From NCBI GenBank assembly GCA_040756435.1, contig JBFLZD010000011.1, positions 7,971 to 71,970 of the forward strand: a DNA stretch of 64,000 bases. Reading direction: 5' to 3'. Source of the DNA: Spirochaetota bacterium. Its GTDB lineage: Bacteria; Spirochaetota; UBA4802; UB4802. Below the pieces are notes generated by a model, which had not been told where the DNA came from, did not search any database, and was given only the letters and a program-made list of their open reading frames with translations. The stretch's first letter is position 1. The number at the start of each line of letters is the position of its first letter. The translations under genes were made by a program, and so were the position numbers. Of the stretch, positions 1-64,000 are shown piece after piece.

Positions 1-887
1 AGATTAAATACGACAAACTTTGTATTGCCACTGGTGCCACTCCTTCCGTGCCATCCATACCTGGCATCACGTCACAGGGTGTTTTCAGCGTTCGCACTAT
101 TGATGATGCAGATGCTATTATTAACCATATAAACAACGCATCTAACAAAAATGTTGTAGTGATTGGTGGTGGCCTTTTGGGACTGGAAACTGCATACAGT
201 TTGTGCAAGCGGGGATGCAGCGTAACAGTTATTGAATTTTTTGATAGGCTCCTGCCGCGCCAGCTTGATGGTGATGGAGCAACCATTGTAAAAAAGCTTC
301 TTGAGCAAAAGGGATTACAGTTTGTATTAGGTGATTCGGTTACGGAAATTATGGGCGATAGTTCCGCACAAATAGTCATCTGCAAATCAGGGAAAAAACT
401 TACCGCAAGCACTGTGATATTCTCAATGGGAATTAAACCAGAGACTACCCTGGCAAAGAATGCAGGGATTTTGGTAAACCGTGGAATAGTTATTGATAAT
501 TATCTGCAAACTTCCGAACCGGATATTTTTGCTGCGGGAGATCCAACTGAATACAATGGAATATGTTATGGAATATGGCCTGCCGCACGCGAACAGGGGA
601 AGCTTGCAGGATTAAATATGGCAGGAGTTAAACAGGAATACAAGGGTACATTGCATTCAGTATTGTTAAAAATAACAGGCATTGACCTTTACTCGGCAGG
701 TGATTTTACTAAAGAAGACACTCAATCCATAGTTCATAAAGCCGACAGCATATACGTAAAGTTTTTATATAATAATACTGAACCTGTGGCAGCAATTGTC
801 ATTGGTGACATGAATATTATAAAACTTGCCCGCAACGTTATGGAAAAAAAAGCTGAGATTGGTGAACTAATTGGGAAGTTTACATGA
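1..887 (+). CDS. FAD-dependent pyridine nucleotide-disulfide oxidoreductase, C-terminal part (5' end lies outside window)
   Basis: Frame 3 is open from nt 3. The translation YDKLCIATGATPSVPSIPGI followed by the second dinucleotide-binding motif VVVIGGGLLGLETAYSL is typical of NADH oxidase/nitrite-reductase-type flavoproteins. Stop at 887. Confidence 0.75.
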   Translation, partial: IKYDKLCIATGATPSVPSIPGITSQGVFSVRTIDDADAIINHINNASNKNVVVIGGGLLGLETAYSLCKRGCSVTVIEFFDRLLPRQLDGDGATIVKKLLEQKGLQFVLGDSVTEIMGDSSAQIVICKSGKKLTASTVIFSMGIKPETTLAKNAGILVNRGIVIDNYLQTSEPDIFAAGDPTEYNGICYGIWPAAREQGKLAGLNMAGVKQEYKGTLHSVLLKITGIDLYSAGDFTKEDTQSIVHKADSIYVKFLYNNTEPVAAIVIGDMNIIKLARNVMEKKAEIGELIGKFT

Positions 888-910
888 TTTTTGGTGATAT
901 TTAGGGGGTG

Positions 911-1170
911 TCTCAAAAGACATCTTTTTTGCAGTGAATTTTGCCTTCCTGTCATTGCCAGGAACGAAGTGACGAAACAATCCCATAGTTGCGAGTGTCG
1001 CAGGTACTCCTACTCGTCATTGCGAGAACCACCAGCGACGAAGCAATCTTTCTTTCTGTGCTATTGAGATTGCTTCGCTACGCTCGCAATGACTTTACAC
1101 TTGCGTCACTGCAAGGAACGACGTGACGTACACTGTGGTTATTGCAAGACCCACGGTTTGTTTTGAAACG
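911..1170. repeat. Mosaic nested-hairpin repeat, copy 1 (degenerate). It lies between two convergent genes.
   Basis: Contains the modules gtcattgcc/gaggaacgaagtgacgaa and cgaagcaatc, the inverse module gattgcttcg and ctcgcaatgac. It ends with cacggtttgttttgaaac like copies 4 and 5. Its left end tgtctcaaaagacatc is the reverse complement of the gatgtcttttgagaca end of copy 6. Confidence 0.65.
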
Positions 1171-1180
1171 GTTCCATAGT

Positions 1181-2338
1181 CTACTTCTCTTTGAGATACT
1201 TTTCAATTCTGTTTAAGCCTTCTTGAATATTTTCCAACGATGTTGCATACGAAAATCGTAAAAAACCCTGGCCGGCGCTACCAAAATCAATACCAGGAGT
1301 TACTCCAACTTTAACTTTCTCTATTATATTGAATGCTTCTGTATATGAATCACTACAGAAAGCACGTGCATCTGCAAACACATAGAATGCGCCTGTTGGC
1401 TCAACATGGATTGTAAATCCCATTGATTGTAATCGCTGAATCATATATTTACGCCTGATGTTGTATGTATTGCGCATATGTTCAACATCCTGCTTTGCGT
1501 GTCGTAATGCGGCAATACCAGCCCACTGAATAAAGTTATTTGCCGAAATCATAAAATTTTGATGAATACGCTGCATTACGTTTGAAAATTCTTTTGGGAA
1601 AATGCAATAGCCTAATCGCCAACCTGTCATTGCATAGAGTTTGGAAAAGCCATTTATAACAAATGCCTTATCAGTAAATTCAAGTATGGAATGCGCTCTA
1701 TCTTTATAGACAAGGCCATGATAAATTTCATCTGAAATGATAAATTGTTTATCAAACTGAGCTATTGTCTGCAGTGCGTCTTTACTCATGACAATGCCTG
1801 TTGGATTACAGGGTGAATTTAACATAATAGCTTTAGTTTTGGGGGTTATTTTTTTCTTTATGTCGTCAGGTCTATACTGAAAACCTTCTTCGGGATAGGT
1901 TATTATTTCATTTACAATTCCTCCTGCTGCAATGATAAAATTTTGATAACACGGATAGCGAGGATTTGATACAATAACATCTTCACCGGGATTAAGTATA
2001 GCAAGCATGGCAAAAAGAAGCGCAGGTGAAGTCCCTGTAGTAACCAGTATCTGATCAGGTGATAGTGACACATTATATTCATCGTAATAATATTCACAGA
2101 TTGCTTCACGCAATTCCAGTAAACCCAACGCGTGGGTATATTTTATTTTTTGTTTTTTCAATGCTTCTATGGCAGCTTCTTCAATAATTTTGGGTGTCAT
2201 GAAATCAGGCTCCCCAACTTCTAAGTGAATCACATGCTCACCTTTGCGTTCCAGCTCTTCGGCCTTTGCCATAACATCCATAACAATAAATGATGTAAAT
2301 TCATGTGCACGTTGTGATAGCATAGTGCGATAGTTCAT
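1181..2338 (-). CDS. PLP-dependent aminotransferase class I/II (aspartate/aromatic aminotransferase-like)
   Basis: 385 aa. Motifs SNPRYPCY, NSPCNPTG and the lysine region FSKLYAMTGWRLGY. ATG at 2338. Confidence 0.85.
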   Translation of the reverse strand: MNYRTMLSQRAHEFTSFIVMDVMAKAEELERKGEHVIHLEVGEPDFMTPKIIEEAAIEALKKQKIKYTHALGLLELREAICEYYYDEYNVSLSPDQILVTTGTSPALLFAMLAILNPGEDVIVSNPRYPCYQNFIIAAGGIVNEIITYPEEGFQYRPDDIKKKITPKTKAIMLNSPCNPTGIVMSKDALQTIAQFDKQFIISDEIYHGLVYKDRAHSILEFTDKAFVINGFSKLYAMTGWRLGYCIFPKEFSNVMQRIHQNFMISANNFIQWAGIAALRHAKQDVEHMRNTYNIRRKYMIQRLQSMGFTIHVEPTGAFYVFADARAFCSDSYTEAFNIIEKVKVGVTPGIDFGSAGQGFLRFSYATSLENIQEGLNRIEKYLKEK

Positions 2339-2600
2339 AATAATATACTCTCACTATTACAAAATTTTATGTAGAGTGTACACATATACTACAACGATAT
2401 TGCTTCCCCACAAGCAATTTGTTAATTACAGCTTCCTATTACAAGTTAACCAGCAAATCACTATCATGACAAGCCTAATTTACAGTAACTATCGCAAAAA
2501 AATAATAGCAACTATTGACAAAATTTCACTTTCACTTTATTTTAATCATTGATTCAATAAACAGTAACTATCCTGCATACTATAATAAGGGGTGAAGCCT

Positions 2601-3092
2601 ATGGTCCAGATTTTGATTTTATACTACTCCCGTTCAGGCAATACTAAGGAGCTTGCACAGGCAATAGCAGAAGGCGTTAAACAGGTTGAGGGTGCTCAGT
2701 GCATACTGCGTTCAACAGAAGAAGTGACCAAAGATGATTTTTTGAATTCACAGGGCATTATTGCAGGATCACCGGTATATTTTGGCACAATGGCAGCTGA
2801 ATTAAAACGTTTGTTTGATGATTATGTTATTATTAGACGTAAGATGGAAAACAAAGTAGGCGCTGCATTTGCTACTTCAAGTGATCCATCAGGTGGTAAG
2901 GAAACCACACTCCTTTCAATATTGCAGGCTATGCTCATCTACGGGATGGTTATTGTTGGTGATCCTATGGAAGCAACAGGTCATTACGGTGTTTCTTGCA
3001 TTGGTTCTCCTGACGAAAAGACAAAAAAGAATGCAGCACTGCTGGGTAAACGTGTTGCTGAATTAGCAAAAAAACTCTGGGATAAACAGTGA
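2601..3092 (+). CDS. Flavodoxin-like FMN-binding protein (NADPH-dependent FMN reductase / WrbA-like)
   Basis: ILILYYSRSGNTKELA is a flavodoxin-type FMN phosphate-binding loop. RBS aagggg lies 8 nt before the ATG at 2601; the ORF track starts it at the GTG at 2592. Its stop overlaps the ispD start (GTGA). Confidence 0.7.
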   Translation: MVQILILYYSRSGNTKELAQAIAEGVKQVEGAQCILRSTEEVTKDDFLNSQGIIAGSPVYFGTMAAELKRLFDDYVIIRRKMENKVGAAFATSSDPSGGKETTLLSILQAMLIYGMVIVGDPMEATGHYGVSCIGSPDEKTKKNAALLGKRVAELAKKLWDKQ

Positions 3093-3796
3093 AACATTGT
3101 GCCATCATAGTAGCAGGTGGTATGGGACAGCGTATGGGTGCTGCTGTCCCAAAACAATTTTTACAGCTTGGCACCAAACCTCTTATTGCATGGTCAATTG
3201 AAACATTAGCTGTATCACAATTAATTGATAGCATAATAATAGCCATTCATCCTGAATACAAGCAACAGCTGGAAGATGTCATCAACACATATTTTCCTGA
3301 TACTACCATTATCATCACGCATGGTGGACAAACACGCCAGGAATCCTGCTTTAATGGATTGCAAGCGTGCAATTTTTCCAGTGATGATATTGTGCTGATT
3401 CATGATGCAGCACGCCCCTTTATAACTATTAGTATGATTAAGCAGTGCATTGATGTAGCTACACTGCACGGTGCATGTGGTATGTATGTTCCTGTAAAAG
3501 AAACGATTGCACAGGTGAATGATTCTACAATAACGCACGTTTTACCACGTGAAATTCTCTATGCAGCACAAACACCGCAATGCTTTCGGTATTCAATAAT
3601 TATTGATGCCCACAAAAAAGCACGCCAGCGTAATATTACTCATGCTACCGATGATGTGTCGCTGGCTTTACTTGCCGGATATACAGTAAAAGCCATAACA
3701 GGAGATTTTTATACAAACATAAAGATTACTACAAACGAAGATATGGAGTTAGCAAAATTGTTAATAAAGGATAAGGGAATAAAGAATATTAGGTGA
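3089..3796 (+). CDS. ispD: 2-C-methyl-D-erythritol 4-phosphate cytidylyltransferase
   Basis: AIIVAGGMGQRMGAAVPKQFLQL matches the IspD N-terminal signature. Length 235 aa. GTG start overlaps the stop of the preceding gene. Confidence 0.85.
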   Translation: MKHCAIIVAGGMGQRMGAAVPKQFLQLGTKPLIAWSIETLAVSQLIDSIIIAIHPEYKQQLEDVINTYFPDTTIIITHGGQTRQESCFNGLQACNFSSDDIVLIHDAARPFITISMIKQCIDVATLHGACGMYVPVKETIAQVNDSTITHVLPREILYAAQTPQCFRYSIIIDAHKKARQRNITHATDDVSLALLAGYTVKAITGDFYTNIKITTNEDMELAKLLIKDKGIKNIR

Positions 3797-3827
3797 TTTG
3801 GGTTGTAGGAATATTTTAATAATATTG

Positions 3828-4532
3828 CTAATCTATCTTTATCTTTTTGATGTGCCCCAGCTGTTTTATTTCATCAAAAAGCAACCGTATACTGAAATCT
3901 TCGTCCATACGGCAATGCACAATCAGATCTGATGTATGGTTTTCTACATCTTCGGTAATGGATACCTGTCGTATGTCAATATCACCAGCATGTGTCTTTA
4001 CTGCTGCTAAAATCTGCTTTGCTGCAATAGCATCGGAATAATAGGTTATCTGCAATATTCTGATTTTCTTCTGTTCAACAAGCCACAGCTCAACTTTTTC
4101 AAATACCTGTAATGTTACCACCAGTAGCACCGTAGCCAAGGCCCCTAAAAAATAAAACCCAGCACCAAATACCATGCCAATGCCTGATGTTGTCCATATT
4201 GTTGCCGCGGTAGTTAGTCCTCGTATGCTGAATCCATATTTAAAAATTGCGCCTGCACCCAGAAATCCAATGCCGCTAATCACCTGTGCAGAAAGCCGTG
4301 CGGGATCACCAGAACCAGGTGAATACACATAGGGAATAAAATATGACAAAATCATAATAATGCATGCGCCCAAAGATAAAACCATGTGTGTACGCAAACC
4401 TGCAGGTTGATAGTGACGCTCGCGTTCAAAACCTATACAGAACCCTGCAATAATTGCACACATAATTCGTACAAGCACTGTAACGGGGTGCAACACATCA
4501 AGACCGGTAATGGTATCAATGACTGAACTCAT
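3828..4532 (-). CDS. MgtC/SapB family membrane protein
   Basis: AGFCIGFERERHYQPAGLRTHMVLSLGA is the MgtC signature. Several TM segments. The C-terminal half resembles the MgtC soluble domain. Confidence 0.7.
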   Translation of the reverse strand: MSSVIDTITGLDVLHPVTVLVRIMCAIIAGFCIGFERERHYQPAGLRTHMVLSLGACIIMILSYFIPYVYSPGSGDPARLSAQVISGIGFLGAGAIFKYGFSIRGLTTAATIWTTSGIGMVFGAGFYFLGALATVLLVVTLQVFEKVELWLVEQKKIRILQITYYSDAIAAKQILAAVKTHAGDIDIRQVSITEDVENHTSDLIVHCRMDEDFSIRLLFDEIKQLGHIKKIKID

Positions 4533-5907
4533 GCAATTGTTCTTTTAATAATTGTATTTGATTTTCAATGCTTTCAAGTGAAGTGCTTCCATATGATTTT
4601 TTTCGTTCAGTTGATTTCTCAGGGTCAAGGTATTCATAAATGTCAGCATCAAATTTTTCTGAAAATTTCTTAAATTCATCCAATGGTAAAGTAAAAAAGT
4701 CTTTATTGTTATTTTCACAATACTTAACAATTGAACCAACTATCTCATGAGCCTGCCTGAAAGCAATACCTTTCATAACAAGATAATCAGCAATATCAGT
4801 TGCAGTGGAAAAATTTTTATATAATGCATTCTTTGTTATTTCTTTATTCACTGTCATATGTTCAATCATCTCGGCCATGCCTTTCAGCACCAATTTCACA
4901 GTATCAATGGAATCAAAGAGAGGTTCTTTATCTTCCTGTAAATCGCGGTTATAGGTCATTGGGAGCCCTTTTAGCACTGTCAACAATGAAATTAAATTGC
5001 CATATAACCTGCCCGTTTTCCCACGTATAAGTTCAGCAACATCGGGGTTGCGCTTCTGAGGCATAATGGATGAGCCTGTTGTAACGCTATCAGATAGCTT
5101 TATAAAATTGAATTCGGCTGTTGACCACACAATCAAATCTTCTGCCAAGCGTGATGAATGCATACCCACCATTGCAGCAAAGTACAAAAAGTCAGCAATA
5201 AAATCTCTGTCACTTACTGCATCCATTGAATTATGTGCGATAGTTGTAAAATTCAGCTCTTTAGCAACATAGTGCCTGTCTGTGGTATAATTAACTCCTG
5301 CCAGAGCTCCGCTTCCTAAAGGAAGGACGTCTGCAGAAGTGAATGCAAATTTCAGCCGTTTGAGATCACGCAGATACGCCCAGGCATATACCAGAAGATG
5401 ATGGCTGAAGCGCACAGGCTGTGCTATCTGCAAGTGTGTATACCCCGGCATAACGATATGTTTATGTTCATCAGCTTTCTTTATCAACTTTTGTATCAAA
5501 TCAACACAAAGTTTTTGTATATCGTTAATTTCGTTTTTCAAATACAATCGTACATCGGTGACTACCTGATCATTTCGTGAACGTGCAGTGTGTAACCTCC
5601 TTCCTGCATCGCCAATAAGCTCCGTTAATCTTGCTTCAATATTCATGTGAATGTCTTCAAGCTTTTCGTTAAAAGGGAATGTGCCTTCTTCAATTTCTTT
5701 CTGTATTGTTTGTAAACCATTTATAATTGCATTGCAATCATCCTGGGATAGTATACCCTGTTTTGCTAACATTTTGGCATGTGCAATGGAACACTGTACA
5801 TCATGTTTGTATAACCTGACATCAAAATGCAATGATGTAGATATCTGTTCTGTAACTTTAGAGGTTGTATCACTAAACCTTCCACCCCATAGTTTTTTGT
5901 TTTTCAA
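4516..5907 (-). CDS. argH: Argininosuccinate lyase
   Basis: 463 aa. N-terminal KLWGGRF and the fumarate-lyase motif GSSIMPQKRNPD. TTG start at 5907 preceded by the RBS aggaga. The 3' end overlaps the MgtC gene by 17 nt. Confidence 0.9.
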   Translation of the reverse strand: MKNKKLWGGRFSDTTSKVTEQISTSLHFDVRLYKHDVQCSIAHAKMLAKQGILSQDDCNAIINGLQTIQKEIEEGTFPFNEKLEDIHMNIEARLTELIGDAGRRLHTARSRNDQVVTDVRLYLKNEINDIQKLCVDLIQKLIKKADEHKHIVMPGYTHLQIAQPVRFSHHLLVYAWAYLRDLKRLKFAFTSADVLPLGSGALAGVNYTTDRHYVAKELNFTTIAHNSMDAVSDRDFIADFLYFAAMVGMHSSRLAEDLIVWSTAEFNFIKLSDSVTTGSSIMPQKRNPDVAELIRGKTGRLYGNLISLLTVLKGLPMTYNRDLQEDKEPLFDSIDTVKLVLKGMAEMIEHMTVNKEITKNALYKNFSTATDIADYLVMKGIAFRQAHEIVGSIVKYCENNNKDFFTLPLDEFKKFSEKFDADIYEYLDPEKSTERKKSYGSTSLESIENQIQLLKEQLHEFSH

Positions 5908-6244
5908 AGCTGTTCTCCTGTAGAAATAGAATTATAATGCACTGTCATTTTAAGAAGCACAGTGACTTAAGAATCTCATGTTTATTACATTGAAATTTTT
6001 CAATTAAATTAGAATGATATCCTATTACTTTCATCAAATTAACCTGTAATAGCCATGACTATCAATTGCTAAATACTTTTTTTTCAAAGCTATAGTAAAT
6101 CATTTCATTGAAATTATATAATAAAAATGTATATCAATCATCTCCAGTGGTAGGAGTGCATACTTCATATTTCACTAAATAATTTTTTAGGAATTACTAC
6201 TGATTATTATCAGTAATTTATTTATGTCAAGTATAAAGGGGAAT

Positions 6245-7234
6245 CTACGATTTGATATTTTTTAGTATTATGTCAAGATAGTTGTCTAATTCCCCAATAA
6301 GAGGTTTTAATTCATATTCTAGTATATCTGAAAGGCTGACTATATCATTATTTTCCATTATTTCTACAATTTCGGATAACATATCTTGTAATCTGATATT
6401 CAATTCTTCAAGTGATTGATCATTATAGACAATGTCAGCCAGATTTATGCCAAATACCGGTGATACCTGATAGCAGGTTCGCATGTATAAATAAAGGAAA
6501 TCCACAAGTGTATGTATAATCTCCAGTGCTTCATTATCTTTACCTTTTTGATACAGGCTGGCTATCGCCTCTAAATTATTCACCTGCTTTGAAATCATAG
6601 ATTTTAAATCCAGCAGTGTCTGAAAAAGAACATCCGGCGAATCCACACTCTGAATAATAAGATGCTTCAGTGCATCACTGCAAAGTAAAACTCTGAATAA
6701 TGTTGTTACATCATGAAACAATTCATGAATTTTATTAACATCACTATTGGTCCTATTTTCACTTATCATGTTTTGCAATGATTTAATTGAATCAATATAT
6801 TGCTGTACCGTCATATCTTTAAACCGCACATCTTCCCTTTCAAGGCCAAGCATATGCAATACCGACTGTAATACTGAAATAATCCATTCTATACCATAGT
6901 GCAACTGAGTAAACTCATTATCAGTTAATTGCGCAATTGACTCTTTATCTTTTAAATACTGTTCGGCTCTATTACAATATGCAATACCTTCTTTTATGGA
7001 ATCAATCACCACATCACCCACAGACTGGACAAAGCAATTAATATTTTTAATGTCATGTATTGGCGTATCGGGGGCCGAGTCTGGCTGATACAGCACTCCA
7101 TCAACAATAGCACCTGAAAATATCAGGCTTCGCTCTGATGCCCAGCTATGAACTGAACTCATCACATCTTTTACAGTACTTTCTTTTTCTATGGTAAAAT
7201 CAACAGGATGATCATTGATTAAAAGCTGCATCAT
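6245..7234 (-). CDS. Uncharacterized 329-aa protein at the distal end of the filament operon (the position where fliS is expected)
   Basis: RBS aagaggt before the ATG. Starts 20 nt after the fliD stop, in the same orientation. I recognise no domain. It is acidic and predicted helical. Confidence 0.5.
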   Translation of the reverse strand: MMQLLINDHPVDFTIEKESTVKDVMSSVHSWASERSLIFSGAIVDGVLYQPDSAPDTPIHDIKNINCFVQSVGDVVIDSIKEGIAYCNRAEQYLKDKESIAQLTDNEFTQLHYGIEWIISVLQSVLHMLGLEREDVRFKDMTVQQYIDSIKSLQNMISENRTNSDVNKIHELFHDVTTLFRVLLCSDALKHLIIQSVDSPDVLFQTLLDLKSMISKQVNNLEAIASLYQKGKDNEALEIIHTLVDFLYLYMRTCYQVSPVFGINLADIVYNDQSLEELNIRLQDMLSEIVEIMENNDIVSLSDILEYELKPLIGELDNYLDIILKNIKS

Positions 7235-7253
7235 ATACCTCTTATTTTAATAA

Positions 7254-9275
7254 TTAATCGCCAGTTTGATTTTTCAAATTTTTCATTTGTTGATCCAGCC
7301 AGTTGCTCTGTGACTTGGATCCTGAGATAGCCTTTTCCATGGAAGCAAATTTTTGCCTTAATTTCTGTTCATACGCTTTCAGATGCTCCTGCTTTCGTTC
7401 AATGCGCTCATCAGTAGCTTTAATAGATGCATCCTCCAGATCCATTTTTGCTACTATGATGTTTTTACCTGCGCTAACATACGGATCCAGGATACTTTCC
7501 ATCTTAAAAGCCAATCCATTATCAATCCGGTTATCGCCATCATTATCCGAACCAAAGAAATCCTGAACACCTTCCGGATTTTCTGACAGCACCTCAACAA
7601 GCTTTGCCTCATCTATTATCAGCTTGCCTTCTCTTATTGTTTCCCACTTTGCATTTATTTCACCGGTTGAAACTCCAATCTGATAAAGCATTTTAACCGG
7701 TTTTTCTACATTTGATGGATAAGCGGAGCTAATTGCGGTCTTCAATGCATTTTGCAACCGCATAAGAGTCATATCCCCAATAAAAATACCGTTTTTATAT
7801 TTATCTTTTTGATAATCACCAACTTTGTCACTTTTTGCTGCTTTTGTTAATTCATTATTAAATGTAAGATAATCATTATATGCTTCAACAAATTTCTTTA
7901 TTTTTTCAACTGCTGTTTCAGTATTCTGACGTATTGTTATAGTAACGGGTTTCGTTGAAGTGCCTAAGAGATTAAGGGTTACCCCCTTTAATACATCATC
8001 AATACCGCTATTTTTGGGTCTAACTATCTCAACTCCATCAAGTTTTATTTTTGCATCATTTGCTTCAGCTATAACATTTTTTGGCTCAAGTATTCCTTCC
8101 CCTTTTATCTCGGTAATCAGTGAGGCATCTTGAAACGTAGCTTTGCCATCATTACAGTAGAACAAAATTTTTGTTATCTTTTTATCTGCAAAATCCTGCC
8201 CTACCGGTATTTCCTGTTTGCCCTGTTTATTTGGGTCTAGCTTATATATTTTTTCAGTACGTTTGCCATCTTCAATCGAAACTACTCCAACACCAATAAT
8301 ATCTTCAACCTCTTTTTTTGGTTTCTTTTCAAGAGGTCGTTCACGGGAAACATTATACCCTTTCAGTTCAATACCTTTTATAACAGTTGTTTCATCAGGA
8401 CCTATCTCAACTTTATAGGGTATTACTTCATCTTCCGATTTTTCTTTTGAATATGTAACATTCAACTCAAGTATTGACTGCTTTTGTGCTTTGTACTCAA
8501 CCGGTAAAATATACTCACGCCATAATTTGGCATCTATTGTTAGCATTTTCCCTTCTTTATCAACTGTCAGAGTACCATCTTCATCCTCTACAGGTTTGTC
8601 ACCAGTATAACCTGTAAAATATTTTGTATCAAAGATTATTCGCTGGGATTCTTTTGCTGCGCCTTTTTCACCTTTTACAAGGCCAATCTTTTTTAAGTAC
8701 TCTTCGTCACCGCGTATTTTTAATTCACCCTTTTTTCCCGGCACTTTTGATTCAATAGTTAAAATACTTTTATCATCGATAGTTTTAATTGTTGTTGCCG
8801 AAACAACACTGGATGCAATTTCATTAATTTTGTCGCTCAATGTTTTGATATTACCACCACGGAATTTTATGGTATATGAATTTCCATCTACTTCAATGCT
8901 GAAAGTTCCTGCGGGCAATATTTCATCTTCTTTAATCTGATCAGTGGATATTTTGTGGGATGAAGCTAAATTCAATACTTCAAGTGTATGTGTGCCATTC
9001 ACTGCATGCCGTGATGCCTGAGCCTGCAAAACACCAGTATCAGAAACCTGGACACCTTTTTCCTTGAATGGTGACCTGAAACCATATAAATCTTTAGTTG
9101 CATTGTTTAATGTATTAAGTTTTGTTTGCAGCTGACGTAAAGCTTCCTTACGGAGAGAATAATTATCTTTTTCCTCCTGCCATTGTATAATAGGCCTGGC
9201 TTCTACTTCAACCAGCTTTTGAATTATCTGGTCGGTATCCATCCCTGATGCTACGCCGCCTAAAGTGACTGGCAT
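7254..9275 (-). CDS. fliD: Flagellar filament capping protein FliD
   Basis: 673 aa. The N-terminal GGVASGMDTDQIIQKLVEVEARPI and the C-terminal ESILDPYV...KQEHLKAYEQKLRQKFASMEKAI are the FliD N and C domains. RBS gaaggga. Confidence 0.85.
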   Translation of the reverse strand: MPVTLGGVASGMDTDQIIQKLVEVEARPIIQWQEEKDNYSLRKEALRQLQTKLNTLNNATKDLYGFRSPFKEKGVQVSDTGVLQAQASRHAVNGTHTLEVLNLASSHKISTDQIKEDEILPAGTFSIEVDGNSYTIKFRGGNIKTLSDKINEIASSVVSATTIKTIDDKSILTIESKVPGKKGELKIRGDEEYLKKIGLVKGEKGAAKESQRIIFDTKYFTGYTGDKPVEDEDGTLTVDKEGKMLTIDAKLWREYILPVEYKAQKQSILELNVTYSKEKSEDEVIPYKVEIGPDETTVIKGIELKGYNVSRERPLEKKPKKEVEDIIGVGVVSIEDGKRTEKIYKLDPNKQGKQEIPVGQDFADKKITKILFYCNDGKATFQDASLITEIKGEGILEPKNVIAEANDAKIKLDGVEIVRPKNSGIDDVLKGVTLNLLGTSTKPVTITIRQNTETAVEKIKKFVEAYNDYLTFNNELTKAAKSDKVGDYQKDKYKNGIFIGDMTLMRLQNALKTAISSAYPSNVEKPVKMLYQIGVSTGEINAKWETIREGKLIIDEAKLVEVLSENPEGVQDFFGSDNDGDNRIDNGLAFKMESILDPYVSAGKNIIVAKMDLEDASIKATDERIERKQEHLKAYEQKLRQKFASMEKAISGSKSQSNWLDQQMKNLKNQTGD

Positions 9276-9341
9276 ACATGTATCCCTTCATGTAAGATAA
9301 TAGTAAAGATAGCAATGTACCCATACTATTTCAATACATTA

Positions 9342-9349
9342 TCGGCAAA
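9342..9349 (-). promoter_or_regulatory. Putative sigma-28 -10 element (GCCGATAA on the minus strand) upstream of fliD
   Basis: The plus strand reads TTATCGGC, which is GCCGATAA on the minus strand. This perfectly matches the FliA -10 consensus and lies about 70 nt upstream of the fliD ATG. The -35 (cTTTAg) is weak. Confidence 0.35.
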
Positions 9350-9385
9350 ATTTACCAATCACTAAAGCGACATATTACAACAAAA

Positions 9386-9712
9386 TTATCGTGATTCATC
9401 GATAAACATGCCTATCATTTCCCTGATCTGAGCAGCAAGCCTGATTACCTCTTTTGGAGGTATTTCCCGTATCACTTCATTATTGTTGGCATCCAGAACA
9501 CGCATAACAATTCTGTCAGTCTTTTCATCAACTGAGAATGCTATACGATTGTTGACTGTTTTTGCCGCTGCATTCAGCATGTCTACAGCATCATTCAAAC
9601 TTTCCTTTGTAAAACGGGGTTCTTCATATCCCCTGTTCTCGTTTCGTGCTTCAGGCTGCTTAACCTTGAAAGCATTTACAGGCATATTCCCCGAAACTTT
9701 GCTAATATCCAT
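9386..9712 (-). CDS. flaG: Flagellar protein FlaG
   Basis: 108 aa. AFSVDEKTDRIVMRVLDANNNEVIREIPPKEVIRLAAQI is the FlaG family core. RBS aaggaggt. Confidence 0.8.
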   Translation of the reverse strand: MDISKVSGNMPVNAFKVKQPEARNENRGYEEPRFTKESLNDAVDMLNAAAKTVNNRIAFSVDEKTDRIVMRVLDANNNEVIREIPPKEVIRLAAQIREMIGMFIDESR

Positions 9713-9772
9713 ACAAGTTACCTCCTTGTATACTTTAAAAACCTTCCCTGTACAAAATTTGAAAAAATTTTT

Positions 9773-9802
9773 GCCCTCTCCTCGTAAATTCTAAGAGAGG
9801 GC
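9773..9802 (-). terminator. Hairpin between the flagellin gene and flaG; possible terminator or attenuator
   Basis: An 8-bp GC-rich stem (GCCCTCTC / GAGAGGGC) with a 14-nt loop. On the minus strand it is followed by AAAAATTTTTT, 40 nt after the flagellin stop codon. Confidence 0.3.
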
Positions 9803-9839
9803 AAATCCCGGTCGGCACTGCGGTAACCGGATATTCCCC

Positions 9840-10682
9840 TCATCCCAATAAATGCAATACCAACTGAGGCTTGAAATTAGCCTGAGCCAGCATCGCAACA
9901 CCACTCTGGACGAGGATCTGGTCCTTTGTAAACTCAACCATTTCGGCTGCCATATCCGCATCCCGTATACGGGAATCAGCAGCTAACATATTCTCATAGG
10001 ACATTGCCAGAGCATTGATGGTATTTTCCATCCTGTTGTAGTAGCCACCAAGGTCTGCCCTTTGCCGATTCAGCTTATCTAAAGCTGCATCGATATACCC
10101 TATCATGGCATTTGCCTGACCAACAGTGGAAATTGACCGTTTTCGGTTCCCATCATAAAGGTTTAAAGCCTTGGCACTCATCGTAGTAATAAAGGCTCTA
10201 ATCCTTTGCCCCTGGTTTGGCCCAATATGGAAGAATATGCTTCCTACTCGCGAATTGCGCGCATAAATGCCGGTGAGCATCTTCATACGGTTGAATTCAG
10301 CGGATGTTGAAATCCTGTCGATTTCATCAATAAGCTGTGACACTTCAACCTGAATCTGCGCACGGTCGGCATTTGAATAAATTCCATTGGCAGCCTGTAC
10401 CGATAGCATCCTGATCCTCTGCAGAATATCATTAATCTGCTGTAATGATCCTTCGGCAACCTGTATAAACGAAAGCCCATTTTCGGCATTTCGTTCAGCC
10501 TGGAACAAACCGTTAATCTGTGTCCTCATTTTTTCAGACACAGCAAGCCCCGAAGCATCATCGCCAGCTCTGTTAATCTGCTGGCCGGATGCCAACCGCT
10601 CAATGGACTTATCCATTCGCGATGAGACGATCTTAAGCTGCCTGTTAGCGAATATAGCGCTTAAGTTGTGATTGATTCTCAT
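9840..10682 (-). CDS. Flagellin (paralog 1)
   Basis: 280 aa. MRINHN...[30 protein letters not shown] and C-terminal [15 protein letters not shown]...[22 protein letters not shown]. These are the conserved flagellin D0/D1 domains with no variable domain, as in spirochaete FlaB or Bacillus Hag. Strong RBS aagggaggg. Confidence 0.9.
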
Positions 10683-10746
10683 AAACTCTCCCTCCCTTGA
10701 ACGTTTACAGGATATCCCGGTATTTCTATTGAGATATCTCAGGATT

Positions 10747-10767
10747 TTTCAGTATGTTCATCATGAA
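10747..10767. promoter_or_regulatory. 21-bp perfect palindrome in the flagellin 5' region; candidate operator
   Basis: GTATGTTCAT c ATGAACATAC, with 10-bp arms. It lies 65-85 nt upstream of the paralog-1 start codon. Confidence 0.3.
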
Positions 10768-10999
10768 CATACCGGGTCTATTGTCAGACCAGGGGTTTTC
10801 TCCCCAATGTTGCCCGGACTGCCCATCATCCAGACCTCATCAGCTGCCGTGATTCCGGCAGCCGGTGACGCCCTCCCATCATCACCGGCCGCCAGAACAA
10901 GCAGCCGAATAGAAAGGACAGCCCCGGTACAATCGTCCAGGGAGAGTGAGAATCATCACATAAGTTTTCAAAGAACCGTTAGGTGTGTCCCCTATCTGA

Positions 11000-11848
11000 T
11001 TACACAAGTAATCGTAACACCGATTGGGGTTGTAAATTAGCCTGTGCTAACATTGCAGTGCCTGACTGCACAGGGACTGTGTTCTTGGTAAATTCTACCA
11101 TTTCTTCAGCCATATCAGTATCCCGGATACGGGATTCTGATGCCTGAACATTCTCATACGCGGTCATAAGCCCCTTGGCAGTATGCTCAAGCCTGTTATA
11201 ATAGGCACCTAAGTCAGCACGCTGCTTGGAAAGCTTCTGTAGTGCTGCATCCATAACACCAATGGTTGCATTTGCACCACCTGGTGATGTCAGTGTAATA
11301 GCTACTTTACCGGTAGCATCTTTCATCTTGAAAGCCTGAGCTGTCATGGTTCCAATGAATACCCTGACGCGCTGATTGGCGTTAGGTCCCATATGGAACC
11401 ACATGCTTGACTTTGGATTAATCTTGGAGAACTCACCGGTTAATATTTTGAACCGGTTAAATTCTGCCTGCGATGCTATACGGTCCACTTCATCAACCAG
11501 GGCAGATACTTCAACCTGAATAAGTTGACGATCTGCGTTGGTATAGATACCGTTTGCAGCCTGAACCGCCAGAACCCTTATTCTCTGGATAATCTGGGCA
11601 GTCTGTGCTAAATACCCTTCTGCAGTCTGAACAAACGACATACCATCTTCGGTATTTCGTTCAGCCTGACGCAAACCCTGGATCTGGGTTCGCATCTTTT
11701 CAGACACTGCCAAACCAGAAGCATCATCGCCAGCTCTGTTTATTCTTTCACCAGACGATAGCTTCTCCATGCTTTTGTTCACACTCCACTGTGTGAACTT
11801 CAACGTTCTGTTAGCATTTACAGCACTCATGTTGTGGTTGATAATCAT
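11000..11848 (-). CDS. Flagellin (paralog 2)
   Basis: 282 aa. [18 protein letters not shown]...[31 protein letters not shown]. About 70% identical to paralog 1. RBS aaggagtg. Confidence 0.9.
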
Positions 11849-12215
11849 TTTACACTCCTTTGCACATTAGTTTTGGCTTCCCTGCCATTAATTACACCTC
11901 ACCGGGCAGACAGTGCAGTGTAATGGTGAGCAGCAAAAACGCTGCCTTGTTCCAGGCTTGTATCTGGGCTCATACAAGACCAGAACCACTGAAAGGCCAA
12001 GCCTGGAGTGATGCTATCAAACCACAAACCCCAACAGGTGTTTTCAAAGACCAACGTCAGGAGACACTACTCCCTGCTCGACTTTTCGTCACCGTAGGCC
12101 TAAAACATGAATGCTAAAATTTCCAGTTTTTCGTTATTTATTATGGATTAAACGTAATTATTGTAAAATATGCTTTTGTTTTCTCTTTTTTTTAATATTT
12201 TTCAATATTTTTATA

Positions 12216-13430
12216 TTATATTGCAAGAGGTGCCCTTCCACAGCATTTTTTAAATTTTTTACCAGAACCACACGGGCAAGTGTCATTACGCTGCAACTGG
12301 TTAAATTTTCCTGATTGTACTGATTGCTGTAATTTACTTACCCTTCTTACCAATTCCTTTTCATAGTGCTGGTAATGCTCAAAAAGCATCTTCCATGCTT
12401 CACACAATTTGCTTGTACCTCTTTGATTTATAGTAGAAGTAAATCTATACCTGGTGCAATCTCCCATACAAAAATTATTAATGCTGCACATACTGCATTC
12501 GGTTGTGGTTTCACGTTTAAGCAGTGCAAATGTATTGCGTTTTTCATTATTCAAAATTTCCTGTAAGCGATAGTTCATAATATTGCCTAATTGCCACTCT
12601 GGATACACAAAAAAATCACAGGGGTAACAATCGCCATTGTGCTCCACAACGATATATGAATTGCATTCACCAAGCCAGCAACATGACGTTTTTGCACCAT
12701 AAGAATACATAAGAAGATCCTGAAATAACCTGATGGAAACATAGGGAAAACCATCCTGATACCATGCATCAAAAAGCTCACAGTAAAAATTCCCCAGATC
12801 CTTTCCACTGATACTGTATGGCATACTATTTCCCTGTTCATCGTGTTCAAAACAGGGAATAAACTGTAGATAGGCAAAGTTATTGTTTCGGAAGAAGTCA
12901 TAGATTTCACGTGCTTGTGCAACATTTGCATTGGTTACTAATGCAAGGATATTGTACTGCACGGCATATTCATTCATAAGAGCTATCGCATCCATAACTT
13001 TTCCAAAGGTACCATGCCCTGCATAATCTCTTCTATAGGTATCATGAATTACCTCTGGTCCATCTAAGCTTATGCCAACCAGAAAATTGTTACGTGATAA
13101 AAATTCACACCACTGCTCATTGAGAAGAATTCCATTTGTTTGAAGTGAATTTTCTATGATTTGAAAATTTTTCTTTAAACGGTTTTGAACAGTAACTATC
13201 TCCCTAAAAAAATCAAGACCGGCTAACGTTGGCTCACCACCCTGCCAACACAATGAAATATACGTTGAACCAGTATCAATCGCTGCTTTTATTAATGTCT
13301 CAACTACATCAAACGGCATTATTTGAAGACGCCCCGGGTATACATCAACTACCCGTTTGTAAAAACAGTAATTGCATGCTAAATTACAATGATATGAAAC
13401 CGGTTTTACTAAGATTGAAAGACTTTCCAT
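12216..13430 (-). CDS. Radical SAM / SPASM-domain enzyme (anSME-like) with a C-terminal SEC-C metal-binding motif
   Basis: CNLACNYCFY is a CxxxCxxC radical-SAM cluster. GGEPTL is a SAM motif. The C-terminal half carries a SPASM-type Cys cluster (CCWLGECNSY...DCYPCDFF...CSMCSINNFCMGDC). The tail CPCGSGKKFKKCCG is a SEC-C motif. Confidence 0.8.
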   Translation of the reverse strand: MESLSILVKPVSYHCNLACNYCFYKRVVDVYPGRLQIMPFDVVETLIKAAIDTGSTYISLCWQGGEPTLAGLDFFREIVTVQNRLKKNFQIIENSLQTNGILLNEQWCEFLSRNNFLVGISLDGPEVIHDTYRRDYAGHGTFGKVMDAIALMNEYAVQYNILALVTNANVAQAREIYDFFRNNNFAYLQFIPCFEHDEQGNSMPYSISGKDLGNFYCELFDAWYQDGFPYVSIRLFQDLLMYSYGAKTSCCWLGECNSYIVVEHNGDCYPCDFFVYPEWQLGNIMNYRLQEILNNEKRNTFALLKRETTTECSMCSINNFCMGDCTRYRFTSTINQRGTSKLCEAWKMLFEHYQHYEKELVRRVSKLQQSVQSGKFNQLQRNDTCPCGSGKKFKKCCGRAPLAI

Positions 13431-13836
13431 CGCACCTATGTGACCTTGTGATCATCCCTTTAAAAATTTAGAAGCATTAAAAGCATATATTCACACAAAG
13501 TAATTGCAAGCAGATTTATGAAGTTTTTCATTATTTTTGTTGCCTTAATATTGCATGAGCATTACACTTCATTAATTCTTATGGGCACCTCTAAAAACCA
13601 CTTTCATCATTATAAATGCAATAAAGAGAAAGCGGTTTTATCCTATGTTTTGTGCCCACACGGGAACATCCAAAAAACAGTTTTTAGAAGTTCACGTATT
13701 CACAGGGGAGATTCACTATGGCAGTAGATATTCAATTAGTAGAAAATTCAAAAAGTAAAAAGGAGAATTCAAAGTTTTAAAATTTAAATCTAAAAAAGAA
13801 TTACAAAAAGTTGCTGATGATGTCATCCATGTATTC

Positions 13837-14298
13837 ATGAAAACTTTAAGTGATCATGCCGGAAATTATGAACTGACTAAACCTGAATGTGACTATATAG
13901 TAAAAAGTTTATTGCAGGTTGCCAACCCTGAACTTATAAAAATAATTACTCACAAAGATACAATTATTGGTTTTCTTTTTGGCTTTCATGATTTATCAGG
14001 TGCATTACAAAAAGCAAATGGGAAGCTAACCCCTTTATCTATTTATAGAATTATACGCGAATACAAAAAAACCAACTGGATACTGGTTAACGGGATGGGT
14101 ATACTTCCAGAATTTCAGGGATTGGGAGCCAATGCGGTATTATATGCAGAACTGGAAAAAACCATACGGCAATTTTCTCAGTTTAAACACTTAGAAATGG
14201 TGCAGATACAGGAAACTACAAGTAAAATGCTTAGTAATGTTAAAACATTAAATGGAAGGACATTCAAAACTCATCGGATGTATCAGTTAGCAATATAA
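13837..14298 (+). CDS. Hypothetical protein, possibly GNAT-like acetyltransferase fold
   Basis: 153 aa. NGMGILPEFQGLGANAVLYAELEK resembles GNAT motif A. No clear RBS; the start is uncertain. Confidence 0.4.
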   Translation: MKTLSDHAGNYELTKPECDYIVKSLLQVANPELIKIITHKDTIIGFLFGFHDLSGALQKANGKLTPLSIYRIIREYKKTNWILVNGMGILPEFQGLGANAVLYAELEKTIRQFSQFKHLEMVQIQETTSKMLSNVKTLNGRTFKTHRMYQLAI

Positions 14299-14457
14299 CC
14301 TGGTAATAAAATGAACATTTCACACTATATGAATATCAATTACTAACACAAAACCTATTTTGTAATTCATCAGATTGTATTTTATTTGACAATCCATTAT
14401 CGGTTGAAAATATTGCTTCAACACTAATATATACTATATCAGGTAATGGAGATCGGC

Positions 14458-15945
14458 ATGAAAAAATTAAAAGTATTTTGTACGATAGCTCTTGTTATTG
14501 TGGCAATGGCTATGCCACTTGTGTATGTAAGTGCTGGTTACGCTGAAGCAGCACACCCTGCTGTTACAGCAGAATCCACCCAAGCACCACATGGCGGGCA
14601 TGACATTGGTACAGAATTGCCACTATGGTCAGTGCTGCCGTTTGCAGGGATATTACTCTCAATAGCGCTTTTTCCTTTATTTGCCCCTCATTTCTGGCAT
14701 CATCATTTTCCAAAGGTGTCAGCATTCTGGGCTCTTGTTTTTGCAATCCCCTTTGTTATTTCCTATAAAGGGATAGCTGCACATGAAATTCTGCATATTT
14801 ACATCATTGACTATATCCCTTTTATTATTTTATTATGGGCATTATTTACCATTTCAGGTGGTATCCTGGTACGAGGTACATTGAAAGGCACTCCGTTAGT
14901 TAATTCCACCATACTGGTTATTGGCTCTTTGCTTGCATCATGGATTGGGACTACCGGTGCGTCAATGCTGTTAATACGACCAATTCTGCGCTCCAATGCT
15001 TGGCGAAAACACAAAGTACATACCATTGTATTCTTTATATTTCTTGTAAGTAATATTGGTGGTTCATTAACACCACTTGGTGACCCACCCCTATTTTTGG
15101 GCTTTTTACATGGGGTGCCATTCTTCTGGACATTAACACATCTTTTTACTGTCTGGGGATTTGCAGTAATAATACTATTGTTGATTTATTTCATTATAGA
15201 CTCTTATTTCTATAGTAAAGAAGACAAATCCAAGGAAGAATATGGTGAAAAGCAGGCGCTTAAAGTGGAAGGTTGGCACAATTTTATTTTCTTAGCTGGT
15301 GTGGTTGGTGGTGTTTTATTCAGTGGTCTGGTAAAATTGGGTGAAGTCAATATATTAGGTGTACATCAATCAATAGAAAACCTTATCAGGGATGCTGTAC
15401 TCATCATCATGGGACTGCTATCACTTAAAACTACCTCTCAGCAAATACGAAAAGACAATGAATTTACATGGTTTCCCATTCAGGAAGTTGCATACCTGTT
15501 TGCTGGAATATTTATGACTATTATTCCTGCCCTTGCAATATTAAAAGCTGGTGAACATGGTGCACTTGCATTTTTAATTAATGCAGTAAAACAACCTGCT
15601 CACTATTTTTGGGCAACGGGTTCCCTTTCCAGTTTTCTTGACAATGCCCCAACATATTTAACGTTCTTTAATACAGCACTGGGCAGCTTCTATGCCGGCA
15701 TGCCCGAAATTGAAGCTGTACACCGACTGATAGCTGAACAAAACGTATATTTACAGGCAATAGCAGCAGGTGCGGTATTTATGGGTGCCAACACCTATAT
15801 TGGCAATGCTCCTAACTTTATGGTAAAATCAATTTCAGAAGAAGCGGGAATACGAATGCCAAGTTTTTTTGGGTATATGTTTAAATATTCAATTCCCATT
15901 CTTATTCCTGTTTTTATACTTGTAACTTACGTATTCTTTAGATAA
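14458..15945 (+). CDS. ArsB/NhaD-superfamily permease (putative Na+/H+ antiporter NhaD-like)
   Basis: About 495 aa polytopic membrane protein. Motifs GDPPLFLGFL and GANTYIGNAPNF resemble the ion-transporter-superfamily NhaD/YbiR group. The ATG at 14458 is preceded by ggag; an upstream ATG at 14446 is also possible. Confidence 0.6.
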   Translation: MKKLKVFCTIALVIVAMAMPLVYVSAGYAEAAHPAVTAESTQAPHGGHDIGTELPLWSVLPFAGILLSIALFPLFAPHFWHHHFPKVSAFWALVFAIPFVISYKGIAAHEILHIYIIDYIPFIILLWALFTISGGILVRGTLKGTPLVNSTILVIGSLLASWIGTTGASMLLIRPILRSNAWRKHKVHTIVFFIFLVSNIGGSLTPLGDPPLFLGFLHGVPFFWTLTHLFTVWGFAVIILLLIYFIIDSYFYSKEDKSKEEYGEKQALKVEGWHNFIFLAGVVGGVLFSGLVKLGEVNILGVHQSIENLIRDAVLIIMGLLSLKTTSQQIRKDNEFTWFPIQEVAYLFAGIFMTIIPALAILKAGEHGALAFLINAVKQPAHYFWATGSLSSFLDNAPTYLTFFNTALGSFYAGMPEIEAVHRLIAEQNVYLQAIAAGAVFMGANTYIGNAPNFMVKSISEEAGIRMPSFFGYMFKYSIPILIPVFILVTYVFFR

Positions 15946-16017
15946 CATAATATCCAAAGGATAAGGATATTCCATTGTCCTTATCCTTTGCCAATAACAA
16001 TTAAAAGAGGTGGTAGT

Positions 16018-16602
16018 ATGGCAAAAACATTTTATGAAGTAGTACTGGAAGGTCATTATAACTTTGTCTATGGGATGCTTGAGGGATATAAATTAGCTGC
16101 AGGGAAAAATTTTACTTACTATTTAAGTCAACAGGTTAATGTAAAAGCTACAACGCTTTCTGAGGTACTTAAAGAATTTCTTACCCTTAAAAGTAAGTTA
16201 CAATATGTTATTATTGAAGCTAATTCATGGAAAAAATTTGAAGCAGCTGTTAAAAAACAGCCTGAAAATTCACTCATTAATAAAAAATATATTAAGTCAG
16301 TTAAAAAGATTGAAAGTGCTTCATTTGAATTTAACTTTGAAGCCTATGCCAGAAAATATGGTGATGAAATAAAGAAAATACTTAAGTCATTACCTAAATC
16401 AATTAAGCTTGTTGACTATGCACCAAAAGAAGAAGTTCATAAAGATGCAAAAGGAACTGAACTGTATGCACCTGACCATGAATATTCATTCAAAGGTAAA
16501 GGTAAATTAGTGGGTGACATTGAAACAACTATTTCATTCAACAAGAAATTTGACGAGCACCCCTTAATAGATGTATCTACTATCAGTTTACAATTGAAAT
16601 AA
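16018..16602 (+). CDS. Hypothetical protein
   Basis: RBS agaggtgg 6 nt before the ATG at 16018. Lys-rich; no motif recognised. Confidence 0.45.
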   Translation: MAKTFYEVVLEGHYNFVYGMLEGYKLAAGKNFTYYLSQQVNVKATTLSEVLKEFLTLKSKLQYVIIEANSWKKFEAAVKKQPENSLINKKYIKSVKKIESASFEFNFEAYARKYGDEIKKILKSLPKSIKLVDYAPKEEVHKDAKGTELYAPDHEYSFKGKGKLVGDIETTISFNKKFDEHPLIDVSTISLQLK

Positions 16603-16765
16603 GAAAAATATTAATTTCACGGCTGTTTCAGGCTGCTGGGAAGTGAACATTATTACACATGTTGTTCATGGATTTTCATTCAGGAATGAATAGTATACTC
16701 CGATACTAATTACGTGTATCATCATATAGATTACATTTTTTTAATGAGATAGAAAAATAAGAACC

Positions 16766-17722
16766 ATGAAAAAAACATTAGCAATTAGTATAATCAGTAT
16801 TGTTTGCATTGCTTCAACTATTATATATTCAAAGTACAGGATGTCTTCTTTTGAACCCCAATATATAGGGTTTCTTACTGTTGAAAACAGCACCATTATA
16901 AAACAATTAGATTCATTATTACAAAAAACAAATATAGCAGGTATCAGGGGTAATAAAGAATTAGCAAAATGTTTAGAGGAACAGATTAAATCCTTGAAGC
17001 AATTATCACTTATTGCAATCGCTGATAATGAATACAGTGTTCTTATTGCAGCAAAAAAAGATAGAGTTATTAATCAAAAACTTTTTGATGCAATTATTAC
17101 TGATATTTCCCAGAAAAAGCTATTGCCATCAACAACATTTCCACAAATCACACGGTACTATAGCAATCATAAATATTACTTTTTTATTTATAATGCTCCA
17201 CAGTATACTATTATCACAACATATAGCTTTGTGCTTCCCAAAAATCTTATTATTAAATTAGCACTGGAAAACCTTCTCATTGTTATTATGTTTATCATCA
17301 TTGGCACTGCTATCATTATCACACTTCAACAAAAAGCTAGCAAACCAACCTCAATGAAGGAAGAAAAAACGAAAATAAAACCACATACGCCAAACCCCGT
17401 TGAAGCACTCTGCCAGCAATTTTCAATTATTTCAGTAACTATCGCACAACAAAATAAAAAAGGTAACCTGCAAACCATTTACAGCCACCCTGATAAAAAA
17501 CAAAACGTATACCTGCAACCAGAAATAATTAATGAATTGCTTAATGGCGTACATATACTTGCAGAAAAAAATACAGTATTAATTTTTTATAATGACACCA
17601 CTCAACTTTTTTTCAGACTGGTTAAACATCAGGCTTTTAAAGGAAAAACAATACAGGATATTGAAACGTTTATAGACAATAACAGTGTCTTACTTCTTAA
17701 ATTTTTGAAAATAAAGAAATAA
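16766..17722 (+). CDS. Hypothetical membrane-anchored protein
   Basis: 318 aa with an N-terminal TM segment and a second TM (LLIVIMFIIIGTAIIITL) in mid-protein. This topology resembles a sensor. Confidence 0.45.
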   Translation: MKKTLAISIISIVCIASTIIYSKYRMSSFEPQYIGFLTVENSTIIKQLDSLLQKTNIAGIRGNKELAKCLEEQIKSLKQLSLIAIADNEYSVLIAAKKDRVINQKLFDAIITDISQKKLLPSTTFPQITRYYSNHKYYFFIYNAPQYTIITTYSFVLPKNLIIKLALENLLIVIMFIIIGTAIIITLQQKASKPTSMKEEKTKIKPHTPNPVEALCQQFSIISVTIAQQNKKGNLQTIYSHPDKKQNVYLQPEIINELLNGVHILAEKNTVLIFYNDTTQLFFRLVKHQAFKGKTIQDIETFIDNNSVLLLKFLKIKK

Positions 17723-17739
17723 ATGTTTTTAATTTACCA

Positions 17740-18294
17740 TTAGCGTTTTGTAGCCACAATAGCATAATGATATTGCCCGGCTTGAAGAATATTCACAATT
17801 TTAAATCCACGTTGATATAGTGTTGCGGTAGCCTGATCAACAGATAACTTGATATCCATAGATGGGCCAGGAATACCTTCCCTTTTATAAAAATCAATAA
17901 TTATCAGTAACCCTTTATCATTCAGCGACTTTATTGTATTGCTCATTGCAGCATCAATTTCATTATTGTAGACAAGCCCATGCAGAACATTAATCATGAT
18001 GATTGCGTCAGCTTTCACAGGAATATTTTTTGTTATATCACCAAGCATTGGCTGTATATTGGTAACTTGTTTATCTTTTACTATAATAGTTAGATTATCT
18101 ATTGCCTGTTCATTATAATCCATAGCATAAATTATTGAATCAGGAAACTTTTCAGAAAGGGCAAATGAAAAATATCCATCTCCACAACCAACATCCAGAA
18201 TATGCATTCCATTTGTAAAAGGCAGTTTTGCAATGAGTTCATTTGCATTTATACATGCACTGCTTGATTTTCCTTTGTGTTCGTGTTTTTGCAT
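17740..18294 (-). CDS. Class I SAM-dependent methyltransferase
   Basis: ILDVGCGDGYFS is motif I. Small Rossmann-fold MTase of 184 aa. RBS aaggaga. Confidence 0.8.
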   Translation of the reverse strand: MQKHEHKGKSSSACINANELIAKLPFTNGMHILDVGCGDGYFSFALSEKFPDSIIYAMDYNEQAIDNLTIIVKDKQVTNIQPMLGDITKNIPVKADAIIMINVLHGLVYNNEIDAAMSNTIKSLNDKGLLIIIDFYKREGIPGPSMDIKLSVDQATATLYQRGFKIVNILQAGQYHYAIVATKR

Positions 18295-18510
18295 TGGATC
18301 TCCTTACGGTATATTTTTGTAATTTCTAAAAACAGTAAAAAGAGTCAATTTAATAATTACCTCTTTATAATGTTCAACATCATAATTCAATTATAGCGGA
18401 AAAACATGTATGTATAAATAAATATTTTACAGTAATCATAAAAATATTGCACTATAATGCGTAATACATACATGGTGTTAATAACATACTATAACGATAT
18501 CACCATTATC

Positions 18511-19245
18511 ATGAAAATCTATAAGAACATTCCCATTATTTACGAAGACAATCACATCATAGTAGTGGAAAAACCAGCAGGTATCTTAAGTCAGAAAGAT
18601 TTTACCAATACTGATTCAGTGCTTGAAATTATTAAGGAATATATCAAAACTACATATAATAAGCCAGGCAATGTGTTCCTTGGTCTTGTTCACAGGCTTG
18701 ATAAGCAGGTCTCAGGAATCATGGTATATGCAAAGACATCCAAAGCTGCTTCACGGCTTTCGTCTCAATTCAGAAGCCATGATGTTATCAAGGTATACTG
18801 TGCAGCTGTACAAACTCCCATCAGCACTGATACTGCATGGCATACAATACATGACAAAATCACAAGGCACCATGACAAAACACTGATTTCAAGTGATAGC
18901 CATACTGCCATTCAAGCATCACTCAAATATAAAATCATCTATACTGAGCCAACATATTCTCTGGTATTGATTCAACTGTATACGGGCAAAAAACATCAGA
19001 TACGTGCACAGCTGTCGCATCTGGGCATGCCTATTGTTAATGACAGTAAATATGGTGCTACCGCACTATTACCCCAAACTGCAATTGCTCTGCATGCAGT
19101 GTACCTGCAATTTTTTCATCCTGTTACAAAGAAACAAATATCCTTTTATTCCAAACCAGGGGGCATTATAACTTCAATATTTGCTACCATTGATGTTGAC
19201 CATGTAATCAAAAACGCATTAACCCATGAAGGTTATTCATTATAA
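18511..19245 (+). CDS. RluA-family pseudouridine synthase
   Basis: HIIVVEKPAGILSQ, the catalytic Asp motif LGLVHRLDKQVSGIMVYAKT, and HQIRAQL. The first ATG in frame is at 18511; the ORF track starts earlier at an alternative start codon. Confidence 0.8.
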   Translation: MKIYKNIPIIYEDNHIIVVEKPAGILSQKDFTNTDSVLEIIKEYIKTTYNKPGNVFLGLVHRLDKQVSGIMVYAKTSKAASRLSSQFRSHDVIKVYCAAVQTPISTDTAWHTIHDKITRHHDKTLISSDSHTAIQASLKYKIIYTEPTYSLVLIQLYTGKKHQIRAQLSHLGMPIVNDSKYGATALLPQTAIALHAVYLQFFHPVTKKQISFYSKPGGIITSIFATIDVDHVIKNALTHEGYSL

Positions 19246-19265
19246 CATTTTGGGCGATAGTTACC

Positions 19266-20087
19266 ATGATAATTAGTGCCAGCCGACGAACCGACATCCC
19301 TGCCTTTTATTCACAGTGGTTTATGGATTGCATACAAAAAGGTCATTGCACTGTTACCAATCCATTTAATCCCAACCAGACAAAAGAAGTGTCGTTGCTA
19401 CCATCAGATGTTGAAGCAATAATCTTCTGGACACGATACCCTGTAGGACTTATGAAACATTTAGACCAGTTGACTGATTCGGGATATCGTTATATCTTTT
19501 TATACACCATTACTGGTTATCCCAGATGGCTTGAGCCTTGTTCACCGGAATTACAGCACACAATACGGGCTTTTAAAGATATAAGCAAAATGCTTGGACC
19601 ACAAAAAATAATATGGCGCTATGATCCAGTAGTGTTTTCAAAAGAATTGGATTTTGATTTTCACATAAAAAATTTTACTGCAATAGCACAACAATTACAG
19701 GGCTACACACAAAGGGTTATTATTAGTATTATGGAACCATACAAAAAGGTTATACGCAGGATACAACTATTGCATGAAAAAGAAATTGTATTACACCCAA
19801 TGAATGTTTTTGGAGAAGATGCGCTTTTCAACTTTTTTACCCGTATAGCCTGCATAGCTTCTAATTATAGCATGCAGATTCAAAGTTGCTGCAGTAATCT
19901 CACTGAATATGGAATAGCATATGGAGCATGTATTGACGGCAACCTTATCAATTCTGTTTTTGGATTAGATTTAAATCCTGGTAAAGACCCATATCAACGA
20001 AATAATTGCCTGTGCTCAAAAAGTGTTGACATAGGAAGCTATAACACATGTAAGTTTGGTTGCATATATTGCTACGCAAACAGGTAA
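19266..20087 (+). CDS. DUF1848-family protein
   Basis: N-terminal MIISASRRTDIPAFY and C-terminal Cys residues (CKFGCIYCYA) are typical of DUF1848. Confidence 0.55.
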   Translation: MIISASRRTDIPAFYSQWFMDCIQKGHCTVTNPFNPNQTKEVSLLPSDVEAIIFWTRYPVGLMKHLDQLTDSGYRYIFLYTITGYPRWLEPCSPELQHTIRAFKDISKMLGPQKIIWRYDPVVFSKELDFDFHIKNFTAIAQQLQGYTQRVIISIMEPYKKVIRRIQLLHEKEIVLHPMNVFGEDALFNFFTRIACIASNYSMQIQSCCSNLTEYGIAYGACIDGNLINSVFGLDLNPGKDPYQRNNCLCSKSVDIGSYNTCKFGCIYCYANR

Positions 20088-20131
20088 GGTATACAAATCA
20101 ATGTTTTACGTTTTATCTGGTACTTACATCT

Positions 20132-21136
20132 ATGAAAACATATACATCACATTTTCTTTATGATAGCTACATTATTGCTGCCCAGGCATTAGAGCCAATG
20201 AACTATTATGGCAGGCATGGTACTCCGTTTATTTTTATTATTGATTATATGGCACAAACCCCATTTATATGCCCCATCAAAAACATACCTGATTCAATAC
20301 TATTTTCATTTGATGGATATTCAAGTACATCACAAAAAAAAGGGAAACCCGATATATTACATTTTGAAAAATTTCCTGTGATGTTTGATGAATATTTGTA
20401 TTCATTCAATTGTGTACAACAACATCTCATAGAAGGTAATACATATCTTGTTAATCTCACTTTTCCTACAAAAATTTATACCAATCTTTCCCTTTATGAA
20501 ATATTTATGTATAGCAATGCACCATATAAATTATTTTTTAATGATGCATTTGTTGTTTTTTCACCTGAAGCATTTATCACTATCACACAGGGAAATATTT
20601 ATACTTTCCCCATGAAAGGAACTATAGATGCTCATATACCAGATGCAGAAAACATATTGTATAACGATCAAAAAGAGTTTGCTGAACATATTACCGTAGT
20701 TGATTTACTTAGAAATGATTTAGCCAGAGTATCATACAATGTTACTGTTGAAAAGTTCAGATACCCCACTAAAGTTAGAACACACGTAAAAGAATTAATA
20801 CAGACAAGCTCAATAATAAAAGGCACTTTATACCCTGATTACCTACATAATATAGGTGATATTTTTGCAGCTCTTCTTCCTGCTGGCTCTATAACCGGGG
20901 CTCCCAAGAAAAAGACCGTTGAAATAATTGAAGAAGCTGAAATATATACAAGGGGATATTACACTGGAGTATTTGGCTATTGTGATGGAGAAAATGTATA
21001 TAGTGCAGTGATAATACGGTTTATTGAAAACAATACTTCCTTGACATACAAAAGCGGTGGCGGAATAACAGTGTATAGCAATCCAGTTCAAGAATATAAT
21101 GAAATGGTTGAAAAAGTTTATGTCCCTATTAATTGA
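20132..21136 (+). CDS. Chorismate-binding enzyme, short form (aminodeoxychorismate synthase component I, PabB-like)
   Basis: TPFIFIIDY, SPEAFI, VDLLRNDLARV, and the C-terminal GSITGAPKKKTVEIIEEAE...RGYYTGVFGY are the TrpE/PabB catalytic-domain motifs. About 334 aa. Confidence 0.75.
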   Translation: MKTYTSHFLYDSYIIAAQALEPMNYYGRHGTPFIFIIDYMAQTPFICPIKNIPDSILFSFDGYSSTSQKKGKPDILHFEKFPVMFDEYLYSFNCVQQHLIEGNTYLVNLTFPTKIYTNLSLYEIFMYSNAPYKLFFNDAFVVFSPEAFITITQGNIYTFPMKGTIDAHIPDAENILYNDQKEFAEHITVVDLLRNDLARVSYNVTVEKFRYPTKVRTHVKELIQTSSIIKGTLYPDYLHNIGDIFAALLPAGSITGAPKKKTVEIIEEAEIYTRGYYTGVFGYCDGENVYSAVIIRFIENNTSLTYKSGGGITVYSNPVQEYNEMVEKVYVPIN

Positions 21137-21716
21137 ATCACTATGTTGTGTTGATGGTATAATACAAAATATTAAATACCATAATGAACGAATGAATAAA
21201 AGCCGTTATGATTTATTTGGCTGTAATGATACTTTGTGTATTGAAAATTTCGTATCACTACCTGACTATGCTTATACCGGCATATGGAAAGTAAGAGTAC
21301 ATTATGACAGTGCAATTCATCATATTGAATATGAATTATATAAAAAAAAATCTATCAAAACACTTAAAATAGTAATAGATGATTCAATAGACTATTCATA
21401 TAAATACAGTGATAGGTCCAGAATAGCCTACCTTTTTGAAAAACGTGGTAATGCAGATGACATATTAATTTTAAAAAACGGCCTTGTTACAGATAGTTCT
21501 ACAGCAAATGTGGCTTTTTATAATGGGAAACAATGGGTTACCCCCGCAACACCCTTACTTCCCGGTACAAAACGTGCCTGTCTTATTGATGAAGGATTGA
21601 TTAGCCAAAGGTATATTAGACTTAACGATATTGGTATGTTCACACACGTAAGCCTTATTAATGCCTTTTTAGATATTGGTGATATTGTAGTGCCAATAAC
21701 ATCTATAGAAATGTAG
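21099..21716 (+). CDS. Class IV aminotransferase-fold protein, likely aminodeoxychorismate lyase (PabC-like)
   Basis: NVAFYNGKQWVTPATPLLPGTKRACLI is the class-IV (D-amino-acid / ADC lyase) fold motif. It overlaps the end of the PabB-like gene. The start is either 21099 or 21120. Confidence 0.6.
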   Translation: MKWLKKFMSLLIESLCCVDGIIQNIKYHNERMNKSRYDLFGCNDTLCIENFVSLPDYAYTGIWKVRVHYDSAIHHIEYELYKKKSIKTLKIVIDDSIDYSYKYSDRSRIAYLFEKRGNADDILILKNGLVTDSSTANVAFYNGKQWVTPATPLLPGTKRACLIDEGLISQRYIRLNDIGMFTHVSLINAFLDIGDIVVPITSIEM

Positions 21717-21738
21717 ATCATTCTACCTATCTTCTTCA

Positions 21739-22272
21739 TTATTTTTTTTCAAAACGAAATGATCTCACTATCTTTAAAAACGTTTCCTCATAACGGTCAA
21801 ATGTATGTGGCAGGGCAGTACAGGTAATAACATATGCTTTACCCTCATTAAGGCAATAATACTGCAATACCTTTAATTTAAGACCACTCATGGTATACGT
21901 AAAACCCAATATCATAGCAGGTTTTCTAGCAAGCCAGGTTGTATTTTTATACATCAATCTGTAATCTTTTGAATAACTTTTTAAATTCTTTTGTGATAGT
22001 TCAAAATATTTTTCAAGGGTACTATCGTCGGTTACCTCTTCTACCGTTATTGCAATATTTTCCCTAAAATCATCCCTGCTTCCTTCTTCAGGGCTCAGTG
22101 CTATTACTGCTGCACCCATTTCCTGCTGCTGTATCTCCCAGTATTTTGGGAATACAATAGAAAAGTTATATTCATCACTGTAAAACCTGCCCTTTTCTTT
22201 CCGTGTACAACCAGGTAATAGCATTATACTTATTATAATAATTGATATACGTATTAAGTATTTTCTTTTCAT
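21739..22272 (-). CDS. Lipoprotein (hypothetical)
   Basis: Signal peptide with lipobox MLLPGC. 177 aa. RBS gggag. Confidence 0.5.
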   Translation of the reverse strand: MKRKYLIRISIIIISIMLLPGCTRKEKGRFYSDEYNFSIVFPKYWEIQQQEMGAAVIALSPEEGSRDDFRENIAITVEEVTDDSTLEKYFELSQKNLKSYSKDYRLMYKNTTWLARKPAMILGFTYTMSGLKLKVLQYYCLNEGKAYVITCTALPHTFDRYEETFLKIVRSFRFEKK

Positions 22273-22374
22273 ACTTTTTGCTCCCGATTGAATAGAACAT
22301 ATCTGTATAATACTATATATTACGCTACATATGGTGGCGGATTACATATTCTTATATTTATCATACTATATTTT

Positions 22375-23751
22375 TTAAGCCTTATTAGCAATGCTTTTTT
22401 TTCTTTCATCCAGAATTCTTTTTATTTCATCAAACCCTTCACGGGTAATGGGAAGTATTGATACAAAATACACTGAAATCAAAAAGCATACACCCGGTGC
22501 AAATGCCATCATATAGCGTATAGCCAAAACTGCTGATTGCGGCTGTGCTGTGACGCTGTTTTCAATATATCCAAAAATGCCTAAAAACGCTGAAGCAAGT
22601 GCAATAGCTGATGCAGAAGCAACCTTATATAAAAATGTTGTAATGCCATAAAAAGCGCCTTCACGTCGCAGCCCGTTTTTATATTCATCATATTCAATGA
22701 CATCAGGTATCATGGAAAATGGTATTATCTGTGATGCTGATATGCCAACACCTGCAAGCACACCAATAATTATTACAAACTGCAAATTATGTACTGGAGC
22801 TATCAGACACAACAAAAGCGATAGTGTAAAATATACAGCGGCAACCATATATGCTCTTCTTTTGTCAAGTTTGTCCGAAACATAAATCCACAATGGAGCC
22901 GACAATACCGCAACAATAAGCGGAATACCCATAACAACAAAGGTCATATCCTCTTCAATGAGAATGACATCTTTGAGGAAAAAGATGAATAGTGCCTGAA
23001 TTAAGTCAAAACCAATCATATTGAATAAAAACATACCTAATATTATTCTGAATTCCCGCAAACTCAGCACAGCTTTAAATGTTTTTAAAAGCCCATCATG
23101 TATAACCGCTTCAGACTGAATTCTTTCTTTAGTTCCCACATATGTTATGAAAATTAAAACCATAATTATAATACCAAAGATAACACCCATAACCGGATAG
23201 CTTGTAATGTAGTGTTCTTTGCCTTTAAAGACTACATCCACAATTACTGAAACACCAACTGCAGCTACCAGATTCCCAACAAATGAAAGAGACATCCTGA
23301 AGCCTGATATACTTGTCCGCTCATCATAGTTTTGCGATAGTTCCGGCATCAGTGCATTGTAGGGAACTGCAACTACAGTGAAAGCAGTATTGAACAGTAT
23401 GGTAATTGCAGTATAATAACCAAACAGTACTAAACTACTATGAGAGGGAACCAGCCATATTAACATAAACATAAGACCAAAAGGAATACAACCAAACAGA
23501 AAATAAACCCTTCGTCTTCCGTATTTAGATTTAGTCCTGTCTGAAATCATACCCATGATAGGATCGGTTATGGCATCCCATGCACGGGCAATAAAAAAGA
23601 TAACCCCTGCCCATTGTGCAGGTAACCCGGCAACATTAACCAGAAAAAATAAAAAGTAAAAACCAATAGTGGTATAGGCAATATTAATGGCTAAATCCCC
23701 TAACCCATACGCTATCTTTTCAATAGTGGGAACTACATATCCTTCTTTCAT
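22375..23751 (-). CDS. MFS transporter, glycoside-pentoside-hexuronide:cation symporter (MelB/YihO-like)
   Basis: GLGDLAINIAYTTIGFYFLFFL...ITDPIMGMISDRTKSKYGRRR is the GPH-family N-terminal signature. 12 predicted TM segments. Confidence 0.8.
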   Translation of the reverse strand: MKEGYVVPTIEKIAYGLGDLAINIAYTTIGFYFLFFLVNVAGLPAQWAGVIFFIARAWDAITDPIMGMISDRTKSKYGRRRVYFLFGCIPFGLMFMLIWLVPSHSSLVLFGYYTAITILFNTAFTVVAVPYNALMPELSQNYDERTSISGFRMSLSFVGNLVAAVGVSVIVDVVFKGKEHYITSYPVMGVIFGIIIMVLIFITYVGTKERIQSEAVIHDGLLKTFKAVLSLREFRIILGMFLFNMIGFDLIQALFIFFLKDVILIEEDMTFVVMGIPLIVAVLSAPLWIYVSDKLDKRRAYMVAAVYFTLSLLLCLIAPVHNLQFVIIIGVLAGVGISASQIIPFSMIPDVIEYDEYKNGLRREGAFYGITTFLYKVASASAIALASAFLGIFGYIENSVTAQPQSAVLAIRYMMAFAPGVCFLISVYFVSILPITREGFDEIKRILDERKKSIANKA

Positions 23752-23794
23752 TGTCGTGTACCTCTTTTATAACTGCCTTCAATGCCTCCTTGGA

Positions 23795-24020
23795 CAACGA
23801 AGCAATCCAACACAATGTCATTGCGAGCACCGCAGGTGCGTGGCAATCTCCTCTTCCGTACCATGAGATTGCTTCACTTCGACAAGCTCAGTGCAAGCAC
23901 TTCGTTCGCAAGGACACATCGGCCAATTCCGTCATTGCGAGCACCGCAGGTGCGTGGCAATCTCGTCATTTATTACCTAAAGATTACTTCCCTTTGACAA
24001 GTGGTTACTGAGTCCCGCCA
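23795..24020. repeat. Mosaic nested-hairpin repeat, copy 2
   Basis: The module gtcattgcgagcaccgcaggtgcgtggcaatctc occurs twice (23817 and 23931). It also carries cgaagcaatcc and cttcgacaagctcag. Lies between the MFS start and the arsM stop. Confidence 0.7.
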
Positions 24021-24134
24021 AAGTACAGTTGCTGAGCTCGTCGAAGCATGGTAACCGCGTACCACCCCTTTACTATGGGAACATTTTGAATACTAAACGA
24101 CAATGGTGAGCAAAAATCAAGAAAAATAAATTAT

Positions 24135-24929
24135 TTATTTCCAGGCAACCAGGCTAATACTTTTTACTATCTCATCATATTGTTCTTGACCATCATATGG
24201 AGTGCCCTCAGCGTTATCTTTATTACTTCCAAATATAGTGCCATAACCATATTCTTTCACAATTTCAACATTTGAAAAACCCGCTTTATGCAACAGGGCA
24301 ATATACTCGCTTTTTTGAATTGCCCCCGCAACACAACTTACATACGCATCAATTGAGTCTTTAATATGCGGTGGCAAAGTCCCCTCCAATACTATATCCG
24401 ATACTGCCATCCTTCCACCATTTTTTAATACTCTATACGCTTCTCTAAACGCCTGTTCTTTATTTGGGGCTAAATTTATCACGCAATTTGATAGAATCAC
24501 ATCTACGCTGGTATCATCAACTGGCAGATGTTCTATATCACCCAAAATAAATTCTACATTTGTGATGTTTAATTTACGCGCATTTTCCCTTGCCAGGGCA
24601 ATCATCTCAGGCGTCATATCAACACCAATAACTTTGCCATGTGGTCCCACCTTTTTTGCTGCAAGAAAGCAGTCTATACCGGCACCACTGCCTAAATCAA
24701 GAACCACTTCTCCAACTTTTAGGGATGCTAACGCGTTTGGATTACCACAACCCAAACCTAAATTTGCTGAATCTAATGCTTCTATGTCTGAAGCACTATA
24801 TCCCGCTTTTTTGGCAATATCCTGCGGAGCACAGCAACCACCCGAACAGCATGAAGTTTTTGACATGGCTATTGTGCCATAATTTTGTTTAACTATGTTT
24901 TTTATTTTAATGTTTTGATCCATGGACAT
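24135..24929 (-). CDS. arsM: Arsenite S-adenosylmethionine methyltransferase
   Basis: N-terminal Cys cluster CCSGGCC, SAM motif VLDLGSGAGIDCFLAA, and ILSNCVINLAPNKEQAF are the ArsM hallmarks. ATG at 24929 with RBS gagggga; the ORF track begins at TTG 24941. Confidence 0.75.
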   Translation of the reverse strand: MSMDQNIKIKNIVKQNYGTIAMSKTSCCSGGCCAPQDIAKKAGYSASDIEALDSANLGLGCGNPNALASLKVGEVVLDLGSGAGIDCFLAAKKVGPHGKVIGVDMTPEMIALARENARKLNITNVEFILGDIEHLPVDDTSVDVILSNCVINLAPNKEQAFREAYRVLKNGGRMAVSDIVLEGTLPPHIKDSIDAYVSCVAGAIQKSEYIALLHKAGFSNVEIVKEYGYGTIFGSNKDNAEGTPYDGQEQYDEIVKSISLVAWK

Positions 24930-24946
24930 TTCTCCCCTCAAATAAA

Positions 24947-25192
24947 CTATTTACTAAATATTGGCGCTATCTGTTCTGCTATTACCGAATTCAATGCATC
25001 TGCTCTCACAAATGCAATACAACATAACGATGCATCACTCTTTAAAGCTGCCACAATAAACTTATCCCCTGCTCTGACCCCTAACTTTTCGCGCAGATCT
25101 TTGGGCAACACCACCTGCCCGCGTTCATCAACAGTAACTATCGCCTCAATTGTGCAGGTTGATGACGAATTACAGCATTGTGTCCCACTCAT
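24947..25192 (-). CDS. AbrB/MazE/SpoVT-type DNA-binding protein with Cys-rich ends
   Basis: IVTVDERGQVVLPKDLREKLGVRAGDKF is a swapped-hairpin AbrB-type domain. The N-terminal CCNSSSTC and a later CC are vicinal cysteines. It lies 17 nt upstream of arsM on the same strand. Confidence 0.6.
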   Translation of the reverse strand: MSGTQCCNSSSTCTIEAIVTVDERGQVVLPKDLREKLGVRAGDKFIVAALKSDASLCCIAFVRADALNSVIAEQIAPIFSK

Positions 25193-25371
25193 ACTATACC
25201 TCTGATTTTTCTATATTTTCTGAATTTTCTGATTATTCAGACATTCTAATACACGATGAATTATGTCAAGCAGTTTTTCACATTATGACATTTACATTTT
25301 TATTTGATATTATTTTTAGATACTATTATTATAAAAATGAACATTTAACACTACTACTCTGGAGGTTTGCT

Positions 25372-26697
25372 ATGTTAAAAAAAATAATTATCACTATGAC
25401 CTTTGTTTCTTTTTATTCGTACGCATTTTGTTTTCTTGAAAATTACAACAATTATCAATACCTCATTGGCGATAGGGCTGCCGGGCTTGCTGGTGCATAT
25501 TGTGCCCTGGCTAATGATAGCACCGCATTATGGTACAATCCAGCAGGTTTGGCACTGGTAAAGGATAATAAAATAAATATCTCAACTAACACGTACAGCT
25601 ATTTAACCCGAAATTCAAAACAATACTGGCAAATTGAAGAATCAGCTGGACAATATGAAAGCCTTGATTTAAAAGAAACTGATATTTCAGTTGTGCCAAC
25701 CAGCGTTGCCTATGCTCGTAAAGTCAATTGGCTGGGAAGCGATGTTGTGGGATATGGATTATTTGTTCCGGTTCAGGATTCAATACAGGCTACCATTGCA
25801 GGAAAAACCACGGGTAGTGTTTTAAATGTTGACTTAAATGCCGCATACAGAATCAACACAAAAGCATACTACGGTGTGGCAGGATATGGAATAAACGTAA
25901 CACCTCACTGTAATTTTGGTATAACAGCAGGTGTTGGCTACTTTCAGGGAAAAGGGGGAGCAAATATTGCTGCATATTTAGATCCTGGTGGAACAAATCA
26001 AAGTGAAATTGCAATGATTATTGATAATGAGCTTACTGCAGTTACTGCATATACTGGTGTTGGCTTGCAATATCTTGCTCATAATCATCACGTAGGGGTG
26101 TTTTACCATTCACCAATTTATAGATTGCATGCAACACGTGAGGAAAAGATGACCACTCAAGAAGTTGGTCCAATTTTCCCCTCCAATAGTTCGGCAACTC
26201 AAGCGACCGGCGATGATTTCCGCTTAAAGATTATTCCTGCATGTATTTCTTTTGGATATGGCTATTCCAGGGAAGGTGCATGGTCTATTGCCATTGAAGG
26301 TGTAGTTCATTACACCAATCCTGATTATCCACATAAAGTAATAAATGGTAAAATGGGATTGGAAGTATATATCCTGGACGATATTATTGTACGGACGGGG
26401 GTATTTACTGACTTCAGCCAGAAAGATACCGTAACCCAATCTTCCGAAAATGATGAAAAAAATGATTACTATGGTGCCACCATAAGCCTTTCATTTGGGA
26501 ATGACCTTAATCCATTACAGAGTGATACCATAAAAGCAAAAAGCATGTGGACAACGATAGGGGTGGTATACCAGTTGGGGATTGGTGATATCAGGGGTTT
26601 TAGATTCTATACGGTTTTACCGCAAGGTGATATGCCAATTGAAAAGCAATATACTCACAGAATCAGTGTGTACTTAGGGGAAAGCATAGCTTTTTGA
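25372..26697 (+). CDS. Outer-membrane beta-barrel protein (FadL/OmpP1/TodX-like)
   Basis: Signal peptide, then GDRAAGLAGAYCALANDSTALWYNPAGLA, the N-terminal motif of FadL-family transport channels. It ends in a C-terminal aromatic residue (F). RBS ggaggt before the ATG at 25372. Confidence 0.55.
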   Translation: MLKKIIITMTFVSFYSYAFCFLENYNNYQYLIGDRAAGLAGAYCALANDSTALWYNPAGLALVKDNKINISTNTYSYLTRNSKQYWQIEESAGQYESLDLKETDISVVPTSVAYARKVNWLGSDVVGYGLFVPVQDSIQATIAGKTTGSVLNVDLNAAYRINTKAYYGVAGYGINVTPHCNFGITAGVGYFQGKGGANIAAYLDPGGTNQSEIAMIIDNELTAVTAYTGVGLQYLAHNHHVGVFYHSPIYRLHATREEKMTTQEVGPIFPSNSSATQATGDDFRLKIIPACISFGYGYSREGAWSIAIEGVVHYTNPDYPHKVINGKMGLEVYILDDIIVRTGVFTDFSQKDTVTQSSENDEKNDYYGATISLSFGNDLNPLQSDTIKAKSMWTTIGVVYQLGIGDIRGFRFYTVLPQGDMPIEKQYTHRISVYLGESIAF

Positions 26698-26855
26698 TGG
26701 TGATATGGGGTATGAGGTTTTACAGGAGCAACTAAATGTTGCACTTCAAACGTGAACTTGCAATAATTCATAGTTAATTTTACACAAAATATATTGACTT
26801 TACCAAACAAATCATATATATTTTTGCTTTATACAATTGACTACCAGAGGTATTT

Positions 26856-27173
26856 ATGGGACTTTTAAAAGATGCTGGTGAATCATTAGTAAATTTTAGC
26901 GAGCGGTTTTTAGATAAAACTGAAGAGTTAGCACAAATTGCCCGCATTACCATGGAAATAAAAAAGTTGGAACATTCCATAAAAGAGATATATTTAAATA
27001 TTGGGAAGTATGTCTATGACCAGGTTATCAGCAGTAAGCCCATTGCAAACACTGATGATTTTATCACACAAGCTGTAACCACAATAAATGACTATAAAAC
27101 AAAAATACAGGAAAAACAGAACGAAATACAAAAAGTCAAAGAACACTATGAATCCAAATACCATCGATATTAA
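26856..27173 (+). CDS. Hypothetical small coiled-coil protein
   Basis: 105 aa. RBS agaggt. Immediately upstream of the RNase R gene. Confidence 0.45.
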   Translation: MGLLKDAGESLVNFSERFLDKTEELAQIARITMEIKKLEHSIKEIYLNIGKYVYDQVISSKPIANTDDFITQAVTTINDYKTKIQEKQNEIQKVKEHYESKYHRY

Positions 27174-27187
27174 AGCTAAAAATAATT

Positions 27188-29275
27188 ATGTCTAAAACAT
27201 CATCGCGTATTGTACAAGCAATTGAAAATCAAAAAGGTTTTTTTACTCCCAACGATATCATTGCATCGGTGCTGCTTGCCAAACCAAAAGGGAAAAAATT
27301 AAAAAAACATAAGGTTTCACAGCGTGAAGCACAGAAAACAATGCATCGAGTAGAGAATACAATCTCCACGCTTTACCGGTATGGATTCCTTACCCGCCAA
27401 AAGGGAAAGTATAAAATTATACAACCGTTTCAATTTACAGGTACTTTTATTCATAATAAAAAAGGCAGTGGCGTTGTGTATTTAAATGAAGATATTGAAA
27501 TACATATTTACCGTGAAGATGTAAATCACGCCCGCAACAAGGACATTGTTCAGGTACAGCTAACTGATATACGCCGTGGAACGCTATTTGGCAGGGTTAC
27601 GTCAATTGTGAATGCCAATAAACAGATGTTTTTTGCACGCTGCATAAAGCCCAATGGTAAATTATGGATTTTACAGCTTCTTGATGTACCAGGAAATATT
27701 CAGGTAATCACAAAAGATAAAATAAAGCCCGGTTTTTTGGCGATAGTTACTGTGAAAAATTCCTTTATACAGAATTACCAGGAATGCATCATAAATACAA
27801 TAATAGAACAAGAAGAACAATATGATGTACAGCGTATTGTGGGGAAATATTCGTTACCAGGTGCGCATCCCGAGTATGAACACCTTGAGCACATTGAACA
27901 GTATGTACAACCACACGAACTAAAAAATCGCAAAGATTACCGAAAGCTTTTAACAGTAACCATTGATGGGGAAACAGCAAAAGATTTTGATGATGCCATT
28001 TCATTAGAATATAAAAAAGGCGTTTATACTCTGTATGTCCATATTGCAGATGTTTCAGCATATGTATATAAAGATGACACCATTGATAAAGAAGCATTTA
28101 ACCGTGGAACAAGCTACTATTTAGGAAATACCGTAATACCAATGCTACCCGAGAAGTTATCCAACGACCTGTGCTCACTCAAATCGGGCGTTGACAGGTT
28201 AACCCTTACAGTTATGCTGCAGTTTGATGAAAACGGCAACTATAGAAAACATGAAATTCACCGCGGCATTATAAATGTAAAAGAACGCTTAACGTACACA
28301 ATGGCTCAGGAGATATTGAACTCTAAAAAACGCGGTGCCATCAAAACAATGCTGGGACATGCAAAAGACCTTGCACAGAAACTTAAATCCAAACGATTAT
28401 CCAACGGCAGGGTTGATTTAAACTTAGCTGATGCTGAAATGATATTTGATAACAACGCTTCTATTGCCGATATTGCGTTTGCCACACGGCTTGACAGCCA
28501 CATGATCATTGAAGAGTTTATGCTAAGCGCCAATGAAGTTGTATCACGTGTTTTGCGTGAACACAATGTGCCAGCACTGTACCGCATACACGAACCAATT
28601 GCTTCAGAAAAATTTATTGCATTGCAAAATTTCCTTAAAACATTAGGCATTATTCTTAAAGAAGAAGAAAACATAGGGCTTGCACTACAAAAAGTCATTG
28701 ATTCTGTAGCTCAAAAAGAGTATCAGCAGGTGGTTAATTTTATAGTACTTAAATCACTGATGCAGGCATATTATGGGCCAACACCACTGGGCCATTTTGG
28801 ATTGGGCTTTAAGGATTATACCCACTTTACTTCCCCAATACGACGGTACCCCGACTTAATAGTCCATAGATGTATTAAATCATTGATTGATAGGGATAAA
28901 CCGCCATATTCTTCCGATGAATTAGCTATCATTGGTGAACAATCATCAAAATTAGAACGTGTGGCACAATCGGCAGAGCGTGACCTTTTGAAACTAAAAG
29001 CATGTAGATTGCTTGAAGACAAAATTGGCCAGGAATTTGAAGGCATCATAAGTGGTGTAACACGGTTTGGTTTTTATGTTAGTTTGCTTGACAAACCAAT
29101 AGAGGGTATGGTTCCATTAAAATTCCTGACCGATGATTACTATCTGGTTAACGAAGATGATTATACAGTCATTGGCAGGCGTTTGGGAAGGCGCTTCCGT
29201 CTTGGTGACCTGGTAAAGGTAAGGCTTAAAAATGTTGATATTGATTTGATGCGTATTGATTTTGATGTAGTATAA
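27188..29275 (+). CDS. rnr: Ribonuclease R
   Basis: 695 aa. The RNB catalytic motif DYRKLLTVTIDGETAKDFDDAISLE, cold-shock/OB N-terminal domains, and a C-terminal S1 domain (GIISGVTRFGFYVSL). Confidence 0.9.
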   Translation: MSKTSSRIVQAIENQKGFFTPNDIIASVLLAKPKGKKLKKHKVSQREAQKTMHRVENTISTLYRYGFLTRQKGKYKIIQPFQFTGTFIHNKKGSGVVYLNEDIEIHIYREDVNHARNKDIVQVQLTDIRRGTLFGRVTSIVNANKQMFFARCIKPNGKLWILQLLDVPGNIQVITKDKIKPGFLAIVTVKNSFIQNYQECIINTIIEQEEQYDVQRIVGKYSLPGAHPEYEHLEHIEQYVQPHELKNRKDYRKLLTVTIDGETAKDFDDAISLEYKKGVYTLYVHIADVSAYVYKDDTIDKEAFNRGTSYYLGNTVIPMLPEKLSNDLCSLKSGVDRLTLTVMLQFDENGNYRKHEIHRGIINVKERLTYTMAQEILNSKKRGAIKTMLGHAKDLAQKLKSKRLSNGRVDLNLADAEMIFDNNASIADIAFATRLDSHMIIEEFMLSANEVVSRVLREHNVPALYRIHEPIASEKFIALQNFLKTLGIILKEEENIGLALQKVIDSVAQKEYQQVVNFIVLKSLMQAYYGPTPLGHFGLGFKDYTHFTSPIRRYPDLIVHRCIKSLIDRDKPPYSSDELAIIGEQSSKLERVAQSAERDLLKLKACRLLEDKIGQEFEGIISGVTRFGFYVSLLDKPIEGMVPLKFLTDDYYLVNEDDYTVIGRRLGRRFRLGDLVKVRLKNVDIDLMRIDFDVV

Positions 29276-29288
29276 ACGGGTAAAACGT

Positions 29289-30755
29289 ATGTTACAATTA
29301 CAGGCAAAAACGTTTGATGCAATTTCACCAGAAGCAACTATTGCATTGCTATGCACTCAGGAACAGATTGCAAGTAACACATTTATTCCCCATCAACTAT
29401 CTGAAGTGTTTACCATTATCAACACCAAAACCTTCAAAGCAAAACCAAATACCTACTTTTTTGCAGCACTAAAAGATAAGCCTTCAATCCTTCTTGTAGG
29501 GCTTGGCAGCCACAAGGATATTACAGCTGAAACACTACGCAATGCTGCAAGTGTTATCGTTGGTGCCTGTTCAGATAAATCTGTATCCCAGGTGTATATT
29601 GTTATTCCCAAATTATTTTCATTACTTGATACAGCACGGTATATCGCTGAAGGGGTTTATCTTGCTAACTACGCATTTAATCGTTACAAAACGCAAAAAG
29701 AAGAAACCAGCCCATTATTGGAAAAAGCTATCCTTTTGTGTGATACTCCCGGGCAACTATCGCCCATAGTAAAAGAAGTAAGCGTTGTATGCAACAATAC
29801 ACTTTTATGCAGAGATCTTGTCAATGAAACAACCGAGCATGCTAATCCAGTAACTATCGCACAACTTGCAAAAAAAATTGCTGCTCAATCTAAGATTAAA
29901 TGCACCATATACTCTAAAAAAGATATTGCAAAAATGAAGATGGGACTGCTTTTAGCGGTAAGCCAGGGCAGTATGTATCCGCCACAACTTATTGTGATGC
30001 ACTACAGGGGTGCACCTTCCAAAAAAGACTCAATTGCCCTTGTTGGAAAAGGCATTACCTTTGATACTGGCGGCATTAATTTAAAGCCATCAGGACACAT
30101 TGAAACTATGCGCACCGATATGGCTGGTGCTGCAGCATGCATCTACACCATAAACGCCATTGCACAGATGAAGTTGCCGGTCAATGTATATGCGGTTATA
30201 CCACTTGCAGAAAATATGATTTCACACACCGCATATAAGCCTGGCGACGTCTTTACTGCCTATAACGGCAAAACCGTTGAGATAGGCAACACTGATGCTG
30301 AAGGCCGCCTGATATTGGCTGATGCGCTATCTTTCACTGAGAAAATATTAAAACCTAAAGCCATCATTGACATTGCTACATTAACTGGCGCTTGCATCGT
30401 AAGTTTTGGGGAGATAGTAGCCGCCTATTTAACCAATGATGAAAATCTTTCCACTGCGCTGTTTAATGCTTCAGAAACCACCGGTGAAAAGATTTGGCGT
30501 ATGCCATTATATAAAGAATACAATGAAGAGTTAAAATCGGATATAGCTGATATAGTCAACGTTCCCGCAGTGCGAAATGCGGGCACAATTATTGGCGCGA
30601 CATTTTTAAAAAATTTTGTTGAAAAGGCACCATGGGCTCATATTGATATAGCAGGAACGTCGTGGTACTCTAAAAAGCGTGGATACAATCCCAAGAATGC
30701 TACAGGTTTTGGCGTGCGTTTGTTATATGAATTTGTAAAGAATTATGGAGTATAA
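29289..30755 (+). CDS. pepA: Leucyl aminopeptidase (M17)
   Basis: NTDAEGRLILADAL is the M17 signature. VGKGITFDTGGINLKP. 488 aa. Confidence 0.9.
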   Translation: MLQLQAKTFDAISPEATIALLCTQEQIASNTFIPHQLSEVFTIINTKTFKAKPNTYFFAALKDKPSILLVGLGSHKDITAETLRNAASVIVGACSDKSVSQVYIVIPKLFSLLDTARYIAEGVYLANYAFNRYKTQKEETSPLLEKAILLCDTPGQLSPIVKEVSVVCNNTLLCRDLVNETTEHANPVTIAQLAKKIAAQSKIKCTIYSKKDIAKMKMGLLLAVSQGSMYPPQLIVMHYRGAPSKKDSIALVGKGITFDTGGINLKPSGHIETMRTDMAGAAACIYTINAIAQMKLPVNVYAVIPLAENMISHTAYKPGDVFTAYNGKTVEIGNTDAEGRLILADALSFTEKILKPKAIIDIATLTGACIVSFGEIVAAYLTNDENLSTALFNASETTGEKIWRMPLYKEYNEELKSDIADIVNVPAVRNAGTIIGATFLKNFVEKAPWAHIDIAGTSWYSKKRGYNPKNATGFGVRLLYEFVKNYGV

Positions 30756-30785
30756 ATCTAAACCTATAAAAGAAAGGAAAAAGCA

Positions 30786-31259
30786 ATGTATTCAACAAAA
30801 GAACTCATTGATATAGCCATTGGCATTGAAGAAACAGGATTTTATTTTTATTCTACATTTAAAAACAAATTTAAAGATGAATCGTTTAAGCAAATATTTC
30901 AATTCCTTGCTGATGAAGAATTGCGCCATAAAGATGTATTTTCTAATATGCTAAAGGAATTAAAAGATACCACCGGTGTATTTACTGATGAATACTATGC
31001 GTATCTTAAGGCGATAGGGACTACCAGGGTATTTGCAAATAAAGACGACATTGATAAAATTGCACCAAACCTTACACAGCCACTGGATATAATAAAGATA
31101 GCAATGGATGCTGAGCGTGACTCTATAGTATGGTATTCGGAGTTAAAAGAAATTTATAGAAATGATACAAAATCAAAAGGCATTTTAGAGCGTCTTATTA
31201 ATGAGGAACGAAAACATGTGCTGACATTACTTGATTTGAAAGAAAAGCTCAGCATGTAA
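30786..31259 (+). CDS. Rubrerythrin/ferritin-like diiron four-helix-bundle protein (no rubredoxin domain)
   Basis: Two E...EExxH half-motifs: IEETG...DEELRHKD and DAERDS...NEERKHVL. 157 aa. RBS aaagga. Confidence 0.6.
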   Translation: MYSTKELIDIAIGIEETGFYFYSTFKNKFKDESFKQIFQFLADEELRHKDVFSNMLKELKDTTGVFTDEYYAYLKAIGTTRVFANKDDIDKIAPNLTQPLDIIKIAMDAERDSIVWYSELKEIYRNDTKSKGILERLINEERKHVLTLLDLKEKLSM

Positions 31260-31502
31260 TTATACATTATGATAATTGAAAGTAAAAATAGAGCAAAATT
31301 TGTTGCTAACAATGTGGTGAAGATTTTGTAGGTAGTGAAACTACCGAACATATTGAATCTTTTATACATAAATGAAAATCAAAAGGCTTGGAAACTGCTA
31401 CGGTGGCGATAGTTACTATGGAAATATAAGCGGATGAAAACGTTATGGAGCAGATAGAGCCATATATTGTGATTAGTGGAGAAATTCCATGATTCCCACC
31501 TA

Positions 31503-31720
31503 TCATTGCAAGTTCTGCGAAGCAATCTAATAACATCTTTGTCATTGCGAGCATAGCGCCTGTGCTGAGTGCTTCGACAAGCTCAGTAACCTCTTGTCGA
31601 AGTGCTTGCACTGAGCATGTCGAAGTGCTTGCACTGAGCTTGTCGAAGTGAAGCAACCCCAGGTTACAAAGGAAATGATTGCCACGCACCTGCGGTGCTC
31701 GCAATGACGAGTTACCTTAC
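31503..31720. repeat. Mosaic nested-hairpin repeat, copy 3
   Basis: Contains gcgaagcaatct, gtcattgcgagcatagcg, three tandem gtcgaagtgcttgcactgagc sub-repeats, and gattgccacgcacctgcggtgctcgcaatgac, which is the reverse complement of the copy-2 module. It lies upstream of prpE. Confidence 0.7.
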
Positions 31721-31875
31721 ACTTTTTTTGTAATACTACAGATATTTATCATTGACAAATAATTTCAGCAAAATAATTTGGTTGGCGACCAATATTTTAT
31801 ATCTAAAGCCAGAGTACTGGCCTGGGCAAATTAAACAAATATACTATAATCCATAGAAAGGGGGATTGGAAGCCT

Positions 31876-33768
31876 ATGAGTTTGTATCAAAAAGTGTATG
31901 ATGAATCTATTAATAATCCAGAAAAATTTTGGTCTGAGGCCGCAAAAAATATTCACTGGTATAAACCCTATACCAAAGTTCTGGATGAATCTAAAAAACC
32001 ATTTTATCGCTGGTTTGTGGGTGGACAGGTCAACACATGTTATAATGCACTTGACCGCCATGTTGAAAATGGCCGCGGCAATCAGGTTGCACTTATATAC
32101 GATAGCCCTGTCACAGATACTATCACCAAATTTACGTATAAAGAAATGCTTGATAAAGTTTCACTATTTGCAGGTGCTTTGCAAAAATATGGGATTAAAA
32201 AAGGCGATAGAGTTATCATTTATATGCCCATGATACCTGAAGCACCTGTTGCAATGCTTGCCTGTGCACGAATAGGAGCAATTCACTCAGTAGTTTTTGG
32301 TGGATTTGCACCAAATGAATTAGCAATACGTATTGATGATGCCAAACCAAAACTCATTGTATCGGCATCATGTGGTATTGAAGGAAAAAAAGTTATAGAA
32401 TATAAACCACTGCTTGATAAAGCCATAGAGATAGCCAATCACAAGCCCGAACATTGTATCATCTTCCAGCGTCCGCAGGTACAATCGCCACTTGTTGCAG
32501 GAAGAGATATAGATTGGAATGATGCCATTCAAGGTGTGAAGCCAGCTGAATGCGTGCCCGTTGAATCAACTGATCCCTTATATATACTGTACACTTCAGG
32601 GACTACTGGCATTCCTAAAGGTGTGGTGCGGGATAACGGTGGTCATGCTGTGGCACTATACTGGAGCATGAAAAATATCTACGGTATTGAACCTGGCGAT
32701 GTGTGGTGGGCAGCTTCGGATGTTGGTTGGGTTGTTGGCCATTCATACATTGTGTATGGGCCATTATTGTATGGTGCAACAACAATTTTGTATGAAGGTA
32801 AACCTGTTGGAACACCTGATGCAGGAGCATTCTGGCGGGTTATTTCCCAGCACAAGGTGAAAGCGTTGTTTACTGCACCCACAGCTTTCAGAGCAATTAA
32901 AAAAGAAGACTCCGGTGGAGAATTTTTCAAAAAGTATGATCTATCTCAGTTTAAATATTTATTTTTAGCAGGTGAACGTCTTGACCCGGATACCTACTAC
33001 TGGGCATCTAATCTGTTACAAAAACCGGTCATTGACCACTGGTGGCAAACTGAAACCGGTTGGCCTATTGCTGCAAATTGTGTTGGCATAGAATTGTTAC
33101 CAATCAAAGCAGGCTCTCCAACCAAACCCGTTCCTGGCTATCAGGTTCACATTATCAATGATGAAGGTAAACAACTGCCTAATGGCACTGAAGGAATTGT
33201 TGTAATAAAACTTCCACTGCCTCCAGGTACACTTCCAACATTATGGCAGAATGACGATAAGTACCGTGAGTCATATCTGGATATATATGATGGATATTAC
33301 TTCACAGGTGATGGCGGGTATTATGATGAAGACGGATACCTGTTTATAATGGGACGAATTGATGATGTAATCAATGTTGCCGGCCACAGACTTTCAACAG
33401 GTGCCATGGAAGAAGTTATTTCAAAACATCCTGATGTAGCCGAATGTGCTGTCATTGGCGTTGAAGATAGCTTCAAAGGACAACTGCCTGTTGGATTTGT
33501 TGTATTAAAAGAAGGTACAACAAAAAGTCATGATCAGATTAAGAATGATCTGGCACAGATGGTTCGTGAACAGATTGGCGCTGTTGCCTGCTATAAAACT
33601 ACACTTATTGTCCAGCGATTGCCAAAAACTCGTTCAGGAAAAATTTTGCGTGGAACCATGCGTAAAATTGCTGATAAAAAGCCATACACCACCCCATCAA
33701 CTATTGATGATCCGGCTATTCTGGATGAAATAAAGGACGCACTCTCTAAAATCACTGTTAGCGCATAG
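31876..33768 (+). CDS. prpE: Propionate--CoA ligase (acyl-CoA synthetase, Acs/PrpE family)
   Basis: 630 aa. The N-terminus YQKVYDESINNPEKFWSEAAKNIHWYKPYTKVLDESKKPFYRWFVGGQVNTCYNALDRHV and the stretch IRIDDAKPKLIVSASCGIEGKKVIEYKPLLDKAI follow the PrpE pattern closely. AMP-binding motif YTSGTTGIPKGV. Confidence 0.8.
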   Translation: MSLYQKVYDESINNPEKFWSEAAKNIHWYKPYTKVLDESKKPFYRWFVGGQVNTCYNALDRHVENGRGNQVALIYDSPVTDTITKFTYKEMLDKVSLFAGALQKYGIKKGDRVIIYMPMIPEAPVAMLACARIGAIHSVVFGGFAPNELAIRIDDAKPKLIVSASCGIEGKKVIEYKPLLDKAIEIANHKPEHCIIFQRPQVQSPLVAGRDIDWNDAIQGVKPAECVPVESTDPLYILYTSGTTGIPKGVVRDNGGHAVALYWSMKNIYGIEPGDVWWAASDVGWVVGHSYIVYGPLLYGATTILYEGKPVGTPDAGAFWRVISQHKVKALFTAPTAFRAIKKEDSGGEFFKKYDLSQFKYLFLAGERLDPDTYYWASNLLQKPVIDHWWQTETGWPIAANCVGIELLPIKAGSPTKPVPGYQVHIINDEGKQLPNGTEGIVVIKLPLPPGTLPTLWQNDDKYRESYLDIYDGYYFTGDGGYYDEDGYLFIMGRIDDVINVAGHRLSTGAMEEVISKHPDVAECAVIGVEDSFKGQLPVGFVVLKEGTTKSHDQIKNDLAQMVREQIGAVACYKTTLIVQRLPKTRSGKILRGTMRKIADKKPYTTPSTIDDPAILDEIKDALSKITVSA

Positions 33769-33797
33769 TAGATAAAAAAGGGGGGGCCAAAATAGAC

Positions 33798-33997
33798 TTC
33801 ATTGCAATTACTTTGCACCCACGTCATTGCGAGGAACGAAGTGACGAAGCAATCCCATAGTTGCGAGCGCCGCAGGCGCGTGGCAATCTCATCTTCTGCG
33901 GCATTGAGATTGCTTCCCTTCGACAAGCTCAGGGCAGGCGCTTCGCTCGCAATGACATTGCACTCCCGTCATTACATGCACCACGGTTTGTTTTGAG
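33798..33997. repeat. Mosaic nested-hairpin repeat, copy 4
   Basis: About 99% identical to the first about 150 nt of copy 5. The termini gtcattgcgag...ctcgcaatgac and an internal gcaatctca...tgagattgc arm can form a long nested hairpin. It ends caccacggtttgttttgaga. Lies between the convergent prpE and CoA-transferase genes. Confidence 0.75.
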
Positions 33998-34009
33998 ATC
34001 ACCTCTTTT

Positions 34010-35356
34010 TTATTCAATTTTATTTGTATTAGTCCATATATTCATTTCATCAGCTTTTTTAATTAATTCATCCCTGAAATTGGGATGAGCAATGCTAATC
34101 AATGCTTCTGCTCGTTCCCATGTTGATTTCCCTTTAAGCTGCACTGCTCCATACTCAGTTACCACATATTGCACAATGGATCGGGGAACAGTTACAATTG
34201 ATCCAGGAGGCAACGTTGGAACAATCCTTGATATCAAATTGCCATCTTTATCCTTGTAGGTTGAAGACAGGCAGATAAACCCTTTACCACCATGTGAACC
34301 AAATGCACCAAATATAAAATCAAGCTGTCCGCCAGTACCGGATTTATGAGCCACTCCTGCTGACTCTGAACAAACCTGACTGAATAAATCCACAGCAATA
34401 GCATTATTAACCGCAACCACTTTATCATTGAGAGCTATAATTCTTGGGTCATTAATATAATTAACAGGATACGAAGCACATGTTGGGTTGTGATGCAGGA
34501 AATCATATAATTTATTGGTACCCATTGCAAATGTATAGCTCATTTTATATTTATCAATGTTTTTCTTAGCACCTGTAACTCTCCCTGCATGATATAAGTC
34601 AACATATGAATCAACAAGCATCTCCGTATGCACCCCCAAATCCTTGAGGTCACTTTCAGCAATCATTTTCCCAACAACATTGGGTAATCCACCAATACCA
34701 AGCTGCAAGCACGATCCATCTTCAATCTGCTCAAGCAAATGCTTTGCAATTTGTTTATCTATATCAGTTGGTTCTAATGCAGGTATTTGTGGTAACGGCA
34801 GGTTTTTGCCTTCAACTATGTGGTCAACCCGTGAAATATGTATTGACTCCTGGTTTCCTCCCAAACAGTATGGGACATGTTCATTAACTTCTACAACTAT
34901 CTTTTTTGCCTTTGTTACAACTGCAGACGTTACAGAATTTGCAAGCCCATAATTGAAGTATCCCCTTGGGTCCATTGGACCAACCGTTAAAAATGCTACA
35001 TCAAAATCCAGGTATTTTCTGATTACCCGTGGTCCCTGATGATAGGTAATAGGAATATAATTACAAAGATGCTGATCATATAATCTTCGTGAGATAGTTC
35101 CAAAATGGAAGTCATTCAAAATGAAATGTTTTCGCTGTGGATCAGCTTCTACTATTTTGGGTACGCGCATATAACAAACACTTCGAACATCCACATTGCG
35201 CAATTCTTCAGCACGTTTTGATAATGCTTCATCAATTGCTTCAGGGAATAATACAAATTCACCATAAAACACCCTGTCGCCTGATTTTACAAAATTAGCT
35301 GCTTCTTCTGCAGTGATTTTCTTCTTTTCATATTCCCATTTTTCAATATCACCCAT
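34010..35356 (-). CDS. Acetyl-CoA hydrolase/transferase family protein (4-hydroxybutyrate/butyryl-CoA:acetate CoA-transferase-like)
   Basis: 448 aa. ...[10 protein letters not shown]...[10 protein letters not shown] shows the family architecture and glutamate region. RBS aaggaga. Confidence 0.8.
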
Positions 35357-35658
35357 TACTCTTCTCCTTTCTATAATGATGATTGCGTTGCCTTATCATC
35401 TTAGATTGCCAAGAGTTTAATTTTAATGTATGCTAATTTTATAGTATCAACATTACATCATCATTTTATTTGATTTATTTATACTATCAATACAACATAG
35501 ATTACTTACATTGAATATAGCATATACAAATTTTACTTCTAAATTTTGTATATATATAAATAACATTATTACGATATTGAATACCATCTAGAAGGTTTGT
35601 AGTGAATTTATAGAAGCGAAGATTGGAGCTTTTGTGGTTAAATTATATATATCATTAA

Positions 35659-35910
35659 CCTCATTGCAATTACTTTACACCAACGTCATTGCGAGGAACG
35701 AAGTGACGAAGCAATCCCATAGTTGCGAGCGCCGCAGGCGCGTGGCAATCTCATCTTCTGCGGCATTGAGATTGCTTCCCTTCGACAAGCTCAGGGCAGG
35801 CGCTCCGACAAGAGGTTACTGAGCTTGTCGAAGCACTCAGCACAGGCGCTAGTCTCGCAATGACATTGCACTCCCGTCATTGCAAGCACCACGGTTTTAT
35901 TTTGAGACAA
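35659..35910. repeat. Mosaic nested-hairpin repeat, copy 5 (copy 4 plus an extra about 50-nt module)
   Basis: Same start as copy 4 (tcattgcaattactttgcacc...). The extra module gaggttactgagcttgtcgaagcactcagcacaggcgc is related to sub-repeats in copy 3. It ends caccacggttttattttgagaca. Confidence 0.75.
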
Positions 35911-35916
35911 CCTCTA

Positions 35917-35993
35917 TTATTTATTTCTTTATATCTTGCAGTGTTTTAAAAATCCTTTTAGCTCTCCACTCATCCAATGAAAGAACATACTGG
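35917..35993 (-). pseudogene. Duplicated, diverged copy of the last 23 codons plus stop of the adjacent DUF4340 gene
   Basis: A 77-nt segment about 85% identical to 36019-36095. On the minus strand it translates to QYVLSLDEWRAKRIFKTLQDIKK*, against the gene's own QYVFTLDEWRAKRIFKTLQDIKK*. It directly abuts repeat copy 5. Confidence 0.55.
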
Positions 35994-36022
35994 GTATCCA
36001 TTCAGGATACTCTACCCATTAT

Positions 36023-36997
36023 TTATTTCTTTATATCCTGTAACGTCTTAAAAATTCTTTTGGCTCTCCACTCATCCAATGTGAAGACATACTGGCTTTT
36101 TGAACTGCTACATATAAACCTGTTGTTTTCATATTCTTTATGGATCACTAGCGTAATCTCTTCTGGCTTTTGGGATTCCTCATCACCTTTTACGGTAACA
36201 GTAATTGAAGCTATTTTACCCGACAATGTTTTAGCATTAACGTCAGGGAATGAATATGCTTTTAGTGGATCAAAAGTATACAACATCTCCTTAACCTTAT
36301 TGTTATCCAGTACTACTGCTGGATGTTCTTTACATATCCACTGCTCTTCTTTTTCAACTTCTTTTGGCTTTTCTTGTTTATCTTTTTGCGTACTACCTGG
36401 TTCCTCTTTCTTCTTTTCTACAATTGTTTTTTGCAGTGTCAATGTTGCATTTTTATACCATAATTTTACTGTATCAATCTTTGCTATATCAAGCTGGACA
36501 ATATCCTTATTCCGCAATTCGTCTACCGTTTTATTGAAGTATGAATCTAACGTATCTTCTGCAAGGTAAACCTTAGGATCACCTTCTAATCGAACATATG
36601 TGTGGCGATAGGTGCTCCCTTTTTTGCCAATATAAACATTACGTACAATCTGACCATTACATTTAGCCTGCACCTGTATTGCATGGTCGTTGTCAAGCTC
36701 ATAGCGTTCATAATGTGGTTTATCGCTAATCAGATCAATAATCTTCAAATCTTTTATCTTATTTACCATATTGGCAATAATATTTTTATCGCCATCAAAT
36801 TCATTTACCTTCCAGCTATCGCCATCCTGTTTTATCAGTATTATCGCTTCACCTTTTTTTAGTACTAGCTCAGTTATGGGGCTTTTTATGGTAGGCAGTG
36901 TAACTACTGTTTTTGTTATCAATGAATTAATGATAAGGTAACCAGCCAGAATAGCTATCACCACAATACTGATAAGAACATTTTTTTTCATGTGCAT
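36023..36997 (-). CDS. DUF4340-domain protein (accessory protein of the GldG-type ABC system)
   Basis: 324 aa with an N-terminal TM anchor. It sits immediately downstream of the GldG-like gene, which is the usual DUF4340 context. RBS aagaggtg. Confidence 0.65.
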   Translation of the reverse strand: MHMKKNVLISIVVIAILAGYLIINSLITKTVVTLPTIKSPITELVLKKGEAIILIKQDGDSWKVNEFDGDKNIIANMVNKIKDLKIIDLISDKPHYERYELDNDHAIQVQAKCNGQIVRNVYIGKKGSTYRHTYVRLEGDPKVYLAEDTLDSYFNKTVDELRNKDIVQLDIAKIDTVKLWYKNATLTLQKTIVEKKKEEPGSTQKDKQEKPKEVEKEEQWICKEHPAVVLDNNKVKEMLYTFDPLKAYSFPDVNAKTLSGKIASITVTVKGDEESQKPEEITLVIHKEYENNRFICSSSKSQYVFTLDEWRAKRIFKTLQDIKK

Positions 36998-37017
36998 ACC
37001 TACACCTCTTTACTGAA

Positions 37018-39168
37018 TTATCTCATACTGGAAAATTGTTCTTCAATGCGCTTGCGGCGAATGTTACGACGCCATATATACAGTAACCCAAAAAGAATTA
37101 CCAATAGAGGCAATCCAGCAATGTTTATACCCTTTATAATACTCTTTGCAGTATCAGACGTTTCTTTAATTGGATTGAACGATAGGCCCTTGCTTCGCAT
37201 CTGTGGAATGGCATAGTTGCCCTGCAAATAATCAATCACGTTGTGCATGAACACTGCATTGGGCGATTTTCCTTCTTCATCAATAATGTTACGTCCTGTT
37301 ATTTCTGACGTTCCTGCTACAAATAGTTTTACTGGCTTTACACTTTGTTTTAAAGCTTCTTCTTGAACATAGTCTTTGCCTTTTGCTTCTTTAGATTTTA
37401 CATCAATGGTGGGCTGCTTATCGGCAAAGTAGCTTTTTAAATTTCCCTGCACCAGTACTGCTAAGTTATATTGCTTGAGGCTTGAATCTTGCGGCGGATT
37501 TGCACCCCACGGCATAAAGCTGATATTACCCTGCTGAAGCCAGCTGTACGGTGATGATTTTACAAGATATTGTACAGAAGCTTTATTTTCCTTGAGCAGT
37601 GTTTCATCAACTGAAATGGAAGAAGCTTTTAAAAATACTATCTTTTTTAAATATTGAGTGATTTCATTTTCTTTGGACAAGCCTTCCTCAGAAATCATTG
37701 GTGCAAAGTATATTGTTAACTCACCCAATCCTCGTTGCTGAGCAATGAAACACTGCTTATCCATCACTATATCACGGCCAATCTTGACTCCATAATGGGC
37801 AAGCATCCCTTCAAGGCCGGTAAATACTGGTAATGCCTGAGGGGGTCGCTGGAACATCTGCATACCCTGCATTTGCTGCTCCACATATGAATCAAGTAGC
37901 ATTACAGCACTACCACCACGCATCAAAAACTGATCAATTTTATACAACTCATATTCACTGAACATTGAACGAGGTCCATTGATAATGATGGTTGCAATAT
38001 CATTTGGTATTTCATCTTTGGTAATATCTATAGTTATCAGATCATACATGTCACCAATCATCTTCCTGAATTGTGCTGCACCATTCTGCTCATCATTGAT
38101 GTCACGCTCACCGTGACCTATAATATACCCTACTTTTGGGTTGATGCTGATAAGATTGTCAATGGCTGCATTCAGTGTATCTTCAAGGCGGGTCAAATCC
38201 CCAACTGAATACTGTCCAAAGATTGAGCGTGATAGAATCTGTACCGTTTCAAATTTATTGTTGTACTCCACTACAATGCCAACCATGCCTTCACCTGGTT
38301 CAACAGTCCTGCCTTCCATGGTAGTAAACCGTGGCCACCGTAACATTGGCAAACCATACATCTGAGCCAGTGTACTCCCCTGTGGATTTTGTAATGGGTC
38401 AATATAACGATACTGTATTTTATTGTAATTGCGTATATTACACTTCTGAACTTCAGTATATACCCGCTCATTTAAATTCTGCATACCCGGAATTGGCAGG
38501 TTACTACTAGCATATAAGGTAACTGTTATAGGGTTTTTCAGTTTAAGCAATGAATCAATCTTGCCATTCATCTTTTTTATTAGTGTTGTTATACGGTACT
38601 CCAGTCCTTCTGGTTCAGTGATTGAATCAATTTTTTCTATTAAGTCACCATGAATTATGGCCAGACCCATAAAAGCATTTCGGAATTTGACCTGATCATT
38701 ACGTATTTCCCTAATCTGCACCGGATAAATACCAAAATCAGAGGCAGCATCCTTTTGCTTTTCAACATCAATAAACTCATAGTGAAAATATCTATTGCCT
38801 GCATTATCATATTCTACCATCAGGTCCTGAAGATAGCGGTATACAGCGTTATATGGCGCGGGAAGATCCTTATTAAAAAATATCTTAATGGTTAATGGTT
38901 CTTCCAGTGATGACACTACCTCTTTACTTATTGGTGAAAGCGAATAGACACTATTCTTAGTCAGGTCAACCCTGAAATATACCGTAAGCCCAACTAAATT
39001 GATTAAAACAATAATCACACCATACAGTATAAACTGCGAATAGCTCTTTTGGGTTTCACTATCACCCGATTTAGTGTGCTCTTTAATTTTCTGTACTACC
39101 TGTGTATATATAGTTGTAATGGTACCTTTTAGGTTTTGCATCACAGTAACAAATTTTCTTTTATCCAT
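37018..39168 (-). CDS. GldG-family ABC-transporter auxiliary component
   Basis: 716 aa with N- and C-terminal TM anchors and a large extracytoplasmic domain. It follows an ABC-2 permease plus ATPase pair, as in GldA/GldF/GldG-type systems. Confidence 0.7.
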   Translation of the reverse strand: MDKRKFVTVMQNLKGTITTIYTQVVQKIKEHTKSGDSETQKSYSQFILYGVIIVLINLVGLTVYFRVDLTKNSVYSLSPISKEVVSSLEEPLTIKIFFNKDLPAPYNAVYRYLQDLMVEYDNAGNRYFHYEFIDVEKQKDAASDFGIYPVQIREIRNDQVKFRNAFMGLAIIHGDLIEKIDSITEPEGLEYRITTLIKKMNGKIDSLLKLKNPITVTLYASSNLPIPGMQNLNERVYTEVQKCNIRNYNKIQYRYIDPLQNPQGSTLAQMYGLPMLRWPRFTTMEGRTVEPGEGMVGIVVEYNNKFETVQILSRSIFGQYSVGDLTRLEDTLNAAIDNLISINPKVGYIIGHGERDINDEQNGAAQFRKMIGDMYDLITIDITKDEIPNDIATIIINGPRSMFSEYELYKIDQFLMRGGSAVMLLDSYVEQQMQGMQMFQRPPQALPVFTGLEGMLAHYGVKIGRDIVMDKQCFIAQQRGLGELTIYFAPMISEEGLSKENEITQYLKKIVFLKASSISVDETLLKENKASVQYLVKSSPYSWLQQGNISFMPWGANPPQDSSLKQYNLAVLVQGNLKSYFADKQPTIDVKSKEAKGKDYVQEEALKQSVKPVKLFVAGTSEITGRNIIDEEGKSPNAVFMHNVIDYLQGNYAIPQMRSKGLSFNPIKETSDTAKSIIKGINIAGLPLLVILFGLLYIWRRNIRRKRIEEQFSSMR

Positions 39169-39170
39169 AA

Positions 39171-39896
39171 TTATCTTTTCACCTCCAGCTGATATATGCT
39201 TGCCATTGAACTAATAACAATTACCGAAGCAAAATATATGATATTTCGCGAATCCACCACACCACGGGCAATGTTCTGGAAATGGTAGTCAGCACTGATG
39301 TATTCAAACAGTGAAACCAATTTAGGTGAAATAAAGTATAAAAATTTTGTTATAAGCGATAGTACTATGCAAATGGCAAACCCTATGATAAACGCAACAA
39401 TCTGGTTTTTAGTCATTGATGATGCAAAAACACCAATTGAAGCATACGCAGCAGCAAGAAGCACCGCACCCAAATAACCACCAATAACGGGACCAATATC
39501 AGGAGAGCCAACAAATGCAACCGAGACCGCATAGACCAGTGTTGGTGATATCATAATTGATGCAAACAGTGTTGCGGCCAATATTTTTCCTGCAACCACC
39601 TGTATTGTTGAAAGCGGCAGCGTCATAAGCATCTCAAATGAACCGGTATTGCGTTCCTCAGCAAAAAGGCGCATGGTGATTGCCGGTATCACAAAAGCAA
39701 ATAAAAGCGGCAGCAGTTCAAAATAAGCCCTTAGTTCAGCCTGTCCATATAAAAAGAATGTTGAAAAGAAAAGAAACCCTGCTATAACCAGGAACACAGA
39801 AATTACAATATATCCTATTGGCGTTGAAAAATATCCTGATAGTTCCTTTTTTGCAATAAGCTTTGCGCCTTTCATTATCTCTTTAAATTGCTCCAT
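39171..39896 (-). CDS. ABC-2 type transporter permease (GldF-like)
   Basis: 241 aa with six TM segments. Its stop is 2 nt from the GldG-like start. Confidence 0.7.
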   Translation of the reverse strand: MEQFKEIMKGAKLIAKKELSGYFSTPIGYIVISVFLVIAGFLFFSTFFLYGQAELRAYFELLPLLFAFVIPAITMRLFAEERNTGSFEMLMTLPLSTIQVVAGKILAATLFASIMISPTLVYAVSVAFVGSPDIGPVIGGYLGAVLLAAAYASIGVFASSMTKNQIVAFIIGFAICIVLSLITKFLYFISPKLVSLFEYISADYHFQNIARGVVDSRNIIYFASVIVISSMASIYQLEVKR

Positions 39897-39906
39897 ACAT
39901 TCCTCC

Positions 39907-40833
39907 TTACATACCTACGGTTAGTTCGCGGAATACATGCTCCAGGCTTCTGTATTCCCTGTTCATTTCATACAATGTCCAGCCACTGTCTTTTATACAA
40001 TTGAATACAGCTGGGCGCAAATCAACGTCAGCTCCAGTTAAAATCTGAACATGGCATAACTGGCCTTCATCACGTACATGCTGTACGTTTTTTACTCCTG
40101 ATATGTTTTTCAAAGCATTCTGTATTACTTCAAATGTAGTCCCGCCAATGACACAATTTATACGAATGTCCTTACCCCGGGCACTTTTAAGCTCAGTGGT
40201 TGAATCATCAGCTACTATCGCACCCTTATCAATGATTATCACGCGATTACAGGTAGCTTCCACTTCCTGCAATATATGGGTTGACAGTATCACTGTTTTT
40301 TCCTTTCCCAGATCTTTAATAAGGTCACGGATTTCAACTATCTGGTTTGGATCAAGGCCGTTGGTTGGTTCATCCAGTATAAGTATGTCAGGATCATGCA
40401 ATATAGCCTGCGCCAATCCCACGCGCTGCTTATATCCTTTAGAAAGCTCATTAATATTTTTATGTATTACTTCGGTTATGCCACACTGAATGGCAACATC
40501 TTTTATTTTTTCTTTATCATAAATTTGCCTGATTTCAGCCATAAAGTGGAGAAAGTCATATACCATCATATCGGGATATAATGGTGCAGATTCGGGCAAA
40601 TATCCTATACGCTTTTTTATTTCTATAGGATTTTCATTAACTAGAAACTCATCCACGCTTACCATTCCACTGGTTGGCTGCAAGTAGCCAGTGAGGATGC
40701 GCAATGTAGTAGTTTTGCCTGCACCATTTGGCCCCAACAAACCAGTTATCTCACCTTTTCTGATTGTGAATGAAATACCATCAACAGCCTTAACGTCACC
40801 ATAATGCTTTACCAGATTCCGTACGCTTATCAT
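39907..40833 (-). CDS. ABC transporter ATP-binding protein (GldA-like)
   Basis: Walker A GPNGAGKTT, signature LSKGYKQRV, Walker B ILILDEPTNGLD. RBS aaggagga. Confidence 0.85.
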   Translation of the reverse strand: MISVRNLVKHYGDVKAVDGISFTIRKGEITGLLGPNGAGKTTTLRILTGYLQPTSGMVSVDEFLVNENPIEIKKRIGYLPESAPLYPDMMVYDFLHFMAEIRQIYDKEKIKDVAIQCGITEVIHKNINELSKGYKQRVGLAQAILHDPDILILDEPTNGLDPNQIVEIRDLIKDLGKEKTVILSTHILQEVEATCNRVIIIDKGAIVADDSTTELKSARGKDIRINCVIGGTTFEVIQNALKNISGVKNVQHVRDEGQLCHVQILTGADVDLRPAVFNCIKDSGWTLYEMNREYRSLEHVFRELTVGM

Positions 40834-40984
40834 GTACCGCTATCCTCCTTAAAAAATAGGATTGTGAATTTGTCGTTATTTTTCATTCCAAACTATTGCT
40901 ATGAAAATACTTTCAATATAATACAATATATATTATTGATGTGACAATATAAATATGGAAAACAAATGATGAAAATGTTACATA

Positions 40985-41347
40985 TTATCTTTGTGCTCTG
41001 CCATAATCATCTTCAATGCGCTCTATATCATCTTCACCAAAGTATTCACCAAGCTGAACTTCAATGTACACTAAGTTTTGTGTTCCCGTATTTTCCACTC
41101 TGTGTAGCATATTGTAATCTATATCCACACTTACTCCTGGGGCAACATCAATTTCATGTTTATCAAGAGTAACCACGCCCTGACCAGACACAAAAAACCA
41201 GTGTTCTTTTCGCTTTTTATGGCGCTGCAGGCTTAATCGTTTTTTTGGGTATACCGTTATACGTTTAACCTTATGGGTTTCTGTGTCCGATAGTACCTCA
41301 TAAAAGCCCCAGGGCCGGTGATCAGAATATATTGCTCTATCATCCAT
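40985..41347 (-). CDS. Cupin-domain protein (mannose-6-phosphate isomerase type II C-terminal-domain-like)
   Basis: PWGFYEVL...HKVKRITVYPKKRLSLQRHKKRKEHWFFVSG matches the ManC C-terminal cupin pattern. 120 aa. Translationally coupled to serC. Confidence 0.65.
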   Translation of the reverse strand: MDDRAIYSDHRPWGFYEVLSDTETHKVKRITVYPKKRLSLQRHKKRKEHWFFVSGQGVVTLDKHEIDVAPGVSVDIDYNMLHRVENTGTQNLVYIEVQLGEYFGEDDIERIEDDYGRAQR

Positions 41348-41349
41348 AA

Positions 41350-42435
41350 TTATCCATTCCTCTGCATAAAGTGATTCATAAAATCTACCAGTGCCTTAAC
41401 ACCTTCAACGGGCATTGCATTGTAGAGAGATGCTCGTAATCCACCTACCGAGCGGTGCCCCTTTAATCCACTCAAGCCCTCCTTTTCTGCCTCTTTCACA
41501 AACTTATCTTCAAGTTGTTCATTTTGCATACGCCATACTATATTCATCTTTGAGCGGCTATGTTTATCAACGGGGCAATTATAGTACCCATTGCTTGAAT
41601 CAATAGCATTGTAAAGCATTGCAGCTTTTTCGTCACGGCGCTTTTCAATTACCGATAGTCCCCCAATTGATTTAGTCCACCTGAGTGTAAGTGTTGTCAT
41701 CCACACGGTAAACGTTGGCGGTGTATTATACAGTGAATTTTCTTTTGCGTGCAGGTCATACCGTAAATACGCTGGCACATCTTTTCTTGCTTTTTCTACA
41801 AGTTCTTTTTTCATAATAACCAGTGCCATACCTGCCGGTGCCAAATTCTTCTGAGTGCCTGCAAACAGCATGCTTACCTTATCCCACTCCACTGGCCTTG
41901 ACATGATATCCGATGACATGTCAACAATTAATGGTATATTACCGGTACCGGGCATCTGTTGCCACTGTATGCCATCAATGGTTTCATTGGAACAAATATG
42001 CACATACTCAGCACCTGGTGTATACTCTAACTCACTCTGGTCTGGAATACGTCGATATTTTTCAGAAGCCCCATCCCAGATAACCCGAGGATTGCCAATG
42101 AGTTTTGCATCTTCAATGGCTTTCCTTGCCCAGGTCCCCGTTACCACAAAATCCGCAATTTTACCAGGGCCAAGGAATGCTATAGGAATCATACCAAATT
42201 GGAAAGTAGCACCACCCTGTATGAAAAGAATATAGTAATCATCCGGTACCTGTAAAATCTCTTTAATAAGTACTATGGCCTCATTATGTACCTCATCATA
42301 TATTTTGCCACGGTGGCTCATTTCAATAAGAGACATGCCTGTGTTCTTATAATCAACAAGCTCCCTGCTTGCTTCTTCCAGTGCTGGCAACGGTAACATT
42401 GAAGGCCCTGATGAAAAATTATAGATACGTGCCAT
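41350..42435 (-). CDS. serC: Phosphoserine aminotransferase
   Basis: ARIYNFSSGPSMLPLPALEEASREL is the SerC N-terminal signature. The ATG at 42435 has the RBS aaggaga; the ORF track extends to 42498. Confidence 0.85.
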   Translation of the reverse strand: MARIYNFSSGPSMLPLPALEEASRELVDYKNTGMSLIEMSHRGKIYDEVHNEAIVLIKEILQVPDDYYILFIQGGATFQFGMIPIAFLGPGKIADFVVTGTWARKAIEDAKLIGNPRVIWDGASEKYRRIPDQSELEYTPGAEYVHICSNETIDGIQWQQMPGTGNIPLIVDMSSDIMSRPVEWDKVSMLFAGTQKNLAPAGMALVIMKKELVEKARKDVPAYLRYDLHAKENSLYNTPPTFTVWMTTLTLRWTKSIGGLSVIEKRRDEKAAMLYNAIDSSNGYYNCPVDKHSRSKMNIVWRMQNEQLEDKFVKEAEKEGLSGLKGHRSVGGLRASLYNAMPVEGVKALVDFMNHFMQRNG

Positions 42436-42574
42436 GTATTCTATTCTCCTTATAGAAGTATAACTATTCAAAAAGAGGTTATTATTTATAATTATCACAT
42501 TCTACTTGATAAAAATGCTATTGATATGATACTGTTGTAAAAAATCAAGCAAATAAATCCAGAGGGGCTATCCC

Positions 42575-43264
42575 ATGTCAGGAAAACTGTATATTGTTGC
42601 AACACCCATTGGCAATATGGAAGATATTACATTACGAGCTTTACGTATCCTGAAAGATGAAACTGATATAGTCTATTGCGAAGACACACGACAAACAGCA
42701 AAGCTTCTTGCTAATTATGATATACATGTACCCACACGCTCACTGCATACCCATTCAAGCAAGGCAAGGCTACAGAGCATTATTGTGGAATTAGAGTCAG
42801 GCAAAACAATTGCATATCTCACTGATTCTGGTACACCGGGAGTGTCTGATCCAGGTGGGCAACTGGTAGCGCTGGCACGCAAGCACAATATTCCTGTAAT
42901 TCCTATTCCAGGGGCTTCGGCGGTCACAGCTATTATTTCAGTGTGTGGTTTCCCTGCAACGCAATTTTACTTTGCAGGTTTTTTAAGCAAAAAGGAAGGC
43001 AGGCGAAAAAGCCAGTTACAGGAACTATCGCACCTTGATGCTATTATTGTTTTGTACGAATCCCCTTACCGCATCATAAAATTATTGCACGCTATTGCCG
43101 AAGTAATGCCACAGGCTAAAATTTTCATTGGCAGGGAAATGACCAAACATTTTGAGGAATTTATTTATTGCAAGGCAGGAGATGTTGATTCAATTGCTAA
43201 AACGTTAACACAAAAGGGAGAGTTTGTAGTGGCTGTGTATAATCATGGTGAAAAAACTAACTAA
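42575..43264 (+). CDS. rsmI: 16S rRNA (cytidine1402-2'-O)-methyltransferase
   Basis: LYIVATPIGNMEDITLRALRILKDETDIVYCEDTRQTAKLL is the RsmI/tetrapyrrole-methylase N-terminal signature. RBS agagggg. Confidence 0.85.
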   Translation: MSGKLYIVATPIGNMEDITLRALRILKDETDIVYCEDTRQTAKLLANYDIHVPTRSLHTHSSKARLQSIIVELESGKTIAYLTDSGTPGVSDPGGQLVALARKHNIPVIPIPGASAVTAIISVCGFPATQFYFAGFLSKKEGRRKSQLQELSHLDAIIVLYESPYRIIKLLHAIAEVMPQAKIFIGREMTKHFEEFIYCKAGDVDSIAKTLTQKGEFVVAVYNHGEKTN

Positions 43265-43280
43265 TTTTACAATTTTATCT

Positions 43281-43307
43281 TGACAGTATAAAAATGTAAA
43301 TATATTC
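43281..43307 (+). promoter_or_regulatory. Sigma-70-like promoter (TTGACA ... TATATT), possibly giving a leaderless or very short-leader transcript for the AAA ATPase gene
   Basis: TTGACA at 43281-43286 and TATATT at 43302-43307. The ATG is at 43315 and no SD is visible. Confidence 0.3.
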
Positions 43308-43314
43308 TTAATGT

Positions 43315-44517
43315 ATGTATTATTATAGAAAATTAGAAAAAACACTTGCTAAATTCCTTAATATTTTTCCTGCAGTTGCAGTGTGTGGTCCCCGCCAATC
43401 TGGAAAATCCACCATGTTACAGCACCAATTTGGCAAACAATATCGATATGTCACTTTTGACGACCCTTTTATGCGTGAGCGTTTTACTGAAGACCCAAGA
43501 GGGTTTATGAATGAATTTAACAACCGTGTAATTTTTGATGAAGTGCAAAAGGTCCCAGAAATTTTCAATTATCTTAAAATGCGTATAGATGAAAATCGGT
43601 CCTCATATGGAAACTTTATACTTACCGGATCAAGTCAATTTACTATGCTTAAAAATATAACAGAATCATTAGCAGGAAGAATTGGGCTATTAACACTGCT
43701 GCCATTTCAATTTTCTGAAATGCCACAATCTCTTCACAACCAACAGATTATATTTGGAAGCTACCCTGAAAACGTAGTGCGCCACTATTATGGTGTACAC
43801 GAATGGTATGGTGCATATATTACCAACTATATTGAACGCGATGTACGTACTTTATTTAACATAGGAAATTTAAAAGACTTTGAGCGGTTGCTATGGCTTT
43901 TGGCTGCTCATACCGCACAGGAACTTAACATGAATAAAATTGCCAGCGATATTGGTGTTACCGTTAAGACCATTAAATCCTGGATTTCAGTACTTGAAGC
44001 TAGCTTCATAGTTTTTACCATACCTCCCTCCCATTACAATCTTGGTAAAAGAATTGTGAAAAGGCCAAAGATATATTTTTATGACACCGGGCTTATATGC
44101 TATTTAACAGGTATTCATACGCAGGAATTTTTACAAAATGGGCCTTTAGCAGGGCCTATTTTTGAAAATTATATAATGGCTGAATTAAAAAAAATAATAT
44201 CCCACTATAACAAAAATGTAGGTTTATTCTACTATAGAGATAATTCAGGAAATGAAATTGATTGTATAATAGAAGATTTATATAATAATAAAATTTTCCT
44301 TGTTGAAATAAAGTATACCGCTACACCAAAACCTGTTTTTGCAAAAAAATTACAAAAATTATTACATGCACACAAAGAAGCCCTTCCACAAGTACATAGC
44401 AATGCAACTGTATTATGCCAGACAAATGAAAAATTTATTATGAACGATGTACAATTTATGCATTATATGAAATTTTTAGAGGAATTTGAAAACGCTATTT
44501 GTCCACAAGGCTCTTAA
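43315..44517 (+). CDS. AAA+ ATPase with DUF4143 domain (COG1373-type)
   Basis: Walker A VCGPRQSGKSTML and Walker B VIFDEVQKVPE. The C-terminal part resembles DUF4143. 400 aa. Confidence 0.75.
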   Translation: MYYYRKLEKTLAKFLNIFPAVAVCGPRQSGKSTMLQHQFGKQYRYVTFDDPFMRERFTEDPRGFMNEFNNRVIFDEVQKVPEIFNYLKMRIDENRSSYGNFILTGSSQFTMLKNITESLAGRIGLLTLLPFQFSEMPQSLHNQQIIFGSYPENVVRHYYGVHEWYGAYITNYIERDVRTLFNIGNLKDFERLLWLLAAHTAQELNMNKIASDIGVTVKTIKSWISVLEASFIVFTIPPSHYNLGKRIVKRPKIYFYDTGLICYLTGIHTQEFLQNGPLAGPIFENYIMAELKKIISHYNKNVGLFYYRDNSGNEIDCIIEDLYNNKIFLVEIKYTATPKPVFAKKLQKLLHAHKEALPQVHSNATVLCQTNEKFIMNDVQFMHYMKFLEEFENAICPQGS

Positions 44518-44540
44518 CATAAACCGCTCATACAACAAAG

Positions 44541-45608
44541 CTATGTTTGTGCAAATGCAATTATGGCTTTTACAATATCATCAAGGGATAATACCTCTAC
44601 TGCAGCACCCATCTCAACCGCCGCACGGGGCATACCCCACACAATTGATGTTGCCTCATCCTGTGCAATTGTATGGGCACCTGCGTTTTTCATTTCAAGC
44701 AGCCCTGCAGCACCATCCTTGCCCATACCTGTGAGTAGTATTCCTAACGCATTTTTCCCTGCTACTTTTGCCATAGATTTAAACAATACATCGGCAGCAG
44801 GTTTTTGAAAATTTACTCTTTCACCATCATTATACATTGCATATAACGACGCACCTTTACGTTCTATTACAAGATGTATACCGCCAGGAGCAATGTATGC
44901 AGTACCAGCCTGTAATAATTCTTCATCCTCTGCTTCTTTAACGGTTAGCTGGCATATTTCATTTAAACGCTGCGCAAATTGATTGGTAAAATTTACCGGC
45001 ATATGTTGCACAACCAGTATTGGCGGTAGATGTTGAGGTAAGCGTTCAAATATATATTCTATAGCAACAGTACCTCCAGTTGAAGCACCAATAGCTATAA
45101 CTTTATCAGTTGTTATAACCTGCGATAGTACAGGTTTTTTAATTGCTTTTTTTTCTTTAACAAGCTTTGGCGATAATTCTTTCCACTTCTTTAAAAAAGT
45201 ATTTCGGTTAAAATAGGCATTCCGTATTTTTAATAGAATCTCATTGGTAACTTCTTCAACCGATAAGCTGCCACCTGGCTTATTAACAATATCATACGCG
45301 CCTAACTCAAGCGCTTTTATTGCTGCAAACTTATCGTTGGTAGTAATGGAACTTACAATGATAACAGGCATTGGATAATATTGCATCAATCTTTCAAGAA
45401 ATGTTAATCCGTCCATACGTGGCATTTCAATATCAAGGGTGATAACATCGGGATTAAGGCGTACAATTTTATCCCGTGCAATAAACGGATCAGGGGCTGT
45501 GCCAACAAGCTCCATATCATCCTGCTTTTCAATTATTGATGCAATAATATCACGAACTATTGCAGAATCATCAACTACCAGTACTTTTATCCTTTCACTT
45601 TCAAACAT
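44541..45608 (-). CDS. cheB: Chemotaxis response regulator protein-glutamate methylesterase
   Basis: REC domain (VLVVDDSAIVRD...DIEMPRMDG) plus the methylesterase domain (GASTGG...). ATG at 45608; the ORF track starts at TTG 45623. Confidence 0.85.
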   Translation of the reverse strand: MFESERIKVLVVDDSAIVRDIIASIIEKQDDMELVGTAPDPFIARDKIVRLNPDVITLDIEMPRMDGLTFLERLMQYYPMPVIIVSSITTNDKFAAIKALELGAYDIVNKPGGSLSVEEVTNEILLKIRNAYFNRNTFLKKWKELSPKLVKEKKAIKKPVLSQVITTDKVIAIGASTGGTVAIEYIFERLPQHLPPILVVQHMPVNFTNQFAQRLNEICQLTVKEAEDEELLQAGTAYIAPGGIHLVIERKGASLYAMYNDGERVNFQKPAADVLFKSMAKVAGKNALGILLTGMGKDGAAGLLEMKNAGAHTIAQDEATSIVWGMPRAAVEMGAAVEVLSLDDIVKAIIAFAQT

Positions 45609-45619
45609 AGTTGTACCTT

Positions 45620-46117
45620 TCAAAAATTAGGATTGTATAAATCCTCAATGGTGATTTGTTCTAATGTTTGTACTATTATTTTATTTGTCCGGGTATTAAA
45701 ATGTACCCTTTTTCCATGATCACCCCCAGTATACATCTGTTTAATTAAGATTTTTTCTTTCCTCAGTATTGTAGTTGCAATATCAACGTTTTTATCACCA
45801 ATAAAAAATATTTCTCGTTCATCAAATATGATAAACGCACCACCACAAATTGAGGCAACTAAGTCTTCACGTCTGCTGTTATTTTCTTTCAAAAATTTAT
45901 ACAACAACACATAGATAGCAACATCCCCATACTTTGTACTGCTTTGCTCATCACTGGGTGCCTGGGGTAACAAATAATGACACATACCTCCATATCTATG
46001 CGTTTTATCATAAATTGCAACTGCAACGCAACTACCCAATACTGTCTTTATTACTATTGGCCTTTTTGAAAAGATGAGCTCTCCTGGATTTAAAAAGTAT
46101 TCCTGCAACTCTTCCAT
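45620..46117 (-). CDS. cheD: Chemoreceptor glutamine deamidase
   Basis: VLGSCVAVAIYDKTHRYGGMCHYLLP has the conserved Cys-His of CheD. 165 aa. RBS aggagag. Confidence 0.8.
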   Translation of the reverse strand: MEELQEYFLNPGELIFSKRPIVIKTVLGSCVAVAIYDKTHRYGGMCHYLLPQAPSDEQSSTKYGDVAIYVLLYKFLKENNSRREDLVASICGGAFIIFDEREIFFIGDKNVDIATTILRKEKILIKQMYTGGDHGKRVHFNTRTNKIIVQTLEQITIEDLYNPNF

Positions 46118-46125
46118 GTACTCTC

Positions 46126-46953
46126 CTACTCAACCTTCTGGTATATAGAGTGTGGCAATTGGTGAAATGTATGCCGTATTCCCACCAAACTTTCAGATAA
46201 TCCTAAAATTAAATATCCACCTGGTTTTACATATTCATAAATTTTTGATAATATGATTTCTTTTTCAGTATTATCAAAATAAATGAGGACATTACGCAAA
46301 AACACAATATCAAATAACTTATTAAAGGGATAATCATCCATTAAATTTAAGAATCTAACCTGTACCAAATTTTTTATTTCTTCTTTTACGGTAAATGTTT
46401 TTTTTACCTTATCAAAATGAAAATATCGCTTTAAAAGATGATCCTCAATGTTTCCACGGATTTTAGAATAATGGTACACTCCTTCATTGGCAAAAGTAAG
46501 TACGTTTAACGATATATCGGTTGCTAAAATTTTAATATCATAAGTATGCAATAATTTACCCAACACTTCATAACATACTATTGCCATGCTGTATGCTTCT
46601 TCACCTGTGGAACATCCTGCACTCCATAAACGTATATACTGCTGTGTATGATAGTTATTTTTTATATATTCTTTCACAAATTCAAAGTGGTATTCTTCCC
46701 TAAAAAAATACGTATAATTGGTTGTGAGTAAGTTAACAAATTGAATACGCAGATTGCCTTTTGTATCATCCAATAATGCCCTGTATAAGCTTTCGTAATC
46801 TTTAAATTCTTTATCAGGACCAACTACTTTACATAACCTGTATTCAACAAGGTATTTTTTATAATCTTTTAGTGAAATACCTGCCAGTTCATAAAAAAGA
46901 TTTACAAATTTTTTAAATAGTTCATCCGAAAGATGTGCATCATGCATTTTCAT
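46126..46953 (-). CDS. cheR: Chemotaxis protein methyltransferase
   Basis: LRIWSAGCSTGEEAYSMAI is the CheR SAM-binding region. 275 aa. Confidence 0.85.
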   Translation of the reverse strand: MKMHDAHLSDELFKKFVNLFYELAGISLKDYKKYLVEYRLCKVVGPDKEFKDYESLYRALLDDTKGNLRIQFVNLLTTNYTYFFREEYHFEFVKEYIKNNYHTQQYIRLWSAGCSTGEEAYSMAIVCYEVLGKLLHTYDIKILATDISLNVLTFANEGVYHYSKIRGNIEDHLLKRYFHFDKVKKTFTVKEEIKNLVQVRFLNLMDDYPFNKLFDIVFLRNVLIYFDNTEKEIILSKIYEYVKPGGYLILGLSESLVGIRHTFHQLPHSIYQKVE

Positions 46954-46959
46954 GGGATA

Positions 46960-48417
46960 TCAAAACAATATAACATCACCTTGTTTGTGCTCGTCTTCAT
47001 CCAATTCTTTATGCAAATACTTTTTATACAATTTCTTTAAAAATTCACGTTCATCTGCGGTAGTAATGAGGCTTTCTAGTAGTTTAAATGAATCTATGCG
47101 ATATTCACATTGAACACCCTGGCATACTTTATGCTCACGTATTAGTTTTTGTATTGTATTGTTAACTTTATGCAACATAATATTTGTAAATTTATCCCTG
47201 TGATCCATCTCTTCCTTTATTATAACCAGCTTCTGTATATCCTCAAATTGCTTGAATAAATTCCCCTTTACACCTTCATCCTGCGTAATTAAAGCTTTTG
47301 AAACATTATCAACTAATCTGGTAAACTGGTCAATATTCTCTTCATATTCTTTAATCATCTTTTCTGACAAATTTATAAATTCCTGAATTTGAGCAAGGGC
47401 ATCCTGTTCTTCTTTCTTTTTTTCTTCTATTGTATTTAAATTTTGTTCTATTGTTTTTTTCATTGGCTCAAAAAACTTGATAGTTTGCTCTGAAAATGTG
47501 TGTAACTCCTTTGCAATAATTGCAAATACATTATTGCCGGTAAGCTTATTTGCCTCAATGCTCATATTAAGCGAAAGTATATTTATTTTATCAGTAATTT
47601 CTTCTACCTGCACCATTATTTCTTTTATAAACTGGAATGTCTGGCTTACCGTGGAAAGGTATTGTGCAAAGGATTCCTGGGTATTGCGCATTTTTGCATA
47701 AAAGCCTATCATCTGGTCATATTGCACTGCTCTTTTATCTTTAAAGCCTTTTAAAATTTCAAGAACATACTGCACATACTCAATACTCTCGGCCTGTATC
47801 TTTTGCAATAACTGTATGGAATCTTTAACAAGTTCAAAAGATGATGTAAAACGGGTATCAATAAACTCATTCCACTCTTCAGCTATTAAAAGGGGTAATT
47901 TAGTTGGGCATAAAGTTTCTAATTGTTGATATAATGATATTAATTTTCTATGGTATTCATATATAATTACCAACAAACCACAGATTATTTCTTTATATAT
48001 ATATTCATAATATTCATATATTGTACCATTGTTAATTTTACCTGGTAATGAAGATTTTAATTCAATATTTTTTATGGTGCTATCTGTTTCAGTTACAAGT
48101 TTTTGAACATCCTCACAGCATATAGTATTATTCATATCATTAATTTTGTCATGAGCCAGCTCAAAAATTTCATTAATAGCTTTGGCATGAGCAGTTTCTA
48201 TTATTTTATTAATAGTGCTAACAATATTTTTTTTGCTTTTACTGCTTATTGTATATTGCAGAAAAACAAGCACACATAGAAAACTATTGCCTGCAAATAG
48301 TATATACAGTAACAGTTTTAATGGATATACTATGCATAGTATAGCAATACCAATACTTATTACAAGGCACACAATAATTGTATAATAGAGTATGCTCTCA
48401 ATCTTTTCTAAATTCAT
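46960..48417 (-). CDS. Divergent methyl-accepting-chemotaxis-like protein (two N-terminal TM helices and a degenerate signalling-tip motif)
   Basis: INILSLNMSIEANKLTGNNVFAIIAKELHTFSEQT aligns to the canonical MCP tip [33 protein letters not shown]. The R-A-G-E-Q-G-R-G residues are replaced and the region is one residue shorter. It lies between the canonical MCP and cheR. Confidence 0.5.
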   Translation of the reverse strand: MNLEKIESILYYTIIVCLVISIGIAILCIVYPLKLLLYILFAGNSFLCVLVFLQYTISSKSKKNIVSTINKIIETAHAKAINEIFELAHDKINDMNNTICCEDVQKLVTETDSTIKNIELKSSLPGKINNGTIYEYYEYIYKEIICGLLVIIYEYHRKLISLYQQLETLCPTKLPLLIAEEWNEFIDTRFTSSFELVKDSIQLLQKIQAESIEYVQYVLEILKGFKDKRAVQYDQMIGFYAKMRNTQESFAQYLSTVSQTFQFIKEIMVQVEEITDKINILSLNMSIEANKLTGNNVFAIIAKELHTFSEQTIKFFEPMKKTIEQNLNTIEEKKKEEQDALAQIQEFINLSEKMIKEYEENIDQFTRLVDNVSKALITQDEGVKGNLFKQFEDIQKLVIIKEEMDHRDKFTNIMLHKVNNTIQKLIREHKVCQGVQCEYRIDSFKLLESLITTADEREFLKKLYKKYLHKELDEDEHKQGDVILF

Positions 48418-48534
48418 GCAATACCATTATTTTTATATAAATTTCACATCAAAACGGGGCTCATTTAAATGCTTTTAATCACTAAGACATTTTTAAAAGC
48501 CCCGTTATTTTGCCAGTAACTATCACTATCTCAA

Positions 48535-50145
48535 TTAAAAGTCTTTAAAATCATTGAGTGGTATTTTGTCCTCAGGCTTTATAAGCTCAACATCCTTATC
48601 ACCTTCTTTGGGTTTGGCCTTCATCTTATCTATTGCTTCATGAACCTTATGAGCCTTTGAAGTGAGGTCACTTGACTTCTTTTCATCAGCACTCTTTACA
48701 ATTATATTCTTGATTGCTTTTTCTCCCATCACCACTGAATTTAATTCCATTACCGCTTCACGCTGACTTTCTACCTGGCTTAACATCTCTTCGCTGCTGG
48801 AAGCTGTTTCCTCAGATGATGCAGCCAATTGCTGTACCACACTGTTTACCTGTGAAATTGCCTTGGTTACTTGATTTGAGCCCTTTGCCTGTTCCTTGGA
48901 TGCCCTGGTAATCTCATCAAGTAAAACATTTACCTTTTCAGCCCGTGATACTACATCATTAAAACTGGTTACCACTATATCAGTTTTGCTTGCCCCACTT
49001 TCAATATCCTGATTGATCATATCTATTAAATCCGATGTTTCTCTGGCCGAATCTGCACTTTTTTGTGCAAGTGACTTTACCTGCTCGGCAACCACGGCAA
49101 AACCACGGCCCACATCACCCGCACGAGCGGCCTCAACAGCAGCATTAAGTGCAAGTATATTGGTTTGAAATGCTATATCATCTATTGCTTTGTTTATTTT
49201 TATAATCTTCTTTGAGCTTTCACCAATGGTATTCATAATCTTTTGTAGCTCTGTAGAATGCTCCTGGGCACCTTTTGCTGTTTGCATGGTTTCTTTCATT
49301 AAAATTTCGGCCTCGTTTACATTTTTGGTATTGGATTCTATTATTGACTGTAACTCTTCCATACTGCTGGTTATCTCCTCTACCGAGCTTGCAAGCTCGC
49401 TTGCGCCACTGGACAATTCCTGGCTTGCTGATGCTACCTGGTTTGCTGCTTTTTCTAAATTATCAGATGATGTAGAAAGATTGTTGGAAACATTGTTTAT
49501 TGGTTTTACTATAATATTTGAAATAATAATACTTAAGGCAATAGAAAGTCCAACACCTATAATCATTAGTATTATTATTACAGAGCTATAAAACTTAATA
49601 TCCTCTTTTAATGTTTCCCTTTCAGATTTTACTTTTTCTTCCACCTTTTTCACTATACCATCAACTAAGCTTAATATTTCTGATAAATGTAATTGAACTT
49701 CCGAAGCATAATATTCGATTGCTGATTTTCTATCGCCCTTTTTCAAAAAAGCTTCAATTTTTTCAACATCCTTGTGCAATAAGGTATGGGGTTTTTCTAA
49801 TTGATTAAGGTCTTCTTTTATTTCTGGAATTATATTTTCCAATCTACGTCTATTTTCACCGTAATACCATTTTCCAAGACCACATTGTGTTGGATCTTTT
49901 TCCACTTTTATTTCTATAATATTTTCGTTACGCTGAAATTCTCCTACTTTATTACGAAAAAGCAAATGATCAATTTTCTTTTGCAACAATTCTTTCGAAT
50001 CCTGAATCAATTCAATATTATGATTCATTTCATTTACCAGACTAGAAGAATTGTTCAAGTTAATAACTATCAATATTACAAATAACATCGTGACGGATAT
50101 GAAACTTATTATTAATTTAACTCGCAAGTTTATATTTCGTAACAT
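48535..50145 (-). CDS. Methyl-accepting chemotaxis protein
   Basis: Canonical tip [40 protein letters not shown]. Two TM helices flank a sensor region that contains a C-x2-G-x-W motif ([10 protein letters not shown]). ATG at 50145 with RBS ggagga; the ORF track uses TTG 50157. Confidence 0.85.
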
Positions 50146-50181
50146 AGAATCCTCCAATAATAAATTTATAAATTATATTAT

Positions 50182-50661
50182 TTATACACTCTCTACCTTC
50201 TCAGCAATCTCTACAACCTCTTCGGTGGCCAATATATTATCTAGATTCAATATCATAACCATTGAATCCTGTAATTGTATAATGCCCTGCAAATATTTAC
50301 TTTTAAACTTGAACCCCACCTCAGGGGTTTTTTCAATTTTATCCTCAGGTATTTCTACCACATCCTGAACTGCATCAACAACAAGCCCCACATGATACAC
50401 GTCCTTAGCGGTAACAATATCCACTATAATAAATATTGTACGCTCGGTATACTCCTTTGCTGGCAGGCCAAATTTTAAACGCATATCTATTATGGGTATT
50501 ATTCTGCCCCGCAAATTAATAACACCTTTTAAAAATTCTGAAGCTTCATGCAACCCTGTTATTGGCACATAGCTAATAACTTCCTGCACTTTGGCAATAG
50601 GTATTGCATAGCGTTCGGCTTCTAACCTGAATATTAAATATTTATTGGTTCCACCCTCCAT
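50182..50661 (-). CDS. cheW: Chemotaxis coupling protein CheW
   Basis: A single CheW domain (YLIFRLEAERYAIPIAKVQEV...). The ATG at 50661 has a perfect RBS aaggaggtg; the ORF track starts at 50691. Confidence 0.85.
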   Translation of the reverse strand: MEGGTNKYLIFRLEAERYAIPIAKVQEVISYVPITGLHEASEFLKGVINLRGRIIPIIDMRLKFGLPAKEYTERTIFIIVDIVTAKDVYHVGLVVDAVQDVVEIPEDKIEKTPEVGFKFKSKYLQGIIQLQDSMVMILNLDNILATEEVVEIAEKVESV

Positions 50662-50677
50662 GTGCACCTCCTTTTGC

Positions 50678-51046
50678 TTATTGTGATACATACATCTGTA
50701 CTACTTTAATAAACTTTTCTGCCTCAAAGGGTTTTACTATCCATCCGGTTGCACCATACTCTTTTGCTTTCACTATTTTTTCTTTGTCGGTCTCAGTAGT
50801 GAGCATTATGATAGGTGTAGTGGCATCAAACGCCCGTACTTCTTTTACTAAAGTTATGCCATCCATTTTTGGCATATTGACATCAAATATACAAAGGGCA
50901 ATATTACCTTTATTATTTTTTATTACCTCCAGCCCTTCCTGCCCGTCTTTTGCTCTCAATATATCCTCATAACCATACATCTTTAATGCCTGGGTCACTA
51001 TATCCAGTATCACATCCGAATCATCTACCAGTACTATTTTTTTCAT
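50678..51046 (-). CDS. cheY: Chemotaxis response regulator CheY
   Basis: KIVLVDDSDVIL...FDVNMPKMDG...GWIVKPF is a single REC domain. ATG at 51046 with RBS gggaggt. Confidence 0.85.
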   Translation of the reverse strand: MKKIVLVDDSDVILDIVTQALKMYGYEDILRAKDGQEGLEVIKNNKGNIALCIFDVNMPKMDGITLVKEVRAFDATTPIIMLTTETDKEKIVKAKEYGATGWIVKPFEAEKFIKVVQMYVSQ

Positions 51047-51067
51047 AAAATGACCTCCCAAAAAATA

Positions 51068-53260
51068 TTATTTCACCGCTTCAATAAATCCCTGTAAATC
51101 CACCACAAATCCAATGCTTCCATCACCAAAGATTGTTCCACCTGAAAAATATTGATAATCGTTGAGCATAGTCCCCAAACTTTTTACCACTATCTCCTGC
51201 TTCCCAATTATTGAATCAACCACCACACAGTATTTAAACTGATCAAACATAAATATGAGCGATAGTAATCGGTTATCCTGCCTTGGTGTATATACTTCTT
51301 TAAAGATATCATGGGCAAAAATAACCGGTATATGCATATCCCTGTGGTATAGTATTGCTTCGTTTGAATTTTCCTGCTTTTGAAGACTACCCGCATCAAA
51401 CACCAGAATTTCTTCCACCGAATTGAAGGGAAATACATATCTGTTCCCACCTACCACTGTAACAAATCCTTCTATAATTGCCAGCGTCAATGGAAGTTTA
51501 ATGACAAATTTTGTAAATTTTCCTGGTTCTGAATGAATTTCTACCCTGCCATGGATTTGTTCTAAACCTTTTTTGACTACATCAAGACCAACACCCCTCC
51601 CCGACACAGCAGTAACATTTGTGCTGGTTGAAAATCCCGGTAAAAACATAAAATTATATATATCCTTATCAGTTAGCTTTCCCACATCCTCTTTTTTTAT
51701 CAGTTGCATTGCTATTGCTTTATCAAGTATCTTTTTGGTATCTATTCCACGCCCATCATCCATAATTATAATCTCTATGCCACTCCCCTTATGCTCGGCT
51801 GATAATGTAATTCTACCCACTTTATCCTTCCCCACAGCATCACGTTCTGCAGGACTTTCAATGCCATGATCAATGGCATTGCGTATGATGTGCATCAATG
51901 GATCATATATTGTTTCTATCACATTGCGATCAAGTTCCGTTTCTTCACCGTGAACTTCAATAAACACTGTTTTTTGTAATTCCTGAGCCGTATTGCGTGC
52001 AACAACACGCAGTTTATTAAACACTTCCTCAATAGGAACCATTCCCATAGATAGCACAAGGTCCTTAATTGCTGATGTAATCATCTCAGCCTGGCTTAAT
52101 GTGCGCTCGGAAATATTTATGGCGCCGCGGTTTCTTTCAATTTCCTGCTTTAACATTGATTGATTTATAACAAGCTCACCAACATAATCAATTAAACTGT
52201 TTAACTTCTCATTTGATACTTTCACAAATCCAATCTTTTTAATCTTGCTCTTTAGTTTTTGCTGCTTCTGCAATGCAGCAAGCAAATCATCCTGTTCCAC
52301 AAGTCTTTCTTCGGTAACTATCTGTCCAAACTTTTTATCTGTTTCTTTTTGTTTTTCAAGGATTGAATTAAGTTGCAGCTGCGACAGCTTTCCCTCTTCC
52401 TGTAATATTTCACCAATCTTTTTATACTGATATTCCTGTAATATTTTCTTTAAAAGAGCAATAAACGGAAATACTTTAAGCGAAATGAATGACTTTTTAA
52501 TTTCACCAGCTTTAAACTCATAGCTTTGCATTATATCTAGGATATTACGTAACAACTCCATGCCATAAAAAATGACATCCACCAGTTCACGGGATAGAAG
52601 CATTTTGCCATCACGGATAGCAGCAAATATATCTTCAATTGCATGGCTAATATCTTCAATGTTTTTAATTCCCAAAAATGATGATGAGCCTTTAATAGTA
52701 TGGAAATTTCTAAATACTGTATTAATAAGTTCTTGATTACTGGAATCATGTTCAAGTTCAAGCAATACAAATTGCGCACTATCTAAGTGCTCTGTTGCTT
52801 CATGATAAAATTGTTGTAAAAGCTTCTGGTCATCCACAAGATGTGAAAAATCTTCCATTGAATAGAATGAAGCTTTTTCTACTTGTTGCAGTGTGTCTTT
52901 ATCTTCTTCCCCATCTTCTGCATTGGTTTGTGTATCTTTTTGTTCTTCTACAATTTTATCTAACTTAGAAACATTGCGTTTTATTTGTTTCAACAATTTC
53001 TTTTTTTCTTCTTCCCCGGCATCATTATATTTATCTATTGCATCCACTATTTTTTCCAATACCTGAATGCATTGCACCTGTATTAATGGTGTGTGGGCTA
53101 AGCTTTTAATTATATCAGGAAGAGTGTGTATAACTTCATAGAGTACATCATTACTATATTGATGCACTATACTAATACATTCCTCCTTTATTTCAGCCAA
53201 TGCTAGGGCATCTCCTTCTTCAAAATTAGATATTAAACTTTTTATATGATCTTTTATCAT
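51068..53260 (-). CDS. cheA: Chemotaxis histidine kinase CheA
   Basis: Hpt domain FRNFHTIKGSSSFLGIKNIEDISHAIEDIF, HATPase domain (GSGIEIIIMDDGRGID...GRGVGLDVV), and a C-terminal CheW-like domain. 730 aa. RBS gaggt. Confidence 0.9.
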   Translation of the reverse strand: MIKDHIKSLISNFEEGDALALAEIKEECISIVHQYSNDVLYEVIHTLPDIIKSLAHTPLIQVQCIQVLEKIVDAIDKYNDAGEEEKKKLLKQIKRNVSKLDKIVEEQKDTQTNAEDGEEDKDTLQQVEKASFYSMEDFSHLVDDQKLLQQFYHEATEHLDSAQFVLLELEHDSSNQELINTVFRNFHTIKGSSSFLGIKNIEDISHAIEDIFAAIRDGKMLLSRELVDVIFYGMELLRNILDIMQSYEFKAGEIKKSFISLKVFPFIALLKKILQEYQYKKIGEILQEEGKLSQLQLNSILEKQKETDKKFGQIVTEERLVEQDDLLAALQKQQKLKSKIKKIGFVKVSNEKLNSLIDYVGELVINQSMLKQEIERNRGAINISERTLSQAEMITSAIKDLVLSMGMVPIEEVFNKLRVVARNTAQELQKTVFIEVHGEETELDRNVIETIYDPLMHIIRNAIDHGIESPAERDAVGKDKVGRITLSAEHKGSGIEIIIMDDGRGIDTKKILDKAIAMQLIKKEDVGKLTDKDIYNFMFLPGFSTSTNVTAVSGRGVGLDVVKKGLEQIHGRVEIHSEPGKFTKFVIKLPLTLAIIEGFVTVVGGNRYVFPFNSVEEILVFDAGSLQKQENSNEAILYHRDMHIPVIFAHDIFKEVYTPRQDNRLLSLIFMFDQFKYCVVVDSIIGKQEIVVKSLGTMLNDYQYFSGGTIFGDGSIGFVVDLQGFIEAVK

Positions 53261-53603
53261 AATGGCAAACCTCAGTAGAGTTTTATATTATTTATTTCCA
53301 TTACGTTAACTCAATAAAAGTATTAAATCAAGTAAAAAAAATTTAGTAAATTTTAATTGCAAATTCAAGTATAAGTGCAACATAAAATAAAAAAGCATTT
53401 TTCTTTGGTTTTTTTTAATTTTTAAGCCTAAATAAAAGAAAGTGGATAGTGGTATAAAAACAATTTTTGACTTACTAAAATTATCATTTTGTGTGGAACA
53501 CTATATACCTTACTGTAAACCATCAATGTAATTAAATTCTGTATTCAATTGATTATTTCCTTTCGTTATAGTATATTTATTACCACATAATAAATATTAA
53601 TTA

Positions 53604-53626
53604 AGATTTGACAAATAAGTGCCGAT
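53604..53626 (+). promoter_or_regulatory. Candidate sigma-28-type promoter for flgM (TTAAG, 15 nt, GCCGATAG); it overlaps a TTGACA hexamer
   Basis: GCCGATAG at 53619-53626 is one mismatch from the GCCGATAA consensus. TTAA lies 15 nt upstream. It is about 30 nt before the flgM ATG. It also overlaps a copy of the iterated oligomer (cgatagttac). Confidence 0.3.
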
Positions 53627-53657
53627 AGTTACTATAGATTAAAAGAAGGTGATTACC

Positions 53658-53951
53658 ATGGTTATTGATAAAATAGGGAACATTAAGAATATTGTTGAAC
53701 CTAAAAACACCAAATCGGTTGGTAAAACCAGATCTACCGGGAAATCTGATTCGGTTGAAATTTCAAGCGAAGCCAAAAAGGCTGCTGAGCAATCTAAAAT
53801 TGCCCAGGTTATAAAGCAGACACCCGATATACGAGCTGAAAGAGTAAGGGAAATTAAAGAACAGATAGCTAATGGTACGTACGATTTCAATGATGACCGT
53901 ATAATAGATAAAGTTGCAGAAAAAATTGCTATGCAGCTTTTACGCAAATAA
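53658..53951 (+). CDS. flgM: Anti-sigma-28 factor FlgM
   Basis: 97 aa. Ser/Lys-rich N-terminus and the C-terminus DIRAERVREIKEQIANGTYDFNDDRIIDKVAEKI, the FlgM sigma-28-binding helices. RBS aagaaggtg. Confidence 0.7.
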   Translation: MVIDKIGNIKNIVEPKNTKSVGKTRSTGKSDSVEISSEAKKAAEQSKIAQVIKQTPDIRAERVREIKEQIANGTYDFNDDRIIDKVAEKIAMQLLRK

Positions 53952-53978
53952 ATAAACCCTTTTTAAAGGTTATTATAG

Positions 53979-55205
53979 ATGGCCGGCATAATTGACAAAA
54001 AGGCGGAATCAGGATTCCGCTTTTTTATGTCTAAAGCCTATGGACAAACCATGGAAGGCCTGTGGCCGGATCTGTATATCCCAACTGCGGTATATGCACA
54101 ACCTGATAGTGTAGCACTCCTTCCATCTATAATTAAGCTTTTTGGCTCCCGTATATTATTTATTACCAGTTCAATTGATTTTAACCAGTATAACCACCTT
54201 TTTATGCCCATTGCACGAAGCCTGCAAAACAATAACATACCGTTTATAGTATATGATGAAATTCCTGAAAACAATACTGATTATATTGATACTGCGGTGT
54301 ATTTTGCCCGTAAAACCCATTGCGACCTGGTTATAGGATTTGGCGGCATCAATTCAATCAATGCGGCAAAAGCAGTTGCGCTGTTAACTCCTAACTATTT
54401 CTTTGCACATGAACTTTTTAACTATCCTTTTTTACATGAACCAATACCATTTATCAGTATTCCCGTACATCCACTGTTTGGTTTTGATATAACTCCCTGC
54501 ACAATACTGACTGATATCCATGATGGTATCCATAAAACCTTTTTCCATAATTACATCTTTCCCAAAGCTGTTATCCTTGACCCCGGTATGTCATTTGGCA
54601 TTGATGAAGTAACATTAGCCAATTACAGCATGGCAACATTAGCTATTGCCACTGAATCGGTTATTTCAAGAAATATCAATAATATTACCAATACACTTTC
54701 TTTAAGAACTATAGACCTCATATTTAAAAATTTACCTGCTGCATTGCGCGAAAGTGACAATGAAACTGCGCGACTTAATATCATGATGTCATCACTTATG
54801 GCGGGCATTGCTTTCAGCAGTGCACAGCTTTCTGTGACATTAGCATTATCACTGGCACTTTCTTCATTGACACCAATTGATATTGCATCATTAATGGCTG
54901 TTATGCTACCACATATTATGGAATATAATTTAACTTCATCTCCTGGTAAATACGTACAGATGTCCAAAGTCATGGATGAGGATGTACGTGATATCACCGT
55001 TATTGAAGCTGCAATTAAAGCAGTGGAAGGTGTACGAAAATTAGCACTTGATGTTGATATTCCACAACGTCTATCGCAATTTGATATTAACAAAGGCATT
55101 TTTTCCAAAGTGGCCGAAATTACATTGACCTACCCATTCATTCACAATGCACCCCGTGCACTCAACCGCGACGAAGTTGAAACCATCCTTATTGCAGCCT
55201 ATTAG
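53979..55205 (+). CDS. Iron-containing alcohol dehydrogenase (Fe-ADH) fold protein with degenerate cofactor and metal sites
   Basis: The architecture follows Fe-ADH throughout: ...DLVIGFGGINSINAAKAVA, PFISIPVHPLFGFDITPCTILTD, PKAVILDPGM, and LPHIMEYN. The GGGSxxD motif and the four metal-ligand positions (D, H, H, H, as in FucO) read S, L, L, I. Its stop is 4 nt before larB. Confidence 0.6.
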   Translation: MAGIIDKKAESGFRFFMSKAYGQTMEGLWPDLYIPTAVYAQPDSVALLPSIIKLFGSRILFITSSIDFNQYNHLFMPIARSLQNNNIPFIVYDEIPENNTDYIDTAVYFARKTHCDLVIGFGGINSINAAKAVALLTPNYFFAHELFNYPFLHEPIPFISIPVHPLFGFDITPCTILTDIHDGIHKTFFHNYIFPKAVILDPGMSFGIDEVTLANYSMATLAIATESVISRNINNITNTLSLRTIDLIFKNLPAALRESDNETARLNIMMSSLMAGIAFSSAQLSVTLALSLALSSLTPIDIASLMAVMLPHIMEYNLTSSPGKYVQMSKVMDEDVRDITVIEAAIKAVEGVRKLALDVDIPQRLSQFDINKGIFSKVAEITLTYPFIHNAPRALNRDEVETILIAAY

Positions 55206-55208
55206 CCT

Positions 55209-55958
55209 ATGAGTCAGTCTTCACTTAACAATTTACTGCAACGGTTTAAAAATGGGCTTGTTTCTGATGAGGATTTTTTACAACAACTATCGCACATTAC
55301 AATAGAACAGTTAGGCCACACTACACTGGATCATCACCGTCACACACGGTTAGGTTTTCCTGAAGTCATTTTTTGCCAAAATAAAACTCCCCAACAGGTT
55401 GCCGACATTGCCAAGGCGTTAGCCAAACGTAAGACAAGTTTTTTAGGTACACGTGCCACCAGAGAGCACTACAACAAAGTTAAAAAGTATATTAAAAAGG
55501 CTCACTATAATGAAGCTGGTAAAATCATTTCTTACCGTGCACAAACGCTTCATCATAAACCACACAAACTTTTAATTATAACTGCTGGCACATCCGATAT
55601 TCCGGTTGCTGAAGAAGCAAAGGAAACCGCGCACATTATGGGGCTTACTGTTGAAACAATCTATGATATTGGGGTTGCAGGAATACATCGTGTATTTCAT
55701 AACTGGGGAAATATTTATGATGCCACAGTCATTATTGTTATAGCCGGTATGGAAGGTGCACTACCAAGCGTTATTGGGGGATTAGTGCCCTGCCCTGTTA
55801 TTGCAGTGCCAACTTCAGTTGGGTATGGTGCTTCATTTGGTGGTGTGGCAGCGCTACTTGGGATGCTCAACTCATGCGCACCGGGGATTAGCGTTGTTAA
55901 CATTGACAACGGCTTTGGCGCTGTATACTGTGCCTACCGTATTATTCGCAATTTGTAG
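55209..55958 (+). CDS. larB: Nickel-pincer cofactor biosynthesis protein LarB (PurE-like AIR-carboxylase family)
   Basis: 249 aa. The PurE-like core LLIITAGTSDIPVAEEAKETAHIMG...AGMEGALPSVIGGLVPCPVIAVPTSVGYG and an N-terminal extension typical of LarB. Confidence 0.8.
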   Translation: MSQSSLNNLLQRFKNGLVSDEDFLQQLSHITIEQLGHTTLDHHRHTRLGFPEVIFCQNKTPQQVADIAKALAKRKTSFLGTRATREHYNKVKKYIKKAHYNEAGKIISYRAQTLHHKPHKLLIITAGTSDIPVAEEAKETAHIMGLTVETIYDIGVAGIHRVFHNWGNIYDATVIIVIAGMEGALPSVIGGLVPCPVIAVPTSVGYGASFGGVAALLGMLNSCAPGISVVNIDNGFGAVYCAYRIIRNL

Positions 55959-55967
55959 GATAGTTAC

Positions 55968-57131
55968 ATGAAAATACTCTACTGTGATGTGCAATTAGGC
56001 GCTTCAGGTGATATGCTTGTTGGCGCATTTCTTGATATGGGGCTTCCTGTTAATGTCCTTACTACCCAGCTCCAATCATTATCAGTAAAAGGTTTTGCGA
56101 TAGTTCCTGAAAAAGTAAAGCGCTATGGTATACAGGGCACTCAGGCTGGTATTACCGCACGCATTGACACCACTAACCGTAATCTTGCGGCCATAAACGA
56201 TATTATTGCACACACGACGTGCTCTGACACCGTAAAAAAAAATGCAATGAAGGTTTTTGATACATTAGCCGCTGCTGAAGGCGCAGTACACGGCATTCCA
56301 AAGGAAGAGGTTCACTTTCATGAGGTTGGAGCCATTGATAGCATTGTAGATATACTTTCTTTTTGCATTGGCATTGAATATTTTGCAATTGATACACTGT
56401 ATTACAGCCCATTTGCGCTGGGCACAGGTACTATCAAAACGCACCATGGTACTTTGCCGTTACCTGCCCCGGCAACCGTTAAGCTTACCGTTGGCAAAAA
56501 GGTTATGTTTACCGGACTGGAAGGGGAACTTACTACACCAACGGCTGCTGCCATCCTAGTAACGCTTGGCACACAACTTTCACATTTTGGAGGTACTGTA
56601 GCAAATGTGGGTATTGGGTTTGGCACCCGTGATTATGGTTTTCCCAGTTATACCAGAGCTTTGCTTATTGATGATAACTCTTTTGAATATGAAGTTCTGA
56701 GTGTACTGGAATGCACCATTGACGACATGAATCCTGAAATATATCCCCATGTGGCTGAGTTACTGTTTGAGGCGGGTGCACGGGACGTGTATATGCAGCA
56801 GGTTATAGCAAAAAAAGGGCGTCCCGGGGTGGTTGTTTCGGTACTCTGCCCTCTAGATGTAGTTAATCAATGTACACAGATTCTTTTACGGCAAACAACC
56901 ACCCTGGGGGTCAGAGCATATACCGTCAACCGCTATTCGCTACCACGGGAGTTTGCAACCGTTACCCTGTACGGAGAAGAGATACATATAAAGCAAAGTT
57001 ACCGTTATCAGGAACTATCGCCAAAACCTGAATTTGAGGATTGTAAAAAAGTAGCAGTAAAAACAGGAAAACCTTTATATGTAATAATGGAAGAGGCTCT
57101 AAAGGAATACTACAAACAGAAGAAATTATAG
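55968..57131 (+). CDS. larC: Nickel insertion protein LarC (DUF111)
   Basis: MKILYCDVQLGASGDMLVGAFLDMG is the LarC/DUF111 N-terminal signature. 387 aa. Confidence 0.8.
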   Translation: MKILYCDVQLGASGDMLVGAFLDMGLPVNVLTTQLQSLSVKGFAIVPEKVKRYGIQGTQAGITARIDTTNRNLAAINDIIAHTTCSDTVKKNAMKVFDTLAAAEGAVHGIPKEEVHFHEVGAIDSIVDILSFCIGIEYFAIDTLYYSPFALGTGTIKTHHGTLPLPAPATVKLTVGKKVMFTGLEGELTTPTAAAILVTLGTQLSHFGGTVANVGIGFGTRDYGFPSYTRALLIDDNSFEYEVLSVLECTIDDMNPEIYPHVAELLFEAGARDVYMQQVIAKKGRPGVVVSVLCPLDVVNQCTQILLRQTTTLGVRAYTVNRYSLPREFATVTLYGEEIHIKQSYRYQELSPKPEFEDCKKVAVKTGKPLYVIMEEALKEYYKQKKL

Positions 57132-57590
57132 CTGCTTCAATTCCTCAGAAGAGAAAATCTGGTCAATATCAAGAATAATGACAAACTTGTTTTCAACCTT
57201 CCCAATACCAATGATAAATTTGCCCGATATACCTTTCACAATTGGCGGGGGCGGTTCAATATCTTTGTGTTCCAGTTTGATTACATGACTTACCTGGTCT
57301 ATTGCTAGCCCTATACGCTTGCCTTTTATATCAACAACTATTGCCCGTTTATTTTTTGCACCCTTTTCGGAAATACCAAAGCGCACACCTAAATCAATAA
57401 TTGGTATAACCTTGCCCCGTAAATCAATGACCCCCATAATATAATCCGCCGATTTTGGGAGTGGTGTAACTGCTGGCAGTTTAAGGATTTCCTGTACTTT
57501 TAAAATTTCAATGCCATATTCTTCCTTACCAATATTGAAGCATACTATCTGCATGCTGCTTAGTGCTGTATCTTTAGTCTGGGTTTTCAT
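57126..57590 (-). CDS. CheW-domain protein (second, standalone)
   Basis: QIVCFNIGKEEYGIEILKVQEI...GVIDLRGKVIPIIDLGVRFG is a CheW domain. 154 aa. Confidence 0.8.
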   Translation of the reverse strand: MKTQTKDTALSSMQIVCFNIGKEEYGIEILKVQEILKLPAVTPLPKSADYIMGVIDLRGKVIPIIDLGVRFGISEKGAKNKRAIVVDIKGKRIGLAIDQVSHVIKLEHKDIEPPPPIVKGISGKFIIGIGKVENKFVIILDIDQIFSSEELKQL

Positions 57591-57784
57591 ACTGAAATCC
57601 TTATTTCAAATTTACTATATTATCACAATAGTAGTAATAGTAATGCTATTTTTCAAGTTAAAATTTTTATTTTTTGGCGATAGTTACTGTTATAAAGACT
57701 TTATTTTCAGCAATAATTCCTTAAAAAATTTTTATAATGAATATAGTTACACCGGGGGTGTCCCAAAACAATTCGTGGAGTTCT

Positions 57785-57920
57785 CAATGACGCGGGTGCA
57801 AAGTCATTGCGAGCGTAGCGAAGCAATCTCAATGCCGCAGAAGACAAGATTGCTTCGTCACTTCGTTCCTCGCAATGACAGTATGGCAAAAGTTATTGCA
57901 GAAGATGTCTTTTGAGACAA
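57785..57920. repeat. Mosaic nested-hairpin repeat, copy 6 (short)
   Basis: gtcattgcgag-cgtag-cgaagcaatctc ... agattgcttcg-tcacttcgttc-ctcgcaatgac forms a nested inverted repeat with 11-bp outer arms. It ends gatgtcttttgagacaactc. Confidence 0.7.
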
Positions 57921-57980
57921 CTCCGGTGTATACTATTTTATATTTTATTCAAATTTCCACATTTAGGAATAATTAGTGCT

Positions 57981-58217
57981 TTATTTTATTAATTTTAAAT
58001 ATGATTGATGCAACTGGTCAATTGCTATCTTCCCTTCTTCTACATATCCTTTTAAATTGGCAGGAAGTAAACCGTTTTTAATATATATGTAGCCTGCAAA
58101 CATGATAAACAGCAAAGCAATAATTACAACAAGCTTTAATACCTGCTTTATGAGTATATAGATAAGAATAATAAAGCTAATGGCTGCTATTATTGTTAAT
58201 AATAATCCTGTATTCAT
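57981..58217 (-). CDS. Small two-TM membrane protein (hypothetical)
   Basis: 78 aa. Its start overlaps the stop of the upstream LapA-like gene by 4 nt. Confidence 0.4.
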   Translation of the reverse strand: MNTGLLLTIIAAISFIILIYILIKQVLKLVVIIALLFIMFAGYIYIKNGLLPANLKGYVEEGKIAIDQLHQSYLKLIK

Positions 58218-58444
58218 GATTTAGTATCCACTTTTATGGTACCTTTACGCTTTTTTCGGAATGCTAAAGAACTCACTATCATACCGGACACCAATCCAAT
58301 TATTAAAGTAGCAAAAAGCATTACAATAAATGGCAGGGTAATATTCCACGTAAGAATAGTTAATGAAACCGGTTGGGTATTTTGCAAAATTATTATCACA
58401 AACAAAAGAAGAATAATTGATATGCTTATTACTTTTGCGTGCAT
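58214..58444 (-). CDS. LapA-domain (DUF1049-like) small inner-membrane protein
   Basis: 76 aa with two TM helices and a basic C-terminal tail (RKKRKG). The topology and size fit the LPS-assembly LapA family. Confidence 0.45.
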   Translation of the reverse strand: MHAKVISISIILLLFVIIILQNTQPVSLTILTWNITLPFIVMLFATLIIGLVSGMIVSSLAFRKKRKGTIKVDTKS

Positions 58445-58980
58445 ATATTTTACCTTAAATATTAATAGTAGTGATTACCTAATTCTTAACGCACACAACA
58501 CATTATTGTATGGCATTTAAAAAGTTGTGTATATGTAGACAATAGCTTATCTTTCCATAAAGATAAAAATTAATAAGAGCATATTTGCTACTATTGTTAC
58601 AATTCAATATAGTAATATAGCAATAGTAAAATATGTCAAGCAAAGTATAGTAGTGATGTATATACGTAACACTTTACTTTTTTATTGCTAAGTATTGATA
58701 ATTTCTGTTTTTTAAACTGTAAATTTAACCATTAATTCTATGATAATAGAGATATTATACTCTTTGCAAACTTCCTTTAAAAATTTGGTATGATCAAGTA
58801 TAAAGGGGTATTACCTCTACGGGTTTATTGTTAATAGATACATACAATGTTAACAGTATCAAAACCTGATATAAATAATCAATTTTTTCATCCTAACTAC
58901 ACATAAACTTCATAAAATCTTTACACATTTATGCCATTTTACACGTGAAATTTCAAGATTGAGAAACGATAAGAGGAACA

Positions 58981-61635
58981 ATGAGTTTTAAAAGTACATT
59001 TAATGAACAAATCATTTCCATGCTGCACATTTTTGTAAACGAACAAAAGAAACGTTTCCCTTCTAATGAAGTGTTAACGATTGACCTGCACTGCCATGAT
59101 CACAACAGCAATATTCCCGACGAACAGTTAGGAAGAATATTAGGAATTCCTGAAACGTGGCTGCCAACTGATAATTTGCTTACAACTCTTAAGAACCACG
59201 GTTGCGATACATTTACAATAACAAATCACAATAATGCCCACTCATGTTATGAGCTTTTAGATAAGGGACATGATGTGCTTGTTGGTGCTGAGTTTAGTTG
59301 TACCGTACCCGATTATAAGATTGGCATCCATGTTCTTACGTATGGGTTTACACCTGAGCAGGAAATTAAGTTGAATAAATACCGTAATGATATATATAAA
59401 TTTTTAGATTACACACTTGATCATGACCTTCCAACCATATGGGCACATCCATTGTATCACTACAAATCAAAGGGTATTCCACCTATGGAATTCTTTGACA
59501 AGATGGCTCTTCTCTTTGAACGATTTGAAGTCATCAATGGCCAGCGCGATAGCTGGCAGAATATGCTGGTAAAGCAATGGATTGAATCATTAACGCCCGA
59601 TAAATTAGAAGAGCTATCGCACAAATTCAAAATAAAACCCGATAGATTTTGCAAAAGATCCTATGACAAGTATATGTCTGGTGGTTCCGATAGTCACATG
59701 GGAATATTCACTGGCTTAACGGGAACCTATCTGCACATCCCTGATTTAACCGAAAGATTGAAAACTGAAAAGCGTTCGGCACTGGCACTTGAAGCCATAA
59801 AAAAAGGTGCAATGGCTCCTTTTGGTACACACAATGACAGTGAAAAGATGGCAATTTCTTTCATTGATTATTTTTGCCAGATAGGCTTGAATATGAAAGA
59901 TCCTGGTCTTCCCCATATTCTGTTACACAAAGGTGACGTCAAAGACAAACTGACTGCGCTAGCAATAACCAATGCATTCCATGAATTAAAGCGGCATAAA
60001 ACTACTTTAAACTTTTTAGAGCTTTTTCACAATTCATTAATTGGGAAAACATTTTCCAAAACAAAACGATTCTATGTAAGCAAAGATTATAAAAGGGTTT
60101 TTGATATTGCCTACAAACTATCACGATATACAAAAACCAGGAAAAAAGATGATGTGACATTCTATACACAATCAATATATGGAATATATAAAGAGCTTGT
60201 GCAACTGCTTTTGAAGCGTTCTGACAAGCATATAAACGAATTGCTAAACAATGACCAATTTAAATTAAAAGAATTTGAATCATTCTTTAAAAATATTGAA
60301 ATCCCAAGCCATTTTAGAAAATATATTGAAGGTAATGAAAAATCTAATGGTAATGGTTCAGTCAAAGTTAACCTACCAAAACTTTTTGACGAGTTATCAT
60401 TCCCGTTTTTAGGATCAGCTGTGATTGCTGCAGCCTTCTTTACCAGTGCGCGCGTAATGTATAAAGCACGACCTTTGCTTTATGAATTTGCAAAAGAACA
60501 CAATACCCTCAAACATCCGGAACGCACATTATGGCTCACTGATACATTTACCGATTCCAATGGTGTTGCAATGGTATTGCAATCCATGCTTAAGGAAATT
60601 CAAACACGTGATCTACCCATTGATATCATTACTATCAGCAGTACACTTGAATCACAGGATCACTTAATTGTTATCAGGCCACTGAAAGAATTTACCCTTC
60701 CATTTTATGAACAGCAACCATTGCGTATCCCCGATATTCTTGAAATCCACAATATCTTCAAACAAGGGGAATACAGTAGAATTATTGCTTCAACCGAAGG
60801 ACCAATGGGATTAGCTGCACTGTGGTTAAAATATGCATATTCCGTTCCTGCATTTTTCTATGTGCACACTGACTGGATGATGTTTGCAGAACAAACATTA
60901 AAGTTAACCGATGAAAACTTACATAATTTCAGGCGTCTGTTGCGGACCTTTTACAAAGGATTTGATGGATTGTTTGTTCTTAATAACGAACACCGCAAAT
61001 GGCTAACAGGCAAAGACATGGGCTTTAACCCATCACAGGTATTTTTAACTGCACACTGGGTTGAAGAAATTTTCAAACCCCATACGATAAAAAAAGATGA
61101 AATTTTTGGAGTGAATAACACAACGCCTATAATACTTTTTACAGGAAGACTATCAGAAGAAAAAGGTGTTATGGATATTCCAAAAATCATGGAGATAGTT
61201 AAGCAAAAACATCCTGAGGCAAAAGTGGTTTTTGCCGGTATTGGACCAAAAGAACAAGAATTAAAACAGCTTTTGCCTGATGCAATCTTTTTAGGATGGA
61301 TACAGCATGATACTTTACCCAGGATATACTCAGCAGCAGATGTTTTGGTTTTGCCATCACGATTTGATACATTTGGATGTGTTGTGCTTGAAGCATTATC
61401 GTGCGGACTGCCTGTACTAGCTTACAACACAAAAGGGCCCAGGGATATTATTAACAACGGTTTAAATGGATATCTGGTCAAAAATGAGATTGAAATGGGC
61501 CAAAAGATCACAGAACTTTTGGATAATCCTCTGCTTATGAACCTCTTCAAAAATCAAGCATTACTCCGTGCCCATGAATTCAGCCCTGATGCAATTATTA
61601 AGCAATTCATCAATGACCTTAACACAGCAGCATAG
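58981..61635 (+). CDS. Fusion protein: N-terminal PHP-like metal-dependent phosphoesterase domain plus C-terminal GT4 (GT1-fold) glycosyltransferase
   Basis: The N-terminal part carries IDLHCHDHNSN, TITNHNNAHS and GAEFS, which are PHP motifs. The C-terminal part carries LFTGRLSEEKGV and the EX7E motif FGCVVLEALSCGLPVLAYNTKGPRDII, which mark GT4. 884 aa. RBS aagagga. Confidence 0.7.
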   Translation: MSFKSTFNEQIISMLHIFVNEQKKRFPSNEVLTIDLHCHDHNSNIPDEQLGRILGIPETWLPTDNLLTTLKNHGCDTFTITNHNNAHSCYELLDKGHDVLVGAEFSCTVPDYKIGIHVLTYGFTPEQEIKLNKYRNDIYKFLDYTLDHDLPTIWAHPLYHYKSKGIPPMEFFDKMALLFERFEVINGQRDSWQNMLVKQWIESLTPDKLEELSHKFKIKPDRFCKRSYDKYMSGGSDSHMGIFTGLTGTYLHIPDLTERLKTEKRSALALEAIKKGAMAPFGTHNDSEKMAISFIDYFCQIGLNMKDPGLPHILLHKGDVKDKLTALAITNAFHELKRHKTTLNFLELFHNSLIGKTFSKTKRFYVSKDYKRVFDIAYKLSRYTKTRKKDDVTFYTQSIYGIYKELVQLLLKRSDKHINELLNNDQFKLKEFESFFKNIEIPSHFRKYIEGNEKSNGNGSVKVNLPKLFDELSFPFLGSAVIAAAFFTSARVMYKARPLLYEFAKEHNTLKHPERTLWLTDTFTDSNGVAMVLQSMLKEIQTRDLPIDIITISSTLESQDHLIVIRPLKEFTLPFYEQQPLRIPDILEIHNIFKQGEYSRIIASTEGPMGLAALWLKYAYSVPAFFYVHTDWMMFAEQTLKLTDENLHNFRRLLRTFYKGFDGLFVLNNEHRKWLTGKDMGFNPSQVFLTAHWVEEIFKPHTIKKDEIFGVNNTTPIILFTGRLSEEKGVMDIPKIMEIVKQKHPEAKVVFAGIGPKEQELKQLLPDAIFLGWIQHDTLPRIYSAADVLVLPSRFDTFGCVVLEALSCGLPVLAYNTKGPRDIINNGLNGYLVKNEIEMGQKITELLDNPLLMNLFKNQALLRAHEFSPDAIIKQFINDLNTAA

Positions 61636-63235
61636 TCAACATCATATATGGTGGAAGCACGGGGTACTATATCACATCTATCCCCGCAGTTTCTATGATG
61701 CAAATGATGATGGCATAGGTGATTTGCGCGGTATCATTGAAAAATTTGATTATCTTGTTAACCTGGGTATTGATGCTATATGGCTTTCGCCTATTTATGC
61801 TTCACCAATGTATGACTGTGGTTATGATATAAGTGATTATTACAACATTGATCCATGTTTTGGTACATTGGATGATTTTAAAACATTATTGGCGATAGCT
61901 CATAGTAATAACATAAAGATTATAATGGACATGGTGTTAAACCATACATCACACCTGCATCCATGGTTTATTGAATCATCCTCATCACGCGATAATCCCA
62001 AACGCAATTGGTATGTGTGGCAAGACCATGTAAATAGGAAAGCACCAAACAACTGGAAATCAGCATATTTGTCAAGTGCATGGGAATGGCATGAGCCCAC
62101 ACAACAATTTTATTTACATTCATTTCTTAAAGAACAACCCGATCTTAACTGGCATAATCCTGAAGTTAAACAGGCAATGTTTGATGTGTTACGGTACTGG
62201 CTTGATATGGGAGTTGACGGATTTAGATTGGATGTGATTAATTACTGCTATAAAGATAAGCGTCTGCGAAACAACCCTTTCTCGTTTAACCCGTTCAATG
62301 AACAGATAGAAAAATATAATAGAAATAGGCCTGAAAATTATACACTGGTACAAGAAATACGGCAACTGGTTGATTTATACCATGATAGAATGGTCGTTGG
62401 TGAAGTATTTTGCTATCCACCAGGTAATCCGGAATTATCCGCAAGCTATCTTTGTAATGGCAAAGGTTTGAATTTAGCTTTTGATTTTTCACTACTATAT
62501 CAGCCTTTTGAGGCACACAAAATTTACAAGTCTATCAAACACTGGTTCAACGTCATACCTGAAAATTGCTGGCCTTGTAATGTATTATCAAATCATGATC
62601 AACCACGATATGCTGATAAACATAACAGCGACAACATTGACGCAGTTCAACGTTTGCTATTATTAATGCTTCTGACATTACGCGGAACTCCATTCATTTA
62701 CTATGGCGAAGAAATTGGCATGAAAAATTGCTCTATTCCACTTCGCCATATTAAGGATCCTGCAGGGAAAAGGTTCTGGCCTATATACACGGGAAGAGAT
62801 TGTTCGCGTACTCCTATGCAGTGGTCAGATGAAGCTAATGCTGGTTTCAGCAAAAGTTGCAGCTGGCTTCCCATTGACAGTAACTATCGCACAATAAATG
62901 TAAAAAACCAAAGTAAAGACCGGTATTCCCTGCTATCTTTTTTTAAAGATTTAATACAATTGCGAAAAAAACATCCTGCACTTACTCATGGAACCTGGGA
63001 ACCTATTGTAAAAGGGAAAAATGGCATTTTAGCATATATACGCAAAATTGATCCTGAAACTTTATGCATTATACTAAACTTTAATGATAGCACCAGCTTT
63101 TTACATTACCCCTACGAAGCACAATGGAAAGTACTATATTCAACTCATCGAAGCAGATTTGAGCATTTTGCCGACCTACGTTTTCAGTGTTATCCTTATG
63201 AAGCAACTATTTTAAAGAAGATAGGAAACCTGTAA
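61568..63235 (+). CDS. GH13 alpha-amylase-family enzyme (alpha-glucosidase / trehalose-synthase-like)
   Basis: WWKHGVLYHIYPRSF, DLRGIIEKFDYLVNLGIDAIWLSPIY, GFRLDVINY, EVF and NHD are the conserved GH13 regions I-IV. The start is ambiguous (ATG at 61568, 61574 or 61613) and overlaps the end of the preceding gene. Confidence 0.8.
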   Translation: MPMNSALMQLLSNSSMTLTQQHSQHHIWWKHGVLYHIYPRSFYDANDDGIGDLRGIIEKFDYLVNLGIDAIWLSPIYASPMYDCGYDISDYYNIDPCFGTLDDFKTLLAIAHSNNIKIIMDMVLNHTSHLHPWFIESSSSRDNPKRNWYVWQDHVNRKAPNNWKSAYLSSAWEWHEPTQQFYLHSFLKEQPDLNWHNPEVKQAMFDVLRYWLDMGVDGFRLDVINYCYKDKRLRNNPFSFNPFNEQIEKYNRNRPENYTLVQEIRQLVDLYHDRMVVGEVFCYPPGNPELSASYLCNGKGLNLAFDFSLLYQPFEAHKIYKSIKHWFNVIPENCWPCNVLSNHDQPRYADKHNSDNIDAVQRLLLLMLLTLRGTPFIYYGEEIGMKNCSIPLRHIKDPAGKRFWPIYTGRDCSRTPMQWSDEANAGFSKSCSWLPIDSNYRTINVKNQSKDRYSLLSFFKDLIQLRKKHPALTHGTWEPIVKGKNGILAYIRKIDPETLCIILNFNDSTSFLHYPYEAQWKVLYSTHRSRFEHFADLRFQCYPYEATILKKIGNL

Positions 63236-63342
63236 TGATTCACACTTTCTTCACTGTATCTTTATTCAATTTTTAATAAGTTTGAGATTAATACTAAGTA
63301 CAGTAATGAGTAAATAAAGTGTTTTCTTAAATGGAGTTTAGC

Positions 63343-64000
63343 ATGATTAAAAGATTAAAATTATTAAAGAAATTGTTTCTCTATTTTTCTTCTGGCCAAA
63401 TGGCACAATTTTCTATAACACGGATACCATTATGGATTATCATAGTTAGTTTATTGTTGGTAGTTCTGGTGGGGGTAAGTGGTATTTTAAATCTACATTA
63501 TCTAAACATGTCTCATCAGGAAATTGAAAAAATTAACGAAATAATAACTTTAGCACAAACTACACAAATAGATTTTGGAAATCAACTGGCAATAGTGCAT
63601 GCTATATTATTTGAAAACGATAATGAAGAATATAGAAAATATTTCCATAAATTTTCTTATCAATATACTGTTGTGCAAAATGAACTTTTCAATTTAAAAT
63701 TGATGCTCGATGACTATCCTGCAATAAAACAAGATATTGAACAAACAATGCAATATCATAAACAATTTTCTGAATTACTCATTGATGAAATAACGCAATA
63801 TAAAGAAGGAATGCTATCCGCAAGTGATGTGTATTCAATAATAAAGGGGAAGGACAAGTTAGCCATTGATACATTGTCAAAAGTATGCAATGATATCAAT
63901 ACCATTGCCAGCAACAAAATCATCAGAACGAAAAACAGATATTTTACTTTTTCTATTATTTCAATTATAGGTATTTGCATTACATCTATAATTTTAGTAG
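63343..64000 (+). CDS. Membrane sensor protein, N-terminal part (4HB-type sensor, MCP or kinase; 3' end outside the window)
   Basis: ATG at 63343. The frame is open to the window end, giving 219 codons. It has a TM helix, a helical extracytoplasmic region, and a second TM (FTFSIISIIGICITSIILV) at the end. Confidence 0.5.
   Translation, partial: MIKRLKLLKKLFLYFSSGQMAQFSITRIPLWIIIVSLLLVVLVGVSGILNLHYLNMSHQEIEKINEIITLAQTTQIDFGNQLAIVHAILFENDNEEYRKYFHKFSYQYTVVQNELFNLKLMLDDYPAIKQDIEQTMQYHKQFSELLIDEITQYKEGMLSASDVYSIIKGKDKLAIDTLSKVCNDINTIASNKIIRTKNRYFTFSIISIIGICITSIILV

Follow-up and report, generated by a model that had tools for sequence, protein, structure and literature searches.

Occurrence and Form of the Motif

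The window (the whole 64-kb stretch of DNA analysed here) comes from an uncultured, Leptospirales-related lineage of Spirochaetota. Its genes include those for an aminotransferase, argininosuccinate lyase, an MFS transporter, RNase R, leucyl aminopeptidase and a GH13 alpha-amylase; scanning it for Rfam families and tRNAs gave no matches. The nine-base word AACTATCGC, or its reverse complement GCGATAGTT, occurs exactly 19 times in this stretch, nine times on the plus and ten times on the minus strand:

355–363, minus strand: gcggAACTATCGCcca; antisense within a pyridine-nucleotide disulphide oxidoreductase gene (48–887, plus strand)
2327–2335, minus strand: immediately behind the ATG of the aminotransferase gene (1181–2338, minus strand); encodes M-N-Y-R
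2487–2495, plus strand: intergenic, in a divergent promoter region; complete extended form ttacagtAACTATCGCaaaaaaa
5237–5245, minus strand: argininosuccinate lyase gene, sense, T-T-I-A frame
12567–12575, minus strand: radical SAM/SPASM gene, sense, N-Y-R frame
17437–17445, plus strand: cagtAACTATCGCacaa; gene of unknown family, sense, V-T-I-A frame; kept in L002 and L003
19254–19262, minus strand: intergenic, in the 20-nt gap between two plus-strand genes; the ATG at 19266 follows 4 nt on; kept in L002, L003 and L005
23334–23342, minus strand: MFS transporter gene, sense, E-L-S frame; the L002 and L005 orthologues have the one-off variant AGCTATCGC
25136–25144, plus strand: 6 nt 5' of the predicted start of an outer-membrane transport protein gene; kept in L002 and L004
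27740–27748, minus strand: RNase R gene, antisense, A-I-V frame; kept in 5/5 genomes compared
29755–29763, plus strand: leucyl aminopeptidase gene, sense, Q-L-S frame; kept in 5/5 genomes
29852–29860, plus strand: cagtAACTATCGCacaa; same aminopeptidase gene, sense, V-T-I-A frame; found in L002 and L004, missing from L003 and L005
31406–31414, minus strand: doubtful ORF (31306–31704) made up partly of GC-rich repeats; probably intergenic
43023–43031, plus strand: tetrapyrrole methylase gene, sense, E-L-S frame
55285–55293, plus strand: AIR-carboxylase-domain gene, sense, Q-L-S frame
56097–56105, minus strand: nickel-insertion (LarC-like) gene, antisense, A-I-V frame
57013–57021, plus strand: same nickel-insertion gene, sense, E-L-S frame
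57677–57685, minus strand: complete extended form aacagtAACTATCGCcaaaaaa; short doubtful ORF or intergenic, adjoining a GC-rich repeat cluster
62882–62890, plus strand: cagtAACTATCGCacaa; GH13 alpha-amylase gene, sense, N-Y-R frame

Fifteen of the 19 copies are located in ORFs, and those at 2327 and 2487 form an inverted pair with 160 nt between them. The positions given in the original prediction all fell within ~12 nt of the true core starts. A true repeat family is present in the window as well.

The earlier count, at least 19 occurrences of the 9-mer where chance would give less than one, proved accurate. Dinucleotide-preserving shuffles of the window contained 0.20 copies on average (maximum 2), and an order-3 Markov model predicted 0.35. 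In an unbiased scan of 9-mers, AACTATCGC ranked first for over-representation, exceeding chance ~50-fold. Allowing up to one mismatch gave 50 matches (10.0 expected); the one-mismatch variants number 31, well above the minimum of eight noticed before. The 12-mer AGTAACTATCGC was indeed present in eight copies, with 0 expected.

The signal extends beyond the core. The extended motif, ttt.CAGT-AACTATCGC-MMAA, comprises ~17 bases including the flanks, which are rich in T 5' of the core and in A 3' of it and belong to the signal; it is fullest in intergenic copies. The flanks are asymmetric, and the core, as had been noted, is neither palindromic (GCGATAGTT differs from AACTATCGC) nor biased toward one strand of the window. 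One-mismatch variants are enriched at the outer core positions only, the central CTATC being strict. The spacing of the cores ranges from 97 nt to 12.3 kb and appears irregular. Beyond about −10 and +13, the information content around the core is nil; flank similarity ends there, so the motif is not a longer dispersed repeat. A single dispersed repeat with longer flanking similarity, against which the original prediction had cautioned, was looked for and not found.

Origin at the DNA Level

Genic copies were distributed over the reading frames as 13, 18 and 22 in sense and 20, 12 and 0 in antisense. The empty antisense frame (0/32) is the one with an in-frame TAG; because this frame is closed, a sense-to-antisense ratio of 3:2 is predicted, and the observed 53:32 fits it. 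Codon choice at these sites was also unusual. Asn-Tyr-Arg was encoded as AAC-TAT-CGC in 13 of 18 instances (0.7 expected), AIV as GCG-ATA-GTT in 20 of 80 (1.0 expected) and, in the window alone, Leu-Ser as the rare codons CTA-TCG in 16 of 121 (0.9 expected). Because the motif uses all permitted frames, both orientations and intergenic DNA, and overrides codon usage, it is driven by DNA and not by protein, as had been proposed.

Two details of that proposal needed correction. The 17-mer cagtAACTATCGCacaa does occur in three genes, but their reading frames are not all different: two of the genes read V-T-I-A-Q in one and the same frame, and the GH13 copy alone differs, reading N-Y-R. Likewise, two of the four copies listed at or just before start codons are exact, whereas those at 53621 and 55961 are inexact, with one mismatch (AACTATCGG) and two mismatches (GTAACTATCCT), respectively. 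Intergenic enrichment was set aside: it looked 2.3-fold in the metagenome set described below, where we take it to be partly an ascertainment effect, and was non-significant in two samples that were not motif-selected, a point against the uptake reading discussed below.

Distribution among Relatives and in Metagenomes

Four sister species (L002–L005, with 85–88% RNase R identity; 79.7 kb) contained 25 copies, at 0.23–0.39/kb, a density like that of the window, and AACTATCGC was the top 9-mer in each of them. More distant relatives (L006–L008, ~50% protein identity) had zero copies and no alternative hyper-abundant word. The motif is clade-specific: like DUS/USS-type motifs it is common to close species, here L002–L005, its range stopping short of L006–L008.

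Metagenomes yielded 42 loci of the same genome type, mostly independent (385 kb, GC 0.30–0.42), with 2–8 copies each. In lineage DNA totalling 394 kb, for the most part independent, 132 copies were counted versus 2.9 expected. The density is about one copy per 3.3 kb (~0.3/kb); by extrapolation, a whole genome would carry roughly 1,000 copies per 3–4 Mb.

The 85 viral contigs matching the same pattern (764 kb) were chance-level singletons with only five extra cores among them; in IMG/VR, no viral contig had more than two cores and no phage had repeated copies. In a sample with little accessory DNA, this is the one hint of the depletion in recently acquired DNA that goes with DUS/USS. A search for dialects in the sister loci, the distant relatives and the single-hit metagenome loci found no alternative hyper-abundant word, and the only variant to emerge was the one-off form (G)AGCTATCGC, which was moderately enriched. 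A literature search for the motif string returned PCR primers and similar matches only.

Conservation and Turnover of Sites

Compared with L002, 6 of 7 sites were kept (background 13%, p = 3e-5), and compared with L004, 4 of 4 (background 17%). The flanks of conserved sites diverge normally, and intergenic copies are invariant while the spacers around them diverge. There is turnover as well: in the five-genome comparison, about half of the sites are lineage-specific. Gains at orthologous positions occurred by point substitution, not insertion, and in the RNase R gene such a gain could be followed stepwise in single lineages, from AAC-TAT-AGA through CGA to CGC.

Strand Neutrality and Pairing

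GC skew is negative throughout the window. Over 117 sites, the G-rich and C-rich strands carry the motif in a ratio of 61:56 (p = 0.71), so that it is neutral with respect to strand.

Thirteen pairs of copies lie within 200 nt of each other (7.65 expected, p = 0.037), and 11 of them are inverted, with both head-to-head and tail-to-tail arrangements. The arms of the inverted pairs are 20–170 nt apart, and a tight hairpin is possible only at L265 770/790; one conserved inverted pair flanks a separate bidirectional terminator without forming it. Inverted pairs are conserved as pairs between genomes.

A Candidate DNA Uptake Sequence

Uptake sequences (DUS/USS) have been reported for two families only, Neisseriaceae and Pasteurellaceae, and are described as abundant, shared by relatives, genome-wide, equally frequent on both strands, selective in their use of frames and often present as inverted intergenic repeats (bioRxiv 10.1101/2025.10.24.684340). 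They are nearly exact words of 9–12 nt that number hundreds to thousands in a genome, and their receptors are ComP or predicted ComN minor pilins. The motif might be a recognition sequence of this type, specific to a Leptospirales-related clade of Spirochaetota, a reading that we find plausible, if not quite probable. Of the recognition motif originally envisaged, the DNA-driven, non-mobile and clade-shared character stands, while the Chi-like option does not; the DUS-like option fits every statistical test run and is consistent but unproven.

From these patterns we infer uptake, a receptor and a molecular drive. A putative surface or periplasmic receptor of a transformation machinery would bind double-stranded DNA best when it contains ttt.CAGTAACTATCGCMMAA, the central CTATC presumably being the part on which it is least tolerant. 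DNA from the same clade would then be preferentially taken up and recombined into the chromosome. Such an uptake bias would act as a drive, converting near-matches into matches and shielding existing copies from being lost to mutation, as far as coding constraints or regulatory DNA permit. Its outcome would be about one copy per 3.3 kb, with the strands equal.

The DUS core of the Neisseriaceae is GCCGTCTGAA, plus dialects, and its receptor is the minor pilin ComP. Like this core, the motif is a short, nearly exact, asymmetric word with a density of the same order (~0.3/kb here), equal on both strands, genic as well as intergenic with stop-creating frames avoided, common to related species and missing in more distant ones, and inclined to the inverted arrangement in close pairs. 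It differs in that its sequence is unrelated, its host belongs to another phylum, no dialects were detected, and no ComP-like pilin or competence gene was found in ~460 lineage proteins. Moreover, its inverted copies, 20–170 nt apart, do not appear to make terminator stems, whereas those of Neisseriaceae and Pasteurellaceae usually do (bioRxiv 10.1101/2025.10.24.684340).

The USS of the Pasteurellaceae has the core AAGTGCGGT and AT-rich flanks. Shared with it are the 9-nt core with weaker, A/T-rich extended flanks, core positions that range from strict to tolerant, the frame-dependent placement in proteins, where tolerated tripeptides are encoded, and an accumulation through point substitutions at orthologous sites, in keeping with molecular drive. 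Sequence and host are, however, unrelated, and the density is lower than in H. influenzae, where the USS occurs at about 0.8/kb.

Signatures of prepilins, PilB/PilT, DprA, ComF and ComEC were absent from the ~460 lineage proteins and from six-frame ORFs of 124 loci, in a crude screen whose sample (~0.5 Mb) represents an estimated one-sixth of a genome. The signature regular expressions, together with Pfam scans of proteins that are large or span the membrane several times, did find transporters, FtsK, FeoB and chemoreceptors. The sole helix-hairpin-helix match was rejected as ComEA, being RecR by its sequence features. A 10-helix membrane protein without a Pfam family is encoded at L259 3014–4411. 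A literature search on spirochaete competence or uptake sequences gave nothing relevant, and to our knowledge natural transformation has not been described for Leptospirales. ComEC-domain proteins are reported to be common in Spirochaetes generally (PMC6299819).

A bolder proposal, which we put forward still more tentatively, is that the motif represents a third, independently evolved uptake (self-recognition) sequence system, the first outside Proteobacteria. The clade would be naturally transformable and would select own-kind DNA via ttt.CAGTAACTATCGCMMAA, using a receptor presumably unrelated to ComP/ComN.

Alternative Explanations

The main rival to the uptake reading is a motif that acts in place, as HIP1 may do in cyanobacteria. 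An abundant, lineage-specific DNA-binding protein, involved in nucleoid or chromosome structuring or in some other genome-wide process, would bind the sites, and ordinary selection would keep each of them. We consider this unlikely, though far from negligible. Sites are kept above background both within and between genes, and their conservation would fit selection for an in-place chromosomal function equally well; Xu et al. applied this argument to HIP1 (PMC5861425). Inverted close pairs, conserved pairwise, would be expected of a protein binding two sites, and the lack of competence genes in the sample of ~460 lineage proteins points the same way. HIP1 (GCGATCGC) is likewise hyper-abundant, 15- to 300-fold (PMC5861425) compared with ~50-fold here, and in both cases sites are conserved within and between ORFs with no peptide, RNA or regulatory role evident. 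The two thus have hyper-abundance and conservation beyond background in common, but HIP1 is a palindromic octamer, whereas our motif is asymmetric and ~17 nt long.

This asymmetry, the length and the near-exactness of the motif argue against an in-place role, since the known sites of nucleoid-associated or chromosome-organising proteins are in most cases palindromes or degenerate sequences. Lineage-specific sites make up about half of those compared across the five genomes, and gains are stepwise; drive would be a better fit for this than fixed structural positions. The spacing in the window also looks irregular. Furthermore, we know of no candidate protein. The IHF consensus was dropped because key positions mismatch. 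The GTAAC in the 5' flank matches what we take to be the site of Borrelia EbfC, GTnAC, a likeness of five bases only.

A by-product of biased repair or modification, in which for example very-short-patch-type repair coupled to a methyltransferase would neutrally regenerate the word, seems improbable. There is a CpG within the motif, near-matches visibly turn into matches stepwise, and a precedent exists in E. coli, where the methyltransferase target CCWGG is over-represented through VSP repair. Against this, no depletion is seen in the deamination products (AACTATTGC, 14 vs 10.7 expected; AACTATCAC, 18 vs 4.8 expected), the asymmetric word has ~17 informative positions, far more than known methyltransferase or VSR specificities, and the T-rich 5' and A-rich 3' flanks also carry signal.

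A regulatory or RNA-level signal (promoter element, transcription-factor site, RNA-binding or processing site) is highly improbable. Intergenic copies are often near gene starts, and a TAnAAT-like sequence follows some of them, but the majority of copies are intragenic, orientation relative to transcription shows no preference beyond the stop frame (53:32 vs 3:2), orientation toward downstream starts is inconsistent, and no Rfam family matches. A sigma-28 −10 box, considered for its resemblance to GCGATA, was dropped for want of a −35 signal and because the copies lie mainly within genes.

That the copies are remnants, ends or target sites left by a small mobile element (a MITE, a REP/RAYT element or the target of an IS) is hardly credible. 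Intergenic inverted pairs 40–90 nt apart and the presence of a true repeat family in the window might suggest it. However, the spacers of different pairs are unrelated, pairs are both head-to-head and tail-to-tail, at least two thirds of the copies sit inside conserved housekeeping genes in a frame-compatible manner, and orthologous gains arose by point mutation, not insertion. The element-length similarity, mostly extragenic location and defined termini of REP and MITE sequences are all missing. A mobile element is ruled out because similarity never exceeds ~24 nt, in agreement with the original prediction.

Finally, a polar chromosome signal (Chi for RecBCD/AddAB, or a KOPS-type sequence orienting FtsK) is scarcely worth entertaining and, provided that GC skew tracks replication in the lineage, is refuted: Chi and KOPS are, like the motif, over-represented short asymmetric oligonucleotides, read by DNA-processing machines, and an FtsK with a gamma domain is present in the lineage (L201), but they are strongly co-oriented with replication, only mildly over-represented and shorter (5–8 nt for Chi, 8 nt for KOPS), whereas the ~50-fold over-represented motif has no strand skew (9:10 in a window of uniformly negative GC skew, 61:56 overall), and such roles are excluded for this reason.

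Implications

In practice, AACTATCGC offers a sharp genomic marker by which to bin and track the clade in metagenomes. Were it no uptake signal, it would join HIP1 as a second motif that is hyper-abundant and conserved but of unknown function.

Sequence-specific uptake has a central place in the controversy over why bacteria transform, whether for a conservative 'sex' within the species or to obtain DNA as a source of food or novelty. Should the uptake reading be correct, an unrelated motif in uncultured spirochaetes would be a third case and would show that evolution arrives at this strategy repeatedly. Such a case would also predict natural competence in a phylum with difficult genetics, where the motif, added to donor DNA, would become a tool.

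An over-represented short word

The 9-mer AACTATCGC, counted with its reverse complement, has 19 copies in the 64 kb window (9 on the + strand, 10 on the − strand), vs 0.20 on average and never more than 2 in 100 dinucleotide-preserving shuffles of the window. When all k-mers were compared, without preselection, with the counts expected from an order-3 Markov model, it ranked first among 9-mers (0.35 expected). Matches with up to one mismatch numbered 50 (10 expected) and the 12-mer AGTAACTATCGC was found 8 times (0 expected), so that both the hyper-iteration of the core and the 12-mer count of the original prediction were reproduced.

Upon alignment of the window copies, similarity stopped within about 10 bases on each side of the core. 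A position matrix described the extended motif as T-rich at −10 to −7, then C-A-G-T, the core, and M-M-A-A at +9 to +12, where G is absent; outside it, the information was zero. The motif is therefore a short word and not a piece of a longer dispersed repeat. A sub-form, tattATGAACTATCGC, with ATG instead of AGT before the core, was seen three times (window 2327 and 12567; position 2653 of the metagenome locus L247), one copy lying at a predicted start codon and one inside a gene.

By gene content, the window is ordinary chromosomal DNA, including genes for FliD, CheA, chemoreceptors, RNase R, leucyl aminopeptidase, acetyl-CoA synthetase, argininosuccinate lyase and a GH13 amylase; scans of the window for tRNA genes and Rfam families returned zero matches. 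Fifteen of the 19 copies lie inside ORFs. The 11 sense copies use all three frames, specifying N-Y-R, (E/Q)-L-S or T-I-A, while the four antisense copies specify A-I-V or G-D-S. Some other features of the window are the following:

998-1113, 23779-23984, 31484-31728, 33780-33976, 35642-35908 and 57785-57899: GC-rich intergenic repeats
31306-31704 (−): 132-aa ORF without a Pfam family, its 5′ half composed of GC-rich repeats
43032-55284: 12.3 kb without an exact motif copy, yet with eight one-mismatch variants

The GC-rich repeats (48-54% GC vs 36% background) are strongly self-complementary, with units GTCATTGCGAG(C/G)...GAAGCAATC and TTCGACAAGCTCAG; the window contains 12 copies of GTCATTGCGAG and 6 of TTCGACAAGCTC, and two of the clusters have folding energies of −55 and −63 kcal/mol. 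Their appearance suggests a family of REP-like or palindromic elements that has no relation to the AACTATCGC motif. The 132-aa ORF is probably not a real gene, and the motif copy that it contains, at 31406, hence likely falls between genes. The longest gap between copies (43023 to 55285), which adjoins one of 11.6 kb (31406 to 43023), contains a chemotaxis cluster (genes for MCPs and CheA), encoded entirely on the − strand, and shows a stronger GC skew than the rest of the window.

Host lineage and genome-wide spread

A protein search with RNase R retrieved four metagenome-assembled genomes, annotated as Spirochaetota or "uncultured Leptospira", with 85-88% identity; beyond them, identity falls to about 50%, in relatives labelled Leptospirales or Spirochaetes. 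All four close relatives show synteny with the window (72-94% DNA identity), and in each of them the motif is the top over-represented 9-mer, at 0.23-0.39 copies per kb vs 0.30 in the window. The loci compared from the ~50% relatives held zero copies and no comparable hyper-abundant word of any sequence. Presence in closely related species, which the original prediction had proposed as a check, extends to all four sisters. Along window 14250-17742 (362-3850 in L003, the closest sister), DNA identity varies from 78% to 94% depending on the segment, which could reflect interspecies recombination within the clade or mere differences in gene constraint.

Searching public metagenome contigs with CAGTAACTATCGCMMA yielded at least 120 loci; among the matches listed, at least 44 carry two to eight cores. 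Lineage GC content (0.30-0.42) was shown by 42 of the 44 multi-core loci listed; these are mostly unrelated to each other and to the window and contribute 385 kb of further DNA. The same pattern retrieved 85 loci (764 kb) among 2.9 million viral contigs, with just five cores beyond the retrieving core of each locus. Over 394 kb of lineage DNA, for the most part independent, 132 exact copies were counted, far above the 2.9 expected. With a roughly 50-fold excess and one copy every 3.3 kb, the motif is distributed genome-wide.

A DNA-level, strand-neutral signal

In the enlarged set (with crude gene calls), 53 copies were sense, 32 antisense and 43 between gene calls. None of the 32 antisense copies used the frame that puts TAG in frame, and 53:32 corresponds to the 3:2 expected with that frame forbidden. 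This absence of preference relative to transcription argues against a role at the RNA level and renders a regulatory or RNA signal unlikely. The non-coding share in the metagenome set (33%) is an overestimate: the search pattern selects for the full extended form, and this form is more frequent in intergenic DNA. In two samples not selected by motif the share was 4/19 and 4/25 vs 13% non-coding DNA, neither being significant.

Asn-Tyr-Arg was written AAC-TAT-CGC in 13 of 18 tripeptides (0.7 expected), Ala-Ile-Val as GCG-ATA-GTT in 20 of 80 (1.0 expected), and Leu-Ser through the rare codons CTA-TCG in 16 of 121 pairs (0.9 expected; window alone, not motif-selected) and in 17/148 in the sister loci. 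The extended flanks were found in coding copies and were strongest in intergenic ones, where no other constraint acts on the sequence. The motif is a DNA-level signal that overrides codon usage and, as originally proposed, is not protein-driven, occurring in all permitted frames and both orientations.

GC skew is negative throughout the window, which therefore lies within one replichore, and the strand count there is 9:10; across all loci with clear skew, 61 copies are on the G-rich and 56 on the C-rich strand. By definition, Chi- and KOPS-type signals are strongly co-oriented with replication. The lack of polarity excludes signals of these types and leaves a polar role unlikely: the claimed absence of strand bias holds, the suggested Chi-like nature does not.

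Conservation, tolerance and pairing

In the two more distant sister species, all nine bases were kept at 6/7 window sites (L002; 13% of all 9-mers, p = 3e-5) and at 4/4 (L004; 17% of all 9-mers), with no above-average conservation in the 20 bases on either side. Intergenic motif pairs showed no change among three orthologous loci despite the divergence of their spacers. Across five genomes, about half of the sites were present in some lineages only, and there the relatives show near-matches one to three substitutions away. In the RNase R gene, for example, AAC-TAT-AGA (window, L003) becomes AAC-TAT-CGA (sister locus L005) and AAC-TAT-CGC (L002, L004), a synonymous series from a common to a rarer arginine codon. 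Such conservation and turnover is the expected product of a persistent bias towards the motif, by selection or drive.

One-mismatch variants exceeded expectation overall (185 vs 79), but the excess was confined to the outer core positions (position 1, T or G; position 2, G; position 8, T or A; position 9, A); substitutions within the central CTATC were at chance level. The CpG deamination products were not depleted (AACTATTGC, 14 vs 10.7; AACTATCAC, 18 vs 4.8), which argues against an origin by very-short-patch repair and makes a repair bias unlikely.

Motif pairs at most 200 nt apart numbered 13 vs 7.65 under a compartment-preserving null (p = 0.037). Eleven of the 13 were inverted, both head-to-head and tail-to-tail, mostly 40-90 nt apart and intergenic. 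Spacers of different pairs were unrelated, so the pairs are not miniature transposable elements; with similarity confined to ~10 bases around the core, a mobile element is unlikely, in agreement with the original prediction. Three arrangements were recorded at metagenome loci:

L265 766-802: two full extended motifs, inverted, 11 nt apart (CAGTAACTATCGCcaaaaatttaaGCGATAGTTACTG); the sole pair (770/790) tight enough for a hairpin, of a possible 13 bp
L209 10989-11087, L249 4729-4824, L248 191-289: conserved tail-to-tail pair between convergent genes, bracketing a separate bidirectional Rho-independent terminator (AAAAAGCGGGTT...AACCCGCTTTTTT), motifs outside the hairpin stem
L259 3014-4411 (−), orthologue L253 8516-9919 (+): gene immediately adjoining a conserved inverted pair; its 465-aa product is conserved, has ~10 predicted membrane helices and matches no Pfam family, even with the cut-off at E = 0.01

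Possible function

We tentatively regard a signal for DNA uptake or self-recognition as the best explanation, because the properties of the motif match those described for the uptake sequences of Neisseriaceae (DUS) and Pasteurellaceae (USS). Like these, it is short, nearly exact, asymmetric, over-represented, strand-neutral and clade-specific; it enters genes despite codon preference and avoids stop-creating frames; its sites are conserved and also gained by point mutation; and it combines strict and tolerant core positions, AT-rich flanks and close pairs tending to inversion. In those two families, inverted copies usually make up terminator stems; here they do not appear to. The DUS-like character originally suggested is matched statistically. 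No competence or pilin genes were found in the ~0.5 Mb of lineage DNA sampled. ComEC-domain proteins are reported to be common in Spirochaetes generally (PMC6299819).

The main alternative, which we consider less likely, is a function in place on the chromosome, as argued from site conservation for the cyanobacterial palindrome HIP1 (PMC5861425); the conservation of our sites is evidence of the same kind.

As of late 2025, Neisseriaceae and Pasteurellaceae were the only families with known uptake motifs (bioRxiv 10.1101/2025.10.24.684340). Literature searches for the motif string returned only primers and similar sequences, and those on uptake sequences returned no paper connecting them with spirochaetes. 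The phenomenon, a hyper-abundant lineage-specific genomic word, is of a known type, while the motif sequence and the phylum are new; if uptake were confirmed, the biological implication would be new as well.

Follow-up and report, generated by a model that had tools for sequence, protein, structure and literature searches.

Intergenic mosaics of CGTC-tagged hairpin units in a Spirochaetota genome, likely companions of an Ssn-type GIY-YIG nuclease gene

Two described classes of hairpin repeat lie closest to the elements analysed here. One is the superfamily of CGTC-tagged REPs, to which Neisseria dRS3 and Rickettsia RPE-4 and RPE-6 belong. It comprises four families and was reported from five phyla (Di Nocera, De Gregorio and Rocco 2013, PMC3733652). 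Its members have a CGTC/TGTC tag, a stem beginning with A-T and then T-A, a loop of 4-5 nt, and a 3-nt tail near CCA. They form mostly head-to-head (HH) inverted dimers, with heterodimers in CGTC-2/3, and occur as in-frame intragenic copies and as dimers within larger palindromes, without an adjacent transposase. The other class, the Ssn-related motifs, is described by Chenal et al. 2025 (PMC11893778) as 20-50-nt hairpin repeats with an upstream (C)GTC tag, the same A-T, T-A stem start, and a C directly after the palindrome. These motifs are directional, present in many copies, and clustered around genes. According to the same study, a 94-aa GIY-YIG nuclease, Ssn (SsnA), binds and cuts them as single-stranded DNA. 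They include the Neisseria Transformation Sequence (NTS), CGTCATTCCCGCGMAVGCGGGAATCYRG, in which cleavage depends on the three bases preceding the palindrome and binding on the C that follows it. The Neisseria nuclease is active only when the DNA is single-stranded, works on just one of the strands, and does not bind the RNA form. Binding and cutting are the only demonstrated activities of Ssn, which is not known to copy DNA.

E. coli BIMEs and Neisseria NIMEs show how such units assemble into larger structures. They are intergenic mosaics of small palindromic units (REP or dRS3) in alternating orientation, with other conserved motifs interleaved and with strain-to-strain polymorphism. Elhai et al. 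2008 reportedly found very small (21-27 nt) structured repeats in Nostoc, with compensatory changes and nested in each other and in minitransposons; they are said to be confined to one cyanobacterial subgroup. The present units resemble these by description (size, structure, compensatory changes, and nesting).

The window, that is, the whole 64,000-nt stretch of a Spirochaetota MAG that was analysed, contains six elements whose units appear, from their sequence, to be of the described CGTC-REP/Ssn-motif kind and thus add a host and a sequence variant to a known kind of element. All the traits given above for CGTC REPs (PMC3733652) recur in the units except the loop, which is not restricted to 4-5 nt, and the host taxa overlap (Bradyrhizobium, sphingomonads, Micavibrio, and Rickettsiales); the likeness is to the superfamily as a whole, by its described traits. 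The traits of Ssn-related motifs (PMC11893778) are also shared, including the positions that govern cleavage and binding. However, the units have a basal stem ATTGC/GCAAT with G·A pairs and a far more variable tip (3-45 nt), and the nuclease gene is absent from the window. Because of the basal stem, the published degenerate Ssn-motif pattern has no match in the window, the unit failing at the pattern's two pyrimidine positions. BIME units, in contrast, are GTAG-tagged REPs linked to a RAYT transposase, and the window mosaics differ from BIMEs and NIMEs in also containing a framing inverted repeat and an F module. The mosaic, BIME-like label given by the first-pass annotation is nevertheless right in kind.

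The layout of the six elements is as follows.

904..1175, plus strand: element 1, a composite mosaic ordered as end A (GGGGGTGTCTCAAAAGACATC), degenerate unit 951-982 (+), unit 1016-1048 (+), loop, unit 1068-1093 (-), and end B (CCCACGGTTTGTTTTGAAAC); neighbours are convergent Pyr_redox_2 oxidoreductase and aminotransferase genes.
23798..24046, plus strand: element 2, built to a second arrangement that lacks A/B ends; two units of the CACC-GCA-GGTG / CGTGGCAATC type at 23817-23848 and 23931-23962 (plus strand), and F modules at 23877-23891 and 24032-24046; neighbours are co-directional minus-strand MFS transporter and methyltransferase genes.
31503..31709, plus strand: element 3, upstream of prpE and in part the inverse of elements 2 and 5; a plus-strand unit starting at 31541 is split by an F-module array (31572-31586, 31611-31625, and 31634-31648), and a second unit lies at 31677-31708 (-).
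33780..34006, plus strand: element 4, between prpE and the CoA-transferase gene, ordered as in element 1; G-rich end, unit 33823-33854 (+), variant unit 33859-33888 (+), loop, minus-strand unit 33908-33956 split by F module 33918-33932, and end B; framed by AAAAAAG...CTCTTTTTT.
35659..35915, plus strand: element 5, left end missing; units 35685-35716 (+) and 35721-35750 (+), split minus-strand unit 35770-35864, and end B; relative to element 4, a 46-nt insert carries an inverted F module (35819-35833).
57750..57929, minus strand: element 6, short and inverted, built like element 1 but without the second unit, in a divergent spacer with the palindromic frame CACCGGGGGTGTCCCAAAAC...CTTTTGAGACAACTCCGGTG; a single heterodimer at 57803..57879 consists of unit 57803-57828 (+, 5-nt tip), a 19-nt loop, and unit 57848-57879 (-, 11-nt tip).

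The six hairpin-forming elements are confirmed as genuine and share modules far above chance. The modules named by the first-pass annotation are present at all six loci: GTCATTGCGAG with at most one mismatch occurs at 15 sites in the window (0.51 expected from shuffles), CGAAGCAATC at 16 (2.8 expected), and CTTCGACAAGCTCAG with at most two mismatches at 8 (0.04 expected). Apart from three or four chance one-mismatch matches (4955, 2099, 51353), every site falls within the elements. With DNA parameters, each element folds far better than its shuffles on both strands (z -2.7 to -8.9), in line with the proposed nested hairpins. In two public short-read assemblies, the flanking genes are found at 100% identity and contigs end within the repeats. 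A second small module, CTGAGCTTGTCGAAG, is interleaved among the hairpin units. Three copies fall within 4.4 kb and bracket prpE and the CoA-transferase gene, as had been noted. Other particulars need correction. Elements 4 and 5 are 97% identical over 150 nt, rather than about 99%. Convergent genes, said to be a frequent setting, flank only two of the six copies; co-directional genes flank three, and the remaining copy is in a divergent spacer. Spurious ORFs through the elements, predicted to contaminate protein databases, are not found there: a 64-aa ORF through element 4 has no homologue among 5.8 billion protein clusters, none of eight mechanical ORFs occurs in a 15-billion-protein collection that does contain real proteins of the same MAG, and none matches a Pfam family.

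Elements 1, 4, 5, and 6 constitute a single family with ordered ends, and a 16-22-nt inverted repeat frames four copies. These elements might be IS-derived MITEs with terminal inverted repeats, moved by a DDE transposase and carrying the units as interior passengers. The inverted end module GG(G/T)TGTC(T/C)CAAAA, which contains the terminal motif described earlier, is limited at 0-1 mismatch to elements 1, 5, and 6, with a two-mismatch copy in element 4. One relative (L124) also has a 146-nt element of unrelated content with perfect ends, GGCTGTCCCAAAAG, exactly where a near-identical strain (L123) has a composite element, and the element-4 site in L124 and L173 is occupied by a different insert with similar ends. 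However, no direct target duplication is seen, no full-length IS with these ends is present in the window or in 0.5 Mb of relatives, and a Pfam scan identifies no transposase among 30 window ORFs. Elements 2 and 3 form a second arrangement and lack inverted ends. Where the ends are present, the sequences beyond them are again inverted repeats that vary in length, a pattern suggestive of a site within palindromes that were already there. A classical MITE origin is unlikely, and this half of the earlier MITE/BIME-like label is not supported.

The core unit of 24-45 nt is composed of an unpaired (C/T)GTC tag, the ATTGC/GCAAT basal stem, one or two tandem G·A/A·G pairs with an A bulged out on their 3' side, a variable covarying tip that usually closes with a GNA triloop, and an invariant C 3' of the stem. 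Units in the window carry CGTC or TGTC tags and tails starting with C. The loci from other genomes were picked by exact unit match, so conservation of the basal-stem sequence is partly ascertainment. Flanks outside the searched motif are random, save that position -4 favours C/T (C in 114 and T in 57 of 182 cases) and that the tail reads C(C/T)(A/C).

Base pairing in the stems is selected. When the 5' triplet of a basal-stem match is not TGC, the two sides are complementary in 35 of 75 cases (1.2 expected), with TCT/AGA, TCC/GGA, CCT/AGG, and CCC/GGG as alternative pairs. The tip stem contains 24 double-sided changes, compared with 5.6 ± 1.8 in shuffles, a value reached in none of 500; the signal collapses in slid controls. 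Tip pairing is 0.60, against 0.26 in shuffled sequences. The most frequent triloops are GAA (23), GCA (13), AAA (7), and GTA (6). Tag-outward pairs number 41 in genome loci and 25 in viral loci, tag-inward pairs only 5 and 2. The two tips are unequal in 34 of the 41 and 18 of the 25 tag-outward pairs, and such a pair can fold as one long hairpin. The cleanest tag-outward pair in the window is the heterodimer of element 6, which shows ~75-83% identity over 77-85 nt to doublets in Alpha- and Gammaproteobacteria loci and viral contigs.

The units might instead be classical REPs, copied by a Y1 (HUH) tyrosine transposase (either RAYT or the TnpA of IS200/IS605) that acts on single-stranded DNA hairpins. 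Their architecture is REP-like: the 5' tag is unpaired and stands at the base of an imperfect hairpin, pairs are inverted, and the triloops are of the GNA type that stable DNA hairpins typically have. In-frame REP insertion within genes is on record (PMC6006769), and in one relative a Y1_Tnp gene is located close to the sequence orthologous to the left edge of the window. That gene and its homologue at L175 are flanked by another repeat, ATGCTCTGACCCC, rather than by the present units. The tag is (C/T)GTC rather than the GT[AG]G of classical REPs, tblastn and a HuH...Y motif scan detect no Y1 transposase in ~2.4 Mb of unit-bearing loci, and, according to the literature, CGTC repeats flank no RAYT. 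Copying by a Y1 transposase is very unlikely.

The exact unit yields at least 120 matches across many phyla in a genome scan and at least 120 in the IMG/VR viral scan. These phyla are many more than the five of the published survey (PMC3733652), and phages come in addition; compared with the Ssn-related motifs (PMC11893778), viral contigs and a Spirochaetota MAG are further settings. The modules are not lineage-specific: the core unit is cosmopolitan among many phyla and phages, and PMC3733652 and PMC11893778 already describe its superfamily and a protein partner. The strand biases of bacterial and viral units disagree, which counts against the Ssn reading given below. Single units in bacterial loci follow the dominant gene strand (38 vs 17), while in viral contigs the gene-strand bias is absent and units occupy the C-rich strand in 34 of 44 clusters.

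The bacterial bias is one of several observations consistent with elements that are selected for a function in RNA, as bidirectional terminators, as stabilisers of mRNA 3' ends, or as processing sites, and are not selfish DNA. The elements sit at gene ends, element 4 is framed by an A-run and a T-run and replaces a simple terminator hairpin of distant relatives, and the literature argues for transcription of many REPs. Against this, a simple terminator scan detects nothing at the elements, no Rfam family matches, and G·T pairs in the tips are no commoner than A·C mismatches (18 vs 19). GNA triloops are characteristic of DNA hairpins. In one phage contig (L195) units run antisense to all of the genes, and some units lie in frame inside coding regions. 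Presence/absence polymorphism between near-identical strains and the failure of the Neisseria nuclease to bind RNA also speak against such RNA-level functions, which are quite unlikely to account for the elements.

The six loci are intergenic mosaics of hairpin units that are most likely of the CGTC-tagged REP/Ssn-related-motif kind, and likely companions of an Ssn-type GIY-YIG nuclease gene. At one unit-bearing locus (L065), a 96-aa GIY-YIG ORF (PF01541, E 6e-18) has the unit on both sides, the repeat-gene-repeat layout described for Ssn-related motifs at a ~95-aa single-domain gene (PMC11893778). Counting five further homologues, the unit or a near variant of it is no more than about 110 nt away from a ~96-aa single-domain GIY-YIG gene in 6/6 cases; the variants near the five are GTCGTTGCGAG...CGAAGCAAC, CGTGGCAAT, and GATTGCTTCA...CTTCGCAATGAC. 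The nearest solved structure to this clade is a distant UPF0213 protein, and the clade is only a candidate for the cd10448 family. The 64-kb window contains no GIY-YIG gene, and neither do the loci of the relatives.

From the published Neisseria system and gene neighbourhoods in other genomes, we infer the following scheme. Each unit would fold once the DNA becomes single-stranded and be recognised, on one strand only, by a ~95-aa single-domain GIY-YIG nuclease (Ssn). Ssn would read the stem sequence and the 3' C, placing its cut a few nucleotides 5' of the GTC tag. The repeats, as non-autonomous companions of the nuclease gene, may multiply and reshuffle via some copying step, plus slippage and recombination between copies. 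Binding and cleavage by Ssn in this organism, and any role of Ssn in copying, are part of this extrapolation. The scheme does not explain the F module or the framing inverted repeat.

The mosaics are recent arrivals in the Spirochaetota MAG, as the suggestion of recent spread implied, and occupy the places of ordinary terminator hairpins or short spacers in relatives. There they probably also serve, as a by-product, as large bidirectional hairpins where genes end. They are missing at orthologous sites in relatives of up to about 90% nucleotide identity, which have a simple hairpin, unrelated inserts, or nothing. In the near-identical strain the same sites contain different modules, with a reciprocal 46-nt module, altered element-3 content, and one extra element. 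Next to element 5, positions 35916..35993 are an 86% duplicate of the 3' end of a DUF4340 gene (36018-36095). The two copies are separated by a 24-nt spacer that is a small hairpin in the window and is replaced by another composite element in L123.

Six intergenic repeats with shared modules had been claimed for the window by the first-pass annotation. They are real, and the modules named are present in all six stretches.

Repeat elements of the window and their gene settings
904–1175, element 1, flanked by a convergent gene pair
23798–24046, element 2, flanked by co-directional genes
31503–31709, element 3, flanked by co-directional genes
33780–34006, element 4, flanked by a convergent gene pair
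35659–35915, element 5, flanked by co-directional genes
57750–57929, element 6, in a divergent spacer

The modules recur in the window far above chance: GTCATTGCGAG, allowing one mismatch, has 15 sites against 0.51 expected, CGAAGCAATC has 16 against 2.8, and CTTCGACAAGCTCAG has 8 against 0.04. Apart from a few chance one-mismatch matches, these sites are confined to the six elements. The repeat finder aligns elements 4 and 5 at 97% identity over 150 nt, and reports element 6 as the inverse of element 1 and elements 2 and 3 as partial inverses of each other. Every element folds on both strands beyond its shuffles (z −2.7 to −8.9, DNA parameters), in agreement with the long nested hairpins predicted earlier, and the label BIME-like is right in kind. 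The neighbouring genes are reproduced at 100% identity in two independent public assemblies, which excludes an assembly artefact. Both assemblies stop inside the repeats, indicating that the repeats break short-read assemblies.

The MAG is labelled Spirochaetota bacterium, and the window has a G+C content of 36.7%. Proteins MEW6525975–MEW6526021 are encoded on its 72-kb contig, and the strain is present in sequencing runs SRR25621601 and SRR29635772. A Pfam scan of 30 window ORFs revealed ordinary chromosomal genes, including flagellins, FliD, ArgH, IspD, prpE, CoA-transferase and CheW, with no transposase among them. CheA was identified via a public contig. Two tandem flagellin paralogues (10270–10569 and 11436–11735) share 71% identity over 300 nt. 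ORFs do cross the elements, and these had been expected to contaminate protein databases. The protein collection does not bear this out: a 64-aa ORF through an element has no homologue there, and none of eight ORFs crossing elements has an exact match, with real proteins of the same MAG present. No Pfam family matches the ORFs through the elements.

Elements 1, 4, 5, and 6 share a common order of end A, unit, variant unit, loop, inverted unit, and end B. In element 6 this order is inverted and the second unit is missing.

Components of the elements
End A: GGGGGTGTCTCAAAAGACATC; not in element 5
First unit of elements 1, 4, 5, and 6: tip GAACGAAGTGA
Variant unit: AGTTGCGAG-CGCCGCAGGCG-CGTGGCAATC; elements 4 and 5, degenerate in element 1
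End B: CACGGTTTGTTTTGAGA
F module: CTGAGCTTGTCGAAG; elements 2 and 3, partly tandem with a 23-nt period

At zero to one mismatch, the end motif is confined to elements 1, 5, and 6; element 4 carries it with two mismatches. Ends A and B are missing from elements 2 and 3, which are built of CACC-GCA-GGTG / CGTGGCAATC units and the F module. The F module, too, has a GAG...CGA core flanked by covarying short stems. Larger palindromes, such as terminator stems, frequently carry units at their apex. The framed copies could possibly be a conventional MITE derived from an insertion sequence, as four of the six copies have inverted ends; no target duplication is visible at their palindromic flanks, however, and no parent insertion sequence was found for the framing inverted repeat.

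The core unit reaches well beyond this lineage. An exact search for GTCATTGCGAG, 3–30 nt, and CGAAGCAATC in contigs from one genome per species returned at least 120 loci. Those listed come from Alpha-, Gamma-, and Deltaproteobacteria, Bacteroidota, Cyanobacteria, Chloroflexota, Planctomycetota, Patescibacteria, Zixibacteria, Ignavibacteriota, Omnitrophota, Latescibacterota, Gemmatimonadota, Armatimonadota, and Melainabacteria, as well as one Helicobacter and one Sporomusa. In IMG/VR, at least 120 rows of viral contigs match the exact unit. The core unit is thus cosmopolitan and not lineage-specific. None of 5,426 E. coli genomes contains the unit doublet, a pair of units, and it is rare in annotated collections (five plasmids and five cultured-phage records). 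The doublet of element 6 aligns over its whole length with doublets of unrelated genomes.

The unit is a discrete hairpin. Among the matches listed, the flanks are random outside the searched motif, apart from a C(C/T)(A/C) tail and the C or T found at position −4. Of the 182 units listed, 114 have C there and 57 have T, as in the CGTC or TGTC tag of the CGTC-tagged REPs. In the window, the tags are CGTC (five), TGTC (six), and AGTC (two). The stem starts with AT...AT in all units and consists of five Watson–Crick pairs followed by G·A pairs and one G–C pair. Position +1 is C in 182 of 182 units listed, as the search pattern forces; in the same units, +2 is C in 107 and T in 64, and +3 is A in 87 and C in 75. 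The window units end in CCC, CTC, CTT, or CAT.

The segment between the conserved halves takes three forms: GNA, CGNAG, or a self-complementary mini-hairpin, often bracketed by GA...GA. Among the matches listed, it is most often 5 nt long (CGNAG), tips of 3–45 nt are also frequent, and the commonest triloops are GAA (23), GCA (13), AAA (7), and GTA (6). Tip positions of these matches pair at a frequency of 0.60, compared with 0.26 after shuffling. In 31 distinct 32-nt units, 24 double-sided changes preserve tip pairing, compared with 5.6 ± 1.8 after shuffling, a value reached in none of 500 shuffles; the covariation collapses once the partners of the proposed structure are slid. The basal stem shows covariation too. 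Of 75 generalised matches (GTCAT-NNN-GA...GA(A)-NNN-AT) whose 5′ triplet is not TGC, 35 are complementary, compared with about 1.2 expected, and the alternative pairs are TCT/AGA, TCC/GGA, CCT/AGG, and CCC/GGG.

Units are paired tag-outward in 66 cases and tag-inward in 7 among the matches listed, and 52 of the 66 have unequal tips. Most pairs are heterodimers of a 5-nt and an 11–12-nt tip, with a median spacer of 23–26 nt. The DNA unit is structured and strand-asymmetric, and its pairing is under selection. Its strand biases disagree between data sets. In the bacterial loci, single units follow the gene strand (38 versus 17) and show no GC-skew bias. In the viral loci, 34 of 44 clusters have them on the C-rich strand, and they show no gene-strand bias; their strand is concordant within contigs in 21 of 26.

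G·T pairs are no more common than A·C mismatches in the tips, so that nothing points specifically to RNA. A purely RNA-level function as the primary explanation is not supported by this ratio, nor by Rfam. Rfam 15 gave no match over the whole window at the gathering threshold, none over 31400–36000 at E values up to 5, and none at the units of 18 loci rich in them, whose sole match was a tRNA. A terminator-like side effect is plausible at elements 1 and 4. From a reading of the sequence together with the negative Rfam searches, a hammerhead-like or other ribozyme core, a k-turn, and a fragment of a universal RNA all appear improbable. The same applies to a CRISPR repeat, since the spacers are identical in tandem arrays, and to an integron attC site, which would carry a GTTRRRY box that is absent here.

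The closest known repeats are the CGTC-tagged REPs (Di Nocera et al. 2013, PMC3733652). These have a CGTC or TGTC tag (variant CCTC), a stem of 8–9 bp whose first pairs are A–T and then T–A, a loop of 4–5 nt, with exceptions in Bradyrhizobium and Thermotogae, and a tail close to CCA. Inverted dimers prevail, and families 2 and 3 include heterodimers; dimers occur within larger palindromes, some copies are intragenic, and no dedicated transposase accompanies them. Neisseria dRS3 and Rickettsia RPE-4 and RPE-6 belong to this superfamily (PMC3733652). The window units match it in the tag, the A–T/T–A stem start, the tail, the inverted heterodimers, and the lack of an adjacent transposase.

A second likeness is to the motifs of SsnA, a 94-aa single-domain GIY-YIG protein of Neisseria (Chenal et al. 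2025, PMC11893778). SsnA binds and cuts the Neisseria NTS, CGTCATTCCCGCGMAVGCGGGAATCYRG, solely in single-stranded DNA and on one strand only; cleavage depends on the three bases upstream of the palindrome, and binding on the C that follows it. The ssnA–NTS pair restricts incoming transforming DNA. Homologues of ssnA are flanked by related motifs in many phyla, and the repeat–gene–repeat unit has been proposed, but not shown, to be IS-like (PMC11893778). The window unit shares with the Ssn-related motifs (SRMs) the GTC tag, the A–T start, and the 3′ C, a conservation partly forced by the search pattern. The published SRM pattern, HGTCWYN(0-2)YYVSBRHN(0-5)WNVSBRGN(0-2)RNCYNB, has no match in the window. 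Canonical units fail at two pyrimidine positions, whereas the Neisseria NTS passes. Since this common variant with an ATTGC stem, G·A pairs, and a variable tip escapes this pattern, genome counts of the motif and of its association with nuclease genes are probably underestimates. Literal motif strings retrieved only primers from the literature. The repeats are of a kind already known, as CGTC-tagged REPs and also as Ssn-related motifs; the host and the sequence variant are new.

All-against-all clustering of 3,353 ORFs from 120 of the listed loci revealed no recurrent protein family near units, and the ORFs with units on both sides are phage structural genes and one IS256-family transposase. 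The latter looks like a secondary insertion and was rejected as the mobiliser. In a Patescibacteria locus (L049, 556–1838), an IS256/Mutator transposase gene with its own inverted ends lies exactly between two doublets, which suggests that the palindromic junction is an insertion target. Mobilisation by a RAYT-type (Y1) transposase is unlikely. The unit tag is GTC(A), whereas that of classical REPs is GT[AG]G; the Y1_Tnp genes of relatives are flanked by a different repeat, ATGCTCTGACCCC; and tblastn and a motif scan detected no Y1 transposase near units in the unit-bearing loci. The gene for a 198-aa Y1_Tnp protein (PF01797) in two relatives has inverted ATGCTCTGACCCC copies on either side in a REPtron-like arrangement (L301, 6108–7090; L175, 2110–2973), and the L301 gene lies just past the orthologue of the window's left edge. 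The window has two copies of ATGCTCTGACCCC, one of them exact and the other near, at 56907–56919 and 25069–25081.

A consensus for small GIY-YIG proteins, serving purely as a tblastn query, located a 96-aa ORF in a Planctomycetota MAG. The ORF is a GIY-YIG domain (PF01541, E 6e-18) and has the window's unit type on both sides, tag-outward. Its homologues form at least 7,985 protein clusters of about 95–99 aa. Five homologues with longer contigs were fetched regardless of repeats, and in each of them the unit or a close variant lies no more than about 110 nt from the gene. One homologue carries the CGTGGCAAT form found in window elements 2–5. The ATTGC-type unit is thus tied to a clade of Ssn-like genes, and the window repeats are probably part of a cosmopolitan partnership of hairpin repeat and nuclease rather than a lineage-specific curiosity. 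The 64-kb window itself contains no small GIY-YIG gene by tblastn. For the flanking genes, Pfam gives PF01541 only, NCBIfam nothing specific, and PDB only the distant UPF0213; they resemble Ssn (cd10448) in size and single-domain layout, the two features compared. Three unit-flanked small GIY-YIG genes lie within restriction–modification loci, one between HsdR-like helicase and N6 methylase genes (L308, 701–997) and two between N4/N6 methylase and ResIII genes (L310 and L311, both 701–994).

The reach of the units extends to many phage contigs, some with copies in frame inside a portal gene. A doublet in L216 (4697–4786) and a 218-nt mosaic in L242 (8769–8987) occupy the same position of an SPP1-type portal gene in IMG/VR. 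The inserts are in frame and place 29 and 72 aa, respectively, where about 10 residues would otherwise be; homologues L239, L298, L183, and L220 lack the insert. Two further phage contigs carry a doublet within another coding region. In-frame copies were previously reported for the CGTC-REP superfamily and Rickettsia RPEs. At homologous positions of related phage contigs, units are present or absent, and half-units are gained or lost in tandem.

Syntenic relatives, fetched via the CoA-transferase gene, display a similar turnover. At the element-4 site, L126, L127, and L129 (flanks about 78–84% identical) have only a short terminator hairpin, and in L124 and L173 (about 88%) there is an unrelated insert of 216 nt whose ends are similar. 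Element 4 is present in the near-identical strain L123 (about 97%), together with a 46-nt F-module segment that the window has only in element 5; element 5 of L123 lacks this segment, which is bounded by a 7-nt direct repeat. At the element-3 site, module content differs in L123, and no unit is present in L173, L126, or L127. At the element-5 site, the small hairpin of the window gives way to an extra composite element in L123; in L124 (5493–5638), an unrelated small element of 146 nt, whose perfect inverted ends read GGCTGTCCCAAAAG, lies there between copies of the DUF4340 gene end. The last 78 nt of this gene are also duplicated beside element 5 in the window (36018–36095 and 35916–35993), and L126 (5290–5560) has three tandem copies of the gene end with its terminator hairpin. 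The element-1 site (window about 890–1180) is occupied by a ParE/RelB toxin–antitoxin pair in relatives of at least 90% protein identity (L301, 4178–4625). These differences among relatives and L123 indicate that the mosaics are recent and changeable in this species. The repeats take the place of ordinary terminators at gene ends, and their variation between near-identical strains makes them useful strain markers. The polymorphic sites are concrete material for studying how such repeats are copied.

By analogy with the Neisseria work, the folded single strand is probably recognised and cut by its cognate nuclease. It is conceivable, albeit rather improbable, that the small GIY-YIG nuclease and the hairpin repeats constitute a mobile system of a new mechanistic type, with the ATTGC variant as a second specificity class. 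A cut of single-stranded DNA beside the folded unit would then allow its copying into the loops of other hairpins. Such a system would explain the nesting of units in terminator stems and in each other, the tag-outward heterodimers, the in-frame copies in phage portals, and the strand bias in phage genomes. Current motif searches would be missing this second class, formed by the ATTGC variant with a nuclease clade of its own, and the polymorphic sites of this Spirochaetota population could show copying in the act.

The window also contains a separate 14-mer, CAGTAACTATCGCC, with 15 sites at up to two mismatches against 0.19 expected (2483, 13190, 17433, 19253, 25132, 27739, 29848, 31405, 43019, 48514, 53621, 56096, 57009, 57676, and 62878). 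The sites lie on both strands in genic and intergenic positions, and their flanks are not conserved. Its reverse complement, GGCGATAG, bears a loose resemblance to a sigma-28 −10 box.

Follow-up and report, generated by a model that had tools for sequence, protein, structure and literature searches.

Iron-containing alcohol dehydrogenases (Fe-ADHs) of group III, such as FucO, DhaT, and ZmADH2, have a two-domain fold, and the same fold is found in ErcA (NF041833), to which NCBI gives the name of a regulatory, not a metabolic, protein. In the late flagellar flgM-flgN operons of enteric bacteria, flgM precedes another small late gene, and the unit is under sigma-28 control. The classical client of the nickel-pincer cofactor (NPN) is the LarA superfamily. 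More recently, NphT, a homologue of aldo-keto reductases (AKRs), was described as NPMN-dependent (PDB 9YEB) and found beside larB, larC, and larE (PMC13524815); many lar-adjacent genes carry NAD(P) oxidoreductase annotations (PMC13524815). Here we compare these systems with a locus in a 64 000-nucleotide stretch of DNA from a Spirochaetota bacterium (hereafter the window), in which a gene with an Fe-ADH fold, termed ADHL, lies between flgM and larB-larC. The features of the locus are:

53602..53628, plus strand: sigma-28 (FliA)-type promoter-like site 5' of flgM, TAAG-N15-GCCGATAG, found by sequence inspection
53659..53951, plus strand: flgM (anti-sigma-28 factor), 97 aa from ATG 53659, identified by Pfam and NCBIfam; the ORF finder start is GTG 53649
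53979..55205, plus strand: ADHL, the ligand-less Fe-ADH-fold gene, 408 aa for the ORF as called, with a full-length Pfam match
53997..54026, plus strand: intrinsic-terminator-like hairpin, with A-tract 53997-54001, stem 54003-54009 / 54014-54020, loop CAGG, and T-run 54021-54026
55209..55958, plus strand: larB (NaAD carboxylase/hydrolase of nickel-pincer cofactor synthesis), 249 aa, identified by NF033503, 3 nt past the ADHL stop
55968..57131, plus strand: larC (CTP-dependent nickel insertase, LarC1 and LarC2 fused), 387 aa, 9 nt past larB
57126..57590, minus strand: cheW, convergent (PF01584, 135.9 bits), its 3' end reaching 6 nt into larC across the stop codon

The original prediction for this locus held that the 408-aa protein follows the Fe-ADH architecture from end to end, and both Pfam domains indeed matched over their full length: residues 35–202 to Fe-ADH (PF00465, profile positions 1–168 of 168, 93 bits, cut-off 31.3) and residues 217–408 to ADH_Fe_C (PF25137, positions 5–194 of 194, 105 bits, cut-off 27). 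The AF2 model (pLDDT 89) aligned in Foldseek with 8zrl, DhaT (3bfj), ZmADH2 (3owo), and FucO (1rrm) at TM 0.86–0.88; for the three group III enzymes, TM was 0.87–0.88 over the full length, at 19–23% identity and an rmsd of 1.8–2.2 Å. As modelled, ADHL keeps the two-domain Fe-ADH fold with its cleft. Residues 1–27 had a pLDDT below 50, members of the family are 384–390 aa long, and Met1 of the Turneriella parva homologue pairs with M25 of ADHL. Since the conserved hairpin at 53997-54026 falls inside the first 16 codons of the called ORF, the true start is probably ATG 54027 (392 aa) or ATG 54051 (384 aa).

Beyond the fold, ADHL differs from the Fe-ADHs at each of their cofactor determinants. 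HMMER and MAFFT alignments to DhaT placed A219, I223, L288, and I302 of ADHL at the metal ligands D198, H202, H267, and H281 (D196, H200, H263, and H277 in FucO), columns that read D/H/H/H in 90 canonical representatives. Proper alignment did not restore the ligands, and the earlier claim that all four are replaced stands, although the substitutes are Ala/Ile/Leu/Ile and not Ser/Leu/Leu/Ile, the manual alignment having been about two residues off. The GGGSxxD motif, likewise predicted to be altered, reads F121-G-G-I-N-S-I-N128 in the MAFFT alignment, NTTAGT is replaced by PVHPLF, and the adenosine-ribose Asp (DhaT D41) is S65. The family consensus at the NAD motifs is GFGGIESIN / PxxPxFGFE. 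Both loops, the remodelled Gly-rich one (GFGGIESINAAK) and PxxPxFGFE, are well conserved, so a ligand pocket may persist. The former metal site is occupied by variable hydrophobic residues across the family. Judged by these alignments, ADHL has lost the canonical NAD(P)-binding motifs together with the catalytic metal site, and is predicted not to bind NAD or iron as known Fe-ADHs do. It scored far below every NCBIfam equivalog cut-off, and the NCBIfam scan returned no family model above cut-off pointing to an activity. The best match was ErcA (residues 43–405; 147 bits, cut-off 550), a score too low for ADHL to be an ErcA orthologue, and the flgM context is unrelated to ErcA.

The loss is a property of a whole family. 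None of the four ligands was present in any of the 120 closest homologues (120/120, 48–91% identity) or in 41 of the 137 full-length 50%-cluster representatives, and proteins with canonical D/H/H/H, GGGS, and TTAGT appeared only below about 235 bits in the homologue ranking. Ligand-less members include those of Leptospira interrogans (Q8F1Y2, 37% identity to ADHL) and T. parva (35%). The most conserved part of the protein is a block of the C-terminal domain (residues 311–358, LPHIMEYNLTSSPGKYV...VIEAAIKAVEGVRKL), which recurs nearly verbatim in both of these homologues, together with the last eight residues. Block conservation reached 0.83–0.98 at residues 311–350, compared with 0.57–0.69 in the vicinity of the lost metal site and 0.49 near the canonical nicotinamide-ribose Lys, the least conserved region. 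K131 (DhaT K109) and H312 (DhaT H291) are invariant in the family, but they are also conserved in canonical Fe-ADHs and so are not new acquisitions; D93 and N317 are further family-wide Fe-ADH residues that ADHL retains. By contrast, the invariant polar residues D104, D246, E315, E350, R353, and E401 are not found in the canonical enzymes. These patterns are consistent with strong purifying selection over the whole length, in an old and sizeable Fe-ADH-fold clade of Leptospirales-type spirochaetes that spans uncultured lineages, T. parva, and pathogenic Leptospira. We favor, with moderate confidence, the interpretation that ADHL belongs to the flgM transcription unit as a pseudoenzyme without redox activity, and that one lineage later acquired larBC at the 3' end of the unit.

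The upstream gene is flgM, as proposed from the start (PF04316, 53.9 bits; TIGR03824, 51.3 bits; both over cut-off), and its 97-aa length is also that of the gene call at locus L001; opposite, where the che operon had been placed, lies cheW, a conserved convergent neighbor in 76/82 loci. flgM was directly 5' of ADHL in 79/82 loci, the remaining three being split or cut by a contig end. The pair also occurs amid differing neighbors at loci L089, L093, and L091 (T. parva), with the order Lsa36, then flgM-ADHL-OmpL37 in T. parva and a DUF218 gene downstream in L089. In all, ADHL comes directly after flgM in three genomic contexts that are otherwise unrelated to one another. That flgM is the invariant partner of ADHL had been overlooked earlier. 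The motif TAAA-N15-xCCGATAx was located 48–61 nt 5' of flgM in 73/80 related loci (about 5 expected by chance, at a background rate of 0.31 hits per kb) and in 0/80 flgM-ADHL intergenic regions; in the window, a sigma-70-like TTGACA-16-TACTAT site overlaps the sigma-28-type site at 53602-53628. The arrangement resembles the enteric flgM-flgN operons in that flgM carries a promoter of the TAAA-N15-GCCGATAA type and is followed by a conserved second gene on the same strand. It differs in that this second gene encodes a 43-kDa dehydrogenase-fold protein instead of a FlgN-like chaperone, and in the terminator-like hairpin that separates the two genes.

This hairpin, reported by the hairpin tool on the minus strand (54020-54003), also folds on the plus strand (MFE −26.6 kcal/mol, z-score −3.4). 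Homologous hairpins (AAAAAGCGG...CCGC-T6-8) were detected in 79/85 loci as 61 distinct stem-loop sequences, all of which fold, and the T. parva locus carries a terminator-like hairpin as well; Rfam returned no match to the flgM-ADHL hairpin at the gathering score. A canonical terminator between the two genes would suit a reading in which the gene order is inherited synteny and nothing more: the hairpin would terminate flgM, and ADHL, a housekeeping protein that is conserved but non-catalytic, would have its own promoter in or overlapping the flgM 3' region and be functionally tied neither to flgM and the flagellar regulon nor to lar. This reading also accommodates the long block rsmI-flgM-ADHL-cheW-...-hfq-miaA-gmk-remA-yicC-cheD-cheR, which the MAG lineage preserves in its entirety, and the more distant ligand-less subfamilies, which adjoin gidB/spoU or bactofilin/araC genes without flgM. 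We nevertheless consider it unlikely, as the flgM-ADHL pair persists where all other neighbors have changed (T. parva, L089), and the T-run and the ADHL start codon lie so close together (about 10 nt in T. parva, 0–24 nt in the window) that a separate promoter would hardly fit between them.

The identity of the downstream genes was borne out by scores above cut-off throughout: LarB matched the equivalog NF033503 (300.5 bits against 175, profile positions 1–208 of 209), and LarC matched PF01969 (408 bits), TIGR00299 (LarC1, 182 against 90), and NF052512 (LarC2, 134 against 50). The ADHL-larB junction (TAG cct ATG), which lacks a Shine-Dalgarno site, measures 3 nt and not the 4 nt first given; the 9 nt reported between larB and larC is correct, and that junction bears a Shine-Dalgarno-like TAGGAT site. 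Homologues of LarA, whose absence had been predicted, and of LarE, AKRs, and ornithine cyclodeaminase were not found among the window ORFs scanned, and no Lar_N/DUF2088 domain was found in the window. A tblastn search with a Bacteroidales LarE query (E ≤ 1e-5) detected no larE in the window or in any 10-kb flank. The lar neighborhood is not peculiar to the window genome: orthologues do co-occur with lar genes, larB lying directly behind ADHL in 36/82 species-level loci and larC being present in 32/82. The ADHL-larB spacer was 1–4 nt in 32 of the 35 measurable loci with lar, and this spacing was kept across lineages whose LarC proteins are only 40–48% identical. At the level of loci, larBC was missing from 46/82, and its presence was clade-structured. 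Both genes are lost in L047 and L038 and larC alone in L045, with ADHL intact in all three, and L029 combines a truncated LarB with an intact ADHL; at least three lineages within the lar clade lost larC or larBC while retaining ADHL. Among the best 120 matches, nearly every LarC homologue that sat on a long contig and reached 40% identity was on an ADHL-bearing contig, and there was no LarC match on the near-complete contigs of lar-less loci (4.80, 4.95, 2.28, and 1.58 Mb). In the lineage with lar, larBC was seen only at the ADHL locus.

On these grounds ADHL might bind NPN or a LarB/LarC intermediate in its remodelled dinucleotide cleft, acting as a new NPN-dependent hydride-transfer enzyme or as an NPN carrier, with larBC encoded elsewhere in genomes that lack it next to ADHL. 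We regard this as rather improbable. The tight coupling to intact larB and larC in a window without LarA, the conservation of the remodelled loops, and the invariance of K131 and H312 all agree with such a role, as does the annotation of many lar-adjacent genes as NAD(P) oxidoreductases. NphT provides the precedent of an NAD(P)-dependent fold switched to NPMN (PMC13524815), and like ADHL it sits next to nickel-pincer genes with its canonical cofactor determinants altered. However, NphT is a TIM barrel in which a diagnostic Lys, K200, serves as tether and a His, H144, as nickel ligand, both absent from canonical AKRs. In ADHL, with its Fe-ADH fold, the only invariant Lys and His near the cleft are the K131 and H312 of canonical Fe-ADHs, no larE was found at the locus, and most orthologues have no lar neighbor. 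ADHL has neither sequence nor fold similarity to the LarA superfamily; its association with larB and larC is the only likeness. No residue of ADHL separated proteins with lar from those without beyond phylogeny, and the K250/R difference follows phylogeny, not lar presence. The strongest conservation, moreover, is not at the variable hydrophobic metal site but at residues 311–358, and the missing larE, the repeated losses of larBC beside an intact ADHL, and the lar-less contigs without a LarC match likewise argue against an NPN ligand. Lar neighbors were absent from T. parva and five other distant contexts, giving an independent lar association in 0/6 sampled. Because the loss of ligands and NAD motifs is common to distant relatives without lar neighbors (L. 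interrogans, T. parva, and the gidB/spoU-linked and bactofilin/araC-linked proteins), it predates the lar association. The original step from lost ligands and lar neighbors to an NPN scaffold is therefore weakened by these lar-free relatives and by the 46/82 loci without larBC, although the pseudo-dehydrogenase and the adjacency on which it was built both hold. Distinctly improbable is the broader proposal that ADHL binds NPN or a LarB/LarC pathway intermediate such that the Fe-ADH fold would join LarA, ornithine cyclodeaminase, and the AKR NphT as a further NPN scaffold, one expressed, unexpectedly, within the Leptospirales late flagellar flgM unit, with relatives in pathogenic Leptospira.

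It is highly improbable that ADHL is still an enzyme with a non-canonical site, unrelated to nickel-pincer chemistry, that binds NAD(P) differently, uses another cofactor, or holds a metal on different residues: the strong full-length selection, the preserved two-domain fold with its cleft, and the six invariant polar residues absent from canonical enzymes would fit, but all determinants tested are gone (adenosine-ribose Asp, pyrophosphate GGGS, TTAGT loop, and four metal ligands), the nicotinamide-ribose Lys region is the least conserved part, and the closest family model, ErcA, remains far under its cut-off.

In the pseudoenzyme interpretation that we favor, ADHL would have no redox activity and would use its conserved C-terminal surface to bind a small ligand or a partner. 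Placed distally in the late-flagellar flgM unit, it would be produced by read-through at a low level. larB-larC would have joined the 3' end of the flgM-ADHL unit once, in the sub-lineage that includes the window, and would thereafter have been inherited vertically with several losses. The two genes would most likely serve other enzymes, for example LarA homologues encoded elsewhere, rather than ADHL; Spirochaetota with LarA homologues average two or more LarA per genome (PMC11770544), which makes it likely that ordinary NPN clients are encoded elsewhere. The fallback in the original prediction, an inactive co-transcribed paralogue, comes closer to this model, but ADHL represents a separate, strongly conserved family and is not a decaying paralogue.

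Several observations run counter to the pseudoenzyme model. The 1–4 nt coupling of ADHL to larB has been kept, and genes so closely coupled usually encode proteins that act together. The larBC genes of the lineage with lar appear only at the ADHL locus, the pocket loops are remodelled yet conserved, and NphT shows that an NAD(P)-type scaffold can be repurposed for a nickel-pincer cofactor (PMC13524815).

Hundreds of spirochaete genomes, including those of L. interrogans (Q8F1Y2) and T. parva, have ADHL annotated as an "iron-containing alcohol dehydrogenase"; because the protein is predicted to bind neither iron nor NAD in the known way, metabolic reconstructions that use this annotation would be wrong. 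An NPN role is possible, yet it would not explain the whole family, as larB-larC follow ADHL in one sub-lineage only. Within that sub-lineage, the ADHL coupled to larB-larC offers a cheap and well-defined test of the recent idea that nickel-pincer enzymes have arisen from NAD-type folds repeatedly: if it binds the cofactor, it would represent a new scaffold, and if not, lar adjacency alone would be an insufficient predictor. For the family at large, the fixed place behind flgM, the sigma-28 promoter, and the attenuator-like hairpin point to an unrecognized late flagellar or motility component in Leptospirales, for which T. parva and Leptospira provide cultured models.

The ADH-like gene (ADHL), which encodes a ligand-less protein of the iron-containing alcohol dehydrogenase (Fe-ADH) fold, lies between flgM and two genes for synthesis of the nickel-pincer cofactor (NPN), larB and larC. 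The window contains the following features:

53602–53628, forward strand: sigma-28-type promoter element TAAG-N15-GCCGATAG, before flgM
ATG 53659, forward strand: flgM (PF04316), upstream of ADHL
53979–55205, forward strand: ADHL ORF, 408 aa, full-length match to the Pfam Fe-ADH and ADH_Fe_C profiles
53997–54026, forward strand: terminator-like hairpin, within codons 7–16 of the 408-aa ORF
55209–55958, forward strand: larB, 249 aa (NF033503, 300 bits vs a cut-off of 175)
55968–57131, forward strand: larC, 387 aa, fused LarC1+LarC2 (PF01969, 408 bits)
57126–57131: 6-nt overlap of the convergent cheW (reverse strand) with larC, including the larC stop codon
Further upstream, opposite strand: che operon cheA-cheY-cheW-MCP-MCP-cheR-cheD-cheB
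9339–9346, reverse strand: perfect sigma-28-type −10 element GCCGATAA, about 60 nt upstream of a FliD-like ORF (7254–9275, 673 aa)

The three ORFs of the original prediction (ADHL, larB and larC) were all recovered on the forward strand, with flgM upstream and the che operon on the other strand as it had placed them. Its 9-nt spacer before larC also stands (TAG-gatagttac-ATG), but the one before larB, given as 4 nt, is 3 nt long (TAG-cct-ATG, without a Shine-Dalgarno site). The overlapping 3′ ends of larC and cheW leave no terminator between the two genes, and in most loci without larBC (lar-less loci) the gap between ADHL and cheW is only −1 to about 30 nt. An NCBIfam profile scan left ADHL far short of every enzyme equivalog cut-off, its top match being the regulatory ErcA model (147 bits vs a cut-off of 550).

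Catalytic residues were mapped with HMMER and MAFFT alignments of ADHL to DhaT of K. pneumoniae (3bfj), a canonical Fe-ADH:

DhaT D198, metal ligand: A219 in ADHL
DhaT H202, metal ligand: I223
DhaT H267, metal ligand: L288
DhaT H281, metal ligand: I302
DhaT GGGSxxD, NAD motif: F121-GGINSI-N128
DhaT NTTAGT, NAD motif: PVHPLF
DhaT D41, adenosine ribose binding: S65

D198, H202, H267 and H281 are the DhaT metal ligands according to the DhaT and FucO structures, an assignment corroborated by the 90 canonical cluster representatives, in which these four columns read D/H/H/H while the adjacent column 271 is variable. An AF2 model of ADHL (33 family members as input, pLDDT 89) superimposed on DhaT, ZmADH2 and FucO with TM scores of 0.87–0.88 at 19–23% identity. 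The alignments, the Pfam match and this superposition bear out a Fe-ADH architecture over the whole length and an altered GGGSxxD motif, and the protein is therefore confirmed as a pseudo-dehydrogenase. The predicted loss of all four ligands likewise held in the alignments, with the replacements corrected from Ser/Leu/Leu/Ile to Ala/Ile/Leu/Ile.

The ligand-less family extends well beyond the window. All four ligands were missing in 120/120 of the closest database proteins listed (48–91% identity), which came from Spirochaetota in every case with a named source. Scanning one genome per species, we found relatives encoded in 506 genomes, the best 80 of which were all Spirochaetota or Leptospirales MAGs. 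In a profile search covering 1.84 billion cluster representatives, 41 of the 137 full-length representatives (about 230–630 bits) had no ligands, no GGGS and no TTAGT, and canonical Fe-ADH enzymes started only at about 235 bits. Members occur in pathogenic L. interrogans (AAN50194.1/AAS69677.1; Q8F1Y2, database match P0535; 37% identical) and in the cultured Turneriella parva DSM 21527 (AFM13510.1, 35% identical); both are annotated as 'iron-containing alcohol dehydrogenase'. Conservation is very uneven along the protein. Residues 311–358 (LPHIMEYNLTSSPGKYVQMSKVMDEDVRDITVIEAAIKAVEGVRKL) and the final eight residues show 83–98% identity to the consensus and are nearly unaltered even in Leptospira. 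Interchangeable hydrophobic residues fill the former metal site, which scores 0.57–0.69; the score is 0.49 around the position of the canonical nicotinamide-ribose lysine. ADHL is a conserved family and not a decaying paralogue; it is a new, unnamed, ligand-less variant inside the well-known Fe-ADH superfamily. Our literature search found no publication on this family (Q8F1Y2 included), on an ADH-like gene behind flgM in spirochaetes or Leptospira, or on a Fe-ADH-fold nickel-pincer enzyme, and nothing relevant on Leptospira and lactate racemase.

The constant neighbour of ADHL is flgM, not lar. Neighbours were counted by tblastn and ORF clustering over 82 loci: flgM lies immediately upstream on the same strand in 79 (the remaining three are split or cut by a contig end), and a convergent cheW is present in 76. 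The flgM–ADHL pair is kept in T. parva amid different neighbours (Lsa36, then flgM-ADHL-OmpL37) and in locus L089 (rsmI-flgM-ADHL, then DUF218). In T. parva (CP002959.1, 2984065–3005228; locus L091) the ADHL stop overlaps the start of the OmpL37-family gene. More distant ligand-less members without flgM or lar were found in other contexts: those of L088 and L090 are transcribed divergently from a fused gidB+spoU methyltransferase gene, and that of L094 has a bactofilin gene on one side and an AraC-type regulator on the other; downstream of the L088 member are genes for a CitMHS_2 transporter and an MptE-like protein of the motility-accessory-factor type. A sigma-28-type promoter motif (TAAA-N15-xCCGATAx) precedes flgM by 48–61 nt in 73/80 loci, vs about 5 expected by chance, and occurs in none of the flgM–ADHL spacers of the compared loci.

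In 79/85 loci an intrinsic-terminator-like element (A-tract, GCGG...CCGC stem, T6–8) separates flgM from the conserved core of ADHL, and all of its 61 distinct stem-loop sequences fold. The sequence at the stem base is kept far more than a generic terminator would need. The sole match in an Rfam scan of the flgM–ADHL region was sub-threshold (rli52, 27 bits vs 70). Because the hairpin of the window falls inside the ORF, residues 1–27 are disordered in the AF2 model, family members are 384–390 aa long and Met1 of T. parva aligns with M25 of the query, the true start is probably ATG 54027 or ATG 54051, not 53979. The T-run ends 0–24 nt from these candidate starts in the window and about 10 nt from that of T. 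parva; little or no space remains after the hairpin for a promoter of ADHL's own. ADHL, together with larBC where present, may be expressed from the flgM promoter via read-through of an attenuating terminator.

Several other features of the window were recorded. The ORF at 6245–7234 (reverse strand), which immediately follows the FliD-like gene and two flagellin-like ones (9840–10682, 11000–11848), has no Pfam match, nor do those at 15988–16602 and 16766–17722 (both forward; the three span 204–329 aa). In the intergenic region after cheW (about 57600–57920), ORFs on both strands encode peptides of the CHCEERSDEAI.../LLRYARNDF... type, a pattern that typifies short repeated palindromic elements and not genes. 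In an 884-aa protein (58981–61635, forward), GT4/GT1 glycosyltransferase domains are confined to the C-terminal 360 residues; roughly the first 500 residues match no Pfam family and open with a histidine-rich motif (HCHDHNSN).

The original prediction had raised adjacency of orthologs to lar genes, which we found for larB (36/82 loci) and larC (32/82) and nowhere for larE: tblastn with Bacteroidales LarE gave no match in the window or any flank. The ADHL–larB spacer is 1–4 nt in 32/35 loci, and ORF clustering of the 82 loci revealed no other gene cluster specific to loci with larBC (with-lar loci). These form contiguous groups on an NJ tree, whose root, a single very distant outgroup (DhaT), was not relied on for larBC gain vs loss. 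Within the groups, larBC is cleanly missing from L047 and L038, L045 has larB and lacks larC, and LarB of L029 is truncated at its N-terminus, with ADHL intact in each. On long contigs, nearly every LarC homologue of ≥40% identity shares its contig with ADHL (for L083 the order rsmI-flgM-ADHL-larB-larC-cheW was verified), and matches below 40% belong to other phyla. Among the best 120 of 7956 matches, no LarC was found on lar-less contigs of 4.80, 4.95, 2.28 and 1.58 Mb. The simplest history is one larBC insertion behind ADHL, followed by vertical inheritance and several losses.

Three LarC proteins that fall immediately beyond the spirochaete clade (P0196, P0199, P0202) were set aside as coming from other organisms with no ADH-like gene; they lie in larC-larE-larB-wbqC and larE-larC-thiS-AFOR clusters. 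Matches listed for a Bacteroidales LarE query (from L084) were Bacteroidales LarE at ≥69% identity. In Bacteroidales loci L084, L086 and L087, larC-larE-larB-wbqC is divergent from a DUF362 + Fer4_5 (NosR-like) pair, and in 17 lar-less spirochaete loci, including L002, a related pair (about 40% and 29% identity) precedes rsmI-flgM-ADHL by 4–5 kb, which may be coincidence. In a MAG (CAZTJA010000001.1, L085), larE-larC-thiS clusters with an aldehyde:ferredoxin oxidoreductase (AFOR) gene, and neither larB nor larA lies within 10 kb.

The original prediction further proposed that the scaffold had been repurposed to bind NPN. The coupling to larB on which this drew is real, tight and conserved, and lar genes are evidently dispersed in with-lar genomes, since larE lies elsewhere. 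A precedent exists in NphT, an aldo-keto-reductase homologue whose NAD(P) fold switched to NPMN, and many genes beside lar carry an NAD(P) oxidoreductase annotation (PMC13524815). What marked out NphT-type binders was a Lys tether plus a His nickel ligand, both missing from canonical relatives (PMC13524815); ADHL has no invariant Lys or His in the cleft other than K131 and H312, which canonical Fe-ADHs share. Differences between with-lar and lar-less proteins are all conservative (K/R250, Y/F316, G/A351, I/L381) and track phylogeny, not lar status; K250 was rejected as a lar-specific tether, as L047 and L038 keep K without larBC, L026 has larBC with R, and basal lar-less loci have K. Across the sequences compared, ligand loss is older and far wider than the lar association. 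Given this and the lack of any lar-tracking sequence feature, we conclude that the degenerate site is not a nickel-pincer adaptation, and we consider NPN binding by ADHL improbable.

The best-supported reading is that ADHL is a non-redox pseudoenzyme belonging to the flgM unit, probably acting through its ultra-conserved C-terminal surface. LarA-bearing Spirochaetota average at least two homologues of LarA, the classical NPN client, per genome (PMC11770544). The larBC genes would be a lineage-specific passenger of this unit, and the cofactor may be supplied to other enzymes.
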